Virus record (IMG/VR): IMGVR_UViG_3300017766_005733 | Coordinates: 32,001-96,000 of that record | Direction: 5' to 3' (one strand) | Length of the DNA stretch: 64,000 bases | Source of the DNA: a virus | Shown: positions 1 through 64,000 of the stretch, in pieces | Position numbering within the stretch: the stretch's first letter is position 1 | Layout: each line of letters starts with the position of its first letter | Translations under genes and position numbers: made by a program | The notes under the pieces: model-generated | Told to the model about the DNA's origin: nothing | The model's input: only the letters and a program-made list of their open reading frames with translations | Database searches by the model: none

Positions 1-569
1 TTGGAGCGATCGAGCGCCTGCGAGCGCGCCGCCTCGCCTTCGCTGTGCTCGCTGGCTTCTTGAGCCGGTGACGCGGGAGCGGCGGCCGGCGGGGAGCGAG
101 AGAAACCGCCGAAACCGGCATGGGTGCCGGGGTTCTCTGCGATCGCCTTCTTCAGGCCCTTGTCTTCGTTCTCGATCTGGGCGAGACCGGCGTCGATCTC
201 TTGGCTCCAGAGCACCGGCGCGTCGCGACCCCGCTTCGCCGCATACTCACGAGCCCGCAGCGCTTTCTCGATGCTGGAGCCGATGCCGACGGCCACGGCG
301 CTTTCCCCCAGCGTCTCCTTGAAGCGCTGGCGCTGGCGCACGACCTGAGGCAGGCCCCGCGGGGGAACGGAGACGACGCCTTCGGTGCCAGAAAGCACAA
401 CGACGGCGCCGCCAAGGCCCTGAGCCCAGAGCAGCCACGAGTCCTGAGTCGCCTTCTGCACCTGCTGATGCAGACGCTGCAGGCCCTCAGAATGCGAGGC
501 CGCCACCATCGGCGCCATGCGATGGCCCATGTGGCACTGCCAAGCAACGTACAGCTTCTGCTGGTTCAT
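1..569 (-). CDS. Putative head-associated protein with degenerate mCpol/GGDEF-like N-terminal domain (partial, runs off the left edge)
   Basis: Not in the ORF track. ATG at 569 with GAGG RBS and AATCTT 20 nt upstream. Translation MNQQKLYVAWQCHMGHRM...LGGAVVVLSGTEG...VAVGIG...ALRAREYAAKRG...GLKKA is open to the edge. Confidence 0.7.
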   Translation of the reverse strand, partial: MNQQKLYVAWQCHMGHRMAPMVAASHSEGLQRLHQQVQKATQDSWLLWAQGLGGAVVVLSGTEGVVSVPPRGLPQVVRQRQRFKETLGESAVAVGIGSSIEKALRAREYAAKRGRDAPVLWSQEIDAGLAQIENEDKGLKKAIAENPGTHAGFGGFSRSPPAAAPASPAQEASEHSEGEAARSQALDRS

Positions 570-588
570 GAAGACCTCTTAGACAACG

Positions 589-594
589 AAGATT
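589..594 (-). promoter_or_regulatory. Putative late promoter AATCTT
   Basis: 20 nt upstream of ATG 569; motif recurs before structural operons. Confidence 0.6.
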
Positions 595-603
595 GCGGCG
601 AGA

Positions 604-1839
604 TCAGCGCTTCAGCACCTGATCGGGATGCGTCAAGCCCATCTTCGCGCCAGCCTGATCGACGAGCCCCAAGGCGGTCTCAAGTGGCACCTTCTGGGCC
701 GAGGGCACGAAGCCTTCGTCAGAGGGCTCAGTGAACTTACCCGTCACCGCGCGATGAACGGCATCGTGCATCACCGTGTTCAGTTCCTTGTGGAAGACTT
801 CATCGGGGACGTGCAGCCCGATCTGCTCCGACAACTCGCGCTGCTTGTGTGCCGCCAGCCACTCCCAATGCACCGCCCGCTTGGCCTCGCGCATGCTGCG
901 CTGAACCCCCAGCTTGCCAATGCGTCGGCCCTCGCCGTAGATTTTGTTGAGTTCCGGATACACCAAGGCGTGGGAAAGTTCATGGATCTGACGCCACGCA
1001 TCCGTGTAGTCACGATCACCAAAATCACCACCCGACGACGGCGTGGGGTCGTACACCATCAGGTGCTTCGTGTTGTAGTTGCGGTTGGCGAGGTCGGGTT
1101 TGCCGTACTGGCCACCGGCGTAGTAGGTCTGAAAGCCGTGCTGAGCCACAAGATCACGAACCGCCGGCAGCTTGCCGCGGTAGTCGTAGTGAAACAGGTC
1201 GCTCTTGGTCCCCGGATGAATGTCGCCGTAGGGCTTGGCGTAGTGGGCGTACGTCGAAACGCCGACACCCGCCGCCTGCTCGTTGGCTGGCTTCGGGGGT
1301 GCGTCCATGTGCGGGTGCGCGCCCGGCTTCGGCGGCGCCGGGGGATTGTCGGCCTTCGCCAGCCCCGCCATGTGCATGCGCGTGTGGCCGTCATGCCACT
1401 CGTAGGCGTGGGGGTGCGGGTAGCGTCCCCGCGGGGCCTCTGACTTCGTCAGGGCCTGCTCCTGCGGCAGATGGCCGTCAGCGCCATGGCCACGGAAGCG
1501 ATAGACGCCCTTCTGGGCCTGCAGGCGCTGGGTGACTTCCGGCGGCACGGGGCCAATGGGCTCGATACCCAGAGCCTTGAGGTGCTGCGAGTACAGAGCG
1601 CCGTGGCGCTGGGCCTCTTCGATGGCGCCCGCGGCCTTGGCGGTCTTGGCGCCCATCAGGTGATGGGCGGCGGCGTTCAGGTGCTGGTCACGGACGTACT
1701 CGCCATGGGCCTGCTCTTCGGCGGCCTCGCGCGTCAGGCCGCGGCCGAACTCCAAAACCGCCGCCCGATGATCGAGTTCAGCGGCGTGACCGCCGTCCAT
1801 GATACGACGCCCCTGCCACATCCCATCATTCTTTGCCAT
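604..1839 (-). CDS. Putative head cargo protein with HExxH zincin metallopeptidase domain
   Basis: IHELSHAL motif; LTKSE and LAKAD linker motifs; start MAKNDG overlaps the upstream gene stop. Confidence 0.65.
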   Translation of the reverse strand: MAKNDGMWQGRRIMDGGHAAELDHRAAVLEFGRGLTREAAEEQAHGEYVRDQHLNAAAHHLMGAKTAKAAGAIEEAQRHGALYSQHLKALGIEPIGPVPPEVTQRLQAQKGVYRFRGHGADGHLPQEQALTKSEAPRGRYPHPHAYEWHDGHTRMHMAGLAKADNPPAPPKPGAHPHMDAPPKPANEQAAGVGVSTYAHYAKPYGDIHPGTKSDLFHYDYRGKLPAVRDLVAQHGFQTYYAGGQYGKPDLANRNYNTKHLMVYDPTPSSGGDFGDRDYTDAWRQIHELSHALVYPELNKIYGEGRRIGKLGVQRSMREAKRAVHWEWLAAHKQRELSEQIGLHVPDEVFHKELNTVMHDAVHRAVTGKFTEPSDEGFVPSAQKVPLETALGLVDQAGAKMGLTHPDQVLKR

Positions 1840-3283
1840 GATTTTGTCCCCGATAGACGGTGTCCAAGAAAGCGAAGATGGCGTCTTCCTTCCACTTGCC
1901 GCCAAAGGACAGCAGGTAGCTGGACTCCTTCTTCTCCAACTTCACGTCATTCGCCAGATCCCGGAAGCAGTAGCAGGCCTGAAACAGACCACCAGCCGAC
2001 AGCTGATGACCGTCACAGACGCCGCAGGCCGCCGTCAGCTGCTTCTCAGAGAGACGCAGCGACGGCAGCTTCATGGTAGCCTTGGGGGGCGGCGGCGGCT
2101 TGCGACCGCGCAGCTTCGGCGGCTGCACCTGCTGTCGACTCGGGGCATCGGGCTGAAGGGGGCCGGCCTGCTGCGTGGGTTTGTGCGCGGGCCCCGGCAT
2201 CTCAGCCGAGCCCTTTCCCGCCTTCTCCAGATCCGAGTGCAGCTGGTTGAAGTCGAAGTCGTGGGTGAAGATGCGGCCGTCGGGCAGGATCGTGTAGTAG
2301 TCCTCGGGCTTCTCGGCGTGCCACTTCGTGCCCTGACCCGGATGATGCTTACCGGTGTTCTCGCCGTTGACCATCAGCATCTTGTGATGCAGGCCATCGG
2401 AGTGAATCACGGATTCCTGCCCCAGATCACGAGCCAGCCCCTCGATCATCTTCGGGTTCTTGGGGTTGTAGACGATCAGGGAGTTCTCGGGGCGACCGTA
2501 GCTACCGATGGTGGGGTGAGCGTCTTCGCCGGCGTCGCGCAGGTACTGGACCGCCTGCTGGTTGCTGAGGTCCTTCGTCTTCGGGAAGAGGGGATTCTCG
2601 GCCGACATCAGGGTGTGGGGTGGCAGGGACTGCTCAGCCTTCTGCAGATCGAAGCCGACAAGTGACCGAACGGCATCCACCATCTTCTTTTCAAGAGTGG
2701 GGTAGCGGCGATCGGTCTCCATCGCCTGCAGCGTCAGCGACTTGTGGCCACCGGAAAGCGTCGCCTTGCCAACCTGCTGCCCCAAGCTGTTGACGGCATA
2801 CAGCAGCGTGAGTGGCGCCGGGCCGCTGACGTCGTATTCGTGCTCAAACGTGAACTCAGAGCGCTCAGACGCCATCTTGCGCAACGCCGCATGGGCGACG
2901 CGGGCGCCGACGAGGGCGTCAACGCTCTTTCCAAGGCGATACAGGTCGGCGTCCGACACGACCTCGGGCACGCGGCTGCGATCAAGGCCCATGACGACGC
3001 CAAGGGCCGCGGCGACGTGGAGCAGGGAGGCAGTGTCAAAGGAGTAGTCGACGTCGCCCAGCGTCATCGCGCCATGAAAGCCGGTGTCAGACTTCTGCAG
3101 CACCAGACGTCCGCCGACCCCCGGAATCTCGCCATCGTAGCCATGGCCGGCGAGGGCCAGCCAAGAATATAGGGCTCGTGGCACCATGGCGTTGTCAAGA
3201 TGCGGAAGGCGCTCCGCGGCCTTGCGAAGCGCCTTGGCGCCTTCAGGGCCGACGAGGGCCGTCAGGATCTGGTGTCGATTCAT
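1826..3283 (-). CDS. Multidomain putative head cargo protein with T3-type SAM lyase-like domain and C-terminal Cys cluster
   Basis: LMSAEN...YLRDAG...GSYGRPENSLIV...LARDLGQESVI...YYTILPDGRIF; six LxK[SAM] motifs; CGVC/CYC near the C-terminus. Confidence 0.65.
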   Translation of the reverse strand: MNRHQILTALVGPEGAKALRKAAERLPHLDNAMVPRALYSWLALAGHGYDGEIPGVGGRLVLQKSDTGFHGAMTLGDVDYSFDTASLLHVAAALGVVMGLDRSRVPEVVSDADLYRLGKSVDALVGARVAHAALRKMASERSEFTFEHEYDVSGPAPLTLLYAVNSLGQQVGKATLSGGHKSLTLQAMETDRRYPTLEKKMVDAVRSLVGFDLQKAEQSLPPHTLMSAENPLFPKTKDLSNQQAVQYLRDAGEDAHPTIGSYGRPENSLIVYNPKNPKMIEGLARDLGQESVIHSDGLHHKMLMVNGENTGKHHPGQGTKWHAEKPEDYYTILPDGRIFTHDFDFNQLHSDLEKAGKGSAEMPGPAHKPTQQAGPLQPDAPSRQQVQPPKLRGRKPPPPPKATMKLPSLRLSEKQLTAACGVCDGHQLSAGGLFQACYCFRDLANDVKLEKKESSYLLSFGGKWKEDAIFAFLDTVYRGQNHGKE

Positions 3284-3289
3284 GCCACA

Positions 3290-4180
3290 CTACCTCGGGC
3301 TGAAGGTCCCCTGCCGAGGGGCAGGAGCCTGTCGGGGATTGGGGGGCGGAGACAGGGCCTCGCCCTGCACCGGAGCCGCCTCCGACTCAAACAGATATTC
3401 CCGTTGAATAGCCAGACTCATAGGCATCCGCTGGACGGCGCTGCTGCCATCCACCATCTCGCCACGCGCCACGCGCACCTCGTGAATGAGATGCGTGACG
3501 TACCAGTAGGGGCGATAGAGGTAGCGAACGGCGCAGACCTGCCCCTTTTCGCCACTGATGGGCGCAAGCGGACGACGACCGCTGCCCCAGACGATGGCAC
3601 CACGATCAATAGCGAAGTCTACGCCAAGGTGGTAGCGGTTGCCGTCGCTGTCCACGAGATCGATGACGAACTCGATGGGGAAGCTGACGCGATCTCGTCC
3701 CGACACCGAGCACTCAAAGAGTTCCCAGTTGGTGACGAAGATGCCGGGCTCCATCAGGTACAGGCGATCGTACTTCGTGGCGTAGAACGGCGTCTGGGTT
3801 TCGTTGTAGAACCGCGGCGTCGTCAGCTGAGCCGAGCCCTCATTGACGAAGCCCGGCGCCACCTGACGATCCGACGACTGGTTGCCAGTGAAGACGGCAG
3901 TGATCTGGCCGCCCAGCGTGTAGATGAAGCCATGGCTGCAGCCAGCGTGATTGTCGTGCGACTTCCGGATGTCGGTGGTCGACGTCATGCCGATGGGGCA
4001 GCGCATAGCGCGATAGTGCAGGAAATGGATGCCATGACCGGAAATCGCGACGTCGAAGGCATCGGTATCGAAAGAAACGAGATCGCGTGGAAAATCCGAT
4101 ACCAGAGCCACCGCCGGAGGCGGCTCAGACAGTACCTGCCCCCCGATCACGGGGTAGATGCTGGGCGTTTCAGCGGCCAT
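3290..4180 (-). CDS. Head completion/neck-type virion protein
   Basis: Lies in the structural operon; beta-rich, with RAMRCP...C..G and YLYRPYWYV patterns like myovirus head-closure proteins. Confidence 0.55.
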   Translation of the reverse strand: MAAETPSIYPVIGGQVLSEPPPAVALVSDFPRDLVSFDTDAFDVAISGHGIHFLHYRAMRCPIGMTSTTDIRKSHDNHAGCSHGFIYTLGGQITAVFTGNQSSDRQVAPGFVNEGSAQLTTPRFYNETQTPFYATKYDRLYLMEPGIFVTNWELFECSVSGRDRVSFPIEFVIDLVDSDGNRYHLGVDFAIDRGAIVWGSGRRPLAPISGEKGQVCAVRYLYRPYWYVTHLIHEVRVARGEMVDGSSAVQRMPMSLAIQREYLFESEAAPVQGEALSPPPNPRQAPAPRQGTFSPR

Positions 4181-4183
4181 GGA

Positions 4184-4495
4184 TCAGTGCCCCTGACGCC
4201 GGCGCACGCTGTCGGTGATCGCCTCCCACTTCGGCAGCAGATGGCGGATGCAGTCCTCTTCCACGAACTCCGACTTGCTGAGTTCCGTCAGCTGGAGCCC
4301 CTTGGCCTTCTTCGTCGCCAGCCAGCGGGCGACGGCCTTGTGGCTGCCGACGCCAAGGGTCTCGGGGCCCTTGGTGCGCGCGGCGAGAACCATGTAGAGG
4401 CCGCCGACGGTCGAAACCTCATAGACGGCGTCGCTGCCGTCCGTGCCGATCTTCTTCTTCGACCGGATCTCGGATGCCGGGATAGTCGCTGTCAT
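4184..4495 (-). CDS. Small hypothetical virion protein
   Basis: GGAGG RBS, AATCTT upstream, LSKSE motif. Confidence 0.7.
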   Translation of the reverse strand: MTATIPASEIRSKKKIGTDGSDAVYEVSTVGGLYMVLAARTKGPETLGVGSHKAVARWLATKKAKGLQLTELSKSEFVEEDCIRHLLPKWEAITDSVRRRQGH

Positions 4496-4519
4496 GTGAT
4501 CCTCCGGATCGTCGCCCCA

Positions 4520-4525
4520 AAGATT
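4520..4525 (-). promoter_or_regulatory. Putative late promoter AATCTT
   Basis: 25 nt upstream of ATG 4495. Confidence 0.6.
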
Positions 4526-4528
4526 GCC

Positions 4529-6580
4529 TCAGACGCCGGCCCAGAGGCCATTGACGAAGCCACCGAGGTCGCCGCCGGCTTCTTTGATCTGGCGCAGACG
4601 CATGATTTCAGGTCGAGGATCGATGTCAAAGGTCCTCAGAGCCTCGGCCATCTTCTCTTCCGAGAGAGACGCCAGCCAAGACTTCATGCGAATGGCAACG
4701 GACGCCGGCAAATCCGGCATCAGCGCCAGCTTCTGCTTCGGCGCAAGGGTGTTGAAGGTCTCACCCTGCGGCGTCATGAAGCGAAGGTAGAAGGGCGTGA
4801 AAGATTCCTGATCGTGGGCGGGATCGAAGTGGATGCCGGCGAAGGCCGATCCATGATCAATCAAATGGATCTCGCCCTGCGGATTCATGAGCATGTTGTG
4901 GCCATGCCGATCGCCGTTTCCCGCCACCCAGTCAAGGACCGACCACTGCCAAAGGCGGCCGCGGAGGCGGTAGGACTCCATGGCCGACAGCACCCGCCCC
5001 GGATCCTGTTCTCGGATGTCGATCAGAGGCTTGAACTCTTCTGGCAGGAAGCTGATGGCGGCGTAGAGTTTGTCGTCGACCTTGACCCACTCAGTGCGCG
5101 CGAGGTCGCCCGCAAGCCCCCAAGAGCGCGCAAGCTGCCAGAAGGCGCCTTCACGGGCACTCGGCGGCGCCGGATCGTCTTGGATGCCCTTGATGGGGCC
5201 GGCGCGGCCACTGCCCGGCTTCATGTACCAAGTACCGGCGGGGGTGTCGATGAAGAAGGAGCCAGCGCTGTGGCGACCATCGAGATGCGCTGGACGCGCA
5301 GAGAAGACATTGTCAGTCAGCAGCTTGGCGACGTCTTCGCCGCTGGCGTGCATGGCCTCGATCTTCGACCTCGGCGTCACAGGCAGACTGCTCTTGGCCT
5401 CCGCCTTCGTCAAAGACTCCGACTTCACCAGCGGCATCATCTCAACCGCCGCCTTCAGGATGCCTCGGTTCTCTGCGGTGTCGGGCCAGTTGATGGCAGC
5501 CAAGGCCGTGGCCACGGGATCGGCGTCGTTGAGCCACGCCAGATGCCGCAGGCTCAACAGTGCCTCTTCGTCGTCACGGGCCTTCTCGCCCGTCAGCGAC
5601 AGCGCCGCGCGCCAATGTGCATAGACGCCGGGAGGCAACGGCAACAGGAAGTCGCGGGCAACCTCCGACTTGTCAAGGCGAGCCGTCAACAGGCGGTCGC
5701 GCAGTTCCTCGGAGATGCGAGGCGGCAGGCTACGCATCATCGCCAGATGCCGCAGCCCCTCGCCGTCATGGAACGCGGCGTCCATCCACTGCTCAGCGTC
5801 TTCCTCCGTCAACGGCGCCGACAGCGGCACGCGCTCCCACGCCCCCTGCGGCAGCACCAGTTGCTCCCAGAACTGACGCCAGACGTCTTCGGGCATCAGC
5901 GCCTGCGCATCAGGGGAAGCAGAGGCGATGAACAGCAACAGCGGATTGTCCTGCGCCGGCAAGTCCGCCGGCGAGCGCTGCGCCAGCTGACGGTAGATCG
6001 TGGGGATGAAGTCAAGGGGCACAGCGGGCATCAAGGCATCGAGCAGATGCTGGCCGGCTTCAGGTGACTCAATGGCGAGTCGCTTCAAAAGCGCATCGCG
6101 GCCCTCTTTCGTGCGCAGCTGCTGGGCATTGTGCTCCGTAGCCGCGGGGTGGCCGACGATGTCGAGAAGGCGCTCCATCTTGACGTGACGCACTACGTCA
6201 CACCACGCCTTGCCGTCGTACAGCTGGTGAACGATATGGGGCGCCGGCAGATCATCGATGACGCGATCGGCGATGGCCTGCGAGACGTGGCGGGGGCCAA
6301 ACCCCGGCATCGTGGTAGCCAGTGCCCGCTCTCTTGCGTCATCGGCGGCCAGAGCCCGGTAGGCGTCGCGCTCTTCTTCGGGCGCTGGCTGGGAGGGAAC
6401 CTCGGCCGATGCCTTGTGGTTGAGGAAGAACTCGTGTGCCGTGGCGCGGATGGCGTTAGACGCCGCGGCGTTGCCGAGGGCATCGACATTGGCGATGGCG
6501 GCGGCGATCTGGTCGCGGGTGGCGCTGGGGCTCAGGATCAGCCTCTCAGCGGCCTTCAGTGTTGCGATGACGTTGCTCAT
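4529..6580 (-). CDS. Putative head cargo protein with C-terminal PI3/PI4-kinase/HipA-like kinase domain
   Basis: WYMKPG...REGAFW...LDWVAGNGDRHGHNMLM...LIDHG; preceded by LDKSE/LVKSE/LTKAE. Confidence 0.75.
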   Translation of the reverse strand: MSNVIATLKAAERLILSPSATRDQIAAAIANVDALGNAAASNAIRATAHEFFLNHKASAEVPSQPAPEEERDAYRALAADDARERALATTMPGFGPRHVSQAIADRVIDDLPAPHIVHQLYDGKAWCDVVRHVKMERLLDIVGHPAATEHNAQQLRTKEGRDALLKRLAIESPEAGQHLLDALMPAVPLDFIPTIYRQLAQRSPADLPAQDNPLLLFIASASPDAQALMPEDVWRQFWEQLVLPQGAWERVPLSAPLTEEDAEQWMDAAFHDGEGLRHLAMMRSLPPRISEELRDRLLTARLDKSEVARDFLLPLPPGVYAHWRAALSLTGEKARDDEEALLSLRHLAWLNDADPVATALAAINWPDTAENRGILKAAVEMMPLVKSESLTKAEAKSSLPVTPRSKIEAMHASGEDVAKLLTDNVFSARPAHLDGRHSAGSFFIDTPAGTWYMKPGSGRAGPIKGIQDDPAPPSAREGAFWQLARSWGLAGDLARTEWVKVDDKLYAAISFLPEEFKPLIDIREQDPGRVLSAMESYRLRGRLWQWSVLDWVAGNGDRHGHNMLMNPQGEIHLIDHGSAFAGIHFDPAHDQESFTPFYLRFMTPQGETFNTLAPKQKLALMPDLPASVAIRMKSWLASLSEEKMAEALRTFDIDPRPEIMRLRQIKEAGGDLGGFVNGLWAGV

Positions 6581-9500
6581 GGTTCACCGTAGGACGCCGC
6601 GATGGCTTTGCCCTTCTGATACTCTTTCTGCGCCGTCTTCAGGTATTCGTCAAGATGTTTCGACGTGCCGTCGGAGATCAGCCAGTCTTTGAGGTTGTCG
6701 TGCAGCGACTCATAGCCCTTGTTCCAGCCCATGGCCGACTTGGGCTCCATGCCGTTGTTGATCATGATCAACGAGATCAGGTTGCCGAGACGCGCGTCTT
6801 CGACGCCGCCGCCGTGCGAAGGACTGCGCTTGGCCAACAGGGCGTGGTTGACCACGGCGTTGTTGAGGCGTTCGTTGTCGCCGGCGATCTCGCGACGATG
6901 AGCGAACCCCACAAGGCGAGCGAACTGCGCGCAGTTGTGGGTGTAGGCCATAGGCGTCTTGGCGTCCACCTCGCCGTCGTTCGTGAAGTGGAAGAACTGC
7001 TTGTCTTCTCGACGCTTCTGATGTTCTTCGGGCGTCGAGGCCGCCGGCATAAGATGATCGAAGGCGATGTCGTGGGAGTAGTGACGGGCGGGGATCTCCG
7101 TGGAGGCCTCTTCCATTGCCGCCTGTGGCCCGAGCCCCTTGCCGCGCCCCTCGTAGTCGTGGTCGCGATGCGAGACGCTGTGAAACAGTTCGTGCATCAC
7201 CACCGCCCATGAATCATGATGGGCCTCAGGGTTGAAGGCCGCGGTTCCGCCAAGGGATTCCATGAACTGGCCGGCGTGAGTCTCATGTACCCGGACGCCA
7301 CCACCATTTTTGGTCCCGTAATCGCCGAGGACGCCGGGGGGCAGCTGCTGGCTGGTGGCCCTGACAACCGACGTCAGGGGCAGCGAGTTGCCGCCTTCGT
7401 TGATGCCAGTGACGTGAGCCAGACCCCGACGCAGGCGCTGCAGATGAGGTGCGTTCTGGCCGTCATCAAAGGCCGCCCCCCACTTGTTCAGCGTCTCGCC
7501 TCGCACCTGCCCAAGAGCCTTGCTACGCAAGTCCCCCGGCGCCGCGGCCGCAGCCCGCATGGCCTTGTTGTGGGCCGCGTAGATGTCACTTGGCTGATGC
7601 GGGAACGAGAAGTGCTCGTGCTTGGGCACGAACGACGGGTCGATCTTCGGCGGCGGCCGATTCACGAAGTCCATCTTCTTCAGGCGCTCAGCTGCGGCGC
7701 CAGCGTGCGCGGACTCCTGCCAGAACTTGTCCTGACCGTAGGCGCGCACCACACTCACCGGCTGCTTCGCGAGATGCGTCGGGTCTTTGCTCTTCAGCGG
7801 CTTCCAGAACTCGTGGTTGCCCGTGGGCTCGCCGACGGCCTTCTCGGCCTTCAGCAGATACGAGTACGGGCCGGCGCGTTCGTCGTAGTCCTGTCCCGTG
7901 GTCACATGTGACTTGTACTCGGGCTCGTAGCCGAGGCCGTGCTTTGCCGCCAACTGCATGTGGGTACGAGAAGCGGCCGTGGAATGCTCTTCGCCGGCGA
8001 CGCTGCGCAGCCGCAAGTGATTCTTTGCGTGCGACAGCAGGGCCTCATACATCGCCACGCCCAGCCGCTGCTTCCTCAGACCTCGGTGCAGGAAGGTGTT
8101 GGTGACGTTGAGCGTCTTCTTGTCGACGCGACCAGTGACTGTACCCACCTGCTTGCCCTCGACGTTGTAGAGTCGGGCCGTGGGCATAGGGTCGCCGGTT
8201 TCATCCGGAACATCGCTGACGCGCAGCGACAGCCCCTGACTTCGATGCTCAGGCGTCAAGACGTGGTTGTAGTCGAAGCTGTTGGCACCGACCTTCTGCC
8301 CCACGGGAATGTCCTTGAGCGCCATCTTGCGCAGGAACGATTCGCGGTATGGGCCGTAGCTATCAAGGGCCTCTTTGGCGCTGGGCTCGTGATCGATGTC
8401 GCCGGCGACAGAGTAGAGTCTCGTCATCGGGCGACCGCTGAAGTCCTTCTCCTCGATGAAGCGCTTGTTGGGACTGTCTAGTGCCTCGTCGAGGCTTGCG
8501 ATTGGAAAGCCATTCAGCTTCGCCGATGCCACGGGGTTTTCGTTCCACGGCTCTGATGTCTGCGCGTGGTGCTGCTCTGGCGTCTCGGGGGCACCCTTGG
8601 CGCCAACGACGCCGGGCATCGCAAGGATCTTGTCCCAGACCTTGTTGGCCGTCGGCGAAACCGACTTGTCGCTTCGCATCTTTCCGTGATACCGCAGCAT
8701 GCGCTGATACAGCAGGGTGCCGTATCCGGAGCCTTGAGCGCTGCCATGGGTTGCTGTTTCGCCGTGCTCGACGACGCCATTGCTGTCGACGCTGGCCGCC
8801 GAGGAGGAAACAGGGAACCCAAAAGGCTCCTTGTCGTAAGACAGCATGTGCATCACGCTGTATCCGCCGTGGTCGTATGGTGTGTCCTTGACGACATGGT
8901 GGTACAGGGGCTTCTCGCGGCTGCCGTGGTCTTCCCCAGCCGGGCGCTGGCTGTGAGGCACCCGATACGTCTCGATGCTCTGCAGGCCACCCTCGTACTG
9001 GCTGGTGCGATGAGGCCTCATGCCATGCTGCACGGCCTCGTAGGCCATCTTGTGCAGGTAGTCAGACTTCTTGAGGGTGCCGGGCTTGATCTTGACCTTC
9101 GCCGGCGCCTTCATGCCCTGCATCGTCTTCATGTACTCTTTGACGTAACCCGACTTGGCGATCTGCTGAGGCGTGGCGTTGATGGCCGCACCGCGACCCC
9201 AGCGCCAGCCGTAGGCCGTGCGCTCAGGCGTCTTCAGCTTGTCCTGCAGCCACTTCCAGTGATCGGAGGCGACCTCGTTGTAGAACTTGTGGTCGCTCTG
9301 GAACTTGGCGGTGAAAGAGTCCTGATCCAATCCCGGATACTTCGCCTGCAGGCCTTTGCTGTTCTGGTACTGGTCGTAGCCCGACACGGGCTTGAAGCCA
9401 ACGGCGCCGAAGGCCGTGTGGAAGGGCCCCTTGGAATGCGCGGCGTGCTTGATGTTCTTGCCAAACGACGACTCCAGCTGCGCCACCGGATGCAGACCCG

Positions 9501-11052
9501 GATGCAGGCCCTCGGGCGTCCATTGACTCGACTCTGCAGCGGGAGCGGGAGCAGAAATGGGAGCAGCGACAGCCGGCGCAACGACAGGCGCCAGCTTGGC
9601 CTCAGGCGCACGGCCATGGAGCCCCAAGCCCAGCCCACCGAGGCCGATGGCGGCCGCCAGCGCCTTCTCTTTCAGGCCCTTTTCAAGGTGCTGGTGGGTG
9701 TCACCGAGACGCAGCGTCGGCATGGCATCCGCCACACGCTGCACGTCCTCTTCCGTGGCCGGGCTTTCGTAGTCGGGCAGGCGATGATGATGGATGTCAA
9801 CAACGGCAGTCGGCTGATGGGTGTGGATCTGCTCGTGATTGAGCCAGCTACCCAGCCAGTCGCCGGCTGCGTGGTCGCCATAGGCGTCGTGGATCGTGTC
9901 GCCAATGCGGGCGCCGACGTGATGGATGTCGTCACCCATCTGGATCCCCACCAGCCTCGCCTCAGGGTGCTTCTTCTGGATGGCCCTTGCCAGAAGGCTG
10001 CAGCCGCCGGCGTGCCACGTCGATCCCGCGGCGGCCGTCTGGTCAAGGACGCCAAAACTCTCGTCGGAGCCACACCACTCGGCGATTCCAGAGCCCTTTG
10101 CGAGGGCCTCAGACTTCATGATGTTAGAGTGAAGCGACGGATTGGCGTTGAAAACACTCTTGATCTGATGGGGGTAGAAAGCAACCCAAGTCCCATCGCC
10201 GAAGTCGACTCCGTCGTGGCCCTTGTTCCTCAGCCCATCGAAGAAGGCGGCCTGCCACTTGGCATAGTTGGGGGCCATCCGGTGACTTTCAACGTCTTGC
10301 GGCTGAAAGACATAGGGGTTCTTGATCGACAAATGGACGGGCATGACGCGAGGGGCGTTGTTGCGATCAACGATCTGACCGCCGGAGAACACTGGTCCGC
10401 GGCTGTCGTTGTCGACGGCATACATCGACGCTTCTTTCGGATCATTCGTAAACCAAGCGCCCCGCTTGCCGATCTTGAAAGAAGAAAAGTCGACGTCTTT
10501 TGACGTCCCATGGTAGAGTTTCAGGGGCTTGCCTTGCGGATCCTTGACGTGCGACCCCGAAAACCACTCTTGGAACTCGGGGGTGTCGTGCTTCGCCAGT
10601 CCGTCGGCTTGCGATTCCCCATCCTGCATCCCCAGCAGCTGCAGCGTCACGTTGCGCGGCGAATGCAGATTGTCGGCGATCTCCTTCGGCAGCCCCTCAC
10701 TGACATCGACCCAGCGCCACTCACTGCACTCGTTGTCGGGGTCTTCTTCCGTCGTGACGCGCGGCTTTTCTTCGTCGTGGAACGTCACCTGATAGGCATG
10801 GACAAGGATCTTGCGGCCACGGCTTTCGACGACGTCAGAGCCGAGGGATTCCAGCACCTCGTTCCCCGTCTTCAGGCCCGTCTCTTCCCGGAGTTCACGG
10901 ACGGCGCCTTCGTAGGCCTCTTCGCCGTCCTCCAAATGGCCGCCGGGCAGCGTCCAACGACCGTTGTCGCGCCGCCGCCCCCAAAGCATGTCACCGGCGC
11001 CATCAAAGACGGCAATAGAAGCAACCTCGACGGCATCCTTGGTATCAGCCAT
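6577..11052 (-). CDS. Polyvalent protein, 1491 aa: Nudix, ADP-ribosyltransferase, Cys-His-Asp domain, lysozyme/SLT-like, 2x GNAT, zincin
   Basis: Nudix box GGHLEDGEEAYEGAVRELREETG; ART-like YHGT...WFT...VMPVHLSIKNP...GHDGV...QIKS; GGC...HH...HD; QLESS; QGSGYGTLLY and RKQRLGVAMY; HELFH...EE. Confidence 0.85.
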   Translation of the reverse strand: MADTKDAVEVASIAVFDGAGDMLWGRRRDNGRWTLPGGHLEDGEEAYEGAVRELREETGLKTGNEVLESLGSDVVESRGRKILVHAYQVTFHDEEKPRVTTEEDPDNECSEWRWVDVSEGLPKEIADNLHSPRNVTLQLLGMQDGESQADGLAKHDTPEFQEWFSGSHVKDPQGKPLKLYHGTSKDVDFSSFKIGKRGAWFTNDPKEASMYAVDNDSRGPVFSGGQIVDRNNAPRVMPVHLSIKNPYVFQPQDVESHRMAPNYAKWQAAFFDGLRNKGHDGVDFGDGTWVAFYPHQIKSVFNANPSLHSNIMKSEALAKGSGIAEWCGSDESFGVLDQTAAAGSTWHAGGCSLLARAIQKKHPEARLVGIQMGDDIHHVGARIGDTIHDAYGDHAAGDWLGSWLNHEQIHTHQPTAVVDIHHHRLPDYESPATEEDVQRVADAMPTLRLGDTHQHLEKGLKEKALAAAIGLGGLGLGLHGRAPEAKLAPVVAPAVAAPISAPAPAAESSQWTPEGLHPGLHPVAQLESSFGKNIKHAAHSKGPFHTAFGAVGFKPVSGYDQYQNSKGLQAKYPGLDQDSFTAKFQSDHKFYNEVASDHWKWLQDKLKTPERTAYGWRWGRGAAINATPQQIAKSGYVKEYMKTMQGMKAPAKVKIKPGTLKKSDYLHKMAYEAVQHGMRPHRTSQYEGGLQSIETYRVPHSQRPAGEDHGSREKPLYHHVVKDTPYDHGGYSVMHMLSYDKEPFGFPVSSSAASVDSNGVVEHGETATHGSAQGSGYGTLLYQRMLRYHGKMRSDKSVSPTANKVWDKILAMPGVVGAKGAPETPEQHHAQTSEPWNENPVASAKLNGFPIASLDEALDSPNKRFIEEKDFSGRPMTRLYSVAGDIDHEPSAKEALDSYGPYRESFLRKMALKDIPVGQKVGANSFDYNHVLTPEHRSQGLSLRVSDVPDETGDPMPTARLYNVEGKQVGTVTGRVDKKTLNVTNTFLHRGLRKQRLGVAMYEALLSHAKNHLRLRSVAGEEHSTAASRTHMQLAAKHGLGYEPEYKSHVTTGQDYDERAGPYSYLLKAEKAVGEPTGNHEFWKPLKSKDPTHLAKQPVSVVRAYGQDKFWQESAHAGAAAERLKKMDFVNRPPPKIDPSFVPKHEHFSFPHQPSDIYAAHNKAMRAAAAAPGDLRSKALGQVRGETLNKWGAAFDDGQNAPHLQRLRRGLAHVTGINEGGNSLPLTSVVRATSQQLPPGVLGDYGTKNGGGVRVHETHAGQFMESLGGTAAFNPEAHHDSWAVVMHELFHSVSHRDHDYEGRGKGLGPQAAMEEASTEIPARHYSHDIAFDHLMPAASTPEEHQKRREDKQFFHFTNDGEVDAKTPMAYTHNCAQFARLVGFAHRREIAGDNERLNNAVVNHALLAKRSPSHGGGVEDARLGNLISLIMINNGMEPKSAMGWNKGYESLHDNLKDWLISDGTSKHLDEYLKTAQKEYQKGKAIAASYGEP

Positions 11053-11063
11053 GTCCTACCCCT

Positions 11064-11915
11064 TCACAGTGCGCCGACGACGATCTTCTTGCCGAAGAGG
11101 TTGCGCAGCTGACCCATCAACGTCTTCTTCTGCTCAGCCAGTTCCTGCATGCGCTGCTGGAAGAGGCTGGCGCCGGCAACTGACACCGACTGCGACAGAC
11201 CGTCAATACCAAGGCTGTGGCTGCCGACGAGCGCAAATGTGGGCGCGAGAAGGCTCAGGGTCTCGATGGCCGCGATGACGGCCACGAGTTCATTGACGAG
11301 CGTCGGCAGCTGACCATCGGGGAAGCCGGCCGTGTACTCGATCGTCCAGTAGGCCGGGATGCGACCCGTCATCGTCATGTGGTGCATCATCGCCAAGCCA
11401 TACGGCGAACCCGTGCCGAGGGCGGCGAAGGTGGCGCCGGTGTTGGCGGGCGACAGAGGCAGGATGTAGACCTGACCACGGGCAAGGTAGCCGGGCTCGA
11501 TCCACTGCGGCGGCACCGTCCAGACGTCAACGCCGTTGCTGTCCTGAATCGACAGCTTGTCGACGCTCGACGCCGGGCGATTCTCCAGACGGAAGAAGCC
11601 GTAGCTATCGAACTCCTGACGATCGAAGGCCTTGCGCTCGCGGAACTTCGTCGGCATCAGCGTCAGCCGCGTTTCGGTCTCCAGCACCATCACGGCGCGG
11701 CGGATGATGTCCTTCAGCTGCTCGTCGGTGATGCGCGGCGCCGGATCGTTCGATCGCGCCTGACGCCATGCGCTGTACAGCGGAATGCCCCAGAGTTTGC
11801 GCATGCGCAGCTGCTCAGGGGTCACCAACGGCTCAAGACGCTGCCACGCCGTCTCGATGGCGTTGGGCAGGTAAAGGTCTTTACCGATGGACTTGGAGTT
11901 GCCGTAGTCGGCCAT
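11064..11915 (-). CDS. Head-tail adaptor/neck protein
   Basis: IEYTAGF...SHSLGIDGLSQSVS pattern typical of head-tail connector proteins; structural context. Confidence 0.6.
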   Translation of the reverse strand: MADYGNSKSIGKDLYLPNAIETAWQRLEPLVTPEQLRMRKLWGIPLYSAWRQARSNDPAPRITDEQLKDIIRRAVMVLETETRLTLMPTKFRERKAFDRQEFDSYGFFRLENRPASSVDKLSIQDSNGVDVWTVPPQWIEPGYLARGQVYILPLSPANTGATFAALGTGSPYGLAMMHHMTMTGRIPAYWTIEYTAGFPDGQLPTLVNELVAVIAAIETLSLLAPTFALVGSHSLGIDGLSQSVSVAGASLFQQRMQELAEQKKTLMGQLRNLFGKKIVVGAL

Positions 11916-11923
11916 GAATCACC

Positions 11924-12322
11924 TCAGGGCATGACGAGGATGGCGGCGAGAAGACGTCCCGAAACGACACGGGTGCCTTCTGTCAAAGTATATCCCAAGC
12001 TGATAGTTCCGCGGAGTTTTGCCGTATCCTGCGACATCAACTCGACACGCCAGATCGATCCATCTTGAGCAAACGGCTGACTGGCGACCTTGGTCATGCG
12101 CTTGCTGCTATCGATGTTTTCAAAGGTGATGCTGAGAGTCGCACCGGCAGCCGGCATGTAGCGCACGACGGGGCTGTTGAGGTCCCACGACAGACGCATG
12201 GTGTTGACCAGCTGCAGGTTGATGGTCAGAGGGTCGCCGGAGGCAACCGAAACCTCGGTGGCCAGTTCCAGAGAGTTGACGCTCTGAACGTCGTCAAGCA
12301 GACGGATCGCAATCTGAGGCAT
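11924..12322 (-). CDS. Hypothetical virion protein
   Basis: Beta-rich 132-aa ORF, first gene after an AATCTT motif. Confidence 0.6.
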   Translation of the reverse strand: MPQIAIRLLDDVQSVNSLELATEVSVASGDPLTINLQLVNTMRLSWDLNSPVVRYMPAAGATLSITFENIDSSKRMTKVASQPFAQDGSIWRVELMSQDTAKLRGTISLGYTLTEGTRVVSGRLLAAILVMP

Positions 12323-12349
12323 GTTGGGCTCCGGGGGAGTACGTCCGCC

Positions 12350-13321
12350 TCAAGATTGAGCCTCGGCCGGCGGCCAGACAATAGCTATACCATTTGCCGT
12401 CAACTCAGCCGAAAGCCGCCCCTGCCCTGTCTCCAGCAGCAGCCGCTCCGGGGTCTCGTAGTCGATCGAGCCATCAAAAACGAGGCCGTTGACCACCGGG
12501 CGCACGCTGGCGTAGCCAACGACAGCGCCCTCGATGCCGCGAATGGGCACCAGCTTGCCGTTGTCGCGCGTCTCTCCGTTCACAACACCGCGGACGGCAA
12601 AGGTGCGGGCTTGATCGATGTCGATGACCTTGACGTTGGCCGGCAAGGCACCCGGAATCTGGGCAGGCAAGGGGTCCGGCGGCTCTTCGTCGACGCCAAC
12701 GAAGGCCTCTGGCGAGCACTTCGGCGCCTCTGAGGCCGCGTGCAGCTTCGCCACGCACTCAGGTAGTGTGCGGCCCATCCACGGCAAGCCACTCCCGAGG
12801 GTTCGGGAGGCAAGGAAGAAGAGATCCCGAGCGACTTCGCTGTCAGGCAGCCAGTGCTCTTGGGCCTTGCGCATGACGTTGACGACGGCGCCGTCCTCGG
12901 AGGCCCGCAGGAGCCCCCAAGCCAACGGCAGGCCCTTGATGTCTTCGTCGCGGACGTCGTGGGAGACCAGCAGCCAACCCGTCAGGCGCCTGCCCTGCGG
13001 CAGCAGTTCCCACTTGCCGGCGCTCATGTCCTCTCGCCGCGCATCGGCGCGGCTGCCCTTCACTTCGATGATGTCGATGCGATACTGGTTGCCCTTCTTG
13101 GTGCAGCCAACGGCGTCGGCGCGGAAGATACAGTCCAAGGGCGCACAGAGGCGGCTGCAGAGGCTGGTGACGCCGACCTCCTCTGCCATGACGCGGCACT
13201 CACGCTTGACCCAGAGCCAAGAAAAAGCCAGAGCCGTGAGGGCTCTGGTCGATTCTGCGCGAGACATCTTGGTCATGGCATCAGTCTCCGGAGGCGTCAT
13301 CCCTCCTGCTGGCCATAGCAC
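12350..13321 (-). CDS. PD-(D/E)XK nuclease-like (MmcB-like) protein
   Basis: RADAVG...IIEVKGSRAD...GKW...WGLL; start uncertain. Confidence 0.55.
   Translation of the reverse strand: MLWPAGGMTPPETDAMTKMSRAESTRALTALAFSWLWVKRECRVMAEEVGVTSLCSRLCAPLDCIFRADAVGCTKKGNQYRIDIIEVKGSRADARREDMSAGKWELLPQGRRLTGWLLVSHDVRDEDIKGLPLAWGLLRASEDGAVVNVMRKAQEHWLPDSEVARDLFFLASRTLGSGLPWMGRTLPECVAKLHAASEAPKCSPEAFVGVDEEPPDPLPAQIPGALPANVKVIDIDQARTFAVRGVVNGETRDNGKLVPIRGIEGAVVGYASVRPVVNGLVFDGSIDYETPERLLLETGQGRLSAELTANGIAIVWPPAEAQS
12352..12357 (-). promoter_or_regulatory. Putative late promoter AATCTT
   Basis: 30 nt upstream of ATG 12322. Confidence 0.6.
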
Positions 13322-13505
13322 TGAACGCAGCCTCCTCCTTGTCGCGATCGACTTCTTCCTCGACGTCAGTGCCCAGCAGTCGATCGATGACTTGGCTCAG
13401 GTGACGGCTCATCGGGCGTCCACTGCCCACCATCATCTTGGAGCCAATGACCTGAAGCGCTTGCTTGGGTCGAAGGCCCTCGATCTGATGGCAGATTTCA
13501 CACAT
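13281..13505 (-). CDS. Small hypothetical protein (MCEICH...)
   Basis: Coupled overlap with neighbours; CxxC at the N-terminus. Confidence 0.5.
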   Translation of the reverse strand: MCEICHQIEGLRPKQALQVIGSKMMVGSGRPMSRHLSQVIDRLLGTDVEEEVDRDKEEAAFSAMASRRDDASGD

Positions 13506-13809
13506 GGCTGAAGCCGTTTCGTCGGTCGAAGTCCTCGGACTCTTGGTAGAACTGATTGGGGGTGATGACCTCCCATTCCTCGCACAACTCCGTGAGCGTC
13601 GGCAGGTATGCAGACCGACCACCGCGGTGATCGGGCACCATCTTGAAGCGAATGGGGGCGTCGGTGTCGGGCACCAGCGCCTGCAGCCCCTTCCACGACT
13701 TTGGCCGCACCCAGATGCCGCAGTCGCTGTAAACGGCGTCGGGGATCATGCCGTCGCGCATGACAAGAAACGCCTGATACGCCTTCTTCATCGCTGTAAG
13801 GCAGTCCAT
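13498..13809 (-). CDS. Hypothetical protein
   Basis: Abuts the thyX stop; GGAGG RBS. Confidence 0.6.
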   Translation of the reverse strand: MDCLTAMKKAYQAFLVMRDGMIPDAVYSDCGIWVRPKSWKGLQALVPDTDAPIRFKMVPDHRGGRSAYLPTLTELCEEWEVITPNQFYQESEDFDRRNGFSHV

Positions 13810-14538
13810 TCAATCCTCCGTGAGCGCCATAACCAGCGACGGCGACCAGTGACTAAAGTAACGCGGCATCTCGGGCTTGATGACCTGCCACATCTTGGTG
13901 ACGAGGATGCGGAACTCCTTGTCAGCGACTTCGGCGTCACGACGCGGGAACATCTGAAGGAACGCCGCGGCGTTGCCACTCCACGTCAGCCGGGTTTCGA
14001 TGCCGTTCGGCAGGATGCGAGCCGCAGCGCCCTGAGCCGTCTTCCGATCATGCCCCTTCGCCACCATGTGCTCGACGACGCCCTTGTAGGCATCGCGCCA
14101 AGCCATATCAAACTTGGTCAGCTTCTCGTGCAACTCCGGTGATAGGTCGGAGAGATCCGGGTGCATCATCACCCGCGACTCGGCCTCCGAAACGTAGCGG
14201 GTGCTGCGCTGGCTTGGGCTGAAGCCGACGTGGTGGCGGACCAACTCGTGGCTCAGGTTGCGGGTGACGCCCGTGATCCAGAGAACGAAGTGGCTGTGGT
14301 AGAGCACGTTGGGATGGTAGTGCTCAAGGATGTTGGCGTGAAAGTCGTCGCTGTTACGGCCGCGACCGAACGAGTCGTAGCAGCCGCGGCCGGCGAACTC
14401 AGCGATCTTCTCGCCCTCGGTCCCCTGCATCTGATCGCTGCGGCATCGACGGAACTCCTCGATGTCATCACCGACGAAAGATGGGCGCGCGACAAGTCGC
14501 ACGGAGATGCCGGAAGACTCAACCTGTTGAAGACTCAT
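13810..14538 (-). CDS. thyX: FAD-dependent thymidylate synthase
   Basis: SHELVRHHVGFSPSQRSTRYV ThyX signature; AARILPN; AGGAG RBS before ATG 14538. Confidence 0.92.
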   Translation of the reverse strand: MSLQQVESSGISVRLVARPSFVGDDIEEFRRCRSDQMQGTEGEKIAEFAGRGCYDSFGRGRNSDDFHANILEHYHPNVLYHSHFVLWITGVTRNLSHELVRHHVGFSPSQRSTRYVSEAESRVMMHPDLSDLSPELHEKLTKFDMAWRDAYKGVVEHMVAKGHDRKTAQGAAARILPNGIETRLTWSGNAAAFLQMFPRRDAEVADKEFRILVTKMWQVIKPEMPRYFSHWSPSLVMALTED

Positions 14539-14558
14539 GTGCTGGCTCCTTCCCTTCC

Positions 14559-15044
14559 TCAATACACGATTGCGGGGTTGGCGGCAAGCCATTTCTTGGC
14601 AGCCGCCAGCACAGGCAGCCCAAAGCCACAGGCGTTGGCGGCGGCGATGTAGCCGGGACGCTCTAGCACTCCCCAGCCGCGAGGGTTACGGCACCCGATC
14701 TCAAAGAACGGCGGATCGGCGTAGATGCGTTGGCCCAGATCGTCATCGGGGTACGAGATCCAGCATCGAGCCGGGGCGATCTCGGGCGTCGCGAAGCGGT
14801 TGTCGAAGCTGATCTCTACGTCGAGATCGGTGCGAGCGTTGATGGACATGCTGCAGAAGTACAGGCGCGTGCCTTCCTCGTAGACGCGAATGTTCTTGTA
14901 GGCCTTCAGCGCCTGCCGCAGGCAGGCAAAAGACTCAAACTTGCCGTCATTCCACAGCCACTTCATGGCCTCTGGACCCGGATACGACGACAGGTTGCAG
15001 CAATGGTCGACTTCAGCGCTCAGGTACGGGTCCTTCACTCTCAT
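14559..15044 (-). CDS. Hypothetical protein
   Basis: ATG overlapping the upstream stop, with GGAGG RBS. Confidence 0.6.
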   Translation of the reverse strand: MRVKDPYLSAEVDHCCNLSSYPGPEAMKWLWNDGKFESFACLRQALKAYKNIRVYEEGTRLYFCSMSINARTDLDVEISFDNRFATPEIAPARCWISYPDDDLGQRIYADPPFFEIGCRNPRGWGVLERPGYIAAANACGFGLPVLAAAKKWLAANPAIVY

Positions 15045-15637
15045 CCTCCTGATGCAATGCCGTTGACGGCCTCTACGATACCGACCCATGACTCGTAGGG
15101 TCTTCGCCAGTCCCCTATCAGGGACGTGAAGTCTTGGGACTGGCGGTTGTAGGGCCAGATCATAGAGACCGCCGCCGCCCGCGGGTTGGATTGACGAAAG
15201 GCGCGGGCGTTGTGGGGGCCGTCGTCGATGATGACATCGCCATGCAGCTGCGACTTGTGATGAATCAAGCAGATGTGCGACAACGGAATGAAGGGAAGAT
15301 GCTCGTGGCACCACTCGACCTTCTCGGTGAAGGAGTGAGGGGTGCAGCCGCTGGTGGCGACGAAGATTTTATGACCGTTGTGCATCAGCCTCTTCAGGGC
15401 ATAGGAGCAGCCCTCAATGGGCGCCAGACGCCTGAAGAAGCCGGGGTTGTGAAAGATGTAGGTCAAGAGTTCTGGGTTCTTGACCGCGTCTTTCATGTCC
15501 CAGCTGCGGAAGTCTTCGATGGCTACAGTCTCGCCCGAGAGGCGATTGTAGGTGGGCACCAGCCCCTGCTGGCTGTAGGCGCCGATGAAGTCTGCGCAGA
15601 CGCCATCAAGGTCAACGACGATCTCCAAAGACCTCAC
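15041..15637 (-). CDS. 5'(3')-deoxyribonucleotidase (HAD, NT5C family)
   Basis: DLDGVCADF motif I, EKVEW, DVIIDDGPHN. Confidence 0.88.
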   Translation of the reverse strand: MRSLEIVVDLDGVCADFIGAYSQQGLVPTYNRLSGETVAIEDFRSWDMKDAVKNPELLTYIFHNPGFFRRLAPIEGCSYALKRLMHNGHKIFVATSGCTPHSFTEKVEWCHEHLPFIPLSHICLIHHKSQLHGDVIIDDGPHNARAFRQSNPRAAAVSMIWPYNRQSQDFTSLIGDWRRPYESWVGIVEAVNGIASGG

Positions 15638-15897
15638 GAAACCACCTCAATGCCCCAGCTGCGACACACGAAATCGACGTAGGTGTGATAGCAGACGCGG
15701 TCGCCCACGCGCGGCTTCTGAGAGAAGTCGGCGGGCTTGAACTCGTCAGGCGCCACATGCCCCACCAACTTCACCCAAACCGCATCTCCGTCGATGGCCA
15801 CAACGTGACCGGGCTTGAACTCAGACGAAGAATCGTTGCGGTTCTGCATGCGAAAGGCGGCAACGACGTGGCGGCGGTGTTGGGGACGCATATTCAC
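15634..15897 (-). CDS. Hypothetical protein
   Basis: 4-nt overlaps with both neighbours. Confidence 0.55.
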   Translation of the reverse strand: MNMRPQHRRHVVAAFRMQNRNDSSSEFKPGHVVAIDGDAVWVKLVGHVAPDEFKPADFSQKPRVGDRVCYHTYVDFVCRSWGIEVVS

Positions 15898-16199
15898 TCC
15901 TCAGTGGTGTTGAAGGCCCAGACATGGTTGGTGGCGTACTCGACGATGAACGAAGGCGCTGGCCCGTACCAAGTCTGGCTGTGCTTGACGGCCAGAATCG
16001 CGGCCTCAAAGTCGGAGAACCCCATGCCCTCGGGCAGCGTCGGGGCATAGACAAAGAAGCGCGGAACGGTGCGAGCGAAGCGATCCATGCCAAAGGCGAC
16101 AACGGGCAGGGTCGGCCGGTCTGACTTTGGCAGAAGGACTTCTGCGTGAGTAATAGGAGCCATGCCCATTGGCGGAACCATCCAGTTCATGAACGTCAT
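15894..16199 (-). CDS. Hypothetical protein
   Basis: ATG 16199 overlaps the upstream stop. Confidence 0.5.
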   Translation of the reverse strand: MTFMNWMVPPMGMAPITHAEVLLPKSDRPTLPVVAFGMDRFARTVPRFFVYAPTLPEGMGFSDFEAAILAVKHSQTWYGPAPSFIVEYATNHVWAFNTTEE

Positions 16200-17605
16200 G
16201 AAGCGACGATAGCCGATGACGATGAAGGTGTCAAGTCCATCTCCCAGCGAACAAGACCGCAGTCCCAGATACGCGCATAGCCGCGAGCCGCCATCTCCTC
16301 GTGCTCCGTTACCTCGTCGCCCACCCCCAAGGCCGCCTTGCGAAACTTCGATCGATGCCAACGATGGCGATCTGATCCCTTTTTGATGTACCAGTATCCC
16401 GGTGGAAGAACCTCAGCCGCGATAAACCCTGAGCGCTCGTAAATGCCGCCACTAGACCAACGACGATCAGAGAAGGTGACGATGCGCGTGGGGCGCAGGA
16501 CGGCGATGGCGCCACTCAACAGCCGCTGAAGGCCACCGGCGACATGAAGTCGTTCCGTCAAAGCGTAGCGAGAGAGTTCCCAGACGCCATCGCCGCGATG
16601 ACGAAAACCAGCGACAGCCACCAGTTCGCCGCTATGCCTCAGCCCCCAACAACGAGTCTCGGCTCCCGCGGCCTGCAGGTGATGAGCGTCGAAGAACTCA
16701 GCCGCTGTCTTGATGTCGACCTCGGCCACCTCGCACTTCCGCGCTCCAACTCGCTGACCCGGCAAACCAGAAAGCGCCTGAAGGTAGGCGCAGCAAATGG
16801 CACGACGCTGAATCCACTCGTCGGAAAACACCGTCACCAGCCTTATGCCGAGGCGCTCACAGGCCTGCAGCTTCTCCAGATGCCGCCTACGAGCCTTCTC
16901 TGGCGTATGGATCTCGCTGTGATAATGAAGACCGCAGTATTCTATGGCCAAAGACAGGGACGGCACCCATATGTCAATCTCAAGCGGAGAAATGACGTGG
17001 CGCACGTTCTCAAAGACCTCCAACCCTGCTTGGCGAAGGAGATCGGCGATCTCCCCCTGAGCGTGGCTCTTCACACACCCACAAGAACGCACCTTCATGT
17101 ACAAGAAATCAAAAGAACGGACATGGAACAGTCTGCCGCAGTGACAGTGCAACTGCAGGCCATCACGTCCCAGCGGGATAGGGGCGTCTGCGTCTAGGTC
17201 ACACCGCATCCCCAGTCGCTGCGCCACGACATGGACGTCACGCCCCCGGTACTTGGTCCGGTCTTCTTCAGGAATGTCCCTCCAACGCCTTTTTGAAGCC
17301 TTGGATACTTCCGCTCGCAGCGTCTCGTCTCGCCATGCCGTTCGGACGGAGGCAGCACGGCGCTCTAAGACCTCTGGGGTAAGAGACTTTCGCATCGTCT
17401 CCCAAGCATCGGGATCCTTTGCGAGGCGGCCGGCTCGTGCATTTTCTTGCCTCTTGTCTGGGGGCAAGGAAAACCGGGCGCGAGTCTGGATGTTCTTGAT
17501 CTGTGAAACCGTGAGCCCAAGGCGTTGGGCGACGGCCTCGCGCGTCATGCCCTCGGCCCGCAACCTCACGACTTCGTCGACCAGATCCTGAGAGAAAGCC
17601 TTCAT
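16196..17605 (-). CDS. Free-standing putative homing endonuclease (HTH, Zn ribbon, Vsr/Hef-like nuclease, GNAT-like C-terminus)
   Basis: CHCG...SCGC; LEIDIWVP...AIEYCGLHYHS...VFSDEW; FFDAHHLQ...WELSRY...FSDRRWSSG...RIWDCG; codon usage differs from neighbours. Confidence 0.75.
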   Translation of the reverse strand: MKAFSQDLVDEVVRLRAEGMTREAVAQRLGLTVSQIKNIQTRARFSLPPDKRQENARAGRLAKDPDAWETMRKSLTPEVLERRAASVRTAWRDETLRAEVSKASKRRWRDIPEEDRTKYRGRDVHVVAQRLGMRCDLDADAPIPLGRDGLQLHCHCGRLFHVRSFDFLYMKVRSCGCVKSHAQGEIADLLRQAGLEVFENVRHVISPLEIDIWVPSLSLAIEYCGLHYHSEIHTPEKARRRHLEKLQACERLGIRLVTVFSDEWIQRRAICCAYLQALSGLPGQRVGARKCEVAEVDIKTAAEFFDAHHLQAAGAETRCWGLRHSGELVAVAGFRHRGDGVWELSRYALTERLHVAGGLQRLLSGAIAVLRPTRIVTFSDRRWSSGGIYERSGFIAAEVLPPGYWYIKKGSDRHRWHRSKFRKAALGVGDEVTEHEEMAARGYARIWDCGLVRWEMDLTPSSSSAIVAS

Positions 17606-17650
17606 GCCACACCCCATTACCCCAGAGGCATAGCATAGATTCAACCGCGT

Positions 17651-17692
17651 AAAAAAAGCAAGATGGAGGCCGTTACCAGCCTCCATCTTGCT
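17651..17692 (-). terminator. Rho-independent terminator after the major capsid gene
   Basis: GCAAGATGGAGGC / GCCTCCATCTTGC stem followed by T7 on the minus strand. Confidence 0.85.
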
Positions 17693-17716
17693 AAGCGCTT
17701 GATTTAGCGCTTATTT

Positions 17717-19126
17717 TCAGCGCAGGTTGTCGATCAGCGCGTTCTTGCGGGGCTGCATGACCGCCAGCGTCGCGAAGCGGAAGTGCGCCTCGGGGATGCT
17801 GAGGTCGGCAACCGCCAGCTTCAGGCGGCTGTACGGCGCCAGTTCCTTGATCTCCATCGTATCGCCCTGAAGCAGGAAGCCGGTGACGAAGCCGGGCTGC
17901 TTGTTGCCGATGTCGATGAAGCTGGTGGTGCCGGTGGCCGCGGCCACGACGCGACCGATGAACTTCGCCGACGCCGCCGTGCCGCCAGCGGCGGAACGGT
18001 AGACGTTGAGGAAGCGGGTCGTGCCCGAGCCCGAGGGCGTGATCACCAGCGTGACGCCGTGACCGGCGGTCGCGATGGTGGCCGACGACGACAGCGAGGC
18101 CGCCGACTCACCGACTTCGTTACCAGCGGTAACGTAGTAGGTGTAGACCTCACCAGCGAGGAACGGCGTCGTGGCGCCCGAGATGGCACCCGGCGTCGCC
18201 GACGTGAGGGTCGGAGCCGACGGGCCGTCGGGACGCGACGGAGACGGACGGGTCTTGCCGCTGAGGAAGCGCGAGGCCTCCACGGCGACCGTCGCGTTCG
18301 ACGTCCACTGCTTGCGGAGGTCCGCGCCCGTCGCGCCCTGCGGCGAGCCGGCGAGGATGATGCGCTCCTTGCCGAAGACGATGCGGTTGTAGACGCTGAG
18401 GACGCGCGGGTCGACGACCAGCTTGTCCGCATTGCCCATGTGCATCGCCGAACGAACCGACGCTTCCTCGATCAGGTCCTGCGAGAGCGCGCCGCCACCG
18501 GGGACAACGCACGACTCATCGGCACCGAACTCGGCGAAGTAGCGGTCCTGCGCCGTCGCCTGATTGTCCGACTGACGGATCTGCACGTCCACGCCGATCA
18601 TGTTCGCCATGACGCCGGGGATCGCGAGCGGGTTGCCGTCGAAGACACCAGCGTTGCTGAAGTCGGCGCGACCACGGAAGAGGTCGAACTCGACGTCGGC
18701 AGCGATGATCTTCGCAGCGTCGGCAGCCGCACGGTCATCCGCAGCCACACCGTCGACCGTCGACACGAGCGTCGAGGCGATGGTCACGCGGCGGTGGTGG
18801 CTGTAGTAGCACATCGGCACGACCACACGCACGAAGTCGCTGGTCTTCTCGGCGCCGAGGTTGCCTTCCAGCTGCGCCGAACCACCGAAGTGGCCGTACG
18901 ACAGCTGACGGTCGAACTGAGCGAGGGTCGACTTGACGGCCTTCGACTTCAGCATCGACTGCAGCTTGATGTGGCTGTCGTCGAAGGTGACGTTCTCAAG
19001 GACCGGCGACAGGTCTTCGACCTGAAGCGCGGCGCCCTGAACGAGGGACGAGGGGGCAGCGTTGTAGGAGCCGGCTTCAAGGGCCTTGACCAGCTTCTCC
19101 AGCTGCTCGATGGAACTCGGGTTCAT
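17717..19126 (-). CDS. Major capsid protein (SPO1/Twort-like type)
   Basis: N-terminal LVKALEAG...GAALQVEDL, typical size, downstream of the scaffold, GGAGG RBS, strong terminator, highly biased codons. Confidence 0.85.
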   Translation of the reverse strand: MNPSSIEQLEKLVKALEAGSYNAAPSSLVQGAALQVEDLSPVLENVTFDDSHIKLQSMLKSKAVKSTLAQFDRQLSYGHFGGSAQLEGNLGAEKTSDFVRVVVPMCYYSHHRRVTIASTLVSTVDGVAADDRAAADAAKIIAADVEFDLFRGRADFSNAGVFDGNPLAIPGVMANMIGVDVQIRQSDNQATAQDRYFAEFGADESCVVPGGGALSQDLIEEASVRSAMHMGNADKLVVDPRVLSVYNRIVFGKERIILAGSPQGATGADLRKQWTSNATVAVEASRFLSGKTRPSPSRPDGPSAPTLTSATPGAISGATTPFLAGEVYTYYVTAGNEVGESAASLSSSATIATAGHGVTLVITPSGSGTTRFLNVYRSAAGGTAASAKFIGRVVAAATGTTSFIDIGNKQPGFVTGFLLQGDTMEIKELAPYSRLKLAVADLSIPEAHFRFATLAVMQPRKNALIDNLR

Positions 19127-19182
19127 TGTATCCTCCAGTACGGTTTCCCGTCAGCGACGGGGAAATGGGTTGAGACTTCGAT

Positions 19183-20028
19183 TCACTTCAGCAGATGGGA
19201 CAACTTGCTCGCATCGACGTTGCCGCCGAGGAAGAAGTCGTTGATGAGTTCGCGATCGCTCTTGGTCAGCGACGCATCGCGGACCTTGGAGCGCAGCTTC
19301 GCGGCCATCTCCGACTTCGACAGCTTCGGCGCCACGGCGGCAGCCGCGGGCGTCAGCATGGTTTCGGCCTTGCGCATGGGCTTGGAGACGACGGCCTCAA
19401 AGGCGCCGATCACTCGCTCCAACATCTTGCCCTGCTCCTCAAGGCTCTTCTTCAGGGCGGCGACCTCGGTGGTCTCCGACTTCGCGATGGGCTTCATCTG
19501 CCCACCGTTGCCGTCGGCCTTCATCTCGCCCTTCATCGCCGGCGGCGGAGCCGCGGGAGCCGATGCCTCAGGGGCGCCGGCACCAGCAGCAGGACCACCA
19601 GCGCCCATGCCGCCACCCATCGCCGCAGCGAGGGCAGCCTGAGCCGCTTCCGCGTGCATCTTCAGTTCGTCAAGCGGCAGCTTGGCGTACTCAGACTGCA
19701 GCGCAGCCGGGTCCATGGCGCCACCAGCGTCGGGACCCTCGCCACCCTCGTCACCGGGGGCAGCCGGGTCGTCGGCCGGCGACGCGGAGGCCTCAGCGCC
19801 ATTGGCGCTTTCCTCCGACGGACCACCGTCGTCGTCTTCCGCGGCGGGGGCCGGGGCCGAAGCCTCGCCCGCGTCGTCGGCATCCATCTTCGACTTCTCG
19901 TCATCACCCGCGGCCTTGGCCAGCTTCTCAGCCCGGTCCTTCTCCGACTTCGCGATGTTGACGAGGACATTCTGGACATCGGCCAGAATGGCATCGATGT
20001 CGACGTTCGTGAGATCAGGGGTAGACAT
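19183..20028 (-). CDS. Capsid scaffolding protein
   Basis: Acidic Ala/Pro-rich coiled coil directly upstream of MCP; seven [LIM]xK[SA] motifs; AAGGAGG RBS. Confidence 0.7.
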   Translation of the reverse strand: MSTPDLTNVDIDAILADVQNVLVNIAKSEKDRAEKLAKAAGDDEKSKMDADDAGEASAPAPAAEDDDGGPSEESANGAEASASPADDPAAPGDEGGEGPDAGGAMDPAALQSEYAKLPLDELKMHAEAAQAALAAAMGGGMGAGGPAAGAGAPEASAPAAPPPAMKGEMKADGNGGQMKPIAKSETTEVAALKKSLEEQGKMLERVIGAFEAVVSKPMRKAETMLTPAAAAVAPKLSKSEMAAKLRSKVRDASLTKSDRELINDFFLGGNVDASKLSHLLK

Positions 20029-20067
20029 GGTGTAGTCCTCCTTGTTGAGTTTTGAGGAATACAACCA

Positions 20068-20526
20068 TCACTGGTTGCCGATCATCCCAAAGTCAAGGCT
20101 CGCGTCGAGGCGCACCTTCAGCTTGGACGAAACGCAGTCGGCCTCGCCCGGAGCCGCGCCGTTGGGCTCCTCAAAGACTTCCAGAGCCGCGCCCTTACGC
20201 GCGCAAACGGCGATGATCGTCGAGAGCGTGGCGAGGGTGTTGACGTCAGCACCGGCGCCAGCCGCGTTGTTCGCCTCAAAGACGACCTGAATGACGTGGG
20301 GCGAGAAGACCTGCGAGGCAACGCCAAGGACGTTGTTCGCCGTCCACGGCTGCGGGATCACGCGCAGGTAGCAACCCGCGGCACCGGCCGTGCCCGCGCC
20401 GACAACCAGCTGCGGATTGAGCAGCGAGTCCTGACCCTTGGTCTGGGGCGTGATGGACGAAAGGCGCTTGGAGAGTTCTTCGGCGATGGCGTCGAGGAGA
20501 GCGACGGCCTTCTGAGTAGCAGCCAT
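20068..20526 (-). CDS. Virion protein (possible head decoration)
   Basis: First gene of the scaffold-MCP operon; AGGAG RBS. Confidence 0.55.
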   Translation of the reverse strand: MAATQKAVALLDAIAEELSKRLSSITPQTKGQDSLLNPQLVVGAGTAGAAGCYLRVIPQPWTANNVLGVASQVFSPHVIQVVFEANNAAGAGADVNTLATLSTIIAVCARKGAALEVFEEPNGAAPGEADCVSSKLKVRLDASLDFGMIGNQ

Positions 20527-20623
20527 GTTAGACTCCTGTGAAGTTGGCTTCCGTCAAGATAACGGAAGCGAAGCATCAGATTGCGAGTTTCTCTGTGACC
20601 CATCAAAATGCTACATACAGGGT

Positions 20624-20980
20624 ATGCTTGAGTGCCGTCGCTGCCGCCAATACCTACCCGAAGACTGCTTCCACAACGACTCGTCACGGCCTACAGGAAA
20701 GGCTATGGTATGTCGCACATGTCGCAGCACTAGAGATCGCAGCGCCGAAATACGGCGTCAGGCAGCCAAAAGGCACCCGGTAGCCTGTCGAGTCTGCAGC
20801 CAACATCGCCAGCTGGTTGACGATGGCGTGTGTCGAAAATGCCTCCGGCACCAAGGGCTTCAATGGTGCCCAAGGTGCCGGGAGGTGAAGACTCTGTTTC
20901 TTGACTTCTATGGCGACGCATCGATCTGCGTCGCCTGTCGGCTATCGCGTAAGGTCGCGAACGGCGAAGCCCGTGAGTAG
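20624..20980 (+). CDS. Cys-rich Zn-finger protein on the opposite strand
   Basis: Six CxxC pairs (CRRC, CRTC, CRVC, CRKC, CPRC, CVAC). Confidence 0.55.
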   Translation: MLECRRCRQYLPEDCFHNDSSRPTGKAMVCRTCRSTRDRSAEIRRQAAKRHPVACRVCSQHRQLVDDGVCRKCLRHQGLQWCPRCREVKTLFLDFYGDASICVACRLSRKVANGEARE

Positions 20981-21175
20981 ATCGGATTTGGGCAGGTGTG
21001 GCGCCAGCCGCCGCTTGGCTTCGGCCACGAGTTCAAACAGGGGGCGATTGGCGTCCATGATGACCTCATGGTAGGGTGTGCCGATCAGTCGCACGCGCAC
21101 GCCCACCGTGCGATGACCGATGGCGATCTTGCCGTCTTCAGCCAGTGGCACCACGATATATTTGCCGTCAACCAT
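20942..21175 (-). CDS. Small hypothetical protein
   Basis: Overlaps the GGDEF gene stop; AAGGA RBS. Confidence 0.5.
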   Translation of the reverse strand: MVDGKYIVVPLAEDGKIAIGHRTVGVRVRLIGTPYHEVIMDANRPLFELVAEAKRRLAPHLPKSDLLTGFAVRDLTR

Positions 21176-22415
21176 TTTCCTTACCTCCCGGCGCCACGGT
21201 AGCGGGCTGCGGCGCGGGAGTCAAGGAGGAAGACATGGCTGGCTGCTTGAGCAGGGAGTGGAAGCGCAGGGGCTTGGTGGGCTGCACCATGCGCGCATCC
21301 ATGCCCGGATTCTGGGCAAGAGCCTCGGCGATTTCTGCCCTCTTGCCATCCTTCGCCATCAGCAGTGCATCGTCGGCGACCTTGGGGTTTTCGCCAAGGC
21401 CAACGCTGAAGCCCACCTTGTGGGTGCCGCCGACGTCTGGCAGCTTCGACAGGTTGTCGTGCAGCTGGCGCAAGACCATGTGCGCCTGCTCCGGCGTCTT
21501 CGTCCAGAAGTGGAACTCGTCGCCGCCAAACCGATGCGCCTTGGCGTTGTCGTGCCCCACCGTCTGATCGATGGCCGAACGCAGGGACTGCCCCAGAGAC
21601 TGGATGGCCTTGTCGCCTTCAGGGTGGCCATGGGCGTCGTTGATAGCCTTCATGCCGTCGCCGTCCAGCATCGCGTGGACGCCGGTCTGGGCTTCGGGGC
21701 TGGCCATGAAGTCGCGGTACGCTCGCTTGTTACCCAGCGACGGAATCATCTCGTCGTGGTAGAGTTCCTTGCGCAGGGCCTCGTAGTGGTCTTTGTGCAG
21801 GTGCCCGGCGTCAACCAGCGCCCTCAACTGCGAGAAGGTATCGTTCAGCGACGACTTCCGGAGAGGCGCAAAGGCTTCAAAAGCCTTCATCGCCGACTTC
21901 TTGAAGTCACCCAGATCCGGGGGCGTGACATAAGTGATCTTGGCTACGCCCTTCTTGGCGTTGTCCAGCATCACCTGCACATCGTCGCGCGAGACCTCTT
22001 TGCCGTCGAGAGTCAACCGGCCACTCTTCGCCTCCAGCACCCGCGGGACGCTGTAGCCCTCACGATGATAATGGAAGACGCCGTCGCGGGTCGGGGCTTG
22101 CGTGACTTCGCCGCCATCAGCGGCGTCTGAGTCACCGAAGACCTCGTTCTCCCAATCGTCGACCTGTGCCTGCTCGTTGGCCGGCTTCTTCTTGTCGACG
22201 AGGTAGTAGTGGCTGTTCATCAGCGACTCAATGCGGCTCTGGTGTCGCGCCAGAGGCTGCTCATCGAGGCCGTCAAGGATGCCTTCGTGGTCTTCCACGA
22301 CGTGGATAACGCCGTCGTGAAGGATGTACTTGCCGACAAGGCGCGGATGCACGCTCATCCGCTTGAAATCGGGATGAAGAGCGTAGACGAGATAGGTATC
22401 AAAAGTCGGCATCAT
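21168..22415 (-). CDS. GGDEF-domain diguanylate cyclase in the head operon
   Basis: LGNKRAY...MLDGDGMKAINDAHGHPEGDKAI...HRFGGDEF...FSVG...ADDALLMAK; catalytic motif intact. Confidence 0.88.
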   Translation of the reverse strand: MMPTFDTYLVYALHPDFKRMSVHPRLVGKYILHDGVIHVVEDHEGILDGLDEQPLARHQSRIESLMNSHYYLVDKKKPANEQAQVDDWENEVFGDSDAADGGEVTQAPTRDGVFHYHREGYSVPRVLEAKSGRLTLDGKEVSRDDVQVMLDNAKKGVAKITYVTPPDLGDFKKSAMKAFEAFAPLRKSSLNDTFSQLRALVDAGHLHKDHYEALRKELYHDEMIPSLGNKRAYRDFMASPEAQTGVHAMLDGDGMKAINDAHGHPEGDKAIQSLGQSLRSAIDQTVGHDNAKAHRFGGDEFHFWTKTPEQAHMVLRQLHDNLSKLPDVGGTHKVGFSVGLGENPKVADDALLMAKDGKRAEIAEALAQNPGMDARMVQPTKPLRFHSLLKQPAMSSSLTPAPQPATVAPGGKENG

Positions 22416-22418
22416 GGC

Positions 22419-25400
22419 TCAGACCTTATCCTTCGGACGCAAGATGTCAAGAGAGGTCTGGGGCGCAACACCGAGCGACTGCAAAGCACGCAGAAGTTCG
22501 GCCTTGGAAAGAGTCGCCAGCCCCTCGCCGGCAGACTTCTCAAGGGTGCTCTTGCTGCACTTCCAGCGCTTGAGGGCCGCCCCCTTCGGAGTCAGCTTGC
22601 CGTCCTTCGATGTGGGTCCCTTGACACCGCTCATCCGCGCACAAAAACTCTTGCGCCTCTTGGCGGCTTTGGAGCCGGGCTCGACCTTGCCCGTCACAGG
22701 CCTCTTGAGGTTGCTGCCCTCTTCGCGATTGACCTTCTCGCGGTAGGAATCGCTCAGACCCCCGCTGCGACTGTGACGATTCTTGTTGTAGCCGTGGAAA
22801 GGCTTGTCTGCCTTGTCGAGGGCGTCGTCGAGATCCTTGGAGACTTCAGTCTCAGCGATCTTTTCTCCAGTCTTTTCGTCGTAGATGCACAGGTGGCTGC
22901 CTTCTTCGTGATGGCAGTGCTCGACGATGTAGGCCCCAATGTGGACATGATCTGTTCCACACTCAGAGCACTCCTCATCGTCGTGCGCGTCTTCGTTGTC
23001 AGTCTTCTTCATCTTCCGAGTGGGGCCTGAGGTGGAAGCCGACTTCATCCCCGACCAATCGCTTCGCTGCCAGTCCTCGGGTTCATCCGAGTGCAGTTCC
23101 TGTCCCGCGGGCGCAAAGTCCTTGCCTTCAAACAGTCCGCGATCAGACCACGGCGCCGGCGTATCCGTCGTTGCGCCGGGTTTCGTCCAAGCGTCGCGCA
23201 GCGCATAGAAGTCACGCATGACGCCATCGACGGCTCGATCGCCCAGCCCCATCCCCTCCATCTCCGCTCGCAGTTTTGGGCCATTCAGATTCCGAAGCCA
23301 TTCGACGGCATCGGGATGGACCGGGGATGACTTCGGGTCCATCATCGCGCGGCCGGCAACCCTGCCCTTGCTTTGAGCCGCGGGACGCGCCTTTTCAAAC
23401 TCGTACACCTTCAGGTAATGGGGCTTGCGGAGTTCCCGCGGCTGCAGCCCCGACCCCGGCTCTTGATGAAGCTGAGCCTCCAGCGACTGCGTTCCTTCTT
23501 GCGCTGTGTTGCGGAAGGTGTGGCCGTGGTCGATCAGCTTGAGGCTCAGCTTACCGTCGTCGGCGCGCGAGAACAGGTAGTTGTTGCCGTGGCGATCGTC
23601 GTTGCCAAGGATGTAGTTCATGGCCGCCAACTTGTGCAGTTCGCCGGCATCGCCGAGGTGCATCAGCGTCTTCAGGTGTGCTGCACTGCCGGAGTTGTGA
23701 TGCTCCGGGTTCTTGACCATCTCCTGCATGCTCATTTCCCAGCCGCCGGGATGGTTGGCCATCGCCGTCAGCGGGACGTACTCGCCGAGACCAAAGACGT
23801 CGCGCGCCAGATTGTGGTACGCAGTTTCGCGAGCCCCCATGTGCGGATACGACCACTCGTGGCCATGCTTCACGAGCACCAACCGCTTGCCGTCGGGATG
23901 CGGAATCCACATCTGCGTTGGCGACGTCAGCGATTCTGTGGCGTGAACAGGCTTGGCCTTCAGGTTCCGGCTCAGATCCACGCCGTCAATCAGCGCCTTC
24001 TGCTCTGGCGTGTTGTTGATGCGATCGCTGCCATCGGCAGCCGTGATCTTGACGGCGGCGATGCGCTTTGGGTTTTTCTCGACCAGATCCGCTTCCTGAG
24101 CCAATCCCAGCGAATGCCGCGACGAGTCAGCGGGGCCTTCACCCCTCGTCGGCGCGGCTTCAGTAGGGTTTCCGTTGGCCTTCTTCAGCTGAGCCGCGGC
24201 GTTGCGAACCTCGACCGACAGCTTCTCGGCCTTGAGGATCGGGTCCTCGTTCTCTGAGCCGTGCATGAGCAGCGGCAGCAGCTGCGAGTAGTAGCGGAAC
24301 GAGGCCTCTTCTTCGCCGTGGTGATTGATCCAGTGACGAACAAGGGCGGCGGCAAGACGCGGATCGATGAGCGGACCCGACCTTTCGGACTTCTTGAAGC
24401 CAAAGCGCAGATTGGCCTGCGGCGCCGGCGATTCGGGCAGCGGCGTCGAGCGGGCTGGAACCGTCTGTTGCGATTCCTTGGGGTCCTGCAGGAGGCGCTG
24501 AACTTCGTCAAACAGAGGACGGTGGCTGGCCGCCTGATTGTGAGCGACGTTCGCTCGCTTGTGCTCCATCAAGCGCTCGTGCGGAGCGATCGAAAGCCAG
24601 TGCCCCCAGAAAGCCGGGAAAACCGCCTGTTCCGGGTTGTCCTTGAAGTAGGATCCAAACTCCGGATGCTGAAGCATCAGCTTTACCGACGGATGATTGC
24701 GGTAATACCAGCGATCCATCGCCGACAGAAGTTCGCTATTCTTCGGGTTCCAAAGAATGTCATCGCGAACGTGGTGGATCGAGTTCTTGTCTTTGTCCTT
24801 GTCAAGACCAAAGAGATGGCGGCTGAAGTGAGTGTCGGGGACGAAGGAGTTGCCGGCCCCCAGCATCGCGTAGGCGAAGCGCGCGGTCTTGGGCGCCAGC
24901 CCCGGAATGTGCAGACCCTGAAAAGCACCCGGATCGGGCTTGCCCTTATCGAGCGCTCGCTTGCGGGAAGCCTCCCACAACTCCGCCTTGCCCTTGTTGC
25001 CCATCAACTCAGCCACCGCCGAACGACCGTCAACGCCGTGGCGAGCCACGAGATCCTTCATGTGCTGGTGAGCATCTGCGTAGCGCGCCATGTTGGCGAA
25101 CTTGTTGTGCGGCAGCATGAAGGAAGTGCGCTCGCCGGCGAGGCGTCCCGTCTGCGTGGAATCTCGCTGATTCGTCACGAGGTTGCCGATGTGCTGCGTG
25201 AAGTAGTCGCGCGACGACTGCGGCCAAGCCTGCGGCTGGTCGCGCGACATCCAGTCCTGCTTGACCTCCGGAGACCCGAAGCGTGGATCGCGGATGTCCA
25301 TGCCCTTGTCCTTGAAGGTGTCCAGCAGGTAGCTGTACATCATTTCATGAACGGGCACGGGTGTGTTGGGGCTCAACTGCGAGAAGGCCACCGACGTCGC

Positions 25401-27128
25401 CAGCACCGCCTCTGGCAGCCGCCCCTGCTTCAGGGCCTGATTCAGCTTGATCCAGTTGCCAACAGCGTAGTCGTGCTGGCGGCGAACCTCAGGTGAGTTC
25501 CAAACCTGACGGAACTTCTCGCCTGAATCACTATCGGCATCCGGGTTGTAGAGGCTGAAGTGGCCGTTCTTGGTCTTCAACTGGCCTGTGTGCTCGTTGA
25601 ACGTCATCTCCGGACCCGAAAGGCCCGTGGGCTTGACGCCTTCGCCGCGGATCGTAAACGCAGGAGCCTCAGGAGCCTTGGGCGCTTTAGCGGCGGGGGC
25701 CTTCGGGGCGGGCGCGGCCTTCTCTGGAGCAGAAGCCTTCTCTGGAGCAGCAGCCTTCGGCTCCGCGGCCTTGCGGGCCTTTGCCAGCGGCTCAGCCTTC
25801 CGCAGCTTCGCGCGGATGTCGGTGGCGAGGTCGGTGAAGTGATCGAGGTAGTTGTCGCTGACCTCCGGAAGCTGAGACTTCAGAAAGTCGCGCATGCTGC
25901 CCTTTGACTCATGGTATTCCTGAGCCAACTTCACCAGCTTCTTCGCCAGTTCCTCGCGCTGCAGAGCCGCGCCGCCCATGAGGCTAGAGGGCGAGCCGGT
26001 GGCCATGCCCGCGTCCATTGCCTTCTTCATGCCCGTCTCCTGTTCACTCTTGCGCGCCTTCGACTCAGTGATGTCGATGGCGTCCATGGTCTTGAGTCCG
26101 ACCTTCTTGGCCGCAAAATGACGGTGATTGCCGTCGACGATGTCCCAGCCCCCGGCTCCGGAGCGGCGAACGACGGCCGGCGGCAGCTTGTCGTGCTGCG
26201 CCATCTGAACGTACATCGCATAGCGATCGTAGTTCTTGATGGGGTTGAGGTTCTGGGCGCTGTCGACGTCGATCGTGATCTTCTTGCCGCCGCCAAAGTG
26301 CTGCTTCAGGGCCTTCTCGTACGCGCCATCCCAGCGCTTGCGATCGGGAGTGCCGGCACGGGGGATAACGACGCCGTCCTCGGACTCCCACTGCTTTGGG
26401 GGCTTGGGGGGCTTCGGCAACACCGGCTTCTTGGCAGCCGGCTTCGGCTCCTTGGAGGCCTTCAGTGCCTTCCAGAGGGTCTGCTGCTCAGCCGCATCCT
26501 GCTCGATCTCGCCCGAAGAGCCGAGGCGGCCGTAGAGCGGGTGCTCTTTCTTCACCAACTCGGCGATCGGCTTCTTGGGCTTCTTCTCGTAGCCCTCGGG
26601 GGCGTTGGGGTCGACCACGAGGTCGCTGTCGCAGGTCTTGTTGCAGGGCTTGATGGTCAGCGCCACGCGACGCGCGATCGTGCGCTTGAGTTTGTTGCCA
26701 TCGCGCTCCAGCGTGGAGCCGTCGATCGAGAACCGGACAAGGATCTGTTCCTTGTTCTTCACCGCGTCACGGACCTGAGCAGCCAGCCCCTGAGCCGAGA
26801 GGTGACCGGCGCCGTCATAGAGCCGCACCATGCCGTAGATGAAGGGCACCTTGACCTTTTTCCAGAACATCTTCTGGCGGTCGTCGTCGGCGTCCGACTC
26901 CTGCATGATCTTCTTGGCGAAAACGATCTTGCCGACGATGTCCTGCGACGTAGCGCCGGTGGACTCGTCGTTGCGGTGCTCGTAGTTGGCGAGCCCACGC
27001 CCCTCGATCATCTCACTGATGTCACAGCCCTCGATGTCGAGGACTTCACCACTGGAATCCCATACCTGACTGGCAAAAATGCCATCAAGAATCATTCCAT
27101 TGGAACCATCAATGATGTCGTTGTTCAT
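22419..27128 (-). CDS. Prohead protease fused to ParB-like, HhH-glycosylase-like, kinase-like and DUF6321-like domains (1569 aa)
   Basis: N-terminus GIFASQVWDSSGE...NYEH...FSIDG (phage maturation protease); IVDGNHR; IPGLAPKTARF...PDTHFSR; GNDDRHGNNYL...IDHG; RRKSFCARM...ALKRWKC. Sits between portal/MuF and scaffold. Confidence 0.8.
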   Translation of the reverse strand: MNNDIIDGSNGMILDGIFASQVWDSSGEVLDIEGCDISEMIEGRGLANYEHRNDESTGATSQDIVGKIVFAKKIMQESDADDDRQKMFWKKVKVPFIYGMVRLYDGAGHLSAQGLAAQVRDAVKNKEQILVRFSIDGSTLERDGNKLKRTIARRVALTIKPCNKTCDSDLVVDPNAPEGYEKKPKKPIAELVKKEHPLYGRLGSSGEIEQDAAEQQTLWKALKASKEPKPAAKKPVLPKPPKPPKQWESEDGVVIPRAGTPDRKRWDGAYEKALKQHFGGGKKITIDVDSAQNLNPIKNYDRYAMYVQMAQHDKLPPAVVRRSGAGGWDIVDGNHRHFAAKKVGLKTMDAIDITESKARKSEQETGMKKAMDAGMATGSPSSLMGGAALQREELAKKLVKLAQEYHESKGSMRDFLKSQLPEVSDNYLDHFTDLATDIRAKLRKAEPLAKARKAAEPKAAAPEKASAPEKAAPAPKAPAAKAPKAPEAPAFTIRGEGVKPTGLSGPEMTFNEHTGQLKTKNGHFSLYNPDADSDSGEKFRQVWNSPEVRRQHDYAVGNWIKLNQALKQGRLPEAVLATSVAFSQLSPNTPVPVHEMMYSYLLDTFKDKGMDIRDPRFGSPEVKQDWMSRDQPQAWPQSSRDYFTQHIGNLVTNQRDSTQTGRLAGERTSFMLPHNKFANMARYADAHQHMKDLVARHGVDGRSAVAELMGNKGKAELWEASRKRALDKGKPDPGAFQGLHIPGLAPKTARFAYAMLGAGNSFVPDTHFSRHLFGLDKDKDKNSIHHVRDDILWNPKNSELLSAMDRWYYRNHPSVKLMLQHPEFGSYFKDNPEQAVFPAFWGHWLSIAPHERLMEHKRANVAHNQAASHRPLFDEVQRLLQDPKESQQTVPARSTPLPESPAPQANLRFGFKKSERSGPLIDPRLAAALVRHWINHHGEEEASFRYYSQLLPLLMHGSENEDPILKAEKLSVEVRNAAAQLKKANGNPTEAAPTRGEGPADSSRHSLGLAQEADLVEKNPKRIAAVKITAADGSDRINNTPEQKALIDGVDLSRNLKAKPVHATESLTSPTQMWIPHPDGKRLVLVKHGHEWSYPHMGARETAYHNLARDVFGLGEYVPLTAMANHPGGWEMSMQEMVKNPEHHNSGSAAHLKTLMHLGDAGELHKLAAMNYILGNDDRHGNNYLFSRADDGKLSLKLIDHGHTFRNTAQEGTQSLEAQLHQEPGSGLQPRELRKPHYLKVYEFEKARPAAQSKGRVAGRAMMDPKSSPVHPDAVEWLRNLNGPKLRAEMEGMGLGDRAVDGVMRDFYALRDAWTKPGATTDTPAPWSDRGLFEGKDFAPAGQELHSDEPEDWQRSDWSGMKSASTSGPTRKMKKTDNEDAHDDEECSECGTDHVHIGAYIVEHCHHEEGSHLCIYDEKTGEKIAETEVSKDLDDALDKADKPFHGYNKNRHSRSGGLSDSYREKVNREEGSNLKRPVTGKVEPGSKAAKRRKSFCARMSGVKGPTSKDGKLTPKGAALKRWKCSKSTLEKSAGEGLATLSKAELLRALQSLGVAPQTSLDILRPKDKV

Positions 27129-27161
27129 GGACTACGTCCTCGGAAAGCAGTTGACGGGCGA

Positions 27162-27167
27162 AAGATT
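27162..27167 (-). promoter_or_regulatory. Putative late promoter AATCTT
   Basis: 34 nt upstream of the protease ATG 27128. Confidence 0.6.
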
Positions 27168-27209
27168 CCTCTTGACGCCCCCCTTGCGATGGCTGTAGCA
27201 TGCGAGGTC

Positions 27210-27425
27210 ATGGCAACCCAACTCACAAAACCCGTCGTCCGCGAAACCAACGTCATCATCAACGGGCGACCGCTGGTGGTGACCATCAGCCCCAACGGTA
27301 CCATCTCGTTCCGAGAAAAGGGTAGCCGAGGCCCGGTCTCGGAGTTCTCAACGACCTTGGCGGCCTGCTACCACATGGCCGTCAAGCAGGAGGTCTTGGC
27401 GACTAAGCGCGCCAAGGCCAGCTAA
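27210..27425 (+). CDS. Small hypothetical protein (71 aa) on the opposite strand
   Basis: GAGG RBS; TTGACG-N18-TAGCAT upstream; fills the gap between two minus-strand genes. Confidence 0.6.
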   Translation: MATQLTKPVVRETNVIINGRPLVVTISPNGTISFREKGSRGPVSEFSTTLAACYHMAVKQEVLATKRAKAS

Positions 27426-28163
27426 TCAGCCGCGACCTCGCTGGGTTGCGTATTCGTTGTGACCCCGGCCAACGAAGCGAACCATCCCAGCGGCGTCAAA
27501 GCCATAGCCGGGCATCAGTGTGGCGAGACTGCAGCGGCAATGGGGATGTAGCCCGTTGACCTTGGGATTGTTCTCGCCTCGCTTGTGGTAGCCGGTCCCG
27601 ACCTCGGACATCTTCCAGACACGCGGCGTGACGCCATCAGGCATCAGGTGCAGTCGCGTGCATTCCTTGCACCGAAGTCCATCGCGGACCACGACGAAGA
27701 AGACCATCGCGTCATCGATGCCCGCCTGCAGGTTCAGCATCGTGATGCCCTCCAGAGTGCCCGTGGCGCGGCTGCGCTGGGTCTCCGTGTCGGCAATACG
27801 CATCACGTCGTTCGTGACCTTGGACCAGACGTCCACCAGCTTGCCGGCAAGGGCACCGGAACTCGGCTGCCCCTCCTGCTCCGCCGACAAAACATGGTGA
27901 AGGACTTCGGCCTTTGCGCGCTCCCTCGCTGAATCGAGGTAGGAGCCGGCGATGTTGACGACACCCAAGAGCGTCTTGGGGCTCATCTTGGCGCCGTCAT
28001 CTGCGGCCGCGGCGGTAGCAATGCCCGCCAGCGTCAAGTCCGGGCGATCGGACGTGACCGTCAGCGTCTTGTCGACCAGCCGCACCCCCAGAAACCGCGC
28101 CTTGATGCGTTCAAAAAGGCTGTCGATGGCTGCGTGGATGCGGCTGATGGTCTGCTTCTTCAC
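27426..28163 (-). CDS. MuF-like head morphogenesis protein
   Basis: RIADTE...CKEC...LHPHCRC; immediately after the portal. Confidence 0.8.
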   Translation of the reverse strand: MKKQTISRIHAAIDSLFERIKARFLGVRLVDKTLTVTSDRPDLTLAGIATAAAADDGAKMSPKTLLGVVNIAGSYLDSARERAKAEVLHHVLSAEQEGQPSSGALAGKLVDVWSKVTNDVMRIADTETQRSRATGTLEGITMLNLQAGIDDAMVFFVVVRDGLRCKECTRLHLMPDGVTPRVWKMSEVGTGYHKRGENNPKVNGLHPHCRCSLATLMPGYGFDAAGMVRFVGRGHNEYATQRGRG

Positions 28164-28165
28164 GG

Positions 28166-30367
28166 CTACTCCCCGATGTCTTCATCGGCTGATAGCGCGC
28201 GGCCGATCTCGGCCAGAGCGGCGCGAGAGTCATCCTCCCACGTCTTCTGGAAGCGATCGACGATGGCTCGATGCTTGGCCAGCAGCTTGCGCTTGGACGG
28301 CGACAGCGTGGCTTCCGACTTTAGCATCTCCGAAGCCTGATCGAGGCCGCGCGTCAGGTCACCGCCAGCCTGCTCAGCCGCCTGCTGAGACTGCTGCTGC
28401 GAGGACTCGGCGGTCGCCGCCTGCTGGGAGGCCTCTGCCTGCTGAGCCTCACCCTTGCCCGGCTGCGGACCCCCACCGCCGCCACCACCTCCACCGCCAC
28501 CTCCGCCATCCTGCGGCGGCTGCCCACCCTGCTGCTGGGCCGCCTGCTCCTGCATCTGCTGCTGTTGCTGCATCTGCTGAACCTGCATCTGCAGCTGCTG
28601 CCACTGGAACCAGAAGGGGTCGCGAACGTAAGCCAGCTTGGGGTCCTTGGCCGCACCCTTTTGACCGAAGAAGTGCTCCTTGATCTGGCCCACCGTCAGG
28701 TACTTGTCGACGACCGCCTGCCACTGGGCGTTGAAGGGGAAGTCGCCGCCAAGTTCCTCGGGGATCTCTTCCTTCTCGACCTTGTTCAGGACCTCGTTGT
28801 AGGTCATGTGCAGCGGCGCGTCCTGCTGCAGTCGGATCGATTCCTTCTCGGCCGTCTCAGCATCCAAGCCCATCAACTGGATTTCGCACTTGCCAACGAG
28901 GTTGGGCGCGATCAGGGGCAGAAGCTGGGCGTTGATGAAGTCCTGCCACGCCAAGAGCAGTGGGCGCAAGCCGACGTCGCGGTGAGCAATCATCAGGTAC
29001 TCCTGATTGCTCTCCGACAGCGCCTGATTGTTGGTACCGCGGCTGAGGTGGGCGTAGCCGGGTAGTTCTTCCGGCGACATCTGGAAGGCCGACAAGATGA
29101 TGCGGGCCGTCATGTCGCTCAGGTACTGGAACTCCATGTCGCGCTGACTGGCATCCGTCGAAACCCACTCAATGTTTTCCTCGACGCCAACGCCCAGCAC
29201 CGGCACGCGCCAGCTGTTCTGCACGCTGTTGATGGCGGCGTTGAACTGCTGGCGGATGTCGTTGATCATCGAGTCATCGACGTCATCGGACTTGATGATG
29301 AGGATGCCGCGGCTGGCGCGGCCGCTCTGGAAGTACAGCTTGTTGTGGGTCGTGATGTTGATATGCGTCGTGACAGCGGCAATGACCGTGTCGAGGGGCG
29401 ACAACGGATAGCCGCGGAACTCAACGTCGGCGACGGGGTAGAAGTTGTAGACGAGGCATTCCTCGGCAGTGAACGACTGTCGCGGCTGCCCTTCCAGAAC
29501 CTGAATCCAAGCGATGTCTTCCGGCGTCACCGTGTTGTTGGGTTCGTGCTCCAGCTTCTTGCGCTTGATGCGCTCAAGCAGCCTCGCCGCCGTCTCACGC
29601 AACTCCACCGCCATCTGGTTCATTGGCACGGAACGGTAGATGGTGCCGGCGTCGATGGGACGGAAGGAGTGGAACTCGCGACGTCCCGTGTGGACGTTGT
29701 AGACCCAAATGATTTCGGTGGCCACGCGCCCCAGCACCACCGCATTCTTCGTCGAGACCGTCAGGTACTGGCTGAAGGTCATCTGCTCTTGATCCGACCA
29801 GCCCTTCGTCTGACCGCAAGATCGCAGCAGTTCGGACGCTCGCTTGATCTCTTCGTCAAGAGCCCTCTGCTCTTCGGGCTCCAGTGACTCCTCGACTCCC
29901 GGAATCGGGACAATCCCAAAGCCCACGCCGTGGCGATCACGACGAGGACGACCAAAGGAGCCGATGTGGTTGCCGCGGGTGTTGACGATCGAGGCAACGA
30001 GGCTGTCCTGAATGGCAATCCGCTTCAGGATGCTGTCGGGGATGCCACGCAGCTTCTGCTGCCACAGCCCCTGATTGCTGCCGACCTGACTCGGGTCCAC
30101 CTCAAAGGCCAGACGCTCGATGGACGTCTCGCCGCCGTTGAGGAGGTTCATCAGGCTCTTGGCAAGACGCTGATGGCCAACGACGGGCCCGGCGTCGGGG
30201 ACCGTCGGGAGAGAGTCCAACTTCTCGACCGTCAGCACAGGCTGCGGCATCGATGGGTCGGTGAAACGCACCTGCCGCCGACTCTTGCTGAGCCCCTCGG
30301 TCTTTGGCGTCGCGGACTTGATGAGGGCCTGAAAGTACGCGGAAGTGGGATTACTGGGAGTTGTCAC
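28166..30367 (-). CDS. Portal protein
   Basis: FRPIDAGTI...GYPLSPLD...YFQSG...RDMEFQ...FQMSPEELPG...GLRPLL; downstream of terminase. Confidence 0.88.
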   Translation of the reverse strand: MTTPSNPTSAYFQALIKSATPKTEGLSKSRRQVRFTDPSMPQPVLTVEKLDSLPTVPDAGPVVGHQRLAKSLMNLLNGGETSIERLAFEVDPSQVGSNQGLWQQKLRGIPDSILKRIAIQDSLVASIVNTRGNHIGSFGRPRRDRHGVGFGIVPIPGVEESLEPEEQRALDEEIKRASELLRSCGQTKGWSDQEQMTFSQYLTVSTKNAVVLGRVATEIIWVYNVHTGRREFHSFRPIDAGTIYRSVPMNQMAVELRETAARLLERIKRKKLEHEPNNTVTPEDIAWIQVLEGQPRQSFTAEECLVYNFYPVADVEFRGYPLSPLDTVIAAVTTHINITTHNKLYFQSGRASRGILIIKSDDVDDSMINDIRQQFNAAINSVQNSWRVPVLGVGVEENIEWVSTDASQRDMEFQYLSDMTARIILSAFQMSPEELPGYAHLSRGTNNQALSESNQEYLMIAHRDVGLRPLLLAWQDFINAQLLPLIAPNLVGKCEIQLMGLDAETAEKESIRLQQDAPLHMTYNEVLNKVEKEEIPEELGGDFPFNAQWQAVVDKYLTVGQIKEHFFGQKGAAKDPKLAYVRDPFWFQWQQLQMQVQQMQQQQQMQEQAAQQQGGQPPQDGGGGGGGGGGGGGPQPGKGEAQQAEASQQAATAESSQQQSQQAAEQAGGDLTRGLDQASEMLKSEATLSPSKRKLLAKHRAIVDRFQKTWEDDSRAALAEIGRALSADEDIGE

Positions 30368-30370
30368 CGA

Positions 30371-31342
30371 TCACTCCACGGAAATGACGCTGATGTTGGC
30401 CATCTGCTGGCCCGCATTCACGACAGTAAGGGCCCAGACGGCGCCCGTCATCAGGAACTGGCCGGGATCTTCGCCGGCCACCCAAGGACCGACCTTGTAG
30501 AGGTTGCCGGCATCGCCGTTGATGCGCAGGATGACCTCCTGATCGGACTCGACGTAGAGCATGCGCTTGCCGGAACTGTACACTGTCTGACCGAGCGCCG
30601 TCGGCGTGACCGTGTTCTCAAACGCCAAGGGCTTGGCCGTCGACTGAATGTCGATGTAGCTGCTGGTGACACCAACGATGACGTAGGTGCCGAGGTTCGC
30701 GGTCGCCCAGCCCGAAAGCAGTTCGATCTTGTCGCCTTCCTGAACGCCGGCGGCGCTGAAGGCCTTCATCTGGTCATTGCCGTTGATCACGAGTCCAGAC
30801 TGCGTGATGCCGTTGAAGTCGCCGGTGCGACGCACAACCATCGTCAAGGCCGAAACCGTCATCACCAGCCAGAAGCCTTGGTTGGCCAGCTGGAAGGGGG
30901 TCGTCACGGACTCTTCGGCGCCCGGCAACCACAGCGTGTCACCGGCCTGAATGCCCGTGAAGCTACCGGAGGTGATGGAGATCGTCGCCGTTTGGTCGGC
31001 GTTCACCGTCAACGAAACAGTGCCGCCGACGTCGTTGAAGGTTCGCTCCGTACGGAAGCCGGGGGCTGTTCCGGAGGTGTGCCGGAGGCGATAGTTGACG
31101 GTCTCGCCGGGCACCAAGGAAAGCGAAAACACGGTGTTGCCATTCACCGTCAGCGTCCGGGTGCCATCGAAGATGACCCGCGTCTCCGCCGGCGCCAGCC
31201 CGTAGCTGTCCGACCGCGGGTTGCCGGCGTCCTGAATGCTGAAGGACCGCATCCAGTCGACGTGCCGCAGGCGCGGGTTGGCGGTCTCCGGAATCGGGTC
31301 GCGGAAGGCGACGATCGAGGTCAGCATCTTGAGGTTAGACAT
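30371..31342 (-). CDS. Virion structural protein
   Basis: Thr/Gly/beta-rich ORF preceded by AATCTT. Confidence 0.6.
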   Translation of the reverse strand: MSNLKMLTSIVAFRDPIPETANPRLRHVDWMRSFSIQDAGNPRSDSYGLAPAETRVIFDGTRTLTVNGNTVFSLSLVPGETVNYRLRHTSGTAPGFRTERTFNDVGGTVSLTVNADQTATISITSGSFTGIQAGDTLWLPGAEESVTTPFQLANQGFWLVMTVSALTMVVRRTGDFNGITQSGLVINGNDQMKAFSAAGVQEGDKIELLSGWATANLGTYVIVGVTSSYIDIQSTAKPLAFENTVTPTALGQTVYSSGKRMLYVESDQEVILRINGDAGNLYKVGPWVAGEDPGQFLMTGAVWALTVVNAGQQMANISVISVE

Positions 31343-31370
31343 GCAACACCCTTGGGACGAAGGCGGATGG

Positions 31371-31376
31371 AAGATT
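31371..31376 (-). promoter_or_regulatory. Putative late promoter AATCTT
   Basis: 29 nt upstream of ATG 31342. Confidence 0.6.
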
Positions 31377-31388
31377 CAGTCGATGACG

Positions 31389-33305
31389 TCAGCCCAATGA
31401 CATGAAAAAGCGGCCTTTTCTCACGGGCTTAGTGGGATCAAGACTCAGGCTGACGCCAACGTGATCTGCAATCTGCTGGCGATGCACATCGGTGACGACC
31501 GGCGATCGGCCTCCCGGAGTCTTGTTGGCCTCTGGCGCCAGAACGGTGGTCTTTCCCTTCCGGAAACGGTTCATCAGACCATAGCGTAGGGCATCGCATG
31601 CGTCGTCGTCGGCCTCGTCGGGGACGTTCGTCGGATTGCCGGCGGCGTCAACGGTCCAGTGATACTTGGAGAGGCAGCCGAACACCCAGTCGACCATCGA
31701 GTCTTCTGACAAAAAGTACAACAATGGGTCGCCGATAAGGGGTCGGATCATCCAACGAATGATTTCGATGCCCATGAGCACCGAGCCCGGCCCCTTGCTC
31801 CACTTCCTCATGTTCCAGCCGGCGTCCTTGAACTCCTTGACGCCCTGCGGGTTCTCGGGGTCGGCGTAGACCTCGGAGTTGTAGCGCCCCAACTTGGCGT
31901 TACAGAGAGCGATCTGCTGGTTGGTCAGGATCTCGGACTGCGCCACGGCGTCGATAACGAAAGCGCGACGACCGTCGACGGCGACAGTGATGGCGACGAA
32001 GTTGTGGGTATAGCCGAAGTCCATGCCCGTGACAAACTGAGCGTCACGGGACTTGAAGAAGGCGACGAGTTCTTCTTTGGTGAACGTCTCGGGGTGAATG
32101 TCTTCGCCCACCACCATGTCCGCGATCTGCTTGGGGCTCTTCATGTGGACTTCGCGGTCCAAGAAGGGGTAGATGAGGCCGCTCATCGAAGGCTTGCGAC
32201 ACAGCAGCTGCGCCTTGGCGACCTCCGCGTCGACGTTGCGGAACTGCGAGATCAGGTGCTCGATGGGCTTGTGGATCGAGGACGCCTGAGGGTACTTGGG
32301 GTTCTGCTGAACGGTCGCAAGGCGACCACGGCAGACGGCATACAGGGAGCAGTTCTTCAGGCAGCCGGAGAAAGCCTGCTCGTCAGCACACTCCGCCTTC
32401 TGGTCCTCCGTCAGCCTCTCGATCTCGGGACCAGAGTAGACGCGGATGTTTTCGTGGTCGACGAGAACGCGGACCTTCTCCTCGTCCGGCAAATGTCTCT
32501 CGGGCGGACAGCGACGTGCGATGTCGAGGATGTTCCAGTGCAGGATCCGCAGCCCCGTCTTCTGGCTGTCGTCGATCTCTTTCTGCACGAGACCGAAGGC
32601 GTACTTGCGCGTCGACGTCAAGACCGTCAACGCCGCATGACCCTTGGCGTCGGCGGTCGGAATCATCTTGGCCTCTTCGTAGGCCTGAGGATTGGCGAGG
32701 TCGACCTCGTCCGTCGTGAAGTACGGGACGTGCAGGGAGTTTGCGCCCTTTGGCGTGCAGACGACGATTTCCAGCTTGCTGCGATGCTCTTCGTATCGCA
32801 CCTGCTGGATCGGCGGCAGCACCGCCCACTGCTTTTCAGTGATGTTCTCTGCCGTCTCACGGTGCTCGTAGCGGACGAACTCCTTGATCTTCTTGTTGTC
32901 GCCAACGACGAAGCGGCTGAAATAGGGACGGCTGAAGAACTTGCCGACGTACGCCGTGGCCTTGGCCGACTGATCAAGGGTCGCGGCCATGTGGCCGGCG
33001 TTGCGATCGAAGTGGACGATCATCAGGAACTCCAGCACCGCCGCCGCCAGAGTCTTCCCACTGTCACGAGACGCATAGGCAAGGATCCGGTTCACCTCGG
33101 GGTCCCGGTTGTCCATCACCTTGCTGTAGACCTCCCATATGAAGCCCATGGGGCTGACTTTCGACTCGGGGTCGACGACGATGTCGGGGAACTCCAAGCC
33201 AATGTACTCGGCGATCCACAGCGCCAAGTCCTCCTTCGTCGTGCGACGCACGAAGGCCGTCCGATGCTTGATGATTTCCCGATCCTCGGCGCTCAGAGAC
33301 ACCAC
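31389..33305 (-). CDS. terL: Terminase large subunit
   Basis: Walker A ASRDSGKT, Walker B FTTDEVD, nuclease GMDFG...ADPE...DDACDALRY. Confidence 0.9.
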   Translation of the reverse strand: MVSLSAEDREIIKHRTAFVRRTTKEDLALWIAEYIGLEFPDIVVDPESKVSPMGFIWEVYSKVMDNRDPEVNRILAYASRDSGKTLAAAVLEFLMIVHFDRNAGHMAATLDQSAKATAYVGKFFSRPYFSRFVVGDNKKIKEFVRYEHRETAENITEKQWAVLPPIQQVRYEEHRSKLEIVVCTPKGANSLHVPYFTTDEVDLANPQAYEEAKMIPTADAKGHAALTVLTSTRKYAFGLVQKEIDDSQKTGLRILHWNILDIARRCPPERHLPDEEKVRVLVDHENIRVYSGPEIERLTEDQKAECADEQAFSGCLKNCSLYAVCRGRLATVQQNPKYPQASSIHKPIEHLISQFRNVDAEVAKAQLLCRKPSMSGLIYPFLDREVHMKSPKQIADMVVGEDIHPETFTKEELVAFFKSRDAQFVTGMDFGYTHNFVAITVAVDGRRAFVIDAVAQSEILTNQQIALCNAKLGRYNSEVYADPENPQGVKEFKDAGWNMRKWSKGPGSVLMGIEIIRWMIRPLIGDPLLYFLSEDSMVDWVFGCLSKYHWTVDAAGNPTNVPDEADDDACDALRYGLMNRFRKGKTTVLAPEANKTPGGRSPVVTDVHRQQIADHVGVSLSLDPTKPVRKGRFFMSLG

Positions 33306-33307
33306 GG

Positions 33308-34042
33308 CTACCTCCGCACGACGACGCTCGTCACCGTTTCGTGTCGTTCCTCTTGCTTCTCTTCCTGCGGCGGCGGAGCAGCGGCCAAGGACAGCAACGC
33401 CGCGGCCAGTTCAGGCCGCAACTTCGCCGAGGACGCCACAGACACCCAGTCGAGGCCGCTGGCGCCAACACTGCCGGCCGTCATCATCTCCGCGCCGCCA
33501 TCCGGCGCCTTCTTCATGAAAACCTCGGAGGGGTCGTGGCCCGTCAACTCCAAGAACGTCTGGACGACCTTGCGGTATTGATCGATTGATCGGATCTCAA
33601 AACCATCGAGTTCCGACTCATCGCCGGTCGCAAGGTATCGACGCAGCCGCTGACCCCAACGCTTGTGGGCAACGGCCAAGAGGTCGGCGGTGAAGCCAAC
33701 GGACTCCGCCACCGCCTGCCGGCCACGCTCGACTGCGTCGCGGTGCAGGTGCTCAAGGTATTCCTGTCGCTTGTCATGCCACTGATATTCGATGGCGGCT
33801 TTTACGATGGCCCCCAGCTTGTACTTGCGCCACTGCTTCTCGATCTGGCTGCAGGAAGCGCCATGCAGGTAGACCTCAAACATCTGCGCGGCATCGACCG
33901 TCGACACCTGATTCTCAATCTGCCCCGGACGCGGATTGGCGAGGCCGTGCTTGTGGGTCTCGTAGGCCCGCCATTCGCGTTTGCTGAAGCGCTTGCCCTC
34001 GGGGATAACGTCTTGGTCGTCAGTCGGATACGAGTTCGCCAT
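33308..34042 (-). CDS. Hypothetical protein, candidate terminase small subunit
   Basis: Helical protein directly upstream of terL; positional inference. Confidence 0.45.
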   Translation of the reverse strand: MANSYPTDDQDVIPEGKRFSKREWRAYETHKHGLANPRPGQIENQVSTVDAAQMFEVYLHGASCSQIEKQWRKYKLGAIVKAAIEYQWHDKRQEYLEHLHRDAVERGRQAVAESVGFTADLLAVAHKRWGQRLRRYLATGDESELDGFEIRSIDQYRKVVQTFLELTGHDPSEVFMKKAPDGGAEMMTAGSVGASGLDWVSVASSAKLRPELAAALLSLAAAPPPQEEKQEERHETVTSVVVRR

Positions 34043-34376
34043 ACAGCACCTCCGCTGCGTCAGGGGTCATGGTGCCATAGCGACGCAGCCGCACCTTGGC
34101 ATCCCACCCACGCATGATGGCGGCGGCGGCGTGCTTCAAAAAGGTCACTCGCTTCTGGAAGTCGGGCTCCAGCTGATCCTGATCGACGTCGAGATAGTAG
34201 AGAATCTCGCGCTTCTCCGGATCCCAACCGACTTCGCAGACGCGAACGGCGCTAGAGCAGGCGAGGCCGTAAAGCCGCAGCTGCCCCAGCTGCGCCTCAT
34301 GGAGGCCGCCGGTGAAGTTGCTGATGGCCGCCAGAGCCTGAAGCTGCTCAGTGACCGTGGGCTTGCCGTCGCTCAT
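34020..34376 (-). CDS. Hypothetical protein
   Basis: AGGAG RBS, operon context. Confidence 0.6.
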   Translation of the reverse strand: MSDGKPTVTEQLQALAAISNFTGGLHEAQLGQLRLYGLACSSAVRVCEVGWDPEKREILYYLDVDQDQLEPDFQKRVTFLKHAAAAIMRGWDAKVRLRRYGTMTPDAAEVLYGELVSD

Positions 34377-34385
34377 CGCCTGCTC

Positions 34386-35357
34386 CTACCAGCTGATCCT
34401 CGTAGCAACCAACTTCTTCAGCGCATCCTTGGGCGTCCCGTTTGGCGCCTGAAAGCTGTCGATGTAGTGGCCAAAGGCGATGGCGACGCCCTCGGACTCA
34501 CGAACCGCGGAAACGGCGCCACCCACGACCTGAGACCGGAAGCGCACGCCCTTTTCCTTCAGCGCCTTCTCCGCGGCCTTGACGAAGGCCTCTGCGCCCT
34601 GCACCTGAATCCGCAGCCCCGGAGCCGGCGTCACTGCCTCCAGTTCCTCGGCCGTAGCCACCGTCTTGATGCGAATGGGCGTGCAGCCCGCGGACTCCGT
34701 CGGCCACTGCTCGACGACCTTGGCGGGGGTACTTGATGTTACATCAAGTCGCACAAGGTAGATGAAGCGGTCGACATTGGCGTCAGCCACCGAGCGCCAA
34801 CGCGGCGCCCCCGGATACCACACCCGCCCGATCTGCTGCGGACTGTGAATGTGACCAGAGATGACGTGCAGGTCGGCCGGCAACGACTCGGTCGCCACGC
34901 CATCGGGGGCGTAGAAGCCGGCTTCGTAGCGAGCGCCCTGAAACGTCTGGTGGCAGAACAGGTGCCGGACATCAAGGCCCTTCAGCGCCTCGACGAAGGC
35001 CTCGGGTGTCTCCATGTAGGGCATGAAGCCAACCCCGTCGATGACAGTCGGCTGATCGACGACGGCGGCGTTGGTATGCGCCATCAGCGCGTGCTCGCCC
35101 TCGCCGCCCTTGTGGGGGCGGTCATGGTTGCCGACGATGGCGATCGTGTTCTTGGCCTCGGAGAAGAACTGCTCCCAGAACGCCAGAACCTCGACGCGGA
35201 TGTTGGAGTGGTTGTTGTAGAGGTCGCCGAGAAGCACCGTCGTAGCCTCGGGGTGCTGGCGCTGCTTCTCCAAGATGAAAGCCGCCAGACGGCGGCATTC
35301 GTCTAACTCCTCAACGACGACGTGTGGGTCGCCAACAACAATGAAGTCCTTGAGCAT
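34386..35357 (-). CDS. Metallophosphoesterase, SbcD/Mre11 (gp47)-like nuclease
   Basis: GDPH, LGDL, GNHD, CHQ, SGHIH motifs. Confidence 0.82.
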   Translation of the reverse strand: MLKDFIVVGDPHVVVEELDECRRLAAFILEKQRQHPEATTVLLGDLYNNHSNIRVEVLAFWEQFFSEAKNTIAIVGNHDRPHKGGEGEHALMAHTNAAVVDQPTVIDGVGFMPYMETPEAFVEALKGLDVRHLFCHQTFQGARYEAGFYAPDGVATESLPADLHVISGHIHSPQQIGRVWYPGAPRWRSVADANVDRFIYLVRLDVTSSTPAKVVEQWPTESAGCTPIRIKTVATAEELEAVTPAPGLRIQVQGAEAFVKAAEKALKEKGVRFRSQVVGGAVSAVRESEGVAIAFGHYIDSFQAPNGTPKDALKKLVATRISW

Positions 35358-35360
35358 CGT

Positions 35361-35747
35361 TTACCCCGCCACATAAACGACGTTGGAGGCGGGATCAGCC
35401 GCGATGCCCACACTGGGCGACGCCACAATCGACACAACTGCGGGAGCCTTCTCCACGACCGATACGATGGACTCGGGAATGAAGATGAATGACTCATTGA
35501 TGCCCTCAAACTCAAAGACTTCCTTCGCCCAAGGCGAAGAAGCGTGGTTTGCGCGCACCAAGACCGTGGATCCGGTGGGGAAGCGCTCGTTGCCAAGGAT
35601 TACACGCAGACGCACCAGCGTCATATGGCCGCCGACGGCCAGCGCCGGGCCAATGCGCTTGATGGCCTTCTGCTCAGGGAAAGGCGAGACGCCGATACTT
35701 CCGTTGACTGCTTCCACAGCTGCCTCCAATGTACGATAGATAGCCAA
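35361..35747 (-). CDS. Possible divergent GroES-like co-chaperonin
   Basis: Beta-barrel-like pattern ending ESFIFIPESIVSVV (cf. GroES EEVLIMSESDILAIV). Confidence 0.4.
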   Translation of the reverse strand: MAIYRTLEAAVEAVNGSIGVSPFPEQKAIKRIGPALAVGGHMTLVRLRVILGNERFPTGSTVLVRANHASSPWAKEVFEFEGINESFIFIPESIVSVVEKAPAVVSIVASPSVGIAADPASNVVYVAG

Positions 35748-35751
35748 AACC

Positions 35752-36828
35752 TCAGAGGTCGAGGCTCATCGCCATTCTTACCACCTTCGACTCGATGGCG
35801 TCAAGTGCCTCTAGCGCCCCATGCAGGCGCATCGCTCGCTCCTTGGCCTCCAGTTCCGAGTCCGGCCGGTGCTCTTCAGGCGCCGCAAGGCCATCCCCGA
35901 AGGTGCGACCCTCGTCGCCCTCCGACATCGTGTCCTGCCAATCGACCGACAGCATGGAAACGGCCGACATCAGGCACGCCAAGTCCTCGGGAGAGGTCTG
36001 ATAGCGCTTCTCCAAGCCGTTATTGACCGACTCGGCAAGCGTTGTGTAGTCGACCTGATCCGGCGGCGTTCGCCGCAGGGCCTTGTTCGCGCGATAGATG
36101 CGCCGGCGATCAAGGGGATAGAAGCGAAGGGTCGTTTCGCTGTAGCGCTCGATGAAGAGCGCCGTCATGCGGCCGATGGCGACGCTGCGAAACACGGGAC
36201 GGAAGGGGAGGCGGAACTTGTCGATGGCCGCCAACAACCCCTCGACCGCCAGTTGGACGAAGTCGAGGTAGTCCATGTGGCTTTTGGGCGTCTTGCCATA
36301 GAACATGCGCGCGCGGCTGATGGCCAGTGGCAGGTTGGTCTCAACCAACTCCTGCCGCGCCGCAATCAGCTGCTGGCTGAGTTCCCAAAAGGGGCTAGAG
36401 GTGCCGTTTTCCCATCCCTTCTCGATGATGCGACGAGCGAAGGCGACGAAGGGGAAGTTGAAGTGGTACCTGAACAGGCTACGGACAGAGTTCGTACGGA
36501 TGGCGGGGGAAATCTCATCGATGAAGATGCCCTCAGGCTCTCGAAAGTAGGGCTGGGCGGCAAGGGCGTTTCTCCGCTCGTCGCGGATAAAGGTCACGAA
36601 GCGATCGTAGACGTCGAGACCCCGCGGGTCCTGAATCAGCGCCTTGCGGCAACGATCCTCAAGGTCCACCAGCAAGTTCATCTGCCGGCTTTGACGATCC
36701 AAAAGCGCGTCGGGGTCGCGCACCGGCATCTTCTCGTACTTGGCGAGCGCCCCAGCGACGTTGGCGGCAAAGACCTGCACGAAGCCATCGTCGTCGATCT
36801 TGGGTTTGCCTTTTGTTTTCTTAGCCAT
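35752..36828 (-). CDS. Phage sigma-70-family RNA polymerase sigma factor
   Basis: Region 2 ARQELVETNLPLAISRARMF...DFVQLAVEGLLAAIDKF; region 3 present; region 4 appears truncated. Confidence 0.8.
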   Translation of the reverse strand: MAKKTKGKPKIDDDGFVQVFAANVAGALAKYEKMPVRDPDALLDRQSRQMNLLVDLEDRCRKALIQDPRGLDVYDRFVTFIRDERRNALAAQPYFREPEGIFIDEISPAIRTNSVRSLFRYHFNFPFVAFARRIIEKGWENGTSSPFWELSQQLIAARQELVETNLPLAISRARMFYGKTPKSHMDYLDFVQLAVEGLLAAIDKFRLPFRPVFRSVAIGRMTALFIERYSETTLRFYPLDRRRIYRANKALRRTPPDQVDYTTLAESVNNGLEKRYQTSPEDLACLMSAVSMLSVDWQDTMSEGDEGRTFGDGLAAPEEHRPDSELEAKERAMRLHGALEALDAIESKVVRMAMSLDL

Positions 36829-38320
36829 TGATTTTGACCTCGGTTGCCGGCTCCCAGATGTCGGAATAGACGGCGCGACGTGATTCGGCTTGACGATGAA
36901 GTTCTGGGACATCGACGACATCGAAGTCAGTGAAGATGAAAGACGACTTGCCTTCGGGTTTGCGTGTTCCTCGACCAATAGCCTGCCGCAAGGCAATCTC
37001 GGAGGCGCCACCTACCATGTAGATGACATGGCCGACTTTGGTGAAGTCGGTGCCTGTGGAGACACACGAGGTGCCGACGAGGATCGGCAGGTTGCCGGCG
37101 TTGAAGTCCTTGACGAGAGCATCGACGTCGGATGACTGGTAGCCGGCGGGGATGTCTTCCTTTGCCTTCTTGCCGTCGGCGGCATGTGCCAGAGCCACTT
37201 TGTGACGCAGGTGAGGAAGCAGGTGCGTGAACTGCGGCAGTTCGTCGATGAGGATGAGGCAAGGCGTCTTCAGGCGATCGACGGTCATGTTCGCGAGAGC
37301 CGCCGCGGCCTTCGCCAGCCGCCGATTGTTGACGACGTGGTGTCGGTGAAGGCGCATGATGTCTTGAGACCGGTAGTCGTCCTCGCTTTCAACCGGCACG
37401 ACACGGAAGTGGGGCTTGGCGAGAAAGCCGCCGTCGATACCCTCTCTCGTCGACATCCGCATTGTCACGGGTCCCGTGATGCCCTCTAGCACCACGTCGA
37501 GTCCGTCGTTGCGCATCTGAGTCGCTGAGAAGAACATGCGATAGGGGGCGTTGGCCAGCAGCCCAAAGCAGACCTGCTGCAGAGTGGCTGCCGGCGTCAG
37601 GTGGCTTTCATCGGCGATGAAGACCTGCTTCTTCTGAAAGGTCTCCCAGTGCTGGCTGTCGGGGTCAACACGCACGAGACTAGCGGCGATGGCGATCGTC
37701 ACCAGCTTGCTGCAGTCTTTCTTGCCGTCTCCGAAGAATCCAACCCTTTTGGCACCGAGGGCGTACTTGAAGTCAGCGTACAGCTGATTGGCGATGGATC
37801 TCGATGGCGCCATGACGACTGTTGGCAGCCCCAGAGCCTTGACAAGGTACAGAATGATGGTGGATTTGCCGAGGCCCGTGGCCAACTCAACGGCGCCATG
37901 GCGAGCAGCCAGCAACTTCTCGACTGCCTCACGCTGGTAGCCACGGAGGCTGTTCTTGGGCTGGTTGTCCCAAGGCACCAGTTCCCTGTCCGGGTATTCA
38001 ACTTCGTTGATCAGCTGGCAGCCAAGGATCGACTGCAGCCGCGGCCCAAGGCCACTGTAGGTCTCGTCCTCCGGCAACAGGCAGGTCCCGTTCTGCTGCT
38101 CCTTCAACTTCCGCAGTTCCTCCAAGTAGGCTTCCTCGCCTCTGGATTCAATGATGCTTTGCCGCAGCCAAGCGCTGTTCTTCAGACGCTTGAGGGCGTA
38201 GACCGCCTTCTTGTCACGGTACGACAAGGCGGATTCCACCTGCAGTCGCTCTCGGCTACCTTGCGGCGGCAGGCCTTCGATGCGAGTGCGGCAAGGCGAG
38301 TAGGTTCTGAGGACGGTCAT
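36821..38320 (-). CDS. Superfamily 2 DNA helicase (UvsW-like)
   Basis: LRGYQ, ATGLGKS, DESH, SAT, QAIGRGTR. Confidence 0.88.
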   Translation of the reverse strand: MTVLRTYSPCRTRIEGLPPQGSRERLQVESALSYRDKKAVYALKRLKNSAWLRQSIIESRGEEAYLEELRKLKEQQNGTCLLPEDETYSGLGPRLQSILGCQLINEVEYPDRELVPWDNQPKNSLRGYQREAVEKLLAARHGAVELATGLGKSTIILYLVKALGLPTVVMAPSRSIANQLYADFKYALGAKRVGFFGDGKKDCSKLVTIAIAASLVRVDPDSQHWETFQKKQVFIADESHLTPAATLQQVCFGLLANAPYRMFFSATQMRNDGLDVVLEGITGPVTMRMSTREGIDGGFLAKPHFRVVPVESEDDYRSQDIMRLHRHHVVNNRRLAKAAAALANMTVDRLKTPCLILIDELPQFTHLLPHLRHKVALAHAADGKKAKEDIPAGYQSSDVDALVKDFNAGNLPILVGTSCVSTGTDFTKVGHVIYMVGGASEIALRQAIGRGTRKPEGKSSFIFTDFDVVDVPELHRQAESRRAVYSDIWEPATEVKING

Positions 38321-38895
38321 TGGGCCTTTGCGGCGTAGAAGGTGTCCACGGCCTTGAAGGCGATGATGCTGGACAAATCCTCGTGGAACTGGCGTTCGAT
38401 CAGTGGGAGTTCTGATGCGTTCTCGCGGATGAAGGCCAAGATCCTTTGCAGCCGCGCCGCCAAGGCGCGGCGGCTTTCTTCCCCATGAAGGCGATTGAGG
38501 TCCTTGGCGATGGGGGCATCTGATTCATGGCAGACAACGAGCATGTCGTAGTCGCGAATGAGATCCACGACGCCTTCCTTGTCTGCCATCAGCTTCTCAA
38601 AGGGGTCGTCGGTGAGGTACAGCAGCGAGTTCAGAGGCGAGGAGTCGCTGATGACGATGACCTGCTTGTCATTCATCAGGTCCTCGGCCTCTGCCTGCTG
38701 CCCAAGGATCTCCGACTGGTCGCGATCGGTGAGGACAACGGCCTGACCAGTCTGTCGCCGCTTCTTGGCGATGTAGCCGCGGGCGATCTCGACCACGAAC
38801 TCAGCGCAAACGCCCATGCGCTTGAGTTCCACGAAGGTCATGGCCGCCAACGTCGTTTTCCCAGACGAGGGGATGCCGAGAAAACCGATCAACAT
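38317..38895 (-). CDS. P-loop NTPase / nucleotide-kinase-like (NadR/AAA_28-like)
   Basis: GIPSSGKTT, ISDSSPL; AGGAG RBS. Confidence 0.7.
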   Translation of the reverse strand: MLIGFLGIPSSGKTTLAAMTFVELKRMGVCAEFVVEIARGYIAKKRRQTGQAVVLTDRDQSEILGQQAEAEDLMNDKQVIVISDSSPLNSLLYLTDDPFEKLMADKEGVVDLIRDYDMLVVCHESDAPIAKDLNRLHGEESRRALAARLQRILAFIRENASELPLIERQFHEDLSSIIAFKAVDTFYAAKAQ

Positions 38896-38976
38896 GCCAG
38901 TCTCCTGAGATGAGGTCAACAATCCATAGCACAAAACTGCCTGATCCGGGGGTCATCGGCCACCCGCCGAAGTCTT

Positions 38977-39178
38977 GTGCTATCGCGCGCGGCCGCGCGA
39001 TGAGTCCATGCGCGGACTCTTTCTTTAGTTACAATAAATAGGGAAGTTTCACTGCATACAGCTTCCATGAATCATTCTCTATTATTGGATACTTAGTGCA
39101 GCCGACGCCTGACCGGCGTCAGCTGACTTTAGTTGCGGCCTTCAGCTGAAGGCGTCAGTAACGCGCGCGCGATAGCAC
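38977..39178. repeat. 15-bp perfect inverted repeat flanking an AT-rich core (candidate origin or divergent control region)
   Basis: GTGCTATCGCGCGCG (38977-38991) and CGCGCGCGATAGCAC (39164-39178); internal palindrome GCCTTCAGCTGAAGGC (39138-39153). Confidence 0.75.
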
Positions 39179-39259
39179 TCGATTTTCTTTGCTGGCGCCT
39201 GCAAAAAAGACTTGACAGGTGTCTCGCCTCGACCACAGACTCGGCGGCTGGAGGTAGAC

Positions 39260-39556
39260 ATGGCTCAGAAGCGCCTGTATGTGGTGAGGTTTGAGATGGA
39301 GTACCCGGTTCTGGCGGAGGACGCCGACGAGGCGACGTCTTACATCGACGACGCAATCGATGATTTGTCTTACACGCAAGACAACGCCGAGGCGCGGCTG
39401 ATGGCCTTCTCCGCCTCTGGCGCCCCGGTCCTGCCCAAGCGCTACATGCTCAGTTCCTTGGTGTACGGCGCCGATGAAGACACAACGCTCGCGGGTGCCA
39501 TCGCCAAGGAGAAGGCGATCAGGGAGTTTGAGAGCAAGCAGATGAAGCTGTTCTGA
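39260..39556 (+). CDS. Hypothetical protein
   Basis: GGAGG RBS; TTGACA at 39212. Confidence 0.7.
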   Translation: MAQKRLYVVRFEMEYPVLAEDADEATSYIDDAIDDLSYTQDNAEARLMAFSASGAPVLPKRYMLSSLVYGADEDTTLAGAIAKEKAIREFESKQMKLF

Positions 39557-39613
39557 GGCGCTGGAAAACGGGCTGTGCTATGAGTCGCGAGAAGTCGCAG
39601 GAGAACCCAGCCC

Positions 39614-41473
39614 ATGACCAGCTACCAGAAAGTCAAGTCCGTCGCCAAGAACGTCACGCCCAAGGGCAAGCGACTGGAGTCGACGATCCTTGAGACCATG
39701 TCTCGGGTCTCAGAGATCGTCGGCGCCACCCTCGGCCCCGGCGGCCAGCAGGTCTTGATTGAGCGACAGGAAGACCTGCCGCCGTTCGTCACCAAGGACG
39801 GCGTCACGGTCTACCGCAGCCTCGGCTTTGCCGATCCCGTGGCGCACGCCATCATGGAGACGGCGCGTGATGCCAGCATCCGCACGGCCTCGGAGGCCGG
39901 CGACGGCACCACGACGGCGACCGTGCTGTCGGAGGCCATCGTCCGCCACACCCTGAACTTCACGCGCAACAACCCCAAGGTCTCTCCTCAGCGCGTTGTT
40001 CGCAGCCTCCAGCGAGTCTTCAATGACTCCTTGGAGCCGATGATCCGAGACCTCGCCATCCCCGTTGATTCCTCGTCGGAGCAGGGGCAGAAGCTGCTGA
40101 AGCAGATCGCTTCGACTTCGGCCAACGGCGACGGCGAACTCGCCGATGCCGTTTCGCAGGCCTTCGACATCACGGGCGACGACGGCAATGTGACGATCGT
40201 TGAGTCTTCGGGCCCCAGCGGTTACGACGTTGAGAAGATCAGCGGCTACCCGATCCAGATGGGTTACGAGGATTCGATGGCGCGGTTCTACTCGCGCTTC
40301 CTCAACGACGTCGCCAATCAGCGCGTGCTCCTCGATGATCCTGTGTTTGTGCTCTTTGACGGCCGCGTCACGGAGTTCCAGACCCTGTTCCCGGCCCTGC
40401 AGATGATCAGCGAAAAGTACGTTTCGCTGGGCTACAACCACAACGTCGTGGTGGTGGCCGCTGGCTTCAGCGAGAGCGTCCTTGGTCACCTCGCCATCAA
40501 CTTCAACGAGCCCAACACCATCAAGATCGTGCCGATGATGGTGCCGATGTCGCCGCAGCTGAATGCGCAGCGCGCCTTCCTTGAGGACGTGGCGGCTGTC
40601 ACCGGCGCCCGCATCTTCGACCCCCTCAACAGCCCCATGGACAAGTGTCAGCTGGAGGACTTCGGTGCGCCGATGGTCGACGAAAGCGACGAGCGTGGCA
40701 CGCGCATCCGCTGCCGCGGCATTCGCCACCTTGAGATGTACCGCTTCCGGTCGACGCTGATTGGCGTCCCCGAGGAAGAGGGCACCGAGGCGCGTCTCGT
40801 CGAGCGCATGGAGGCCCTGCGTCAACAGGCGGCACAGAGCGGCTCCAGCGAACTCGATCGCATGCTCATTCAGGAGCGCATCGCGCGTCTGACGGGTGGC
40901 ATCGCCCGGCTTCGTTGCCTTGGCGCCAGCAACGGCGAACTCAAGGAGAAGCGTGACCGCGCCGAGGACGCCGTCTGCGCCGTCCGCGGTGCCCTGAAGA
41001 CCGGCGCTCTGCCGGGTGGCGGCTGGACCTTCCTCTACCTCTGCGCGGCGCTGCGGGCGGCCGAGGACCCCATGGGCATCCTTGAGCAGATCCTGATTCC
41101 TTCGCTGGAGGAGCCGCTGCGTCGTCTGCTGACGAACGCCGGCTACAACGCCAGTGAATGCGAAGAGGCGCTGAAGGCTGTGAGCGCCAACGCCAAGGCG
41201 CTCTACGAGGACCCGGAAGAGAGCCTTGAGTCGGCGACGATCGTTGACGTGTCGAGCGGCAAGACAGTGCTGGCGCTGCAGGAGGGGGTTGTCGACGCTC
41301 TGCCCGCGGTCTTGGAGGCGCTGCGCAACAGCCTTTCGATCGCCAGCCTCCTCGGTACCCTTGGCGGCACCGTCGTCTTCCACCGCGACACGGATCTGGA
41401 GCGTACCGAGGCCCGCGCCGCCGCGGCCTTTGAGCGCAACGCGAATGTGAATCCAGCCGACGAGAAGCCCTGA
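39614..41473 (+). CDS. groEL: Phage chaperonin GroEL-like
   Basis: TLGPGG, TKDGVTV, AGDGTTTATVL, ERIARLTGG, LPGGG. Confidence 0.93.
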   Translation: MTSYQKVKSVAKNVTPKGKRLESTILETMSRVSEIVGATLGPGGQQVLIERQEDLPPFVTKDGVTVYRSLGFADPVAHAIMETARDASIRTASEAGDGTTTATVLSEAIVRHTLNFTRNNPKVSPQRVVRSLQRVFNDSLEPMIRDLAIPVDSSSEQGQKLLKQIASTSANGDGELADAVSQAFDITGDDGNVTIVESSGPSGYDVEKISGYPIQMGYEDSMARFYSRFLNDVANQRVLLDDPVFVLFDGRVTEFQTLFPALQMISEKYVSLGYNHNVVVVAAGFSESVLGHLAINFNEPNTIKIVPMMVPMSPQLNAQRAFLEDVAAVTGARIFDPLNSPMDKCQLEDFGAPMVDESDERGTRIRCRGIRHLEMYRFRSTLIGVPEEEGTEARLVERMEALRQQAAQSGSSELDRMLIQERIARLTGGIARLRCLGASNGELKEKRDRAEDAVCAVRGALKTGALPGGGWTFLYLCAALRAAEDPMGILEQILIPSLEEPLRRLLTNAGYNASECEEALKAVSANAKALYEDPEESLESATIVDVSSGKTVLALQEGVVDALPAVLEALRNSLSIASLLGTLGGTVVFHRDTDLERTEARAAAAFERNANVNPADEKP

Positions 41474-41754
41474 TGCCAGTCTACCGTTATCGCTGCCCGG
41501 AATGCGGAGCCGACCACGAGCGGATTCGCAGCAAGCCCCCGGAGTCTCAGCCCTGCCCCAAATGCGGGGCTGAGATGGCACGGGCCCCCAAGGGGCCGGG
41601 CGTGGCGGTAATGGAGACGCTCGACAATGGCGTCATGACGCGACCCGTGGAGCGGGTCGTGGACCAGCCACGCCTGCATCGAGAGAAGATCAACCACGTC
41701 GAAACCGACGCCAACATCGAAACGTGGTCGGGGCGGCGAGTCGGAGAGGGTTGA
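41473..41754 (+). CDS. FmdB-family zinc-ribbon protein
   Basis: MPVYRYRCPECG...CPKCG. Confidence 0.75.
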   Translation: MPVYRYRCPECGADHERIRSKPPESQPCPKCGAEMARAPKGPGVAVMETLDNGVMTRPVERVVDQPRLHREKINHVETDANIETWSGRRVGEG

Positions 41755-41785
41755 CAGGCTTCGTCGTGTCTGATAATCGACGAGA

Positions 41786-43780
41786 ATGCGCCTCAACATC
41801 AAAAGCCTTGAACTCAGCCGTTTCCGCAGCTATGTGGAGCCGGCTGGGGTTCTTTTTCCAGAAACGGGACTTGTACTGGTGCGCGGCAACGGATCCGGCG
41901 CCGGCAAGTCCAGCCTCTTCATGGCCATCTACGATGCCATCGGCATCTGCCCCGTCCCCGCGACGCAGCTGAAGTCGTGGCACGGAGATGGTTGCCGCAG
42001 AGTGTCGCTCCAGCTTGAGGCGGATGGAAAGGACATTTCCATTCGCCGCGGCGAAGCGCAGTCACTGACGATCGATGGCGCTGAAAAGGCCATGGAGTCG
42101 CTGCCGTCGGCACTCGGCGTCAAGGACCTTGAATGGCTGTTGCCGTTGACTTATCGGCCACAGAATGGCGGCTCCTTCTTTCTCTCCCTCGGCGACGCCG
42201 AGAAGAAGAGTTTCCTCTCCAGTGTCCTTGGCCTTGATGCCTTGGAGAAGGCGTTTGAAGAAAGCCAAGAGAAAATGCCGAGGCTGCAGGCGGCCAAGGA
42301 GGCGGCAGCGGCCCGACTTGCTTCCATCGCCGGCGGCCTGCAGGCCAACAAGGAGGCGCTGAAGGGGGCTGGCGGCGTTGCTCTTGACGACCTGACGGCG
42401 GCACAGGATGCCGTTCGGATTGCGGTGGAAGAAGCGAAGGACGCCGTGCAGGCGGCACGGGCCGACGTCACCGCTCGCACGGCGGAAATCTCCCAGCTGC
42501 AAAAGCAGTCGCCGCAGCTGACGCCGGAAGCTGAAGAGCAGGTTGCGGCGTTGCGAGCGCCGCCGCCAGCCGATCCGATGCTTGCTCAGTTTGAGTCACG
42601 CCTCAAGGCCGTGGATCAACAGGAGGCGGCGGCGAAGAAAGAGTGGTCGGAGGCCAACGCCGCGTACCTGAAGGCCACGCAGGCGTGGTCTCTGGCGTCT
42701 ACGAAGCTGGCGAAGGCAGAGGCCGACCTCGCTGCCCTGCGGCGGCAGGAGCAGACGAAGGCGGCCGAGTTGGAGTCCCTGACTTCAGGCGTCTGCCCCA
42801 CCTGCCATCAGCCTTGGCACGATCACGAAGAGCAGTCCGACCGTTCGATGTCTCTTGCGGAACTGCGCAAGCGCATCACCTCGCAGGAGACTGTCGTTGC
42901 CGAGATGGCGGTGACGCAAGAAAAACCGCAGCCGCCTCCCCAGCCCGATCTGTCCCAGCAGCAGAAGATGCGCGTGGCCCTGAGGCAGCGCTACGACCAG
43001 CTGCAGCTGGCTCATCGCCAGAAGGCACTGGAGAACTCGGCGGCCGCAGATGCATTGATTGCCGCCGCCCGCGTCGACCTCGATCGTCGCCTGAGCGCCC
43101 TGACGACTGAACGCGCTGAGGCGTCACAGAAGCTGACGGAAGCCACCAATCGCTTGCAGGCCGCCGAGCACCACAAGGCGCTCGTGGGTCTCATCGTCCG
43201 CGCGCAGCTGGATCTGACTCAGGCGCAAGAAGTCCTTGACCAAGCCCTCGCCGAGATGAAGGCCGAGGATGACTTCAGGGCCCTCGTCGGCCCCAAGGGC
43301 TTCCTCGGCGCCATCTTCGATGAGGTGCTGGAGGAGATCAGCACCGAGACCAATCGCCTGCTGGCACTCATGCCAAACGTCACACATGTCAGCCTGCAGC
43401 TTTCGTCGACGAAGACCTCGGCGACATCCAAGAAGCAGCAGAAGGTCATCACTCCCGTCTTCCGCAGCCATGGCCATGAGATCGCCGGCGCTTGGATGCG
43501 GGTCTTCAGTGGCGGTCAGGTGACGGCCATTCAGCTGGCGCTGGATCTGGCTGTGGCTCAGGTGCTGGGGCGCCGTACGGGCCTTGAGGCTGGCTGGCTG
43601 ATCCTTGACGAGCCCTTCGTGGGGCTTCCGGCTGCGGAGACGGAGCAGGTCATGGAGGTTCTGCGGCTGCTCGCAGAAAAGCGCTTGCTTCTTGTCGTGG
43701 ACCATGGTACTGAAGCGCAGCAGATGTTTTCGCGGACGATCGAAGTCGTAAACGAAAACGGTCGTAGCAGACTACAATAG
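41786..43780 (+). CDS. SbcC/Rad50 (gp46)-like ATPase
   Basis: GSGAGKSS, coiled coil with CPTC hook, FSGGQ, ILDEPF, VDH. Confidence 0.88.
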   Translation: MRLNIKSLELSRFRSYVEPAGVLFPETGLVLVRGNGSGAGKSSLFMAIYDAIGICPVPATQLKSWHGDGCRRVSLQLEADGKDISIRRGEAQSLTIDGAEKAMESLPSALGVKDLEWLLPLTYRPQNGGSFFLSLGDAEKKSFLSSVLGLDALEKAFEESQEKMPRLQAAKEAAAARLASIAGGLQANKEALKGAGGVALDDLTAAQDAVRIAVEEAKDAVQAARADVTARTAEISQLQKQSPQLTPEAEEQVAALRAPPPADPMLAQFESRLKAVDQQEAAAKKEWSEANAAYLKATQAWSLASTKLAKAEADLAALRRQEQTKAAELESLTSGVCPTCHQPWHDHEEQSDRSMSLAELRKRITSQETVVAEMAVTQEKPQPPPQPDLSQQQKMRVALRQRYDQLQLAHRQKALENSAAADALIAAARVDLDRRLSALTTERAEASQKLTEATNRLQAAEHHKALVGLIVRAQLDLTQAQEVLDQALAEMKAEDDFRALVGPKGFLGAIFDEVLEEISTETNRLLALMPNVTHVSLQLSSTKTSATSKKQQKVITPVFRSHGHEIAGAWMRVFSGGQVTAIQLALDLAVAQVLGRRTGLEAGWLILDEPFVGLPAAETEQVMEVLRLLAEKRLLLVVDHGTEAQQMFSRTIEVVNENGRSRLQ

Positions 43781-43790
43781 GAGCACACAA

Positions 43791-44072
43791 ATGCCGAAGA
43801 AGATGAAGGCCGAAAAAGACCCCTTTGCCAACCTTGACAGCGACTTCAAGGACGCAATCCTGCAGGGCGAAGAGACGGCGGTGCGCGCCGCGGCCTCCAA
43901 GGTCGCCCTCGATCAGGAAGAACTCATGTCGGCCAAGGAAGGCGACGAGGACCTGAAGCAGGCGATGGCGGCGGCGTCGGTGGCCAGCGCCGTCTACCGC
44001 GAGGGCACGAAGATGAACAAGCTGCGCATCAAGTTCATCCGCAGCGTCCTCAAGAGCCGCGGTCTGGAGTGA
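43791..44072 (+). CDS. Hypothetical helical protein
   Basis: AGGAG RBS, biased codons. Confidence 0.7.
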   Translation: MPKKMKAEKDPFANLDSDFKDAILQGEETAVRAAASKVALDQEELMSAKEGDEDLKQAMAAASVASAVYREGTKMNKLRIKFIRSVLKSRGLE

Positions 44073-44241
44073 ATGCATGTTTCATGCCGTGCGTTTTTAG
44101 GATTTGAAAAACGCATGGAATGTTTCTTGCGACGCAAGATGAGTTGATCCAACCCCGGTCGAAAGGCCGGGGTTGTGCTTTATGCGACGTGAATCTTGGT
44201 TTTCCACTTCCGTTGACGCATAGCGGGGTGGCGGAGCGAGT

Positions 44242-44838
44242 ATGCGCGTCCTCGGCCTCGACTTGTCCAGCAATCCCGGTTTCGCGGTTGTCGAGGCTGA
44301 GCCCGAGGGGCAGCTGAGGTTGATTGCCTACAAGGGCTATCACGTCGAGGCTAAGTCGTCGTTCCCATTTGCTCATGTTGACATCGCTGAATCCGTAACC
44401 AAAATCGTTGTGGATTGGGTGGAGAATCATTCTCCAGACCGAATCGTCATTGAGCAAACGAATCTGGGCAAGGCAAGGTACTCCCAGAAGCAGCTTGAGT
44501 TCATTCATTTTGCTGTGATCAAAGAACTGCGATCACGCCACCTTGATTTCGTCTATGTTGACTCCTCTGAATGGCGCCGCGCCCTTGCGCAGCGGCTGTC
44601 GAAAGAGGATCGAAAGAACAACGCCAAGGTGGCGAAGGCAAAGAAGACCGAGGACCCCTTGGCGACCAAGAAGGCGCTTGGGGTATCGGGCAAAATCACA
44701 CACAAGCATCTCTCTGTGGCTTGGGTGAACGCCAACTTTCAGCTGCAGCTGAAGTTGAAGGACAACGACGTCGCTGACGCCGTGTGTCTTTGCGCCGCGG
44801 CGATGCAGCCCGGCATCCGATTCTGCGACGGAACCTGA
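44242..44838 (+). CDS. RuvC-like Holliday junction resolvase
   Basis: VLGLDLS, IVIEQ, SSEWR, DVADAV. Confidence 0.8.
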   Translation: MRVLGLDLSSNPGFAVVEAEPEGQLRLIAYKGYHVEAKSSFPFAHVDIAESVTKIVVDWVENHSPDRIVIEQTNLGKARYSQKQLEFIHFAVIKELRSRHLDFVYVDSSEWRRALAQRLSKEDRKNNAKVAKAKKTEDPLATKKALGVSGKITHKHLSVAWVNANFQLQLKLKDNDVADAVCLCAAAMQPGIRFCDGT

Positions 44839-44923
44839 GGAAAACTCTGGCCAAAGACGAAGTGGGATGTTAGAGTCCCGCTTCGTTGTCGGCATATTTT
44901 GGCGATGACACAAGGAGGACAGA

Positions 44924-47224
44924 ATGCTGGTGAGACCACTTGATAAGGGCATGGGCGAGGCTGTGGCGCGGCGTACCGTTTATCGGCCGTCCGATGAGGG
45001 TTCGTGGGCCAACGTGGCGAAGCGCGTGGCGCTGGGGAACACTCTGCTGGGTCATCCGACGACCATGCAGGTTGAATGCGAGGCGATGACCGAGGCCATT
45101 GCCTCCGCGTCGTTGCTGATGTCGGGTCGCCACCTGCAGCATGGTGACGATCAGCAGCCGCGTCGCTCGATCGAGGTCTTCACCAACTGCTCGTCGGCGG
45201 CGGCTTCGTTCGCCAAGTTCTACCTGCTGCTGAATGGCAGCGGCGTCGGTCGCGGCTACGACGACCACATGATGGTTGTGGACTGGCAGAAGGGACCGAA
45301 CATTCGCCTCGGCCTCTCCGCCGAACACACCGATCACCCGCACTCTCCCGAAGCCATCCGCGAGTTCGCCCGCAGCTGGGGAATGTCAGTCGACGACGTT
45401 CCGGCTCTCCTCGATTCCTTCACCCTCAATCACCACGCTGTTGCGGCGGCGATCGCCGAAGGCAAGTTTGAGGACGACAATCACGTCTACATGCAGGTCG
45501 ACGACAGCCGAGAGGGCTGGGCCCATGCCTTGGAGCGCTGGGAGACGATGGCATTCCTGCAGGATCGCCGGACGCTGGTGATTGACTGGTCGCTGGTGCG
45601 CGCCAAGGGCACACCGATTGGCGGCATGCAGGATCGTCCGGCCTCGGGGCCGCTGTCGCCGATGCGCGCTTTCTGGCGCGTGACGTGGAACGTCGTCATG
45701 GCCTCGGAGATGCCGCTGTGGCGTCAGGCCATGGTCGTCGACCACTACATGAGCGAAGAGGTGCAGGTTGGCGGTGCCCGTCGTGCCGCGCGCATGTCGA
45801 CCAAGGACTGGCGCGATCCCGGCATCATCGACTTCATCGAGATCAAGTCGAAGGGCGGACTGTGGACGAGCAACAACTCGATCACCGTCGACGCCGAGTT
45901 CTGGCGCCTTGTGGCTGAAGGCGATGTGCGGGCCAAGGAAATCTTTGACGCCGCCACCGCCTGCTCCTTCATCAACGGCGAGCCGGGCTTCATCAACGGC
46001 GACCTGCTGGAGAAGCATGGCCAGCGTCAGGTCTACGACGATGGCAGCGACTTCCGCAGCGACCGCTTTCAGGCGCGGTGCGCTCAGCCGCTGCTGAAGG
46101 CACTGGGGGAGCGTGCGACGACCTGCAGGTTTGAGTACATCACCAACCCCTGCGGTGAAATCGTCCTCCACACCCTCGGCGCCTACTGTGTCATCGCCGA
46201 CGTCGTCCCGCTCTTTGCCTTCCCCGGCACCCTTGACGAGGCGATTGCCATCCGTCAGGCCCTCGTCTGGGGTACGGCCAACGAGGAGATGCACGCGAAG
46301 GTGCGGCAGTGGGACGACAACTTCCACAAGGCCGCCAAGATCGCGACTCGTGCCCTGATGCGCGTCAACAAGATGCCGGCCCTCTACCAGAAGGAAGTCG
46401 AGCGTACCCAGCGCATTGGCGTTGGTCTCACCGGCATCCACGAGTATGCGTGGCTGCGGTTCGGCCTGACCTTCGACGACATGCTGTCTGGCAGCCCCGA
46501 AGCCAACCAGTTCTGGGCCATGCTTCACCATGTCTCGGAGGCCATCAAGCAGGAGTCGATCGACTACGCGCAGGAACTCGGGGTCTCGCCGCCGCACACG
46601 GTGACGACCGTCAAGCCCGCGGGGACGACCAGCAAGCTGTTTGGTCTCACTGAAGGCGCTCACCTGCCTTCGATGGCCAGCTACCTGCGTTGGGTCCAGT
46701 TCCAAGGTCGCAAGACGGAGGCTGGTGAGTGGGCGAAGGCCAGCGATCCGCAGCTGCCGGTCTTTGAGTCCAAGGGCTACCCGATGCGTCAGCTGACGCA
46801 GTACGCTGGTACCACGATCGTCGGCTTCCCGACGGTGCCGCTCGTCAGCCGCCTCGGCATGCCGAAGGTGACGACGGCTCCTGAGGCCACGCCCGACCAG
46901 CAGTACCAGTACCTGCGTCTGCTGGAGGAGAACTGGATTGGCAAGCACCGCGGCAATCAGGTGTCCTACACCCTGAAAATCTTCACCGACCGAGTGTCGT
47001 TGGACGAGTACCGCGGCATTGTCTTGCGCAACCAGTCGACCATCCGCTGCTGCAGCGTCATGCCGACGCTTCCCGAGTCGCAGATGGGCTACGAGTACCT
47101 GCCCGAGCAGGCCGTGACCCTCGACGAGTTGGCGGAGATCATGGGCAAGATCAAGGACGACGACCTGAAGCAAGAGATCGACATCAACACCCTTCTCTGC
47201 TCAACCGGCGCCTGCCCCATGTGA
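44924..47224 (+). CDS. nrdJ: Class II (B12-dependent) ribonucleotide reductase
   Basis: TNPCGEI, RIGVGLTG, TTVKPAGTTSKLFG, C-terminal CSTGACPM; no small subunit nearby. Confidence 0.85.
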   Translation: MLVRPLDKGMGEAVARRTVYRPSDEGSWANVAKRVALGNTLLGHPTTMQVECEAMTEAIASASLLMSGRHLQHGDDQQPRRSIEVFTNCSSAAASFAKFYLLLNGSGVGRGYDDHMMVVDWQKGPNIRLGLSAEHTDHPHSPEAIREFARSWGMSVDDVPALLDSFTLNHHAVAAAIAEGKFEDDNHVYMQVDDSREGWAHALERWETMAFLQDRRTLVIDWSLVRAKGTPIGGMQDRPASGPLSPMRAFWRVTWNVVMASEMPLWRQAMVVDHYMSEEVQVGGARRAARMSTKDWRDPGIIDFIEIKSKGGLWTSNNSITVDAEFWRLVAEGDVRAKEIFDAATACSFINGEPGFINGDLLEKHGQRQVYDDGSDFRSDRFQARCAQPLLKALGERATTCRFEYITNPCGEIVLHTLGAYCVIADVVPLFAFPGTLDEAIAIRQALVWGTANEEMHAKVRQWDDNFHKAAKIATRALMRVNKMPALYQKEVERTQRIGVGLTGIHEYAWLRFGLTFDDMLSGSPEANQFWAMLHHVSEAIKQESIDYAQELGVSPPHTVTTVKPAGTTSKLFGLTEGAHLPSMASYLRWVQFQGRKTEAGEWAKASDPQLPVFESKGYPMRQLTQYAGTTIVGFPTVPLVSRLGMPKVTTAPEATPDQQYQYLRLLEENWIGKHRGNQVSYTLKIFTDRVSLDEYRGIVLRNQSTIRCCSVMPTLPESQMGYEYLPEQAVTLDELAEIMGKIKDDDLKQEIDINTLLCSTGACPM

Positions 47225-47242
47225 CCTCAGCGATCCCGTAGT

Positions 47243-47273
47243 GAAGCGGCCCCGCAAGGGGCCGTTTCTTTTT
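47243..47273 (+). terminator. Rho-independent terminator
   Basis: GCGGCCCC-GCAA-GGGGCCGT then TTCTTTTT. Confidence 0.85.
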
Positions 47274-47287
47274 GCTATACGACGAAC

Positions 47288-48220
47288 ATGCCCGTCTTTC
47301 CTTCTTCCAATCCCCCGCGCCGCCGCCCGCCCGTCGCCCCCATCTACGATGAGGACGATTACGAGGAAGAGGATCAGTGGGACGCGGAAGAAGAGGAAGA
47401 AGAGATCGAGGCGCCCGAAGCCGCGTCGGAAGACGAGGAAGAAGACATCGCCATGCTGGCGGTGGAGGAGCGCATCGAGGCCGCCAACTACCTGCGGGCT
47501 CTGCTGACCGCCGATCTCTTTGGTGGCGACCTCTCTGTGGCCGCCGGCCGCGTCCAGCGCATGGTGCGTTCGATCCTGCGCCGTGAACTTGAGGTGCTGC
47601 TGGGTCTCAAGCAGCGAGAGACTGCGGCGCCCGTGGTCGCAGAGAGCCCCTTCTCGCCTGAAGAGGTGGGGGTACTGAAGCTGCTGGCTGCCCGCGCTCG
47701 CGAACCGCGGACTCAGGCACCTCAGGTGTCTGTACAGCAGGTTGCCGTACAGCCGCCGTCGCCCGTCGTTGTCGCGGCACCGCCCAAGGCACCTCAAGTG
47801 ACGCCCGTGAAGGCTGCGCCTGCGACCAAGCCAAAGCAGGCTCCGCAGAAGGACAGGATTCAGCCAAAGCAGGCTCCGCAGAAGGACAGGGTCGTGAAGC
47901 AGGCGCGGCCGAAGCCCGCCGAGAAACCGACGCCCGTGGTTCCTGATGGCGAAACGCCGCCCGTCGACCCGGTCTCGGGCATGCACGTCGAGATGAAGGG
48001 TGACGTGCGCCGCACCAAGAACGGCCGCATCAAGCGGACGCTGATGGTCGGCGATCAGAAGATCACCAATGACCTGACGCCTCAGGTCGTCAACCCCAAC
48101 CGTCTGCCGATGCCGCAGGGCGCCCAGTTTACTGCTATTACGCAGATGCAGGCCGCCGAGACCGTCGCCGCTCAGGGCGGCAAGGCTTCGCAGATTGCCG
48201 CCGTCGCTCTTCAGTCGTGA
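47288..48220 (+). CDS. Hypothetical acidic/Pro-rich protein
   Basis: Biased codons; contains an 11-aa tandem duplication. Confidence 0.7.
   Translation: MPVFPSSNPPRRRPPVAPIYDEDDYEEEDQWDAEEEEEEIEAPEAASEDEEEDIAMLAVEERIEAANYLRALLTADLFGGDLSVAAGRVQRMVRSILRRELEVLLGLKQRETAAPVVAESPFSPEEVGVLKLLAARAREPRTQAPQVSVQQVAVQPPSPVVVAAPPKAPQVTPVKAAPATKPKQAPQKDRIQPKQAPQKDRVVKQARPKPAEKPTPVVPDGETPPVDPVSGMHVEMKGDVRRTKNGRIKRTLMVGDQKITNDLTPQVVNPNRLPMPQGAQFTAITQMQAAETVAAQGGKASQIAAVALQS
47829..47890 (+). repeat. In-frame tandem repeat (29 nt x2, period 33)
   Basis: AGCCAAAGCAGGCTCCGCAGAAGGACAGG at 47829 and 47862. Confidence 0.9.
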
Positions 48221-48234
48221 GAAAGGACCAGAAC

Positions 48235-48864
48235 ATGAACGCCGCCAATGGTTTCCGTGAATCGTCCACCCCCAACACCGCGCAGCGCGTGAAGGCAATG
48301 GAGAAGCAGCTGACTGATGTCCGCAAGATGGGCCCGGCCATCCTCCAGAAGCTGTCCGGAGACCTCAACCAGCTGGCGCAGGCCGTCAGCCAGCGCCTCA
48401 GTTCAATCGACGAGGTTCTGGCGGTTCTCGTCGAGGAGATCGGCGCCGAAGAGGTTGAGTCGCGCATTCAGGCTCGCCGGCTCAAGGCCCGCGTGGCTGA
48501 TGTCGAGCGCAGCAAGCAGGCCATCGCCAATGGTCTGGAGAAGGGGCTGCTGACGGAGGCGCCGGCCGTGGCCGAGGACAGCCTCATCGTCGGCTTTGAG
48601 ACCGACTCCGCCGGCGCCCAGCAGAACCCGCCGTTCTCGTCGCTGCCCTTCGCTCAGCTTCAGCCGAGCCTGAAGGAAAAGTTCCTCAACGCCAAGGCCG
48701 GCGATCGCCTTGAGATCGACGACGGTGGCACCTTCACGATCGAGGCCGTCTACAAGATCGAGAAGGACAAGATCGAGGCGGCTGCGGCGGCCGAGCGCGA
48801 CGAGGCGCTCAAGGCGGCAGCAGAGATGCCTCCCGAGGTCGCCGCTGAGGCAGCTGCGGGCTGA
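48235..48864 (+). CDS. Hypothetical protein
   Basis: AAAGGA RBS; followed by a terminator. Confidence 0.7.
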   Translation: MNAANGFRESSTPNTAQRVKAMEKQLTDVRKMGPAILQKLSGDLNQLAQAVSQRLSSIDEVLAVLVEEIGAEEVESRIQARRLKARVADVERSKQAIANGLEKGLLTEAPAVAEDSLIVGFETDSAGAQQNPPFSSLPFAQLQPSLKEKFLNAKAGDRLEIDDGGTFTIEAVYKIEKDKIEAAAAAERDEALKAAAEMPPEVAAEAAAG

Positions 48865-48888
48865 ACAGGGGATTGCCCTAAAAGAACG

Positions 48889-48916
48889 CGCCCGGCTCAG
48901 CCGGGCGTTTCTTTTT
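48889..48916 (+). terminator. Rho-independent terminator
   Basis: CGCCCGGC-TCA-GCCGGGCG then TTTCTTTTT. Confidence 0.8.
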
Positions 48917-48976
48917 GTTGACTGAATGCTATCTGCCAACATACTGGCGGCGGTTTACGCGCCAAGGAGTTTCCAC

Positions 48977-50164
48977 ATGGCTTCAAAGACGCCGCGGTCT
49001 GATTCCAAGACCAGCCCCCTTCTTCAGCAGGTTCTCGACAAGGCAAAGCCCAAGGAGAACAAGACGACGAGAAGGAGGATGCGCGAAGAGGTCGTGGCCG
49101 ACGCCCTCTTGGAAGAAGTCGGCGAACTCTATGAGCGGCATCGGCTGTCACGCAACCGAACCATCACCACCGTCGCTGCCCGCGACAGCCTCTTCCGCGA
49201 AGACCTTCAGGCCTCTCTCTCGGCCATCTTCCGTCACAAGATCGTCGCCAAGCCCTACACGCCCAAGAAGAAGAAGGTGACCGAGCGCGCGCTCAACCTC
49301 CTTCTCTCTGACCTCCACTTTGGAGCCAACCTCGATCCCCGCGAGGTGCCACTGCGATTTGGCCCCCACGAAGAGGCGCGGCGCATGGCGGCGGTAGTGG
49401 CGCAGACCGCTGAATACAAGCTGCAGTATCGCGATGAGACGATGCTCAACATTCATCTTGCCGGCGACATCATTGAAGGTGAACTGCACGATCCGCGGAA
49501 TGTCAAGCCGTTGGCCGAGCAGGCCGCAGCCGCCATTCACTACCTGACGCAGTCGATCGCCCACCTCGCCACGCGCTTCAAGGCCGTGAATGTCTACTCG
49601 ACGCCGGGCAATCACGATCGCAACATCTCTCGCCACCGAGAGCGCGCCATCTCCCAGAAATGGGACAGCATCGGCAACATCATCTACTTCGCCATCAAGA
49701 CGGCTCTGGCGTCGATCCCCAACATCTCTTTCGAGATCCAGCACGCCCCCTACTACCTCTATGACTCCTTCGGTCGCAAGGGCATGGTCACCCACGGCGA
49801 CACGGTTGCCAACGTCGGCTACCCCGGCAAGACGATCTCGATTGACACCGTCACAAAGGTCGTCAATGCCCACAACGGCCCCGTGAGTGAGCACGAGCGT
49901 ATCGGATTGCTGGCGATCGGCCACGTCCACATCGGATCCTGTGTGCGACTGCCCAATCGCGCCGTATTCATCAGCAATGGCGCCCTTGTTCCTCCGGGAC
50001 CTCATGCGCTCTCACTGAACTCTTTCGATGCGGCCTGTGGACAGATGCTGTGGGAGAGTGTGCCGGGGCACATGGTAGGCGACCACCGCTTTCTCGTCGT
50101 CGACGAGTACACCGACCGTGAAGCGGATCTGGAAAAGATCGTTTCGCCGTTCAAGGGGTTCTAG
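48977..50164 (+). CDS. Metallophosphoesterase
   Basis: SDLHFG, AGDIIEG, PGNHDR, THGD, GHVH; AAGGAG RBS. Confidence 0.85.
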   Translation: MASKTPRSDSKTSPLLQQVLDKAKPKENKTTRRRMREEVVADALLEEVGELYERHRLSRNRTITTVAARDSLFREDLQASLSAIFRHKIVAKPYTPKKKKVTERALNLLLSDLHFGANLDPREVPLRFGPHEEARRMAAVVAQTAEYKLQYRDETMLNIHLAGDIIEGELHDPRNVKPLAEQAAAAIHYLTQSIAHLATRFKAVNVYSTPGNHDRNISRHRERAISQKWDSIGNIIYFAIKTALASIPNISFEIQHAPYYLYDSFGRKGMVTHGDTVANVGYPGKTISIDTVTKVVNAHNGPVSEHERIGLLAIGHVHIGSCVRLPNRAVFISNGALVPPGPHALSLNSFDAACGQMLWESVPGHMVGDHRFLVVDEYTDREADLEKIVSPFKGF

Positions 50165-50183
50165 TAGGTGTGGGGAAACGGGG

Positions 50184-50651
50184 ATGGTGCATGGCAAAGA
50201 TCCTTCGCCGAAGCCGCGGCTTCACAAAGGCATGTTCCGTGGTTTGACGGCCTCGGAAATCGAGGGTCTGGTGCGGGTACTGGCTCAGGAATCGAGGGAT
50301 CTGGCGTCCGCGGAATCAATCAATCGCGTGATGCTGGCTGACATCGAATCGCACCTACGGACCACTCGACTGCACCTCGCGAAGAACGAAGAGAACATTG
50401 AGGCGATCAAAAAGGCGCTGATTGTTATACTGGAAGAGTATCGGCATACCATCAAGCGCATCGCCGAGGGCACCAGCAGGATCGCGGAACTACAGAAAAG
50501 CCAACGGAGACTGAGTAATGAGAGGACGCAAATCAACGACAGGACCGCCGCCGTCTCCGAAGCCCTCCGCCTCGGCAACGAAGCTGCAGCCAGAGCCTCG
50601 CCGGTCATCGCCGGTCGTTTCGGCGGAAGATCAGAAACGCCTTCGGAATGA
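50184..50651 (+). CDS. Coiled-coil hypothetical protein
   Basis: Heptad-rich ORF; start uncertain. Confidence 0.5.
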   Translation: MVHGKDPSPKPRLHKGMFRGLTASEIEGLVRVLAQESRDLASAESINRVMLADIESHLRTTRLHLAKNEENIEAIKKALIVILEEYRHTIKRIAEGTSRIAELQKSQRRLSNERTQINDRTAAVSEALRLGNEAAARASPVIAGRFGGRSETPSE

Positions 50652-50823
50652 GCCCGACTTCGTCCTCATGCGACACTGCGACAACAGCCTCGCAAGGGTC
50701 GTTGCGCGTCACCCAGAGGGGGTGCCGCACAAGGTCATCGCCCGAGCACTGGGGTTGACGGAGGAAGAAGTCGCTCAGATCCTGCAGAAGGCGCTTGGAA
50801 AGATGAAGGAGCACATGACATGA
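50518..50823 (+). CDS. Small HTH (sigma region-4-like) protein
   Basis: HKVIARALGLTEEEVAQILQKALGKMK; start uncertain. Confidence 0.55.
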   Translation: MRGRKSTTGPPPSPKPSASATKLQPEPRRSSPVVSAEDQKRLRNEPDFVLMRHCDNSLARVVARHPEGVPHKVIARALGLTEEEVAQILQKALGKMKEHMT

Positions 50824-51068
50824 TGGAAGACGTCGTTGAGGATTTCTTCAATCCCCAGACCCTTGAGTGGGACACCAAGACCAACTGGCCCTACACCCAG
50901 AACTGTGTGGTCAGACGAGGAGGCACGGTGTTCGTGGCACGTCGCGCGGAATGGCTTGAGGTAGCCCCAGAGCACGCAGATGGCGTGCTGTGGGGGCTGA
51001 TCCCCATCAAGAGCCTTCCGGCTGAGGACTTCTCTGCGCTCTGTCGCTGGCTCGCTGAAGCCGGTTGA
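50820..51068 (+). CDS. Hypothetical protein
   Basis: AAGGAG RBS, overlapping the upstream stop. Confidence 0.55.
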   Translation: MMEDVVEDFFNPQTLEWDTKTNWPYTQNCVVRRGGTVFVARRAEWLEVAPEHADGVLWGLIPIKSLPAEDFSALCRWLAEAG

Positions 51069-51099
51069 CTTCAGGCGCCAGTGTGGGTAAGAGGGAGGG

Positions 51100-52770
51100 A
51101 TGCTACAGCGCAACCCTCCCTCTTTTCATTGCCATCCCCAGAGCCTTGACTCGGGTTCAACCCCCGAGGCCATCATCAAGCGAGAGATGGAGTTGGGCAC
51201 GGGGACCATTACCGTCACCGACCACGGCTCCCTGTCCTGCTGCCGCAAGGTCTATGACCTCGCTCGCGGCAAGGGGCTGACGCCGATCCTCGGCATCGAG
51301 GGTTACTTCCGCGACGACAACTGCCCGATTCTGCGCGCCAAGGGCGTCGACCCCGCGAAGCACCTCAAATACTACCACATCACCATACACGCCCTCGACC
51401 AAGAGGCTTACCACAAGATCGTTTCCAAGACGTCGTTGGCTCGCACTGAGCGCCATGGCAGCGAGGTCAAGCCGCTGTTCACTTGGGCGGACTTGGAGGA
51501 GATCGGTGCCTGCAACGTCACCGTCGGCAGCGGCTGCCTCGTGGGTATGGTGCAGCGCCACCTGTTGGCGCATGGCGACTTGGCTACCGCCGAGGCCTAC
51601 TATGCGCGCCTGCGATCGATCGTGCGCCCCGGCAACTTCTACGCCGAAGTCTTCCCGCACTCCTGTACCCACAACTGGGTGCAGGGCGTCTTCGTGACCT
51701 TTGCCGACGGCACCGAGGTCCGTTACTACGACGAGAAGAACCTGCGCCTTGGCAGTGGCCTGCAGGTGAAGGCGGCGGAACTCGCCAAGGCCTTTGCCCA
51801 CAAGGGCTGGAAGGGCGACACGCTGGTGGCGGTCATGGATCGCCGGGTGTGGCGCGACCTTGAGCCCAAGGCCATCGTCAAGGTGAAGCGCGTCGAGGCC
51901 TTCATCGAGAACGAGTGCCTGCCATGGACGACCAACCCCAACGTCCAGCAGGCGTGCAACGAGATCATCCTTGGCTTCGCCGACAAGTACGGTGACCCCG
52001 TGGTCATCAGCGACGACAGCCACTACGCGACGGCCGACGACAAGATCGTGCAGGACATCCGCCTGCAGCAGCAGGGCAACTGGCGCTTCTACGGCACCTA
52101 CGCCCGCCAGTCGGCGGCCGATTCATGGGCCTACTTCAAGGCCAACAACACCACGGAGGCTCAGTTTGAGGGCTGGGTGGAGAACAACGTCGCGTGGGGT
52201 CAGCGCTTCAAGGACTTCAAGCTGGTGGAGCCGCCGTCGCTGCCCACGAAGTTCTACCCCTCCGACACCCTCAACCACACCATCGACCTCGTTCGGCAGC
52301 AGGGGCGGATGCAGTGGAAGGACCAGAAGTACGTTGATCGGCTGCGGGCGGAGATCAACCTGCTGCACTACAACAAGACCATCGATCTGCTGCCCTACTT
52401 CTTTGTGGGGGCCGACGTTTGCAACGCCTACTCGCAACAAGGATTTCTGACTGGGCCGGGCCGCGGATCGGCCGCCGGTCTCCTGTTGACGTACCTGCTG
52501 GGCATCACCCACGTCGACCCGCTGAAGTATGACCTGTCGATGGATCGCTTCCTGACCGTCGATCGCATCAAGTCGGGAAAGTTGCCTGACATTGACTTTG
52601 ATTTTCCGTCTCGGGATATTCTCGTAGAAGAGCACGACGTGGATATGATAGAAATCGTCATGGAAGACGGATCCAAGAAGATCATCTCGCCCTCTCAGAA
52701 GATCAAAACCAGTCAAGGAATGATGACAGCACAGGAAGCCTTCGATCGACAGGCTGAGGTGATCGAATGA
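51100..52770 (+). CDS. dnaE: DNA polymerase III alpha, N-terminal fragment (PHP and start of palm)
   Basis: HCH, TDHG, GIEGY, DDSHY, GPGRGSAAG, LGITHVDPLKYDL, PDIDFDF; ends in an intein-like tail. Confidence 0.92.
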   Translation: MLQRNPPSFHCHPQSLDSGSTPEAIIKREMELGTGTITVTDHGSLSCCRKVYDLARGKGLTPILGIEGYFRDDNCPILRAKGVDPAKHLKYYHITIHALDQEAYHKIVSKTSLARTERHGSEVKPLFTWADLEEIGACNVTVGSGCLVGMVQRHLLAHGDLATAEAYYARLRSIVRPGNFYAEVFPHSCTHNWVQGVFVTFADGTEVRYYDEKNLRLGSGLQVKAAELAKAFAHKGWKGDTLVAVMDRRVWRDLEPKAIVKVKRVEAFIENECLPWTTNPNVQQACNEIILGFADKYGDPVVISDDSHYATADDKIVQDIRLQQQGNWRFYGTYARQSAADSWAYFKANNTTEAQFEGWVENNVAWGQRFKDFKLVEPPSLPTKFYPSDTLNHTIDLVRQQGRMQWKDQKYVDRLRAEINLLHYNKTIDLLPYFFVGADVCNAYSQQGFLTGPGRGSAAGLLLTYLLGITHVDPLKYDLSMDRFLTVDRIKSGKLPDIDFDFPSRDILVEEHDVDMIEIVMEDGSKKIISPSQKIKTSQGMMTAQEAFDRQAEVIE

Positions 52771-53192
52771 TTTGTCAAAGATGCAACAAGGACGAGCGAT
52801 ACAAAGATGGCAAATGCAAGCCATGTGCTCGCGCAAGAGCCAGAGAAGACTACCATCAAAATGCCGAAAAACGGAAAAGACAGGCACAGGAATGGAAAGA
52901 GAATAACCGAGAAAGAGCCAGAGCCTCGGGTCGCAGGGGAGGACGAACTGATTGGCAGCCGGGTGAGCACGAAAGAGCAGAGGCCGCCCTAAAGACGGCA
53001 AACCGGTGCGAGGTCTGTGATAGCGTCGACCCTCGCCATAAACGTGGATGGAACGCCGACCACGATCACGCCACCGGGCTTTTCCGTGGCATCGTCTGCC
53101 ATCCATGCAACATTGCCATCTCTCATGTAGAGAAGTTTGACCTAGACCGCGGGCAGCAGGTCTGGTACTACCTTGCAAGGAAGAAACGATGA
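52767..53192 (+). CDS. Free-standing Endonuclease VII-type HNH homing endonuclease splitting dnaE
   Basis: CEVC...DHDHATGLFRGIVCHPCN; ATGA overlaps with both dnaE fragments; lower GC than flanks. Confidence 0.88.
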   Translation: MICQRCNKDERYKDGKCKPCARARAREDYHQNAEKRKRQAQEWKENNRERARASGRRGGRTDWQPGEHERAEAALKTANRCEVCDSVDPRHKRGWNADHDHATGLFRGIVCHPCNIAISHVEKFDLDRGQQVWYYLARKKR

Positions 53193-56100
53193 AAATCACC
53201 TCAATCAACGCCGTCACGGTGAGAGCGGAACCTTGGCTCAAGCAGCGCTTCGGCGCCGACCACTACGCGCAGATCAGCGCCGACACGACCCTGAAGCTGC
53301 GGTCGTCGGTGAAGGACGTTGCGCGCGCCACCCACGGCTCAGTGCCGCCTGACGTCGAGGAACTGACCAAGCAGTTCCAGAATCCTCCTCAGGGCATCAG
53401 CGACAGCGACTTCGTCTTTGGCTACACGGCCAACGACGAACACGTCCCCGGCAGCATCGAGACCGACGCCGCCCTCAAGACCTACATCTCCCGATACCCC
53501 AAGGAATGGGAGACGGTGCAGCGGCTGCTGGGTATCGCGCGGTCCAAGACCCGTCACGCCTGCGGCTTCATCATCGCCAATCGCCCTGTCCATGAGTTCA
53601 TCCCGTTGATGGACATCGGCGGCGTCACGGCCACGCAGTACACCTCTTCTGCCGTCGAGGCCGCCGGCGGGCTGAAGATGGACTTCCTTGTCGTCAACAG
53701 CCTTGGCGACATCAAGGATGCCCTGAACCTGATTCAGGAGGGGACGTTGCCCGGAGGCCGGGCCAGTGGCGACGAGGGTCTGCGGTATCCGGCGACGCTG
53801 GTGATCAACGGCCGCCTTGTGCCGCGCCATCGTCTTGTGCCCGACGGCAACGGCGGCTTCTACGACATTTGGGATCTGCCCGAGGATCAGGCGGTGTTTC
53901 GCGAGATCAGCGAGGGCAAGACCGAGACCGTCTTCCAGTTCAACACCCCCGGCGCCATCCAGTGGCTGCGGCACTTCAACCACTGGAAGGACGAGATGGC
54001 TGGACACAAGGCCATTGACTCCATTGAAGCCATGTCGGCCTTCACGGCCCTTGACCGCCCCGGACCCTTGGATGCCTACGTTGAGGGGCCCGATGGCCGC
54101 CAGCACAACATGCTCGTGGAGTACGCCCGCCGTGCCCGCGGCGAAGAAGCCTGTGGCAGCATCAATGCCCTGTCAGTCCTCTTTCCCGAGACCTATGGCG
54201 TCCTGACCTACCAAGAGCAGCTGCAGCGCGCGTATCGCGAGTTGACGGGCTGCAGCGGCTCAGAGGCCGAGGAGTTCCGCACCAACGTCGCGAAGAAGAA
54301 GATGGACAAGGTCCTGAAGGCCTACCCGGCGTTCATTGAGCGTGCTTCCGCCAAGGTTGGCGGCGAGCAAGTCGCCAAGACCATCTGGGAAACCTTCGTT
54401 ACATGGGGACAATACGGCTTCAACAAAACTATGGACCAAAGCACAATCTTGTCTACGGTTGACGGTGACCAGAAGCGCATCGTCGATTTCAAGGGCGGAG
54501 AGCATGTTTGGTGTGTTGATGATCATGGGCAAAAAACCGCGACCGAAGTCGTGGCGTTGCATGATCATGGCGAACTGATGGGTTGGGAACTTGAGTTTGA
54601 CGATGGCTACAAGGTAGTTGCGTCATCTCATCATAAGTTCTTGACAGAACTTGGCCAGACACCCCTTCATGAAATCATTGATCGGGATTTGGAGGTGCTT
54701 GGTGGCGTATCAATGGAAGAATCGAGTGGTGGGCATTCCAATGGCGTGCGGCCAGAGGGTGCCGAAACGCCAGAGGGCGATGCACAAAAGGGACTGCGCG
54801 ACTTGCGCGGCCGTGAAAGCGGAAAACATTCGGCAGAGGATGATTGCGCACAACACTCGGCCGGAACAGAAGGCAGCGGCCTCGGAGGCCGCTCAGAGAA
54901 CTTCGTCTCGGCGAGACATCCAGCTGCAGCGAGTGGCGCGAATGCATGCTTGGCAGCGAGAGCATCCAGAACAGATCGAGGCGATCTGGGAATCCGCCAG
55001 AAGAGCAGGCAAGAAATCGAAGGCGGAGGCATGGCTTCGATCAGAGGCGATCTTGAGTTGGCCGGATGCACAGATCCGCTGCGGGCTCAAGAAGAAGCAG
55101 GTGGACTTCGTGTCCCCAGACCACAAAATCTGGGTGGAAGTGGACGGATTCTTCCACTTTCACGAGGCATCGAAAACTCGGAAACAGTTGACGAAGATTC
55201 AGGAGAGGTACGCGATGCTGCGCGACGAAGCGCTTCGTCGCGGCGATGTGACATTGATCCGGCTTTCCGGGCAATGCTTCCGTTCTTCCGACGGGAGGAT
55301 GCATCGCGAATGGCTAGAGTGGCTTACAGCGACGCTCCGCTCTCCTGTTCCCGGAGTCTGGTGCGCCGGCGCATTGTACGAGTCCGTGCAGTGGGCATCC
55401 GCCGGATGTACGATCTTGAAGTCGCCCACCCGAAACACAACTTTATGCTGTCCAACGGAGTCGTAACCAGCAATAGTCACTCGGTTTGCTACAGCCACAT
55501 CGCCTACGCCTGCGCCTACCTCAAGCACCACTTCCCGCTGGAGTGGTGGTGCGCCGTCCTTGGCAATGCGTCAAAGAACGAGGTCGTCGACGACTTCTGG
55601 CGCCACTGCGGTCATCTCGTCAAGCTGCCGGACATCAACCGGTCGTCGCGCAAGTTCCGGATTGAAGGCGACCACATCCGCGCGCCCGTGGGCCTGATCG
55701 TGGGTGTTGGCGAGACGGCACAGCAGCAGCTACTGGCCCTCGCCCCCTTCGTTGACGTCCGCGACTTCTGCCAGAAGATCGAGGTCGATTGCGTTGCCCG
55801 CAAGACGCCGCTGATCGACAAGGCAACGGGGAAACAAAAGACGACAAAGGACGGCCAGCTGCGATGGACGAAGGGCCGCAGCGCGCTGACGCGAGGCGTT
55901 GTGCATCTCCTCATTGCCGCCGGCGTCATGGACAGCCTCTTCCCCGCCGACTCCACGCTGTCGGAGAAGATCGCGGCCTACGAGCAGGCGTCGGCTGAGG
56001 CCAAGGGCGAAAAGAAGATCCAGCCGGTGCCGCCCAAGTACCTCGTCAACAGCCGCGTCCTCAACTTCCAGCTGCGCAAGAAGGTGCTGCCCATCTACAG

Positions 56101-56605
56101 CGAGGCCCTGTATCCGCTGCTGCTGGAGGCCGACGAAGAACAATGGCCGCGGAAGGCGCTGACTCATGCCCGTCAGCCCATCTTCCGCCACATGGCCGAC
56201 GACATCCCCGTCGTCAGCCATCGCCGTCTGCAGGCGCTGGAAACCATCACGCCGTGGCCCGCGGACATGAAGATCAAGGTGGCGGTGCCGTGTGTCGTCA
56301 AAGGCCGCCGCGTCTTCTCTTACGCCAAGGGCGAGAAGGAGGCCTGCGAGTTGGACCTTGACTGCGAGGGCGGTGGCGCGGTAAACGTCGTGAAGTGGCC
56401 CGACCGGAAGACGGGTAAGATTCCGGCGTGGTACAGGAGCGACATCGCTGGTGCTATTGGCCTTGCTATCTTTGAAAAATACACCGAGCGCCGGCCCTTT
56501 GGCCTCGTCGACCTGATTGTCTTCCACCAACCAGCAACAACGGAAACCGAGAATGAGCAAGAAGCCCAACAAGATGCCGCAGAACGAACCCCAGACGCCG
56601 CCTGA
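53189..56605 (+). CDS. dnaE: DNA polymerase III alpha, C-terminal fragment, containing an intein
   Basis: KDVAR, RHACG, LKMDFL, VFQF, ETYGVLTYQEQ, YGFNK|intein|SHSVCY...AYLKHHFPLEW, PDINRS. Confidence 0.92.
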   Translation: MKITSINAVTVRAEPWLKQRFGADHYAQISADTTLKLRSSVKDVARATHGSVPPDVEELTKQFQNPPQGISDSDFVFGYTANDEHVPGSIETDAALKTYISRYPKEWETVQRLLGIARSKTRHACGFIIANRPVHEFIPLMDIGGVTATQYTSSAVEAAGGLKMDFLVVNSLGDIKDALNLIQEGTLPGGRASGDEGLRYPATLVINGRLVPRHRLVPDGNGGFYDIWDLPEDQAVFREISEGKTETVFQFNTPGAIQWLRHFNHWKDEMAGHKAIDSIEAMSAFTALDRPGPLDAYVEGPDGRQHNMLVEYARRARGEEACGSINALSVLFPETYGVLTYQEQLQRAYRELTGCSGSEAEEFRTNVAKKKMDKVLKAYPAFIERASAKVGGEQVAKTIWETFVTWGQYGFNKTMDQSTILSTVDGDQKRIVDFKGGEHVWCVDDHGQKTATEVVALHDHGELMGWELEFDDGYKVVASSHHKFLTELGQTPLHEIIDRDLEVLGGVSMEESSGGHSNGVRPEGAETPEGDAQKGLRDLRGRESGKHSAEDDCAQHSAGTEGSGLGGRSENFVSARHPAAASGANACLAARASRTDRGDLGIRQKSRQEIEGGGMASIRGDLELAGCTDPLRAQEEAGGLRVPRPQNLGGSGRILPLSRGIENSETVDEDSGEVRDAARRSASSRRCDIDPAFRAMLPFFRREDASRMARVAYSDAPLSCSRSLVRRRIVRVRAVGIRRMYDLEVAHPKHNFMLSNGVVTSNSHSVCYSHIAYACAYLKHHFPLEWWCAVLGNASKNEVVDDFWRHCGHLVKLPDINRSSRKFRIEGDHIRAPVGLIVGVGETAQQQLLALAPFVDVRDFCQKIEVDCVARKTPLIDKATGKQKTTKDGQLRWTKGRSALTRGVVHLLIAAGVMDSLFPADSTLSEKIAAYEQASAEAKGEKKIQPVPPKYLVNSRVLNFQLRKKVLPIYSEALYPLLLEADEEQWPRKALTHARQPIFRHMADDIPVVSHRRLQALETITPWPADMKIKVAVPCVVKGRRVFSYAKGEKEACELDLDCEGGGAVNVVKWPDRKTGKIPAWYRSDIAGAIGLAIFEKYTERRPFGLVDLIVFHQPATTETENEQEAQQDAAERTPDAA
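54428..55474 (+). mobile_element. Intein (349 aa) in DnaE at FNK|SHS, starting with Thr
   Basis: Removing it restores YGFNKSHS. Block B LEFDDGYKVVASSHHKFLT; blocks F/G MYDLEVAHPKHNFMLSNGVVTSN|S. Confidence 0.92.
54702..55466 (+). CDS. Vsr/DUF559-like endonuclease nested in the +1 frame inside the intein
   Basis: GGAGG at 54691-54695 then GTG at 54702; SKAE...VDFVSPDHKIWVEVDGFFHF...ERYAMLRDEALRRGDVTLIRL. Confidence 0.8.
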   Translation: MAYQWKNRVVGIPMACGQRVPKRQRAMHKRDCATCAAVKAENIRQRMIAHNTRPEQKAAASEAAQRTSSRRDIQLQRVARMHAWQREHPEQIEAIWESARRAGKKSKAEAWLRSEAILSWPDAQIRCGLKKKQVDFVSPDHKIWVEVDGFFHFHEASKTRKQLTKIQERYAMLRDEALRRGDVTLIRLSGQCFRSSDGRMHREWLEWLTATLRSPVPGVWCAGALYESVQWASAGCTILKSPTRNTTLCCPTES

Positions 56606-57356
56606 GACCACCAAGAAGCCGCTTGAGGTCATGCTTTTGGAGCAGATGCGGGCGCTGCGTGAGCGCGCCAACATCAACCTCGACGAGGTTCCCGCCAACG
56701 TCCGCGCTGCCTTTGGTGCCTCGCGTGCCGAGGCTCGTGAGAAGTTGGAGGTGCTGAAGCGCGAGTACGGCAAGTTCATTGACGACAACACCGTCGTCAT
56801 GTTCCTGCACGGCAATCGTCGTCACTGCGGCGCATTCGCTGAGATGGCGCGTGAACTCGGGCCCGTCATTGTCGTCGACACCGAGAACGTCTACCGGCAG
56901 CTTGCCGAACTCATTCTGCCCAAGATGCGAGGGCGCACGGGGTCAATGAACTTCGACACCGCGGAGTACGTCACGCTCCTCGACGGTTTCGCTGCTCTCG
57001 CCAAGGAATACGGCATTGCCGATATGCCGCGGCCCAAGTTCCGTTCCGCGTCCTTCACCAGCGACGCGCAGGTCGTCGACTTCGTCCGCGGCCTCGTCCG
57101 CGAGGTCGTTGGTGCCGACTTCACAAATCTCTTGACACGCCACGAAGTTCTGGTACAAGCACTGGAAGTCGGCTTCCACACCAGCGTCCCCTGTGTTGTC
57201 TACAACGCCGGGGAAGAGGAAGAGGCCGTGGGCAAGAATCTTGTGAGGGACCGGAAGCGTATGATGGTCAAGACTATCATGAAGGGCGAGGATGTCACTG
57301 AGGACGCCGTTGTGGCGGCTCTCGGCGAACTCGCAGCCCTCGCCTCCGGCACCTGA
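56553..57356 (+). CDS. Hypothetical protein
   Basis: Biased codons; overlaps the dnaE end. Confidence 0.65.
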   Translation: MSKKPNKMPQNEPQTPPETTKKPLEVMLLEQMRALRERANINLDEVPANVRAAFGASRAEAREKLEVLKREYGKFIDDNTVVMFLHGNRRHCGAFAEMARELGPVIVVDTENVYRQLAELILPKMRGRTGSMNFDTAEYVTLLDGFAALAKEYGIADMPRPKFRSASFTSDAQVVDFVRGLVREVVGADFTNLLTRHEVLVQALEVGFHTSVPCVVYNAGEEEEAVGKNLVRDRKRMMVKTIMKGEDVTEDAVVAALGELAALASGT

Positions 57357-57397
57357 ACAAGCGACTGAAACAACAACTGCAACAGGAGAAAACAACC

Positions 57398-58576
57398 ATG
57401 ACCACCGCCGGATTCAACAAGCCCAAGTACGGTAACTCCGAGGCCTCGTGGGGGCGTCTGAAGATCCCGATGCCCAAGGGCCCCGATGACATCGCGCGCC
57501 TTGTCGTCCGCCTTCTGCCGCCCTTCGGCAACCTCGCGGCTCAGCGCAAGTGGAGCATCTACCACAGCGTTCACTACGGCTTTGAGGGCCGTGATGGCCG
57601 CGACCCCACCAAGACCCGCCACAAGCCCTTCGCCTGCGTCGAAGAGAAGCGCCGCGGCATGGTCGTCAGCGACTGCCCGATGTGCAACCTCATGCAGTCG
57701 CGCAAGAAGTCGCTGGAGGCCAAGCTGGCGAAGCTGAAGGCCGATGGCAAGACCGACGATGAGGCCAAGGCTCTGACCAAGGACCTCAGCGATTGGCTGC
57801 GCAAGTACAACGTCGACCGCAAGCACTACATGGCGGCGATGGACGAGTCGGGCCGCTTCCACGTCTTCATGCTCAGCCACGAGACGAAGAAGCGCCTTGA
57901 GGGTGTCATCGCCAAGATGCTTGAGCAGGACATCGATCCGCTGGACCTCGACAGCGGCGTCTGGTTTGAGTTCCGCCGCAGCGGCAACCCCAAGGTCGTC
58001 TCGTCGCTCGTCGACGAGGTGGACGTGGTCATGGAGAAGACGGTCGTCAATGGCCGTAGCTACATGGCCCCCAAGCCCGCGCCGCTCTCCGAGGACCAGA
58101 CCAACGAGGCCCTGCGCATCCTGCCGAGCCTCGACACGGTGGTGACGGTCATCAGCCGCGAGCAGATCCAGCAGCTGGTCAACTGCAGCGGTGACCCGGA
58201 AGAGGTCGACGCCATCTTCAACAGCGGTCGTCCCGACTCCTACGAGTCGCGGCCGATGACGCCCAAGGCGGCGCCGACGCCGGCCCCAGCGCCCAAGCCC
58301 GCCCCGCAGGCGCCTGCCCCGGCGCCCGTGGAAGAGGAAGCGCCGGCGGCCGCGGCTGCCGATGACGACGATGAGATCGCGCGCATGGAGGCAATGCTGG
58401 CGGCCAAGAAGGCTGCGAAGGCAGCTGCCGCCAAGCCCGCGGTGGCCATCTCGGCTCCCCCAAAGCCCGCCCCGGCCCCCAAGCCGGCGCCAGCGGCGGT
58501 GGCTGAAGACGCGGACCTCGATGCCATGAGCAACGAAGACTTCCTGCGTCAGTTCCCCGACCCGTCGATGGGCTGA
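57398..58576 (+). CDS. Single-stranded DNA-binding protein (gp32-like)
   Basis: VRLLPP...HYG...C...CPMC, DPLDLDSG, Pro/Ala linker and acidic tail; replication context. Confidence 0.7.
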   Translation: MTTAGFNKPKYGNSEASWGRLKIPMPKGPDDIARLVVRLLPPFGNLAAQRKWSIYHSVHYGFEGRDGRDPTKTRHKPFACVEEKRRGMVVSDCPMCNLMQSRKKSLEAKLAKLKADGKTDDEAKALTKDLSDWLRKYNVDRKHYMAAMDESGRFHVFMLSHETKKRLEGVIAKMLEQDIDPLDLDSGVWFEFRRSGNPKVVSSLVDEVDVVMEKTVVNGRSYMAPKPAPLSEDQTNEALRILPSLDTVVTVISREQIQQLVNCSGDPEEVDAIFNSGRPDSYESRPMTPKAAPTPAPAPKPAPQAPAPAPVEEEAPAAAAADDDDEIARMEAMLAAKKAAKAAAAKPAVAISAPPKPAPAPKPAPAAVAEDADLDAMSNEDFLRQFPDPSMG

Positions 58577-58594
58577 GCCCCTCTCGGTTCTCGC

Positions 58595-58628
58595 AGCAAC
58601 CCGGTGAAAGCCGGGTTGCTTTCTTTTT
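58595..58628 (+). terminator. Rho-independent terminator
   Basis: AGCAACCCGGT-GAAA-GCCGGGTTGCT then TTCTTTTT. Confidence 0.85.
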
Positions 58629-58687
58629 ACACCTGCGCTAGGGTATGGGTGGGGTACGTCCCCATCGAGACAAGGAGTTGCAACATC

Positions 58688-59272
58688 ATGTCTGAAATCG
58701 ATCTGCTGGAAGGAATCGACCTTTCGGTCTTGGAGGAGGCGGAGCGACGCATGCACGAAGTGGCGTCGGTCACCAAGTTCAGGGCTCAGGAACTGCTCGA
58801 TCTCTTCAATCACGCCCATCTTGCGGCGTCGAGGGCTCGCGCAGTGTTCCTGCGCGCCAGCCAACGCGCCGAGTCGTCTCTGGAGGCCTTGGCGGCCGAC
58901 ATTTCCCTCAACCGTGCTCCCGCGATCCTCAAGGAGAAGGGGCTTGTGTCTCCGCGCAGCCCCGGCGGCAGCGAAGACCTGCGTCAGTCCGTTGTTCAAG
59001 CCGATCCCGAGTACCGGGAGATGCGCGAGCAGCTGATTGACCTGAAGGCCGGCGTCGAGACCTTCAGTGTCCGCGCGCGGGCCATGGAGAAGGCCTTCTC
59101 GGCGGTCAAGGCCGTGTTCCTCGACAAGGAACTCCCCAACCCCGGCGTCAGTCATCGCATGACGCCTATTGACGACAACGAACAGACTGCTATCACTCAA
59201 CGGCAGCAACCAGCGCCCTCCGCCCCGACGTCCAACCGTCGTGGCTTCGCGCAAGCTGCCTACGTCCGCTGA
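58688..59272 (+). CDS. Helical protein, possibly UvsY-like recombination mediator
   Basis: AAGGAG RBS; lies between SSB and RecA; function inferred from position. Confidence 0.45.
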   Translation: MSEIDLLEGIDLSVLEEAERRMHEVASVTKFRAQELLDLFNHAHLAASRARAVFLRASQRAESSLEALAADISLNRAPAILKEKGLVSPRSPGGSEDLRQSVVQADPEYREMREQLIDLKAGVETFSVRARAMEKAFSAVKAVFLDKELPNPGVSHRMTPIDDNEQTAITQRQQPAPSAPTSNRRGFAQAAYVR

Positions 59273-59297
59273 AACTGCAACTAACAAGGAGACGACA

Positions 59298-60368
59298 ATG
59301 GCCAGCAAGTGGAAGAAAGAACTGTCGAAACTGTCCGGCTACATCCCCAACGAAGACCGCGAGTCGATTCATCGGCAGGTGCTGCGCACCGGTTCGCCGG
59401 GCGTTGACTTCACGTTTGGCAACGGCTGGGGCCTGCCCCTCGGCTACACCCAGTGCATCTTCGGCCCGCCCAAGGGCGGCAAGTCGCTGTACTCCTACGC
59501 CATGATCTCGCAGATGCACCGCGACTACGAGGACGCGGAGGCCATCAAGTTCGACACCGAGTATCGCGACGAGGGTCAGCTGACGCAGAAGCAGGCGGCG
59601 GCCTACGGCATCGACTGGGACCGTTACACGGCCATCCAGACGAACACCGCTGAGGGCGTCTTCGACCAGATCGAGACGAAGATCGCGGCGATGTGCGACG
59701 ACGGCTTCCCGCTGAAGTTGGTCATCATCGACTCCATCAACGGCATCATGGGCCGGCGCATGTCGAATGCCGACAGCGTGGGGCAGCAGCTGATCGGTGA
59801 CGTCGCTCAGACCCTGCAGGATGGCTTCAAGCGCATTCTGCGTGTGCAGCGCAAGTACCGCTTTGGCGTCCTGCTGACGGCGCAGGTGCGAGCGGAGATG
59901 GACATGGCCGAGCAGCAGCGCGGCAACAAGGTGAAGATGGCGGCGGCCTTCGGTGTCCAGCACTACGCCGAATACTTCACCTTCGTCGAGCGCATGAAGG
60001 CGAAGGCGGCGCAGAAGGATCTTCTGGGGCGCGAGTTCATCGATGAGTCGGTCACCGACTTCATGGACAATGGCGAGCGCACGGGCCACAAGATCCGGGT
60101 GGTGATGAAGGACAGCAGCCTCGGGCCGGCGGGTCGCGCAGGCGAGATGACCTTCAACTACAATCAGGGACTGGTGAACCGTCAGGATGAAATCTTCATC
60201 CTCGGCACGGGCCACAACGTCATAGAGAGCAGCGGAACGTGGTACAGCTTCGGTGACCGCAAGCTGCAGAAGGCTGCCTTCCTTGAGGCGCTGCAGACGG
60301 ACCCTGACTTCGCCAACGCCATCCTCAAGAAGCTGCGTGAGCGCGATCTGTCGTTGACCAACGGCTGA
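59298..60368 (+). CDS. RecA/UvsX-like recombinase
   Basis: GPPKGGKS, FDTE, VIIDSI, QVR, GTWYSFGD. Confidence 0.88.
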   Translation: MASKWKKELSKLSGYIPNEDRESIHRQVLRTGSPGVDFTFGNGWGLPLGYTQCIFGPPKGGKSLYSYAMISQMHRDYEDAEAIKFDTEYRDEGQLTQKQAAAYGIDWDRYTAIQTNTAEGVFDQIETKIAAMCDDGFPLKLVIIDSINGIMGRRMSNADSVGQQLIGDVAQTLQDGFKRILRVQRKYRFGVLLTAQVRAEMDMAEQQRGNKVKMAAAFGVQHYAEYFTFVERMKAKAAQKDLLGREFIDESVTDFMDNGERTGHKIRVVMKDSSLGPAGRAGEMTFNYNQGLVNRQDEIFILGTGHNVIESSGTWYSFGDRKLQKAAFLEALQTDPDFANAILKKLRERDLSLTNG

Positions 60369-60436
60369 TTATCAGCTACCGTTGCCGTCAACCCGCGGCC
60401 ACGCCCCACGGCGTGGCCGTTGGCTTTGGAGAAGAC

Positions 60437-60745
60437 ATGAACCGAAAATACCTCACGTTCGTTATGCGCGACGGCTCTACTTGGGGCGTTCCTGTGTCGC
60501 GCATCGCCAACAACCGAGCCCGCCACTACGCCTTTGAGTTCGGCGGTGACGTCGAGCGCAGCCTGAAGGAAGACACCCTGCCGCTGTTTGAAGCCAACCC
60601 CAGCGCCATTGAGGATTGGGCGACAGGCGACATGGACTGGGCGGACGTCGTTGACGTTGCCGTCAAGCTGTCGCTGCCGCCCGAGTTGAAGCGCAAGGAC
60701 TTCGTTGAGGCGTGGCTGGGCCCCAAGAGGCTGGAGGAACGATGA
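60437..60745 (+). CDS. Hypothetical protein
   Basis: GGAG RBS; IEDWATGDMDWADV. Confidence 0.65.
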   Translation: MNRKYLTFVMRDGSTWGVPVSRIANNRARHYAFEFGGDVERSLKEDTLPLFEANPSAIEDWATGDMDWADVVDVAVKLSLPPELKRKDFVEAWLGPKRLEER

Positions 60746-61758
60746 GCGACTTTGAGCCCGAGCGCCTTGACAAACTGATGCGTGACTCCGGAGTCTCTTT
60801 CCGCGAGTCCGGCCAGTCCTACATCCTAGACTGCCCTCGTTGCGGCAAGAAGGACAAGCTGTACATCCGTCGCCGCGACGGCCGCTTCGTCTGCTGGCAT
60901 TGCGCTGGCGAAGGCTTTCAGGGGCGTCCAGAGTACGCGCTGACGGAGATCCTTGGCCAGCCGCTGGCGGACATCCGCCGGCAGCTGTATCGCTGGACGC
61001 CCGACCGCGCCACCGTCGGTCGCCTTGACCTTGCGGCCTTGGGCTTCAAGCCAGAGGACGACGAGGGCGAGGAGATCCTGACCGAGCCGCCGCTGCCTGA
61101 AGCCGACCTGCCGCCAGAGACATGGGCGCTTGACGATGACTTCTACGCCAAGAAGGGGCGAGCCTACGTCGAGGGCCGCGGCGTGCCCTTGGACGTGGCC
61201 ATGCACTACGGCATCCGCTACTGGACGTCGAAGCGCTGCATCGTCTTCCCCATCGTCATGAACGGCCGCTGTGTCGGCTATCAGACGCGCACGACGCAAT
61301 CCACCGAGCCCTACGTCGTGACGCTCGATGACGGGCGACAGAAGGTCATCAAGCCTCTGAAGGCCATGACCAGCGACAAGCTGGCGCGCGACCGCATCCT
61401 CATGTTCCACGATCGGCTACAGGGCAGCGACCACGCCGTGCTCTGCGAGGGGCCCTTTGACGCCATCAAGGCCCACCTCTGTGGAGGCAACGTGGCGACC
61501 CTCGGCAAGTGGGTGAGCGATCGCCAGCTGGACCTCATCGTCGACAGGGGCATTCGCCGCATCTACCTCGGCCTCGACCCCGACGCCATCGATGACGTTG
61601 CGCGCCTGATCAGACAAAGAGGGCTTGAGGAAACCTACCTGATTGAGGTCCCCAAGCCCTACAAGGATCTCGGTGAGATGCCCATGGAAGCAGTGCTTGA
61701 CTGCTTCCATGACGCCCGCCGCGTTTACTCGACGATGGTGTTCGTCAACTTCCGCTGA
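60742..61758 (+). CDS. DNA primase (Zn finger and TOPRIM)
   Basis: CPRC...CWHC, IVFPI, CEGPFDA, LDPDA, KDLGE. Confidence 0.88.
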   Translation: MSDFEPERLDKLMRDSGVSFRESGQSYILDCPRCGKKDKLYIRRRDGRFVCWHCAGEGFQGRPEYALTEILGQPLADIRRQLYRWTPDRATVGRLDLAALGFKPEDDEGEEILTEPPLPEADLPPETWALDDDFYAKKGRAYVEGRGVPLDVAMHYGIRYWTSKRCIVFPIVMNGRCVGYQTRTTQSTEPYVVTLDDGRQKVIKPLKAMTSDKLARDRILMFHDRLQGSDHAVLCEGPFDAIKAHLCGGNVATLGKWVSDRQLDLIVDRGIRRIYLGLDPDAIDDVARLIRQRGLEETYLIEVPKPYKDLGEMPMEAVLDCFHDARRVYSTMVFVNFR

Positions 61759-62612
61759 AGCGACTTGCTGTAGCGAGTCGCCAACCACCCGAGGTCCGGA
61801 TTCTTCTCCACTGCCCGCTGGAGACGGATCTGGAACTCGGGTGCCGGCATGTACGAAAGCCGCTCCTTGAGCGTTTCCGCGTGTTCAAAGCGGTCGTCGG
61901 GGGTGTTGTGGTCGATCAACGCCTCCAGAGCATCATGATCGAGGGCCTCCGTGGCCTTGCTGTCAAGGGCAACGAAGGCGCTGACATGCTTGGTCTTGGC
62001 CGCCTGCAGGCTCAGCAGATGGACGAGCCGCTGCTGAACGTAGTGGCGCAGCAGGCGACGGGTGCCGTCGGCGTCATTGGGGCGACGGTAGCGGTGATGG
62101 AAGTTGGTGGCCCAGATGACGCCGGCGTTGACGAGGTCGCCGTGGCTGAGGCAGGCACGACGCAGGCCCAAGGAGTTGGCCCAGCTGGCGCAGAAGCCAT
62201 TCACCGTCGCCGTGATCGTCGGCATGTAGGTAGCCAAGGCCTCCGGCGAGAGATCGGGGGCCTGAGCGTACTCGGCAAGACGCAGGGCGCTGAGGCCCGC
62301 CTGCTGCTGGCGCCGGGCACGAGTGCGGCTGCGCATAGGGTTGGGCTTGCCGAAGCCGGCGGCGGAGGTCATGGACCAGAAGGCGGCCAGCGACGTATCG
62401 GGGTTGGATGAGGCCAGCGCCCGCACGTCAATCGCGTGGTTGGACCACATGGGCGCCGAAGACTTGCGGGAGTCGAAGAGGCGGAAGGCAAGCTCGCCGA
62501 TGACGATGGTGCTATCCGAAGTCAGACGATGCGGGATCTTCAGATGACCGAGCCACGACGTCAGGACGTTGGTGGCGACGAGAAACGGGGTCTGGCTACG
62601 GGACAGCGACAT
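61725..62612 (-). CDS. Hypothetical protein on the opposite strand
   Basis: AAGGAG RBS before ATG 62612; fills the primase-helicase gap. Confidence 0.6.
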   Translation of the reverse strand: MSLSRSQTPFLVATNVLTSWLGHLKIPHRLTSDSTIVIGELAFRLFDSRKSSAPMWSNHAIDVRALASSNPDTSLAAFWSMTSAAGFGKPNPMRSRTRARRQQQAGLSALRLAEYAQAPDLSPEALATYMPTITATVNGFCASWANSLGLRRACLSHGDLVNAGVIWATNFHHRYRRPNDADGTRRLLRHYVQQRLVHLLSLQAAKTKHVSAFVALDSKATEALDHDALEALIDHNTPDDRFEHAETLKERLSYMPAPEFQIRLQRAVEKNPDLGWLATRYSKSLQRKLTNTIVE

Positions 62613-62687
62613 GGGGCTTGACTCCTTACGGTTTCGCCGTATGCTATGCGCCAAAGGCTTTTCGTCAAGAAAAAATAAGGGACTTCA

Positions 62688-64000
62688 ATGAGCGATTCGC
62701 AGGACCTGCAGGCCCCACCTCTCCCCTTCTCAATCGCTAAGCAGGACGCCCTGCTTGGCCACTTGCTTTTCGACGAGAAGTTCTTCCTGCAGGGGCGCGA
62801 ACTCATCACCCCCGACCTGCTGGTTGACCCTTGGGCCTCCAAGACGTGGGAGCATGCCCTTGGCTTCAATCGCCGCTGGAGCCGCCCGCCGTCTGAGGCC
62901 GAACTCCGGGAGTCCTCGGAGGTCATGGCCGAGGAACAGGGGGCGCGAAACAAGGTCTACGCCAAGATCGCCCAAGCCAAAGACGCGATGCGTCGCTATG
63001 GCCTCGATGTTCTGCGAGAAGAACTCGACTCGTGGATTCACGGCGCCATCTACCGCCGCGGCGTCGAGGAAAGCGCCAAACTCTTCCACAAGGGCAAGTT
63101 CAAAGAGGCCTTTGAGACGATGCGCGGGGCCAGCCGCAGCATCGACAACATCTCCTTCACCGAGACCGCGGAAGTCGACTTCAGCAGCGGCCTCGCCTTC
63201 CTTGAGCATCAACGTACGGAGTCGGCAAAGGCTCTGACGTTTGGCGTCACGGCCATGGATCGCCTGCTGTTGCCGGCCAACAAGACCGGGAGCCTGCTGC
63301 CGGGTGACCAGACGATCCTGCTGGCGCCGACGAACATCGGCAAGTCGACGGCCATGATCACCGTCGCCCGCCACAACATCCTTCGCGGCAAGTCGGTGCT
63401 CTACTTCACCCACGAGGGCCGCGCCAGCGACCTGCAGGAGAAGCTGTGGAAGAGCATCCTCAACGTCAACACCCAGCAGCTGTATGAACTGCAGACGACC
63501 GAAGAGGGCCGCCGGCGCCTCGCCAACGCGCAGGCCTACCTGAGCCGGTTCCTGACCTACATCCCCATTCACCGCCCGTCGCTGACCGTCGAAGAACTCG
63601 ACGGCATCATTCGTCGCTGCTTCGACAAGCGCATGGCCAAGTATGGCACGGGCTACGACATGGTCGTCGACGATTACCCAGCAAAGTTGACGACGCAGCA
63701 GGCCGCCAAAGGCAATATGCAGCGGCGTCAGAAGGACGAGTACGTCTACGATTACATGAATCGTCAGGCCTCGGAGATGGGCTACCACAACCTCGTGGCG
63801 ATTCAGGGCAACCGCGAAGCCAGCCGCATCAACCGGCGGGAAAAGGGCTGCGAGGAGCGACTGCTGACGCCCGAGGACGTCGCGGAGTCCTTTGGCGCCA
63901 TGATGGTGGCCACCAACGTCATCTCCATCAACCGCGACCCTTCGGCCATCGCCAACAACCGCGTGACCTACTACGTCGGCAAGAGCCGGTCATCAGAAAC
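62688..64000 (+). CDS. Replicative DnaB/gp41-like helicase (partial, runs off the right edge)
   Basis: Not in the ORF track. ATG 62688; LLAPTNIGKST, VLYFTHEG, VVDDY, AIQGNR, DVAESF. Confidence 0.88.
   Translation, partial: MSDSQDLQAPPLPFSIAKQDALLGHLLFDEKFFLQGRELITPDLLVDPWASKTWEHALGFNRRWSRPPSEAELRESSEVMAEEQGARNKVYAKIAQAKDAMRRYGLDVLREELDSWIHGAIYRRGVEESAKLFHKGKFKEAFETMRGASRSIDNISFTETAEVDFSSGLAFLEHQRTESAKALTFGVTAMDRLLLPANKTGSLLPGDQTILLAPTNIGKSTAMITVARHNILRGKSVLYFTHEGRASDLQEKLWKSILNVNTQQLYELQTTEEGRRRLANAQAYLSRFLTYIPIHRPSLTVEELDGIIRRCFDKRMAKYGTGYDMVVDDYPAKLTTQQAAKGNMQRRQKDEYVYDYMNRQASEMGYHNLVAIQGNREASRINRREKGCEERLLTPEDVAESFGAMMVATNVISINRDPSAIANNRVTYYVGKSRSSE

Follow-up and report, generated by a model that had tools for sequence, protein, structure and literature searches.

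A lysine-centred signal shared by head-module proteins of an Mx1-like phage and its proposed role in the release of multi-enzyme cargo

The window analysed here, a stretch of 64,000 nucleotides spanning positions 32,001 to 96,000 of IMG/VR record IMGVR_UViG_3300017766_005733, contains the head and neck block of an uncultured, contractile-tailed phage that is Mx1-like (related to Myxococcus phage Mx1) and has SPO1-type head genes. All features described below lie on the minus strand. The canonical head genes encode a 733-aa portal protein (28166..30367; Pfam Phage_portal, 3.7e-14), a 245-aa minor head protein with weak likeness to MuF or a portal C-terminus (27426..28163; phrog_2662, 2.7e-8; phrog_115, 0.003), a scaffold protein of 293 aa in its longest reading frame, which starts from TTG (19183..20064), and a 469-aa major capsid protein (MCP; 17717..19126; phrog_752, 3.7e-48) that shares 57% identity with its Mx1 counterpart and 22-27% with SPO1-type MCPs. 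Among these genes and beyond them lie several long, multidomain proteins, which an initial annotation had proposed to share with the head proteins a motif, [LIMF]-x-K-[SAMG]; the instances quoted for the MCP, scaffold, portal and a 1491-aa protein are all present. We examined this motif together with a sharper form, [LIMFV]-x-K-[SA]-[ED].

The predicted maturation site of the MCP, LVK14-AL (19079..19093), belongs to an L-x-K-[A/T] signature found in 62 of 62 aligned MCPs, and its proposed equivalence to the SPO1-type capsid N-terminus holds, as the SPO1 MCP carries LNK23-ALEAGH, the same LxK-ALEAG type of signal. SPO1/Twort-type capsid proteins are cleaved after the Lys of such an LxK-A N-terminal context. 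The scaffold has seven sites where 1.65 are expected (IAKSE twice, LAKAA, LKKSL, MRKAE, LSKSE and LTKSD), five of them in the sharper form (0.23 expected); the sites are conserved among 45 aligned scaffolds whose sequences diverge elsewhere. A logo of the scaffold sites from 44 relatives favours Leu or Met at -2 (5.3- and 3.3-fold) and Glu at +2 (3.1-fold). This motif, obtained independently from the scaffolds of relatives, is the same as that enriched among the cargo proteins of the window. The portal carries sites near both ends, at K17, K28, K70 and K683 (LIKSA, LSKSR, LAKSL and MLKSE), and an internal IIKSD at K359 that the initial annotation did not list; the K70 site is kept in five of six aligned portals and the K683 site in four, a fifth portal (G005) having VMEK-A close by.

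With expected counts derived for each protein from its own amino-acid composition, the 13 head-block proteins, 7,826 aa in total, contain 54 instances of the annotated motif against 23.1 expected (Poisson P 2.9e-8). Across the rest of the 131.6-kb genome, called proteins no shorter than 80 aa (31,565 aa in total) hold 57 against 62.4. The comparison bears out the suggested enrichment of the head module over other proteins. The sharper motif is found 7 times in the MCP, scaffold and portal (0.48 expected), 17 times in ten candidate cargo proteins (1.97 expected; P 4.5e-11) and 4 times in the rest of the genome (6.12 expected). When the cargo sequences were shuffled within each protein, the annotated motif (40 observed) averaged 19.0 +/- 4.2 and the sharper one (17 observed) 2.0 +/- 1.4, none of 20,000 shuffles reaching the observed count in either case, and four control patterns (Arg for Lys; the reversed motif; T/V/N/Q at P1'; K/R at P2') were flat across the cargo set. 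An ungrouped scan of the 127 called proteins flagged eight at P<0.01, namely the scaffold, the portal, the 1569-, 1491-, 683-, 485- and 433-aa proteins, and a 155-aa ORF with one hit. Among the long proteins, enrichment is seen in these five; by count alone it is absent from a 415-aa protein (2 versus 1.42 expected) and from the MCP (2 versus 1.06), as well as from a 296-aa protein (1 versus 0.15) and the 245-aa minor head protein (0 versus 0.67). Pfam-matched stretches cover 17.4% of residues yet hold only 1 of 33 sites (P 0.014). As for conservation in related phages, motif lysines of the 1569-aa protein score 0.73 (n=9) against 0.32 for its other lysines (n=80; P 0.0009). Of four complete relatives, G002 and G005 repeat the effect on large non-scaffold proteins; it is weak in the other two, G001 with 22 sites genome-wide against 14.3 expected and G003 with 27 against 19.0. 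Enrichment is seen again in phages of 37% to 62% G+C. These computations support the motif as a selected signal common to head-module proteins.

The 1569-aa protein (22419..27128) comprises, in order, a protease domain, a ParB_N-like insert, an MCP-like peptide, a helical region, a PI3/PI4-kinase-like module, a Cys/His cluster and DUF6321 (residues 1452-1522; Pfam 3.9e-12), the ParB_N (294-351) and PI3_PI4_kinase (1163-1209) matches falling below the curated Pfam cut-off. It holds 13 sites of the annotated motif (6.14 expected) and five of the sharper one (K444, K913, K966, K1439 and K1542; 0.66 expected), and relatives encode homologues of between 411 and 1424 aa. An AlphaFold2 (AF2) model of residues 1-174 (26607..27128), built from 40 sequences with a mean pLDDT of 85.1, matches T4 gp21 best (5jbl_B; Z 10.5, rmsd 2.6, 126 residues aligned), followed by herpesvirus proteases (Z 6-8.7); by Foldseek alone the matches are weak (best E 3.9e-3). 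H51 and S134 are invariant in the 40 sequences, and the computation supports a predicted gp21/assemblin-fold head protease fused to cargo. Just past this domain lies a candidate self-release site, LVK193-KE (26544..26558), in a segment of low pLDDT; all of the same 40 sequences keep K193, and at least 90% keep E195. Relatives show F-[FK]-K-[SA]-E at approximately residues 173-207.

Residues 362-419 of the same protein (25872..26045) match MCP residues 7-62 and start with MKK369-AMDAG. In five genomes alike, this MCP-like peptide occurs in exactly two proteins, namely the MCP and the protease, and the PHROG 1028 "head maturation protease" match falls on it; the copy of the MCP N-terminal arm, which comes right behind the protease domain, is probably the docking element of the protease. 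The whole motif at both K369 and K444 is retained in eight of eight aligned orthologues. Across 42 distinct protease-fusion homologues the sharper motif occurs 62 times against 14.8 expected, with 14 of the 42, that of Mx1 included, having no hit.

The 1491-aa polyvalent protein (6577..11052) runs from a Nudix domain (NUDIX, 10-124, 4.4e-20) through ART-PolyVal (171-305, 4.2e-16), an unassigned part, a helical domain and a second unassigned part to a GNAT domain (962-1017, 4.9e-5) and an HExxH region with HELFH at residue 1287. Its nine sites of the annotated motif (IMKSE, LAKGS, LEKGL, LKKSD, LHKMA, LRKMA, LLKAE and LKKMD, as quoted, plus IAK633-SG) compare with 4.12 expected, and those at K313, K662 and K1068 are sharp. 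An AF2 model of residues 1-1200 resolves confident domains at 1-146, 509-650 and 911-1046, outside which K154, K662 and K909 lie by 8, 12 and 2 residues; the model is poor over about 60% of the length (mean pLDDT 53.3), placing K313, K319 and K458 beyond judgement, and the one of ten sites in confident residues is not significantly below expectation. The idea that the motif punctuates domain boundaries fits many sites and fails for K633, inside the confidently modelled helical domain, and for portal K359, inside the folded Pfam portal core. The GNAT domain is flanked by sites in five proteins of four phages: K909/K1068 here, K137/K309 in Mx1, K290/K413 in G002, and K275/K392 and K333/K445 in two proteins of G005. 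A second GNAT module is carried by a 611-aa protein that runs off the left edge of the window, with its first 189 codons inside (1..569); its residues 347-526 are 36.6% identical to residues 893-1070 of the 1491-aa protein (E 1.8e-22), and the flanking lysines are retained (LEK364-K and MEK531-E).

Similar arrangements recur in the shorter proteins. In the 415-aa protein (21168..22415), FKK173-SA and LRK187-SS lie between an N-terminal domain and a GGDEF cyclase domain (244-344, 3.3e-11), and in the 683-aa protein (4529..6580) LDK304-SE, LVK386-SE and LTK392-AE lie between the N-terminal part and a PI3/PI4-kinase-like domain (PI3_PI4_kinase, 5.7e-7), giving three sharp sites against 0.17 expected. 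A 103-aa protein with LSK74-SE (4184..4495) has homologues in Mx1, G001 and G002. The 485-aa protein (1826..3283) contains an inserted SAM-lyase-like module (about 216-354) framed by LQK215-AE and LEK354-AG; its flanks (1-137 and 358-481) match single shorter proteins of Mx1, G001 and G002, and the insert has counterparts at the N-terminal end of other proteins in at least 15 relatives. In the 433-aa protein (604..1905, longest-ORF numbering), LTK154-SE and LAK184-AD separate an N-terminal module from an HExxH module. Residues 30-156 match a free-standing 140-aa protein of G001, and residues 164-424 are 62-67% identical to internal stretches of longer proteins (797 and 978 aa) in G001 and G002. 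The HELSH at residue 308 is shared by both homologues, and the 433-aa protein has no Pfam or PHROG match. The 296-aa virion structural protein (3290..4180; phrog_1004, 5.3e-9) is a neck-region gene product conserved in 24 loci and in four of four complete relatives and is probably not cargo. The enzyme labels first given to these modules hold above the curated Pfam cut-off for Nudix, ART-PolyVal, GNAT, the 683-aa kinase-like domain and GGDEF, to which DUF6321 is added; the second kinase-like hit, in the 1569-aa protein, falls below it. The SAM-lyase label is weak (S-AdoMet_lyase, 15.3 bits here and 24.7 in the G002 homologue; cut-off 28), the peptidase labels reflect the HExxH pattern, for which no peptidase family matched, and the lysozyme and glycosylase labels found no match in Pfam or PHROGs.

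Comparison with relatives supports the movement, fusion and splitting of modules, the junctions falling close to the motif more often than by chance. Of 47 junction clusters, 15 are no more than 12 aa from a site, where 7.3 +/- 2.5 would be expected (P 0.005), a moderate effect (32% versus 16%). The 1479-aa homologue of the 1491-aa protein in Mx1 has its modules reordered; the ParB-like module is located in the Nudix polyprotein of G001; the DUF6321 module (1437-1527, between K1439 and K1531) lies in a different protein of G005; and the kinase module of G002 is fused to the Nudix polyprotein, beginning 8 residues past LGK1285-AD. In Mx1 and L021 two genes together cover the GGDEF protein, and the division between them falls at query residues 162-208 (K173/K187); ten aligned free-standing Nudix proteins (130-142 aa) end about 15 residues before LAK154-HD. 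Several well-supported junctions (K154 and K193, together with K364 and K531 in the 611-aa protein) carry H, K, D or E at P1', and the rule is therefore looser than the motif as written.

As a reasonably probable account, we infer that the head protease cuts packaged multi-enzyme cargo at the lysine signal into separate enzymes; the earlier interpretation as a whole is partly supported. The protease would most likely recognise a hydrophobic residue at P3, Lys at P1 and Ser/Ala-Glu/Asp at P1'-P2', and cut after the Lys. In the prohead it would trim the MCP after K14 and both portal ends, cut the scaffold into pieces at 5 to 7 positions and detach from the long extension at its own C-terminus. 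This signal would also have been recruited as the inter-module linker of polyvalent proteins joining Nudix, ART, GNAT, kinase-like, GGDEF, ParB-like, DUF6321, HExxH and SAM-lyase-like modules, which would be packaged as a small number of long chains, be freed as individual small enzymes and exit with the DNA for injection. The protease-fused part would enter the prohead because the protease itself does; by eye, the cargo proteins show no shared N-terminal targeting sequence, which counts against packaging of the non-fused cargo.

Alternatively, the motif in the multi-enzyme proteins could be a docking signal through which chains that stay full-length are tethered to the protease, to the scaffold or to the inside of the capsid wall. 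That proteins meeting within the prohead share it, that the MCP-like peptide exemplifies sequence mimicry used for interactions, and that the N4-type virion RNA polymerase is packaged without processing, as stated in the available text of Iyer et al. (PMC5512222), would all suit this reading; we nevertheless consider it unlikely, as a docking signal need not fall at module borders and leaves unexplained the free-standing homologues ending, and the split genes breaking, at the motif, while scaffolds must exit the head and their 5 to 11 sites suit degradation better. We regard as quite unlikely a scenario in which only canonical head proteins are processed and the motif elsewhere is a passenger linker copied during shuffling and read by no enzyme, the multi-enzyme proteins perhaps being absent from the capsid altogether. 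The GNAT module does bring its flanking segments along in all three copies, and the weak enrichment in G001 and G003 points the same way, but unrelated modules (Nudix, kinase, DUF6321, ParB-like, SAM-lyase-like and GGDEF) are all edged by the motif, its Lys is conserved where surrounding linkers diverge in sequence and length, and the enrichment recurs across the G+C range given above.

Self-processing by embedded metallopeptidases, proposed for polyvalent proteins in the available text of Iyer et al. (PMC5512222), would have the HExxH modules of the 1491- and 433-aa proteins, the latter's conserved in G001 and G002, cut the cargo in the capsid or after injection and leave the head protease the capsid, scaffold and portal proteins. 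This is very unlikely given that the same signal marks classical head-protease substrates, in SPO1 as well, that the motif-bearing 1569-, 683-, 485- and 415-aa proteins lack HExxH, and that the HExxH modules match no peptidase family. That the pattern arises by chance, or from the composition of linkers rich in Lys, Ser, Ala and Glu, is suggested by a Lys content of head-block proteins above that of most others and by slightly raised Pro/Ala/Gly near sites (0.289 versus 0.259); the own-composition expectations, shuffles and flat controls refute it, and it merits virtually no credence.

Cleavage by the head protease, our preferred reading, also agrees with better-known systems. In the available text of PMC10052503, SPN3US gp245 prefers A-x-E at P3-P1 with Ser favoured at P1', and the hydrophobic P3 and Ser P1' of the motif fit that preference. 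The SPO1 head block carries the signal in its MCP, scaffold, portal and protease, with 11 hydrophobic-x-K-S sites in the 244-aa scaffold and an MCP-like peptide, LDK169-SLEAGY, in the protease. The principle itself is already known, from head proteolysis in T4 and phiKZ and from polyvalent proteins.

The IMG/VR record to which the window belongs (bases 32001-96000) spans 131,625 bp at an estimated completeness of 80%, and the window, with a G+C content of ~62%, carries its genes on the minus strand from position 1 to ~38,900. Its major capsid protein (MCP; 469 aa, 17717-19126, minus strand, labelled by Pfam and PHROGs) shares 57% identity with its counterpart in Myxococcus phage Mx1 and in tblastn 22-27% with capsid proteins of SPO1-type phages (Herelleviridae, with 71-99% of the MCP covered) and a few other myoviruses. 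In IMG/VR, 64 related loci have MCPs that are 53-69% identical, and the G+C content of the five complete or near-complete genomes examined ranges from 37 to 62%. The head genes of the window are ordered as portal, 245-aa protein, protease fusion, GGDEF protein, 152-aa protein, scaffold and MCP, with the gene for the 1569-aa protease fusion sitting among the portal, scaffold and MCP genes. Synteny is identical in Mx1, which infects Myxococcus xanthus DK1050 (PMC10720576) and reads helicase, sigma factor, terminase, portal, a long 'putative prohead protease' (the annotated 1239-aa counterpart of the protease fusion), nucleotide cyclase, scaffold and MCP, then a long 'NUDIX hydrolase' and a kinase, with the tail sheath gene downstream of the matching block. 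Pfam and PHROGs matches further label the 733-aa portal, the 415-aa GGDEF protein, the 683-aa PI3/PI4-kinase-like protein and, weakly, the 245-aa protein as a minor head protein. The genes for the candidate cargo proteins, ten multi-enzyme or module proteins, are flanked by the portal and MCP genes and by homologues of neck genes, a 283-aa neck-region protein (phrog_772) and a 296-aa conserved virion protein (phrog_1004), which places them in a late, virion-associated neighbourhood. Directly downstream of the capsid gene lies a 496-aa homing endonuclease (16196-17686, minus strand; phrog_3339, E 7e-77) with an HTH and a nuclease domain and a third-position G+C of 0.64, below that of its neighbours. 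Two putative nucleotide-metabolism genes (13810-14592 and 15041-15637, both minus strand) lie within the structural block, flanked by the capsid gene on one side and the neck genes on the other, where Mx1 is annotated with a thymidylate synthase and a dNMP kinase; the window protein of this pair reads RHHVGFSPSQRSTRY and by eye looks ThyX-like.

The initial annotation had proposed that a shared [LIMF]-x-K-[SAMG] motif punctuates the head proteins, and every instance that it quoted is present in the window proteins. With expected counts derived for each protein from its own composition, this motif occurs 54 times versus 23.1 expected in the 13 head-block proteins and 57 times versus 62.4 expected in the rest of the genome (31,565 aa), a real enrichment in the head module. 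A sharper form, hydrophobic-x-K-[S/A]-[E/D], was first suggested by inspection of these matches and is found 7 times versus 0.48 expected in the MCP, scaffold and portal, 17 versus 1.97 in the ten candidate cargo proteins, and 4 versus 6.12 outside these sets. A logo built solely from the scaffolds of 44 relatives, with the window left out, agrees with it (L enriched 5.3-fold and M 3.3-fold at position -2, E 3.1-fold at +2). When all 127 called proteins were scanned ungrouped, eight reached P<0.01, seven of them being the scaffold, the portal and the 1569-, 1491-, 683-, 485- and 433-aa proteins. A compositional artefact is ruled out by the per-protein expectations, by four control motifs that remain flat (Arg for Lys, reversed, altered P1', altered P2') and by 20,000 within-protein shuffles, none of which reached the observed cargo counts. 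The motif is thus present beyond chance in the head block, and the observation of an enriched, shared Lys motif is confirmed.

The scaffold enrichment recurs in all four complete relatives (4 versus 0.30, 3 versus 0.27, 6 versus 0.24 and 4 versus 0.25 expected). Among large non-scaffold proteins, enrichment extends in relative G002 to a 1577-aa Nudix-GNAT-kinase protein (5 versus 0.45) and to proteins of 978, 441 and 341 aa, and in relative G005 to proteins of 990, 1012, 1272 and 617 aa with GNAT, kinase-like, DUF6321 and GP88 domains; it is weak in the remaining two, G001 and G003. To the left of the window, among genes that look tail-like, a 672-aa protein with 12% Lys (G000:C1:13633-15651 of the whole record, minus strand) has seven sites of the broader motif versus 3.68 expected and two of the sharper one; it may represent a tape measure or an additional protein that is processed.

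In the structural proteins the signal is conserved. Most of 62 aligned relatives have L-x-K-[A/T]-[L/M]-E-A-G at the N-terminus of the MCP, and all 62 have L-x-K-[A/T]; the Mx1 sequence is LRK↓AMEAG, and the window sequence LVK14↓ALEAGS (the arrow marking the putative cut) closely resembles LNK23↓ALEAGH of the SPO1 MCP. Furthermore, the 244-aa SPO1 scaffold carries 11 hydrophobic-x-K↓S sites, the SPO1 portal two sites close to its N-terminus and the SPO1 protease LDK169↓SLEAGY after its protease domain, which makes the signal ancestral to the SPO1-type head. Capsid proteins of the A511/Twort type lose ~23 residues, probably through cleavage after this Lys; our literature search retrieved no statement of a cut after Lys in SPO1/Twort/HK97-type heads, and the accessible main text of the Mx1 genome announcement (PMC10720576) holds nothing on head proteolysis. 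Among 45 aligned scaffolds that otherwise diverge strongly, the sites form conserved islands. In the portal, the K70 site ahead of the folded core is kept in five of six aligned sequences and the K683 site, ~50 residues before the C-terminus, in four, a fifth having a nearby variant. Another portal site, K359 (29285-29299, minus strand), reads [I/V]-I-K-S-[D/T] in the window phage, G001, G002 and Mx1 and lies within the Pfam portal domain; it is likely a false positive of the cut-site rule and as such useful as an internal negative control.

Pfam has no match for the first 250 residues of the 1569-aa protein, and a profile of the protease domain compared by sequence with PDB chains returned nothing useful (best E 0.91, to an unrelated DUF); with sequence searches empty, a fold search was therefore needed. 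An AlphaFold2 model of residues 1-174, computed from 40 sequences, reached a pLDDT of 85.1, and its residues 5-161 match T4 gp21 (5jbl_B) best, with a Z score of 10.5 and an rmsd of 2.6 over 126 residues. Herpesvirus proteases make up the next 37 listed entries (Z 5.1-8.7), followed by unrelated MCE-domain proteins at Z of at most 4.8; Foldseek alone gave weak matches (best E 3.9e-3). Residues 1-174 are thus predicted to adopt the assemblin-type fold of T4 gp21 and the herpesvirus proteases, and the candidate catalytic residues H51 and S134 are invariant in the 40 sequences. K193 and E195, directly after the protease domain, are also conserved, and this region is likely a self-release site. 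[quoted passage not shown] G-G-x-A-L-x-x-E-x-L and a motif lysine of its own at the start, K369, that is kept in eight of eight orthologues. In each of five genomes this peptide is confined to the MCP and the protease, and the SPO1 protease has a copy too; it may serve as a loading handle through which protease and cargo enter the prohead.

Head proteases of this type follow short cleavage rules, L/I-x-E in T4 and V/L/I-x-A↓S in the herpesviruses. The conserved core of the sites described here is hydrophobic-x-K-[S/A] and does not conform to the T4/phiKZ/SPN3US code, which has a small or hydrophobic residue at P3, any residue at P2 and Glu at P1. By analogy, cleavage after Lys with a hydrophobic residue at P3 and Ser or Ala at P1' would fit the geometry of the SPN3US, T4 and herpesvirus enzymes. 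A cut after Glu, with K-[S/A]-E taken as P3-P1, would agree with T4 gp21 and SPN3US gp245, both of which cleave after Glu, but appears less likely, as only a Lys-centred alignment reconciles the MCP (LVK↓ALE) and scaffold (IAK↓SE) sites: centred on Glu, LVKALE and IAKSE conflict at three positions by our reading, whereas centred on Lys they place a hydrophobic residue at P3 and Ser at P1', like the sites of T4 and the herpesviruses and those reported for SPN3US in the accessible part of PMC10052503. Together, 42 distinct protease-fusion homologues contain 62 sharper motifs versus 14.8 expected; 14 of these homologues, including that of Mx1, have none, and at the aligned positions Mx1 carries, for example, K↓T, K↓M and K↓N. 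Distant relatives (loci L025, L042, L035, L026, L029, L060 and others) have a small protease gene (411-800 aa) on the strand opposite the MCP. In three of them (L025, L029 and L042) its 3' end adjoins or overlaps a free-standing 130-aa Nudix gene, which links Nudix to the head protease even where the two are unfused.

As for the putative cargo itself, Pfam finds NUDIX, ART-PolyVal and GNAT domains in the 1491-aa protein, with ART-PolyVal (PF18760), a hallmark domain of polyvalent proteins, at residues 171-305 scoring 60.4 bits against a cut-off of 31.2 (E 4.2e-16), and DUF6321 together with sub-threshold kinase-like and ParB_N matches in the 1569-aa protein. Each of the two polypeptides is thereby predicted to combine at least two unrelated effector-type domains, as polyvalent proteins do. 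The initial annotation had listed further activities, which fare unevenly. For the peptidase label, the 1491-aa protein offers an HExxH pattern at residue 1287 and the 433-aa protein another at residue 308, but neither region matches a peptidase family in Pfam or PHROGs. The SAM-lyase label of the 485-aa protein (residues 216-354) finds weak support in an S-AdoMet_lyase match of 15.3 bits, or 24.7 bits for the G002 homologue, against a cut-off of 28, and the lysozyme and glycosylase labels correspond to no family in either database. Ten modules cut out and searched individually against Pfam and PHROGs yielded only this S-AdoMet_lyase match and a Phage_YunG-like one of 18 bits, both far below their cut-offs; neither the papain-like part nor the N-terminal region of the 683-aa protein nor either flank of the 485-aa protein could be assigned to a family. 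Inspection of the translations by eye revealed no N-terminal sequence shared among the cargo proteins, whose first motif sites are spread over residues 21-313 and so do not keep to one short spacing from the N-terminus.

Comparison of module order across relatives indicates that the sites often coincide with borders between modules. The 1479-aa protein of Mx1 contains the Nudix, helical, 'unknown' and GNAT modules of the window in a different order, and the ParB-like module of the 1569-aa protein is located in the Nudix polyprotein in G001. The DUF6321 module of the 1569-aa protein (residues 1437-1527; 22812-23090, minus strand), which lies between K1439 and K1531, is found in G005 within a 1012-aa protein (L095:3712-6747) and is 68% identical between the 62%-GC window phage and 37%-GC G005, whereas their capsid proteins are only ~57% identical; this suggests a recent horizontal exchange of a single cargo module. 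In G002 the kinase module is fused and starts eight residues past LGK1285↓AD; the 485-aa protein corresponds to a shorter protein of Mx1, G001 and G002 with an insert between K136 or K215 and K354; in the 433-aa protein, K154 is the joint between a module that stands alone in G001 as a 140-aa protein and the HExxH module; and the GGDEF protein is split into two genes in Mx1 and the related locus L021, with the break at K173/K187. Ten aligned free-standing Nudix proteins of distant relatives stop ~15 residues before the position of LAK154↓HD in the window and LSK1063↓SW in Mx1. GNAT domains have a site on either side in the window, Mx1, G002 and two G005 proteins, and in the second GNAT copy of the window (611-aa protein) the flanking lysines are kept while the Ser/Ala is not. 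As several sites are found only within window-specific inserts, such sites would arrive with the inserted module.

These comparisons are supported statistically. Fifteen of 47 clustered homology junctions fall within 12 residues of a site of the broader motif (7.3 +/- 2.5 at random, P 0.005) and 7 of 42 do so for the sharper one (3.0 expected, P 0.027). Pfam-matched stretches cover 17.4% of residues and contain only 1 of 33 sites (P 0.014), and in the 1569-aa protein conservation of the motif lysines is 0.73 versus 0.32 for other lysines (P 0.0009). An AlphaFold2 model of residues 1-1200 of the 1491-aa protein, built on a thin and partly stretched 40-sequence alignment (mean pLDDT 53.3), is confident only for the Nudix (1-146), helical (509-650) and GNAT (911-1046) domains; K154, K662 and K909 lie 8, 12 and 2 residues beyond these domains and K1068 lies 22 beyond, while K633 falls inside the helical domain. 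Because the model is poor over the ART domain and residues 320-458 and 667-910, this test of buried versus exposed sites is a partial one. The claim that the sites mark domain boundaries therefore stands in many cases, as judged from the homology junctions, the Pfam overlap and the GNAT domains, but some sites, K633 and portal K359, lie inside folds.

Taken together, these results strengthen the original interpretation, in which cutting, packaging and injection are plausible, putative steps. We tentatively propose, as a possibility rather than an expectation, that Mx1-like phages follow a true polyprotein strategy based on portable Lys joints. Any joint-flanked enzyme module could be inserted into any head-bound chain, including the tail of the protease, and would enter the prohead on that chain, then be cut free and finally be injected. 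Modules would be traded horizontally together with their joints among phages of very different hosts, the mimic of the MCP N-terminal arm would act as the loading handle, and head proteolysis, rather than embedded metallopeptidases, would be the general processing route for polyvalent proteins in this lineage. That a head protease cuts packaged proteins at a shared motif is already known for T4. The same has been described for SPN3US and phiKZ (PMC10052503, accessible part), as have polyvalent virion proteins in which phages string conflict enzymes together (Iyer et al. 2017, PMC5512222, accessible part). New here are the Lys-centred putative cut code of SPO1 type, its placement at internal joints of multi-enzyme chains beyond N-terminal propeptides, a head protease that bears up to ~1,400 residues of exchangeable putative cargo, and the proposed trading of modules along with joints. 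If the code is real, the mature virion proteome would become predictable for a large and almost wholly uncultured group of phages, with a concrete, testable answer to how polyvalent proteins come apart and some twenty candidate early-acting enzymes that could be tried against host defences, Nudix, ART, GNATs, kinase-like, GGDEF and SAM-lyase-like among them. As Mx1 is cultivable, ordinary virion proteomics can test the code, and a cleavable joint with a loading handle would provide a simple means of putting chosen proteins into phage heads.

Among known systems, T4 gp21 processes head-internal substrates that include the internal proteins and the ADP-ribosyltransferase Alt. The window phage resembles T4 in the protease fold (Z 10.5 to 5jbl_B), in a short motif common to capsid, scaffold, portal and (here putatively) packaged enzymes, and in a putative ADP-ribosyltransferase cargo; in contrast, T4 cuts after Glu (L/I-x-E), whereas the conserved residue here is Lys, and it removes short N-terminal targeting peptides from single-domain proteins, whereas the window sites lie between the many modules of long chains. 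Unlike in T4, moreover, the protease itself carries ~1,400 residues of putative cargo. A targeting role of the T4 propeptides is described in the accessible part of PMC10052503, and so are the features that the window phage is predicted to share with the giant phages phiKZ, 201phi2-1 and SPN3US: many head-internal proteins with a common protease motif, a preference for Ser at P1' and a protease that cuts itself. According to the same source, the phiKZ and SPN3US head proteases (gp175 and gp245) cut ejection proteins, and that of SPN3US also the capsid, portal and internal proteins, at an A-x-E motif in P3-P1, with 13 of 14 mapped cuts removing N-terminal propeptides and ~80% of head proteins uncut. 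The putative cut sites of the window, in contrast, are internal, Lys-centred and placed between enzyme domains.

Polyvalent proteins, as described in the accessible part of Iyer et al. 2017 (PMC5512222), likewise join several unrelated conflict-type domains in one late, virion-linked polypeptide; the ART-PolyVal family of Pfam is named for them, and the window also has ParB-like and HExxH elements. In that portion of the source, processing is assigned to embedded metallopeptidases and no head-protease joint motif is described. The Dar proteins of phage P1 (DarA and DdrB, the latter ParB-like) are anti-restriction proteins that are proteolytically processed and located in the head (PMC5512222, accessible part), but they belong to another phage lineage and the same text describes no shared junction motif for them.

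The likeness to the SPO1 head module comprises a homologous MCP, the LxK↓ALEAG N-terminus, a K↓S-rich scaffold and a protease followed by an MCP-like peptide. The SPO1 protease, however, has 256 aa without cargo, and most SPO1 scaffold sites have the form K↓S-hydrophobic-E instead of K↓S-E. SPO1 has its neck genes gp6.3 and gp6.4 side by side, whereas in the window the Nudix polyprotein, the kinase and a 103-aa gene lie between proteins that resemble them by shared PHROG annotation names only (phrog_772, 'tail fiber protein', and phrog_1004, 'virion structural protein'). Finally, proteases of the herpesvirus UL26 type also place an N-terminal assemblin-fold domain on a long chain that is carried into the procapsid and self-released, with a hydrophobic residue at P3 and Ser at P1'; the UL26 extension is scaffold, whereas that of the window protease consists of enzyme-like modules whose content varies across relatives, from 411 to 1569 aa in total length.

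Follow-up and report, generated by a model that had tools for sequence, protein, structure and literature searches.

The window analysed here, 64,000 nucleotides of viral DNA (positions 32,001 to 96,000 of IMG/VR record IMGVR_UViG_3300017766_005733), carries a minus-strand late operon in which a gene for a 485-aa protein (GC3 0.80) lies next to genes for a virion structural protein, for polyvalent proteins with NUDIX, ART and GNAT domains, and for kinase proteins (Table 1). The source virus is Myxococcus-phage-like, of the Mx1-like kind; gene order is shared with Mx1, a cultured phage whose copy of the module described below, in the 559-aa protein WNM70344.1, adjoins the tail sheath gene. The 485-aa protein as a whole has no Pfam match at E <= 1 and no PHROG family, and its one assigned module is a 139-residue segment that the first-pass annotation had described as a T3-type SAM lyase-like domain between predicted cleavage sites. 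The strings quoted there (TLMSAEN, VQYLRDAG, GSYGRPENSLIV, LARDLGQESVI, MLMVNG and YYTILPDGRIF) all occur in the translation of the open reading frame, and the flanks read as had been given, DLQK/AEQ on the N side and DLEK/AGK on the C side, where the slash marks the putative cut. The span assigned at that time, 2222-2640, does contain the segment, but its end is 2 bases off frame and stops appear, so the in-frame span 2222-2638 is used here. Residues 1-212 returned weak GNAT-like leads in the ESM Atlas, with scores of 0.75-0.79, under the reliability line of the tool. A second copy of the module was not found in its own genome, a six-frame search of which with PF23780 gave nothing at E <= 1, and no PF01555 or PF00145 DNA methyltransferase was found in the 131,625 bases of this genome (~80% complete).

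Table 1. Features of the module gene and its surroundings (window coordinates; residues refer to the 485-aa protein; a slash marks a putative cut).
Feature	Residues	Position	Strand	Basis or match
485-aa ORF carrying the module (P0001)		1826-3283	minus	ORF list and translation
SAM lyase-like module, 139 aa	216-354	2222-2638	minus	in-frame translation
N-terminal part of 485-aa protein	1-215		minus	no Pfam or PHROG family
C-terminal part of 485-aa protein, Cys-rich	355-485		minus	no Pfam or PHROG family
N-side linker L-Q-K/A-E, putative maturation cleavage site	213-217	2633-2647	minus	
C-side linker L-E-K/A-G, putative cleavage site	352-356	2216-2230	minus	
G-S-Y-G-R-P-E-N-S	260-268	2480-2506	minus	alignment with T3
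G-Q-E-S	288-291	2411-2422	minus	alignment with T3
Downstream ORF with HExxH (HELSH) motif		604-1905	minus	no Pfam or PHROG match
Upstream neighbour, virion structural protein		3290-4180	minus	phrog_1004, E 5.3e-09
1491-aa polyvalent protein (NUDIX, ART-PolyVal, GNAT), same operon		6577-11052	minus	Pfam
Major capsid protein		17717-19126	minus	phrog_752, E 3.7e-48
Scaffold-like 293-aa protein, just upstream of major capsid gene		19183-20064	minus	position and composition
1569-aa polyprotein after portal gene (ParB_N, PI3/PI4-kinase-like, DUF6321)		22419-27128	minus	

An AlphaFold2 model of the module (pLDDT 95.6, pTM 0.89) contains 9 strands, one of them short and terminal, and 2 helices, and is predicted to fold as a single-chain beta-barrel carrying the two helices on its outside, like the T3 gp0.3 SAM lyase structure 8BB1. 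The strand and helix count of the model is that of T3 gp0.3, and its elements are those of the monomeric T3 SAMase as set out in the available part of the published description (bioRxiv 10.1101/2023.02.27.530186). In a Foldseek search of the PDB the top rows were the T3 SAM lyase chains 8bb1_E (E 2.2e-03, TMq 0.59) and 7ock, with 6zm9 at rank 5 and 6znb at rank 7, and no row reached E <= 1e-3. VIA-align scored 8bb1_E at Z 11.1 (rmsd 3.4, 122 residues aligned, pairing module residues 1-128 with T3 SAM lyase residues 1-153), 7ock_J at 10.8 and 6zm9 at 5.8, with the next unrelated chain at 4.8. When 48,161 PDB representatives were searched without bias, 7ock_L was the only one at Z >= 8 (Z 10.3), followed by Svi3-3 at Z 5.8 and all others at 4.8 or below. 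The structural comparison with T3 SAMase that had been proposed at the outset yields a match over 122-123 of the 139 residues at Z 10.3-11.1, a whole-domain likeness to 8BB1 and 7OCK (PF23780) at a structural-alignment identity of only 12-16%. Likeness to Svi3-3 (6ZM9, 6ZNB) is confined to the core ferredoxin-like half (Z 5.8, 86-87 residues); Svi3-3 forms trimers whose active sites lie at the subunit interfaces, whereas the modelled module has the T3-type extra C-terminal strands that close a monomeric barrel.

Colinearity with T3 gp0.3, which had been noted by eye, holds at the level of the fold (Z 11.1 over 122 residues) but not in pairwise sequence, where a BLASTP comparison of the module with T3 gp0.3 was not significant (E 9.5); the T3 strings cited in support of it are all present in the translation of T3 gene 0.3 from NC_003298. 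Alignment of the family by hhalign with the single T3 sequence (E 0.35), with the T3-family alignment (E 0.053 over 118 colinear columns) and, in global mode, with the T3 family (E 0.01, counted as not significant) gave no significant score, and a local run with 150 sequences returned an unrelated 24-column match (E 0.15). PDB sequence searches with the module alone or as a family profile produced 0 matches, and NCBIfam gave nothing relevant on 20 family members. The Pfam profile PF23780 (S-AdoMet_lyase) matches the module itself over profile positions 14-130 of 133 at 15.3 bits (E 0.019), which falls under the curated cut-off of 28 bits. The same profile matches 16 of 20 short relatives (37-48% identical) at E <= 1, with a best E of 6.2e-09, and 12 of 44 multidomain relatives at E <= 1e-3, and its cut-off was exceeded by three of ten relatives scanned singly (33.0, 34.1 and 28.7 bits). 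PHROG 2226, the T3 gene 0.3 family, matches 7 of the 20 relatives. A link to DUF3293 (PF11697), also suggested in the first-pass annotation, is true for relatives, 8 of the 20 matching with a best E of 1.2e-06; the sole match among the ten singly scanned relatives scored 14.4 bits against a cut-off of 25, and the module itself has no match at E <= 1.

Family profiles, predicted structure and active-site positions all support the assignment to a T3-type SAM lyase-like domain. Residues G260, Y262 and E266 (domain G45, Y47 and E51) align to T3 G55, Y57 and E68, Q289 (domain Q74) aligns to Q94, and E290 to D95; T3 H105 likewise has a conserved equivalent in the module family. Across 150 relatives these positions are kept almost throughout (G45 in 142, Y47 in 146, E51 in 145, Q74 in 149, E or D at 75 in 147, and the G of G-Q-E-S in all 150). 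Since the profile-profile scores are not significant, the mapping rests on the 118-column hhalign alignment and on an unsupervised joint MAFFT alignment of 8 module-family and 7 T3-family members, that is, on sequence alignments rather than on residue-by-residue superposition in three dimensions. The MAFFT alignment has only four invariant columns, G45 (T3 G55), E51 (E68), Q74 (Q94) and G103, with Y47 (Y57) and H85 (H105) nearly invariant, and hhalign gives the same G/Y/E/Q mapping. This is in agreement with published work, in the available text of which Gly, Glu and Gln are the strictly conserved SAMase residues and Gln104-Glu105-Ser106 are substrate-binding residues of Svi3-3 (PMC7877911); the T3 SAMase variant E68Q/Q94A is reported to be inactive. 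The Gly-x-Tyr, Glu and Gln-Glu-Ser of Svi3-3 match module residues, the substrate-positioning equivalents being G56, Y58, E69 and Q104.

The module also departs from T3 gp0.3 in several respects. Its loop from Tyr to Glu has 3 residues against 10 in T3, the N-terminal tail is missing, and the MetK-contact residues of T3 (T4, N9, Q103 and T104) are not kept, Q103 and T104 aligning to module L83 and H84. These four contacts are described, in the part of the source available, as strictly conserved in the T3-like subgroup (bioRxiv 10.1101/2023.02.27.530186), and the module is therefore left out of that MetK-binding subgroup. Near-invariant positions of the module family are H8, S12, E14-N15-P16, G92, G96, P111, D113 and H126; G92 aligns to the near-invariant T3 G114, and the other family-specific positions are without a conserved T3-family counterpart, so the substrate could differ.

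The module is a discrete and mobile unit, beyond what chance would give. Searched against 1.84 billion proteins, it matches 503 representatives at E <= 1e-3, of which 276 also reach E <= 1e-10, each representative standing for a protein cluster. In these relatives, of 136-2043 aa, it occurs standalone (136-141 aa) or in N-terminal, internal or C-terminal position, and both ends of the standalone forms fall only a few residues from the linker-bounded borders seen here. Among 44 multidomain relatives it is fused to GNAT (7), PI3/PI4-kinase-like (7), DUF5661 (6) and ART-PolyVal (3) domains, its top BFVD match is an ART-PolyVal-like protein, and in a Flavobacterium podophage the domain lies inside a giant 'structural protein'. 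A related-locus search with the single module found one close locus, L005, in which the whole reading frame is conserved. Measured against this 88%-identical relative, for which dS is saturated, dN is 0.080 in the module and 0.318 and 0.21 in the two flanking parts, making the module the most constrained part of the 485-aa gene and placing it under strong purifying selection.

Fold and homology with the T3-type SAM lyase can on this evidence be regarded as highly probable. Non-significant pairwise and profile-profile statistics might suggest a chance likeness or a generic alpha-beta sandwich serving as an inert structural spacer, as might the many rows at Z 4-5 in the structure searches, ferredoxin-like folds being common; the T3 match, however, stands ~5.5-6 units above the best non-SAM-lyase chain among the 48,161 searched, two independent profile libraries point to the same family, and the module is under strong purifying selection, so that this explanation is very improbable. 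A module of the same fold and ancestry could act on another adenosyl or sulfonium metabolite, or merely bind SAM or a host protein, and its own sub-threshold PF23780 score, the S-x-E-N-P, P111, D113 and H126 positions particular to the family (G92 being common to both), the lack of a known function for the DUF3293 matched by its relatives, and the second, non-catalytic activity reported for T3 SAMase, MetK binding, would all fit such a reading. We nevertheless judge it unlikely, given that each of the four positions defining how three experimentally active SAMases bind SAM is retained by no fewer than 142 of the 150 relatives, that the Q-E-S of the module is identical to that of Svi3-3, and that the residues for MetK binding are not conserved. 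Catalysis is the probable function: the module would most likely cleave S-adenosylmethionine to 5'-methylthioadenosine and homoserine lactone, and SAM-dependent defences, Type I restriction and BREX among them, would be deprived of their cofactor.

The position of the module suggests how such an enzyme may be deployed. SAM lyases are familiar from T3-like phages as small proteins made from early genes, typically, if not by definition, standalone proteins of ~125-150 aa; T3 SAMase is a 152-aa protein encoded by the first early gene, whereas the module lies inside a 485-aa protein of a late operon. That a piece of a protein from the late structural region has the T3 SAMase fold and key residues suggests that the enzyme may be a cargo cut out of a larger protein instead of an early gene product. 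At its borders stand two copies of a K-containing linker, with the motif [LIMFV]-x-K-[SANTG]-[ED]. On the N side L005 has L-K-K/N-E at the same place; the C-side linker is identical in L005, and its fifth position is G rather than the E/D of the strict motif. Among relatives the motif stands next to the end of the domain in 66 of 111 cases and next to its start in 28 of 57 (~8% expected), bracketing the domain in about half of the distant ones; the Flavobacterium copy has no such linker flanks. In the module's own genome the seven proteins of the head or virion region hold 22 motifs against 3.5 expected, and the other 105 called genes 8 against 13.3. Density is highest in the scaffold-like 293-aa protein (5 motifs against 0.42 expected), a role that we infer from position and composition only, as it has no family match; the 1569-aa polyprotein has 6 against 1.34 expected, and in the 1491-aa polyvalent protein a motif lies 6 residues past the end of the ART match.

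It is probable that this linker is a site for a maturation protease, whose cut would free a module roughly as long as the standalone relatives. The bracketing by predicted cleavage sites proposed in the first-pass annotation gains indirect support from the motif at domain borders in distant relatives and from its density in the scaffold-like protein. The Mx1 counterpart, by gene order, of the 1569-aa polyprotein is called 'putative prohead protease' in a depositor label only, and a protease fold was not confirmed in the polyprotein. Its first 190 residues have 7 relatives; the model built from the alignment of these 8 sequences had a pLDDT of 44.5, and no relevant Pfam match was obtained on the 8 members; PDB searches on the protein returned a ParB-type match further along or nothing, and no protease.

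Scaffolds are a classic protease substrate in T4-type heads, and the T4 prohead protease trims capsid cargo at L/I-x-E. The concept shared with the T4 internal proteins and Alt is that of effectors loaded into the head, cut at a short motif that riddles the scaffold too, and injected with the DNA; the motif itself differs, the putative site here having Lys at P1 and a small residue followed by an acidic one at P1'-P2'. Packaging of Alt in T4 is covered in the available text on phage polyvalent proteins (Iyer et al. 2017, PMC5512222), which, like the module, occur in late structural gene contexts. Their examples in the same text include ART-PolyVal, GNAT and kinase modules and the P1 Dar proteins. 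Polyvalent proteins have several unrelated effector domains in one polypeptide and are encoded among virion genes, which is clearly the case for the module's relatives and its neighbour genes; in the 485-aa protein itself one module could be assigned. The terms SAMase, S-adenosylmethionine, AdoMet and DUF3293 do not occur in the text of PMC5512222, and the recurrent K-containing linker at module borders is absent from its available passages. In full-text literature searches that covered few subscription journals, we found no polyvalent or virion protein described as containing a SAM lyase, and no mention of DUF3293.

Linker cleavage together with capsid delivery is, in our estimation, an evenly balanced proposition. 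Delivery in the virion ahead of transcription is suggested by gene position, the architectures of relatives and depositor annotations. An active SAM lyase might instead be made late and remain cytoplasmic or uncleaved, with L-x-K-[SA] forming flexible joints or recombination seams. The fruitless protease search is in keeping with this, as are the searches that found neither proteomic data on virion content nor a source paper in the literature for the Flavobacterium 'structural protein' label. So is the small dose to be expected per virion, likely tens of molecules and far under the per-cell level of T3, which is reported to make roughly 10,000 SAMase molecules per cell; the turnover given for Svi3-3 is 9.5 per second (PMC7877911). 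Against this reading, the motif is densest in the scaffold-like protein and depleted outside the head region, the linker-bounded module has the same length as its standalone relatives, and polyvalent proteins among virion genes have been proposed to be packaged and injected as a counter-defence (PMC5512222, available text). A SAM lyase that is active without being injected therefore seems rather unlikely. We favour, with some confidence, the explanation that the locus encodes a late-operon T3-type SAM lyase module, one linker-joined cassette in a family of phage polyvalent or cargo proteins, the cassettes of the Mx1-like phage being joined by the [LIMFV]-x-K/[SANTG]-[ED] linker.

A wider and more tentative proposal, which we consider possible but doubtful, is that SAM lyase is an interchangeable cassette of a widespread capsid-cargo system that is cut in the prohead and injected. 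In such a system effector modules (SAM lyase, GNAT, kinase, ART, NUDIX) would be strung into polyproteins through a shared linker site, and the maturation protease would cut the cargo apart inside the prohead in the same way as the scaffold. Modules injected with the DNA would cause Type I R-M and BREX to start losing their cofactor before any phage transcription. Distant low-GC relatives have this motif at their module borders as well, which would then indicate a protease-plus-cargo grammar conserved across phage lineages. If this is true, an enzyme associated with early genes is also a module of large late or virion proteins in >500 protein clusters, and cofactor destruction joins the pre-packaged counter-defences, beside Alt-type ADP-ribosyltransferases and the P1 Dar proteins. 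Many domains that have so far gone without annotation, DUF3293-like sequences among them, would acquire a function as well, and phage cargo polyproteins could be read by a simple rule, namely a K-containing linker common to scaffold and cargo.

The reading frame downstream of the module gene, with its HELSH motif, likely has its true start at an internal ATG (MAKND...), and in some relatives its motifs are found again in the same protein as the module, on the C-terminal side of it.

The first-pass annotation proposed a T3-type SAM lyase-like domain in a segment that lies within a 485-aa ORF. All strings that it quoted are found in the translation of this ORF, and the T3 strings that it compared with them all occur in the product of T3 gene 0.3 (translated from NC_003298); the module is present in the span that it assigned, but the coordinates 2222-2640 are out of frame by two bases. 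By sequence, the assignment to the SAM lyase family is indirect. The whole 485-aa protein matched no Pfam or PHROG family, and the module alone aligned to Pfam S-AdoMet_lyase (PF23780, profile positions 14-130 of 133) at E 0.019, with 15.3 bits against a cut-off of 28 bits. Among 20 short relatives, 16 matched PF23780 (best 6.2e-09), eight DUF3293 (best 1.2e-06) and seven PHROG 2226, which is labelled 'SAM-dependent methyltransferase', as T3 gene 0.3 is in RefSeq. PF23780 was present at E <= 1e-3 in 12/44 multidomain relatives, and when ten relatives were scanned singly three were above its cut-off, four were under it and three had no match. The module had no meaningful BLASTP match to T3 gp0.3 (E 9.5), and hhalign of the module family against a 14-member T3-family alignment gave no significant score.

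It is the predicted structure that is decisive for a T3-type SAM lyase fold. An AlphaFold2 model of the module, built from a 36-row alignment (pLDDT 95.6, pTM 0.89), had no Foldseek match in the PDB at E <= 1e-3, and the best rows were the T3 SAM lyase 8bb1_E (E 2.2e-03, TMq 0.59) and chains of 7ock, with the Svi3-3 structures 6zm9 and 6znb at ranks 5 and 7. Alignment of the Foldseek candidates with VIA-align gave Z 11.1 for 8bb1_E (rmsd 3.4, 122 aligned) and 10.8 for 7ock_J, followed by 5.8 for both Svi3-3 structures and 4.8 for the next, unrelated chain. In a Foldseek-independent search of 48,161 representatives, the single chain with Z >= 8 was T3 SAMase 7ock_L (Z 10.3, 123 aligned), with Svi3-3 second at 5.8 and the remaining chains at 4.8 or below. 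The annotated likeness to T3 SAMase was borne out at the level of fold in the predicted model (Z 10.3-11.1). The model contains strands at 8-11, 39-46, 50-57, 76-80, 84-89, 97-107, 115-117 and 123-128, a short terminal strand, and helices at 26-35 and 62-71, elements that fit T3 SAMase as described in the available text of bioRxiv 10.1101/2023.02.27.530186, where it is a monomer whose barrel has nine strands and two helices on the outside. The BFVD search gave 22 viral models at E <= 1e-3. The first are an 'ART-PolyVal-like domain-containing protein' and, from a Flavobacterium phage, a 'structural protein', and many small T7-like phage proteins come next; several weaker rows (1.8e-03 to 7.1e-03) are named S-adenosyl-L-methionine hydrolase.

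The available text of Guo et al. (PMC7877911) gives only Gly56, Glu69 and Gln104 of Svi3-3 as strictly conserved in active SAMases, with Tyr58 packing on the gamma carbon, the carboxylate held by Glu105 and Ser106, and E68 as the T3 equivalent of Glu69. In the portion of Andriianov et al. available, T3 E68Q and Q94A each lowered activity five-fold, and the double mutant was dead. Unsupervised MAFFT alignment of eight members of the module family with seven T3-family proteins produced four invariant columns, G45 (T3 G55), E51 (T3 E68), Q74 (T3 Q94) and G103 (T3 G125), and two near-invariant ones, Y47 (T3 Y57) and H85 (T3 H105). The same residue mapping was returned by hhalign over 118 columns, at a score that was not significant. 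Among the best 150 relatives, conservation was 142 for G45, 146 for Y47, 145 for E51, 142 for S53, 150 for G73, 149 for Q74, 147 for E or D at 75, 142 for S76 and 145 for H85. The Q-E-S of the module is the same string as Gln104-Glu105-Ser106 of Svi3-3, and these module positions are probably equivalent to the SAMase substrate residues. Because the module family also has near-invariant positions of its own that are not common to the T3 family, it may act on a shifted substrate. The MetK-contacting residues of T3 SAMase are not retained in the MAFFT alignment, and we therefore make no claim of MetK inhibition.

The SAM lyase-like module is a mobile domain. A phmmer search of 1.84 billion representatives with its 139 residues returned 503 proteins at E <= 1e-3, of which 276 reach E <= 1e-10 and nine E <= 1e-30; in the best 150 of the 503 it either stands alone (136-141 aa) or occupies an N-terminal, central or C-terminal position in proteins of up to 2043 aa, hence its mobility. 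The ends of the standalone relatives lie no more than a few residues from A216 and K354, so that the limits first annotated coincide with those of the domain. Against a closely related locus on another IMG/VR contig (L005), identity is 87% in the module, 62% in the N-terminal part and 70% in the C-terminal part of the ORF. The corresponding Nei-Gojobori dN values are 0.080, 0.318 and 0.21, at saturation of synonymous sites. Within the gene, it is the module that is under constraint.

Features of the window and of Mx1 (slashes mark putative cuts)
Feature	Position	Strand	Order in block	Remarks
Terminase		-	1	
Portal		-	2	
1569-aa polyprotein	22419-27128	-	3	ParB_N, PI3/PI4-kinase-like, DUF6321
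GGDEF protein	21168-22415	-	4	diguanylate-cyclase-like, Pfam E 3.3e-11
Scaffold-like 293-aa protein	19183-20064	-	5	Ala/Glu/Lys-rich; between 152-aa ORF and capsid gene
Major capsid protein	17717-19126	-	6	phrog_752, E 3.7e-48
Nucleotide-metabolism genes		-	7	
phrog_772 protein		-	8	
1491-aa polyvalent protein		-	9	NUDIX/ART-PolyVal/GNAT
683-aa kinase-like protein	4529-6580	-	10	
Virion structural protein		-	11	phrog_1004
485-aa ORF	1826-3283	-	12	
Module, residues 216-354	2222-2638	-		flanks DLQK/AEQ and DLEK/AGK
HELSH ORF	604-1905	-		directly downstream of module gene
Homing or HNH endonuclease	16196-17686	-		phrog_3339, E 7.1e-77
GroEL-like chaperonin	39614-41473	+		phrog_5725, E 3.3e-86
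DNA polymerase, first ORF	51100-52770	+		phrog_405
DNA polymerase, second ORF	53189-56605	+		phrog_405; extra inserted sequence
Mx1 WNM70344.1	L001 5185-6864			module-bearing

The domain limits of relatives repeatedly resemble L-x-K-S-E, x-K-N-E or F-x-K-S-E. Counted as [LFIMV]-x-K-[SNATG]-[ED], a pattern defined post hoc on these data, in 149 relatives (near-identical P0002 left out), the motif lies near the domain C-end in 66/111 that continue for at least 25 residues and near the N-start in 28/57 with at least 30 residues upstream, about 8% being expected from how often it occurs in the rest of these proteins. The N-side site of L005 is L-K-K/N-E, although the sequence before it has diverged. 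Across 112 ORFs of the source genome, called by codon-position GC, 30 motifs were observed, where shuffled sequences predict 16.8. Of the 30, 22 (3.5 expected) are concentrated in seven proteins of the head or virion region, namely the scaffold-like protein (5 vs 0.42), the 1569-aa (6 vs 1.34), 683-aa (3 vs 0.28) and 1491-aa (3 vs 0.86) proteins, the 485-aa ORF (2 vs 0.30), the portal (2 vs 0.24) and a 103-aa protein (1 vs 0.09), and the remaining 105 genes account for 8, with 13.3 expected. A looser form, L-x-K-[SAG], occurs five times in the 485-aa ORF (0.99 expected), and one motif of the 1491-aa protein begins six residues past the end of its ART-PolyVal match. In T4-type phages, sites of the head-maturation protease are scattered densely through the scaffold and also flank cargo modules; the linker motif resembles them in this respect and is a putative site of that kind. 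A maturation protease, sought in the source genome in the N-terminal part of the 1569-aa protein with Pfam and the PDB, was not identified. The 293-aa protein had no family match, and its position and composition suggest a scaffold. The N-terminal peptide of the capsid protein, right after L-V-K, resembles residues ~369-395 of the 1569-aa polyprotein, which begin after M-K-K (15/26 positions identical by eye).

The source IMG/VR virus record (131,625 bases, completeness estimate 80%; window bases 32001-96000) has a sole DNA-level relative in the phage collection, Myxococcus phage Mx1, with 66% identity across the portal region and syntenic gene order. The module gene lies in a long minus-strand block with head and virion genes; Mx1 has the same block order, with its 559-aa module-bearing protein directly before the tail sheath gene. 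In that protein, 'P-A-[ST]-K-E-x-A-N-G-G-P' repeats lie on both sides of the module, and a Cys-rich tail follows an F-G-K/S-E motif. In a Flavobacterium podophage, a giant ORF with the annotation 'structural protein; DUF3293' contains a diverged version of the module in which G-K-Y, E-N-S and Q-E-S are retained. Co-resident domains in the 44 multidomain relatives include GNAT (7), PI3/PI4-kinase-like (7), DUF5661 (6) and ART-PolyVal (3), the same repertoire as that of the neighbouring genes of the source phage. PI3/PI4-kinase-like domains occur here in two separate virion-region proteins.

In the likeliest scheme, the 485-aa protein would be made late and enter the prohead along with other cargo polyproteins, where cuts at K215/A216 and K354/A355 would release the 139-aa monomeric barrel for ejection with the DNA. 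The barrel would bind SAM through G260/Y262 (domain G45/Y47), E266 (E51) and Q289-E290-S291, and would promote intramolecular lactonisation to MTA and homoserine lactone, so that Type I R-M and BREX would lose their cofactor. Svi3-3 is a trimer, in contrast to the predicted monomeric T3-type barrel, which may suit a module possibly having to work before release too. Dose is the main quantitative doubt, as a capsid would carry far fewer SAMase molecules than a T3-infected cell makes, about 10,000 per cell in the available text of Andriianov et al.; turnover of Svi3-3 is 9.5 per second in that of PMC7877911.

The enzyme family is already known, and some relatives are already captured by Pfam. 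In the literature searched we found no description of polyvalent or virion proteins with a SAM lyase among their modules, an unindexed mention being possible, and no mention of DUF3293. The main text of the founding polyvalent-protein paper (Iyer et al. 2017, PMC5512222) contains no SAMase, S-adenosylmethionine, AdoMet or DUF3293.

The ORF downstream of the module gene contains an HExxH motif and matched nothing in Pfam and PHROG searches. Several relatives, among them P0013, P0033, P0097, P0136 and P0143, carry its peptide motifs fused to the SAM-lyase-like domain on the C-terminal side. Judged from sequence, the two form a conserved pair, either fused or adjacent, and the product of the downstream ORF is possibly a zincin-type processing peptidase. 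Elsewhere in the window, the endonuclease gene is inserted right after the major capsid gene, and the GGDEF protein lies within the head gene block, where the Mx1 gene at the same place is annotated 'nucleotide cyclase'. The DNA polymerase, spread over two ORFs with extra sequence inserted in the second, may be encoded by a split gene or be interrupted by an intervening element, and the phage also encodes a GroEL-like chaperonin.

What the first reader, a model, noticed from the sequence alone, without database searches (positions are those of the whole stretch)
22419..27128. Prohead protease fused to a chain of effector domains
Seen: a ~200-aa maturation protease is followed by ParB-like (IVDGNHR, ~26060-26400), HhH-GPD-like (IPGLAPKTARF...PDTH, ~24390-25620), PI3K/HipA-like kinase (DRHGNN...IDHG, ~23050-24180) and DUF6321-like (KSFCARM, ~22555-22810) domains. 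Each is flanked by xxK[SA] linkers (LWKAL, ARKSE, LRKAE, FKKSE, ILKAE, LDKAD, LEKSA). Inference: the protease is its own cargo carrier, guaranteeing encapsidation and self-release of DNA-acting and signalling enzymes.
Basis: partly seen in the sequence, partly recalled or inferred. Interest (0 to 1): 0.78.

Follow-up and report, generated by a model that had tools for sequence, protein, structure and literature searches.

The report
Capsid protease fused to enzyme cargo
In this relative of Myxococcus phage Mx1, the enzyme that matures the virus head is the first part of a 1569-residue chain that also holds a ParB-like module, a DNA-glycosylase-like enzyme, a lipid-kinase-like kinase and a DUF6321 module, probably cut apart inside the young head.

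Summary
Window 22419-27128 (-) is one uninterrupted 1569-aa ORF in the head module of an Mx1-like phage, between the portal/MuF-like genes and the GGDEF/scaffold/capsid genes.

- Residues 1-185 fold like T4 gp21 and the herpesvirus assemblins. His51 and Ser134 are invariant in 52 sequences.
- Downstream lie a weak ParB-N match, a copy of the capsid protein's N-terminal arm, and an HhH-GPD glycosylase fold (Z 14.2; Lys747 and Asp765 invariant).
- Then come a PI3/4-kinase-like core (DRHxxN...IDHG) and DUF6321.
- The linkers carry hydrophobic-x-K-[S/A] motifs. The same motif is invariant at the capsid protein's N-terminus. It is about 5-fold enriched in the structural gene block only.
- In a staphylococcal-phage relative, a deposited capsid chain starts exactly after the homologous Lys.
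- In IMG/VR, 48 of 49 complete ORFs with this protease are at least 500 aa. Glycosylase, kinase, GGDEF, ParB and DUF6321 modules come and go.

Self-processing is likely. Packaging and delivery of the enzymes are inferred, not shown. Assemblin-like peptidases in polyvalent proteins are published, but as C-terminal domains, so this is a new variant of a known kind.

This scan has already reported the same system in at least eight other Mx1-like genomes. New in this member are the ParB insertion and the DUF6321 tail.

The parts
22419..27128 (-). Whole ORF, 1569 aa plus stop (P0001): protease-cargo polyprotein
   Evidence: 100% match in its own genome, no stops
26574..27128 (-). aa 1-185: capsid-maturation serine protease domain (assemblin / T4 gp21 fold). 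His51 codon at 26976-26978, Ser134 codon at 26727-26729
   Evidence: AF2 pLDDT 87.9. VIA: 5jbl T4 gp21 Z 9.7, VZV protease Z 9.4, HCMV Z 7.6, KSHV Z 6.0, next hit 4.5. Foldseek top rows are herpesvirus proteases and gp21. H51 and S134 invariant in 52 sequences. tblastn to Bacillus SPO1-like phages, one hit annotated prohead protease, two hypothetical protein, E 6e-6 to 9e-6
26463..26477 (-). LWK|AL (aa 218-222): candidate cut site upstream of the ParB cassette
   Evidence: sequence; lies in a low/middling-confidence helix of the model; not conserved family-wide
26061..26381 (-). aa 250-356: ParB N-terminal/Srx-like cassette (IVDGNHR), inserted between the protease and the arm segment
   Evidence: Pfam ParB_N E 6.9e-4, below cut-off; Spo0J 6sdk E 6.6e-4; TIGR00180 E 1e-3; phrog_8071. 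Present in 10 of 69 family members
26043..26057 (-). ARK|SE (aa 358-362): candidate cut site downstream of the ParB cassette
25797..26045 (-). aa 362-444: 'arm' segment, a copy of the capsid protein's N-terminal arm. It begins at MKK|AMDAG (K369) and ends at LRK|AE (K444)
   Evidence: BLASTP of MCP 7-62 against aa 362-419: 22/58 identical, E 2e-7. K369 invariant and K444 >=90% in 31 sequences. The same segment follows the protease in Bacillus phage Adastra and in Mx1. Present in 68 of 69
25656..25796 (-). aa 445-491: Pro/Ala/Lys-rich linker
   Evidence: sequence
24414..25655 (-). aa 492-905: HhH-GPD superfamily DNA-glycosylase-like domain. Lys747 codon at 24888-24890, Asp765 codon at 24834-24836
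   Evidence: AF2 pLDDT 94.9, pTM 0.92. VIA ranks 1-25 are all HhH-GPD-fold enzymes: TM1821 Ogg Z 14.2 with 208 of 209 residues aligned, then a drop to 3.8. K747, R750, D765 and H767 invariant in 46 sequences, K747/D765/H767 also in 9. No sequence-level match
24384..24398 (-). FKK|SE (aa 911-915): best-conserved candidate cut site
   Evidence: K913 >=90% conserved. K[SA][ED] at this or the adjacent column in 36 of 69 sequences. Lies in the low-confidence end of the model
24231..24389 (-). aa 914-966: small helical module ending at ILK|AE (K966)
   Evidence: present in 64 of 69; K at the 966 column in 60 of 68
23229..24077 (-). aa 1018-1300: PI3/PI4-kinase-like (HipA-like) kinase core. Lys1087; DRHGNN at 1178-1183; IDHG with Asp1200
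   Evidence: Pfam PF00454 at 24.8 bits, below cut-off; 15 of 31 relatives match at E<=1e-3 and two reach the cut-off. D1178, R1179 and D1200 invariant; K1087 and N1183 >=90% in 18 sequences. The 60 best of 154 PDB profile rows are all PI3K/PI4K/mTOR, best E 0.007
22785..23228 (-). aa 1301-1448: Cys/His-rich segment of unknown function, ending at LDK|AD
   Evidence: no family match; 6 of 69 rows matched this segment's profile, but only P0002-P0004 align to it by BLASTP
22563..22775 (-). aa 1452-1522: DUF6321 domain
   Evidence: Pfam E 3.9e-12, above cut-off; phrog_10346, 4689 and 727; tblastn to pelagiphage and cyanopodovirus ORFs
22422..22562 (-). aa 1523-1569: C-terminal tail with LEK|SA and LSK|AE
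   Evidence: The LSKAELLRALQ stretch looks like an HeH/SAP-type helix; this is recalled, not tested
17717..19126 (-). Major capsid protein (469 aa), with the conserved N-terminal site LVK14|A15LEAG
   Evidence: phrog_752 E 3.7e-48. PDB relatives: SPO1 Gp6.1 9vel and 5lii. L12, K14 and E17 invariant and A15 >=90% in 26 MCPs
19183..20064 (-). Scaffold-like protein (293 aa), carrying 5 copies of the motif
   Evidence: 5 observed against 0.5 expected; syntenic with the Adastra scaffold gene
21168..22415 (-). GGDEF cyclase gene (415 aa) starting 3 nt after the ORF's stop. In relatives the same module is fused to the protease chain
   Evidence: Pfam GGDEF E 3.3e-11; fused in 10 of 31 relatives and in several IMG/VR loci
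27426..28163 (-). MuF/SPP1 gp7-like minor head protein (245 aa)
   Evidence: phrog_2662 and phrog_115
28166..30367 (-). Portal protein (733 aa)
   Evidence: Pfam Phage_portal E 3.7e-14

Best explanation
The ORF encodes the phage's prohead (capsid-maturation) serine protease as the N-terminal domain of a polyprotein.

Proposed mechanism:
1. A segment copied from the capsid protein's N-terminal arm (aa 362-444) takes the chain into the assembling procapsid. The Herelleviridae-type proteases carry the same segment.
2. Once inside, the protease cuts after Lys in hydrophobic-x-K|[S/A] sites. These are the same sites it uses on the capsid protein (K14|A15), the scaffold and other head-module proteins.
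3. This separates the chain into protease, ParB-like module, arm, HhH-GPD glycosylase/lyase-like enzyme, small helical module, PI3/4-kinase-like kinase and DUF6321 tail.
4. The folded enzymes (30-50 kDa) are too large to leave through the shell. They probably stay in the head as internal proteins and enter the next host with the DNA.

Status of each step:
- Shown: the fold and invariant catalytic residues of three enzyme domains; the synteny; the conservation and enrichment of the motif; the modular variation among relatives.
- Inferred: cleavage at these sites; the docking role of the arm; retention in the capsid; ejection.
For: Protease:
- Predicted fold: T4 gp21 Z 9.7 and VZV protease Z 9.4, with the next unrelated hit at 4.5. 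Foldseek top rows are herpesvirus proteases and gp21.
- H51 and S134 are invariant in 52 sequences.
- The gene lies between the portal/MuF genes and the scaffold/MCP genes, as in Mx1 and in Bacillus phage Adastra.

Cut sites:
- The MCP N-terminus has L12, K14 and E17 invariant and A15 >=90% in 26 MCPs, after a variable 10-15-residue leader.
- A PDB chain (9row/9rox/9roz, 439 aa) has the same sequence as the 463-aa MCP of 5lii but starts 24 residues later. It begins at the Ser that follows the Lys aligned to K14.
- K369 is invariant, and K444 and K913 are >=90% conserved, inside otherwise poorly conserved linkers.
- K[SA][ED] recurs at aligned positions 912/913 in 36 of 69 sequences, at 966 in 15, at 442/444 in 17 and at 192/193 in 16.
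- [LIVMFAWC]xK[SA][ED] occurs 31 times against 6.0 expected in the 32 ORFs of the minus-strand structural block. It occurs 5 times against 9.5 expected in the other 93 ORFs.

Docking segment:
- MCP 7-62 against aa 362-419: 22/58 identical, E 2e-7.
- The same segment follows the protease in Adastra and in Mx1.

Cargo looks catalytic:
- HhH-GPD fold, Z 14.2, with invariant K747 and D765 spaced 18 residues apart.
- Kinase residues K1087, D1178, N1183 and D1200 are conserved, and the PDB profile hits PI3K/PI4K/mTOR only.

Fusion is the rule and it is modular:
- 48 of 49 complete IMG/VR ORFs are >=500 aa.
- 133 of the 150 best cluster representatives are >=500 aa, median 1039 aa.
- Kinase and GGDEF are fused in some phages and separate genes in others.
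- On a protease-domain tree the C-terminal module state needs at least 14 changes.
Against: - No proteomic or N-terminal sequencing data exist for any member. The Mx1 genome paper, main text and the first part of its reference list read (part 1 of 2), says nothing about this gene. Cleavage, packaging and ejection are therefore untested.
- The protease has no Pfam S78/S77 match. PHROG support is weak (E 2e-4 and 9e-4).
- The glycosylase relation is structural only. Pfam and three PDB sequence/profile searches found no glycosylase. I could not superpose K747 and D765 on known catalytic residues.
- The ParB and kinase scores for this protein are below the Pfam cut-offs.
- K[SA] alone is common: 31 occurrences in the ORF. 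One K[SA]E (K714) lies inside a confident helix and is not conserved. The motif alone therefore does not define a site.
- The structural block in the enrichment test was delimited after the counts were seen, and the motif was derived partly from two of its proteins. Without those two the count is 20 against about 4.5 expected.
- A ClpP-like ORF lies elsewhere in the genome.
- If every protease copy carries cargo, each head would have to hold many copies of about 170 kDa of protein.
Confidence: 0.6

Rival explanations
1. The chain is a protease-scaffold/core protein, comparable to the herpesvirus UL26 product. It is loaded and cut, but the extra domains mainly serve as bulk or as DNA-organising core inside the head, or they act in the producing cell late in infection. 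They have no role in the next host.
For: Protease-scaffold fusions are the established pattern in herpesviruses and in P2 (established knowledge, recalled). HhH-GPD and the small helical module are near-universal in the clade (64 of 69), which fits a structural core better than swappable effectors. HhH and ParB-like modules bind DNA.
Against: The catalytic Lys/Asp of the glycosylase-like domain and the Lys/Asp/Asn/Asp of the kinase are conserved across distant members. That argues for enzymatic function. A separate scaffold-like gene exists. Cyclase and kinase modules are hard to explain as packing material.
Confidence: 0.22
2. The polyprotein is not cut between the cargo domains. The conserved K-[S/A]-E patches are contact or charge motifs, for example for scaffold or portal binding. 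The protein works as one large polyvalent internal protein.
For: Some polyvalent proteins, such as the N4 virion RNA polymerase, are packaged unprocessed (passage read in PMC5512222). At position 966 the residue after Lys is often Met or Phe rather than Ser or Ala.
Against: The same L-x-K-A motif is invariant at the MCP N-terminus. A mature chain of a related phage starts exactly after the homologous Lys. The motifs fall at domain borders and in low-confidence linkers. Modules are fused or separate at these borders in relatives.
Confidence: 0.1
3. The N-terminal domain is an inactive docking module. Another enzyme, for example the ClpP-like ORF at G000:C1:7125-7610, is the real head protease.
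For: A ClpP-family ORF is present, E 1.2e-14. ClpP/S49-type head proteases exist in other phages (Felix O1 passage).
Against: His51 and Ser134 are invariant in 52 sequences. The ClpP-like ORF lies about 47 kb from the head genes, on the other strand, among small genes. The MCP and its N-terminal site are of the Herelleviridae type, whose protease is the homologue of this N-terminal domain.
Confidence: 0.05
4. The long ORF is an assembly or gene-calling artefact that joins separate genes.
For: Nothing beyond its unusual length.
Against: There are no stops over 4710 nt. The 1525-aa relative P0003 is about 80% identical over 100% of the length. 68 protease-bearing relatives of 862-2746 aa were found, and 48 of 49 complete IMG/VR ORFs are >=500 aa. 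The Mx1 isolate genome has a 1239-aa orthologue.
Confidence: 0.01

Closest known systems
Myxococcus phage Mx1 WNM70322.1, 'putative prohead protease' (1239 aa; OR576727.2)
   Same: Orthologue. It covers residues 9-1188 at 34% identity, E 1e-108. It has the same head-module synteny, with a nucleotide cyclase gene downstream, and the same protease-arm-HhH-GPD-kinase order.
   Different: Mx1 lacks the ParB insertion, the Cys/His-rich segment and the DUF6321 tail. Its record names only the protease, and the genome paper does not discuss it.
Herelleviridae (SPO1/Okubovirus/Kayvirus-type) prohead protease with its capsid protein
   Same: The protease domains are homologous (31% identity, E about 1e-5). 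The MCPs are homologous (9vel E 1.7e-18, 5lii E 1.4e-15). The x-K|[S/A]-LEAG site and the arm-like segment occur in both MCP and protease. The mature chain starts after the homologous Lys (that 5lii/9row are Staphylococcus phage phi812 is my recollection, not stated by the call).
   Different: The Herelleviridae protease is about 250 aa (protease plus arm) and carries no enzyme cargo.
Herpesvirus assemblin precursor (UL26 / UL80a): N-terminal protease fused to a scaffold, with self-cleavage at R and M sites
   Same: Same protease fold. Same logic: an N-terminal protease, a linker, a capsid-targeting part and self-release (established knowledge, recalled).
   Different: The herpesvirus extension is scaffold, not enzymes. 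Its sites are Ala|Ser rather than Lys|Ser/Ala.
T4 gp21 with the head-packaged, gp21-processed proteins (IPI-III, Alt); phiKZ/SPN3US proteases with ejection proteins
   Same: A head protease trims proteins that are loaded into the prohead and later ejected. SPN3US: abstracts seen in the search listings. T4 and phiKZ: recalled.
   Different: In those systems the cargo is encoded by separate genes with targeting peptides and is cut after Glu. Here the cargo is covalently joined to the protease, and the sites have Lys at P1.
Polyvalent proteins of phages and conjugative elements (Iyer, Burroughs, Anand, de Souza, Aravind 2017, PMC5512222)
   Same: Many unrelated enzymatic domains sit in one phage polypeptide that is probably packaged in the capsid. 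ParB-like, kinase, GGDEF and assemblin-like peptidase domains are all listed there (passages read).
   Different: [quoted passage not shown] The word 'glycosylase' occurs 0 times in its main text. Its kinase family is a truncated Ser/Thr/Tyr-kinase type, not PI3/4K-like. Its supplementary architecture files could not be seen.
MuF-domain polymorphic toxins / SPP1 gp7-type head proteins fused to effector domains
   Same: A head-internal assembly protein serves as a carrier for variable C-terminal effector modules (recalled; MuF is discussed in PMC5512222, seen only as a term count in the listing).
   Different: The carrier there is the MuF domain, not the protease. Here a separate MuF-like gene lies upstream.

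Membership tests
Capsid-maturation serine proteases of the assemblin / HK97 gp4 / T4 gp21 fold (MEROPS clan SH) | Assemblin-type fold | tested here: met
   AF2 model pLDDT 87.9. VIA: 5jbl Z 9.7 (rmsd 3.1, 127 aligned), 1vzv Z 9.4, 8j3s Z 7.6, 1fl1 Z 6.0, next 4.5. Foldseek top rows are all herpesvirus proteases and gp21, best E 1e-3
Capsid-maturation serine proteases of the assemblin / HK97 gp4 / T4 gp21 fold (MEROPS clan SH) | Conserved catalytic His and Ser | tested here: met
   H51 and S134 are invariant in 52 sequences and in 31. Their spatial equivalence to the catalytic residues of gp21 or assemblin was not checked
Capsid-maturation serine proteases of the assemblin / HK97 gp4 / T4 gp21 fold (MEROPS clan SH) | Gene sits in the head module between portal and capsid protein | tested here: met
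   By my reading of the table, portal lies upstream on the same strand in 61 of 72 IMG/VR loci
Capsid-maturation serine proteases of the assemblin / HK97 gp4 / T4 gp21 fold (MEROPS clan SH) | Match to a curated family model (Pfam Peptidase_S78 or S77) | tested here: not met
   No Pfam hit at E<=1. PF04586 and PF03420 do not ring in the genome; the S77 control rang nowhere, so that search is uninformative. Only phrog_1028 hits weakly
Capsid-maturation serine proteases of the assemblin / HK97 gp4 / T4 gp21 fold (MEROPS clan SH) | Proteolytic processing of capsid and scaffold proteins | not testable with these tools
   Indirect only: conserved K|[S/A] sites and the start of a mature chain in a relative
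HhH-GPD superfamily DNA glycosylases (Ogg2/AGOG/EndoIII type) | Two-lobed helical HhH-GPD fold | tested here: met
   Model pLDDT 94.9. VIA ranks 1-25 are all of this fold: 3n0u Z 14.2, rmsd 3.1, 208 of 209 residues aligned; next unrelated 3.8. Foldseek is weak only (3fhf prob 0.92, E 0.12)
HhH-GPD superfamily DNA glycosylases (Ogg2/AGOG/EndoIII type) | Hairpin Gly-x-x-x-Lys followed by a catalytic Asp about 18-20 residues later (the pattern of bifunctional enzymes) | tested here: inconclusive
   PGLAPK747TAR...VPD765TH, spacing 18. K747, D765 and H767 are invariant in 46 and in 9 sequences. Equivalence to the catalytic Lys/Asp of Ogg/Nth rests on recalled spacing (hOGG1 K249/D268; Nth K120/D138), not on a superposition
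HhH-GPD superfamily DNA glycosylases (Ogg2/AGOG/EndoIII type) | Sequence-model match (Pfam HhH-GPD PF00730, or solved glycosylases) | tested here: not met
   No hit in Pfam at E<=1 or in PDB sequence/profile searches
PI3/PI4-kinase-like kinases (Pfam PF00454; HipA-like relatives) | Score at or above the family cut-off | tested here: inconclusive
   P0001 scores 24.8 bits against a cut-off of 27.1. Relatives P0064 (27.5) and P0065 (28.6) pass. 15 of 31 relatives match at E<=1e-3. Atlas neighbours include PF00454 and HipA_2 clusters
PI3/PI4-kinase-like kinases (Pfam PF00454; HipA-like relatives) | Catalytic loop DRHxxN, metal-binding Asp (DxG) and ATP-binding Lys | tested here: met
   D1178, R1179 and D1200 invariant; K1087 and N1183 >=90% in 18 sequences. 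The profile aligns to the Vps34 GDRHLDN...IDFG stretch, E 0.007, and all 60 best rows are PI3K/PI4K/mTOR
ParB N-terminal / sulfiredoxin-like domain (PF02195) | Family-model match and the DGxHR box | tested here: inconclusive
   20 bits against a cut-off of 26.3. Four libraries hit the same stretch at E 6e-4 to 6e-3. IVDGNHR is present in the sequence
DUF6321 (PF19846) | Family-model match above cut-off | tested here: met
   47.1 bits against 28.5, profile positions 2-72 of 72
Polyvalent proteins (Iyer et al. 2017) | Several unrelated enzymatic domains in one polypeptide, encoded with portal/terminase genes | tested here: met
Polyvalent proteins (Iyer et al. 2017) | Assemblin-like peptidase, when present, lies at the C-terminus | tested here: not met
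   Here it is N-terminal. In 146 of the 150 best representatives the match starts within the first 36 residues. The paper's passage was read

The most novel reading that the evidence does not exclude
A whole clade of roughly 130-200-kb Mx1-like phages has turned its prohead protease into a modular loading vehicle. Each protease copy that enters the procapsid drags in a bifunctional DNA glycosylase/lyase and a PI3/4-kinase-like kinase or a GGDEF cyclase. In this lineage it also carries a ParB-like module and a DUF6321 module. The protease then cuts them free at its own Lys|Ser/Ala sites. Every virion therefore injects tens to hundreds of copies of DNA-damaging and signalling enzymes ahead of gene expression. 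This would be a stoichiometrically guaranteed effector-delivery route, distinct from targeting peptides and from MuF carriers.
Probability: 0.35. Interest if true: 0.8.

Novelty: new variant of a known kind. Interest (0 to 1): 0.62.

Why it matters
If the cargo is packaged and injected, this is a simple, evolvable way for a phage to deliver enzymes. Fusion to the one protein that must enter every prohead guarantees loading, and that protein's own cut sites act as release points.

Three consequences follow:
- It would add a DNA glycosylase/lyase and a PI3/4-kinase-like kinase to the short list of virion-borne phage enzymes.
- It would link virion cargo to cyclic-dinucleotide signalling, because the GGDEF cyclase is fused in relatives.
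- It would give a predictable motif (hydrophobic-x-K|S/A) for reading head proteomes of Mx1-like and Herelleviridae-type phages.

Mx1 is cultivable on Myxococcus xanthus, so the idea can be tested directly. The design could also guide protein loading into engineered capsids.

Tried and rejected
- Megablast of the 10.4-kb head region against GenBank phages: no match.
- Sequence routes to solved structures: the whole-family profile A1 gave 0 hits at E<=1. The HhH-GPD-only profile A6 gave only two chance-level rows, bL20 and rabaptin. The glycosylase assignment therefore rests on predicted structure.
- Foldseek of the central domain against PDB gave nothing at E<=1e-3. ACE/transporter rows with TM about 0.1 were ignored as helical noise.
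- BFVD gave only uncharacterised large Caudovirales proteins, best E 2e-3.
- The Atlas pointed to DUF7178 clusters for the central domain. No Pfam scan supported that, so I dropped it.
- Literature on the cut specificity of Herelleviridae proteases: searches, and passages from the 7-7-1, Felix O1 and ISP papers, gave nothing usable.
- I considered cleavage after Glu (T4/phiKZ style). I prefer cleavage after Lys because only K|[S/A] unifies the MCP site (K-A-L-E) with the linker sites (K-S/A-E), and because.
- My first kinase HMM, cut from the family alignment, was contaminated by GGDEF rows. I replaced it with motif counts and the clean alignment A4.
- I tested whether the phage modifies its DNA, which could make a packaged glycosylase host-specific. 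Thymidylate synthase and TGT families are absent from this 80%-complete record. No support, and no exclusion either.
- Complex prediction with MCP 63-469 and arm 362-444 returned 'no answer' (score 0.00, controls not run). It counts neither for nor against docking.
- In-print check for a protease-cargo fusion: searches found only the polyvalent-protein paper.
- The tree used the quick method and regex labels, so the change counts are rough.

Full report
**What is there**

The window is bases 32001-96000 of a 131,625-bp IMG/VR virus record, estimated 80% complete. Its G+C content is about 0.60-0.66.

On the minus strand, 22419..27128 is a single ORF of 1569 aa without stops. Its GC3 of 0.78 matches the neighbouring genes. 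The long plus-strand ORFs that overlap it are the usual shadows of a G+C-rich coding region.

The gene order on the minus strand is:
- large-terminase-like ORF (named by synteny with Mx1's terminase gene)
- a 323-aa ORF
- portal (Pfam Phage_portal, E 3.7e-14)
- a 245-aa MuF/gp7-like minor head protein
- this ORF
- a GGDEF cyclase, starting 3 nt after the stop
- a 152-aa ORF
- a 293-aa scaffold-like protein
- the major capsid protein (phrog_752, E 3.7e-48)

The only substantial match among GenBank phages is Myxococcus phage Mx1. There a 1239-aa ORF annotated 'putative prohead protease' covers residues 9-1188 at 34% identity (E 1e-108) in the same gene order. The Mx1 genome announcement does not discuss this gene; I read part 1 of 2 (the main text and the first part of the reference list).

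**The protease**

Residues 1-230 were folded with an alignment of 52 sequences and gave a confident model (pLDDT 87.9). The model is ordered up to about residue 180.

The wide structural search ranks T4 gp21 first (5jbl, Z 9.7, rmsd 3.1, 127 residues). The varicella-zoster, cytomegalovirus and KSHV proteases follow (Z 9.4, 7.6, 6.0). The next, unrelated hits score Z 4.5. Foldseek's top rows are likewise herpesvirus proteases and gp21, best E 1e-3.

Both are invariant in 52 sequences.

At the sequence level the domain hits three Bacillus SPO1-like phage ORFs (one, in Adastra, annotated prohead protease; the other two hypothetical protein) at 31% identity, E 6e-6 to 9e-6. It hits phrog_1028 only weakly. 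It has no Pfam match. So it has the fold, residues and genomic place of a capsid-maturation protease, but it is not a member of a curated sequence family.

A ClpP-like ORF lies about 47 kb away on the other strand. I regard it as an unlikely rival.

**The cargo domains**

- ParB-like. Four libraries hit the same stretch, aa 294-400: Pfam ParB_N E 6.9e-4, Spo0J 6sdk E 6.6e-4, TIGR00180 E 1e-3 and phrog_8071 E 5.6e-3. All are below the curated cut-offs, so this is a probable ParB-N/Srx-like module.
- HhH-GPD. Residues 488-915 were folded with 46 sequences and gave pLDDT 94.9 and pTM 0.92. The 25 best rows of the wide structural search are all HhH-GPD-fold enzymes. They include Thermotoga Ogg TM1821 (Z 14.2, 208 of its 209 residues aligned), Mag1, the queuine-salvage enzyme DUF2419, hOGG1, endonuclease III, MagIII, ROS1, NTHL1, AlkA, MutY, AGOG and MBD4. 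After them Z drops to 3.8.
  - The motif PGLAPK(747)TAR...VPD(765)TH is invariant at K747, R750, D765 and H767 in 46 sequences (K747, D765 and H767 also in 9).
  - The Lys-to-Asp spacing of 18 is that of bifunctional glycosylase/lyases. This comparison rests on recalled residue numbers, not on a superposition.
  - No sequence method sees the relationship.
- Kinase. Pfam PI3_PI4_kinase scores 24.8 bits against a cut-off of 27.1.
  - 15 of 31 relatives match at E<=1e-3, and two exceed the cut-off.
  - In a clean alignment of 18 kinase segments, D1178, R1179 and D1200 are invariant, and K1087 and N1183 are >=90% conserved.
  - A profile of that alignment finds only PI3K, PI4K and mTOR catalytic loops among its 60 best PDB rows, best E 0.007.
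- DUF6321. It is a clear match at 47.1 bits.
- Residues 1301-1448 have no known family.

**The arm segment and the cut sites**

Residues 362-419 are a copy of capsid-protein residues 7-62: 22/58 identical, E 2e-7.

The 253-aa protease of Bacillus phage Adastra and the Mx1 protein carry the same segment straight after the protease domain. Their capsid proteins begin with it as well. The ancestral unit is therefore protease plus arm. In the present lineage a ParB cassette has been inserted between the two.

In all these proteins the segment starts with hydrophobic-x-K-[A/S]-[L/M]-[E/D]-A-G.
- In 26 capsid proteins of the clade, L12, K14 and E17 are invariant and A15 is >=90% conserved. The 10-15 residues before them vary.
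- The Protein Data Bank holds two versions of one related capsid protein. One is 463 aa (5lii). The other is 439 aa (9row, 9rox, 9roz) and starts 24 residues later, at the Ser that follows the Lys aligned with K14.
- I take the shorter chain to be the mature protein. This is an inference; no paper confirming it was found.

Within the polyprotein, K369 is invariant and K444 and K913 are >=90% conserved, although the linkers around them are not. K[SA][ED] recurs at aligned positions 912/913 in 36 of 69 sequences, at 966 in 15, at 442/444 in 17 and at 192/193 in 16.

Genome-wide, over 125 crude ORFs with 300 shuffles each, [LIVMFAWC]xK[SA][ED] occurs as follows:
- 31 times against 6.0 expected in the 32 ORFs of the minus-strand structural block
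- 5 times against 9.5 expected in the other 93 ORFs

That block was delimited after I had seen the counts, and the motif was partly derived from two of its proteins. Without those two, 20 occurrences remain against about 4.5 expected.

Not every K[SA] is a site. The ORF has 31 of them. K714 lies inside a confident helix and is not conserved.

**Relatives**

A length-limited search (862-2746 aa) found 83 proteins. Of these, 68 share the protease and 15 share only DUF6321.

Among the 69 protease-bearing proteins, the query included:
- the arm is present in 68
- HhH-GPD and the small helical module are each present in 64
- the ParB cassette is present in 10
- DUF6321 is present in 8 (the segment profile hit 23 of all 84 proteins)
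- the kinase motif is present in 41 and a GGDEF motif in 7, by strict patterns

Pfam on 31 of them counts PI3_PI4_kinase in 15, GGDEF in 10, DUF6321 in 5, ParB_N in 2, an intein splicing domain in 2 and Phage_L5_gp82 in 1.

A search that was not limited by length, through IMG/VR, gave 72 loci.
- By my reading of the table, portal lies upstream on the same strand in 61 loci.
- 30 loci reach a capsid gene downstream.
- Of 68 distinct ORFs, 49 are complete. Of those, 48 are >=500 aa and 23 are >=1000 aa. Only one, of 327 aa, is a bare protease.

The exhaustive search of 1.84 billion representatives found 770 clusters at E<=1e-3. Among the best 150, the median length is 1039 aa and 133 are >=500 aa. 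The protease match starts within the first 36 residues in all but 4. Some of the short ones may be truncated.

Kinase and GGDEF are fused in some phages and separate downstream genes in others, for example L022 and this window.

On a quick protease-domain tree the C-terminal module state needs at least 14 changes, where shuffled labels need 23-27. ParB needs 3, HhH-GPD 5 and DUF6321 4.

One correction applies: the glycosylase-like and kinase modules are a conserved core rather than free cargo.

**How it most likely works**

- The chain enters the procapsid as the head protease, probably through its capsid-arm copy. This step is inferred. The one complex prediction gave no answer and counts for nothing.
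- It then cuts itself and the capsid, scaffold and other head-module proteins after Lys in LxK|S/A sites. This is inferred from conservation, enrichment.
- The released 30-50-kDa enzymes stay in the head and enter the next cell with the DNA. This is inferred from their size and by analogy with the T4 internal proteins, Alt and the SPN3US ejection proteins.
- The conserved catalytic residues argue that the glycosylase/lyase-like and kinase modules are active enzymes. Their targets are unknown.
- I found no thymidylate-synthase-type or TGT-type DNA-modification gene in this incomplete record that could make a packaged glycosylase host-specific.

**Comparison with what is known, and novelty**

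The nearest sequence relatives are the Mx1 orthologue and the small Herelleviridae proteases.

The nearest logic is the herpesvirus UL26 protease-scaffold precursor, together with the gp21/CTS system of T4.

The nearest published concept is the polyvalent protein of Iyer et al. 2017. That paper lists assemblin-like peptidases as rare and 'always' C-terminal, and does not mention glycosylases (passages read; supplements not seen).

My literature searches found no description of an N-terminal head protease carrying glycosylase and kinase modules. I therefore rate it a new variant of a known kind.

**Earlier findings of this scan**

The scan itself has already reported the same system in at least eight other Mx1-like genomes. 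The present analysis reaches the same reading independently. It adds the following:
- the PDB-chain evidence for the Lys cut
- the length-unbiased tallies
- the genome-wide enrichment control
- the ParB insertion and DUF6321 tail that are particular to this lineage

Noticed in passing
relatives P0002 (aa 617-1003), P0004 (aa 605-991), P0034 (aa 508-780); insertion points correspond to window ORF residues about 599-605 and 585-589: Intein-like insertions of 340-400 aa interrupt the HhH-GPD domain of close relatives. They sit next to the invariant SPNTPVP..E motif (aa 586-595). The Pfam Intein_splicing matches are weak (E 1.6e-4 to 4e-3, below cut-off). Inteins tend to sit in conserved sites of important proteins, which would argue that this domain matters.
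   Followed up: partly
window 6577-11052 (-): A 1491-aa multi-domain protein among the structural genes starts with a Nudix domain (NCBIfam E 1e-9) and carries 3 copies of the linker motif against 0.7 expected. It is probably a second cargo polyprotein.
   Followed up: partly
window 4529-6580 (-): A 683-aa protein has 3 K[SA]E motifs against 0.35 expected and a weak SCO1664-family hit at aa 539-580.
   Followed up: partly
window 21168-22415 (-): A GGDEF cyclase gene with an intact GGDEF motif and a roughly 190-aa N-terminal part that ends in FKK|SA and LRK|SS. The same module is fused to the protease chain in relatives, so it may be head cargo too.
   Followed up: partly
G000:C1:7125-7610 (+), outside the window (ORF 6921-7658): A ClpP-family protease ORF (E 1.2e-14) lies far from the head genes. 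Its role is unknown.
   Followed up: no
window 16196-17686 (-): A 496-aa ORF directly downstream of the capsid gene has HTH motifs and a weak REase_MTES_1575 match. Its GC3 (0.64) is lower than its neighbours'. It may be a mobile or homing-type insertion.
   Followed up: no
window 20525-20980 (+): A 151-aa plus-strand ORF rich in CxxC pairs lies in the gap between the 152-aa gene and the GGDEF gene. Its GC3 is only 0.57, so it may not be a gene.
   Followed up: no
window 22422-22562 (-), aa 1523-1569; also the scaffold C-terminus, 19183-20064 (-): The tail motif LSKAELLRALQ resembles the LSKSEMAAKL stretch of the scaffold and the LSKNELALYLQ stretch near the end of the Adastra protease. It may be an HeH/SAP-like helix rather than, or as well as, a cut site. 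This resemblance is recalled, not tested.
   Followed up: no
proteins P0070-P0084: DUF6321 also sits in the middle of 15 other large proteins (866-1564 aa) that lack the protease. Some of them carry PF18905 or NUDIX. It also occurs in small ORFs of pelagiphages and cyanopodoviruses. It may be a common module of phage cargo proteins.
   Followed up: no
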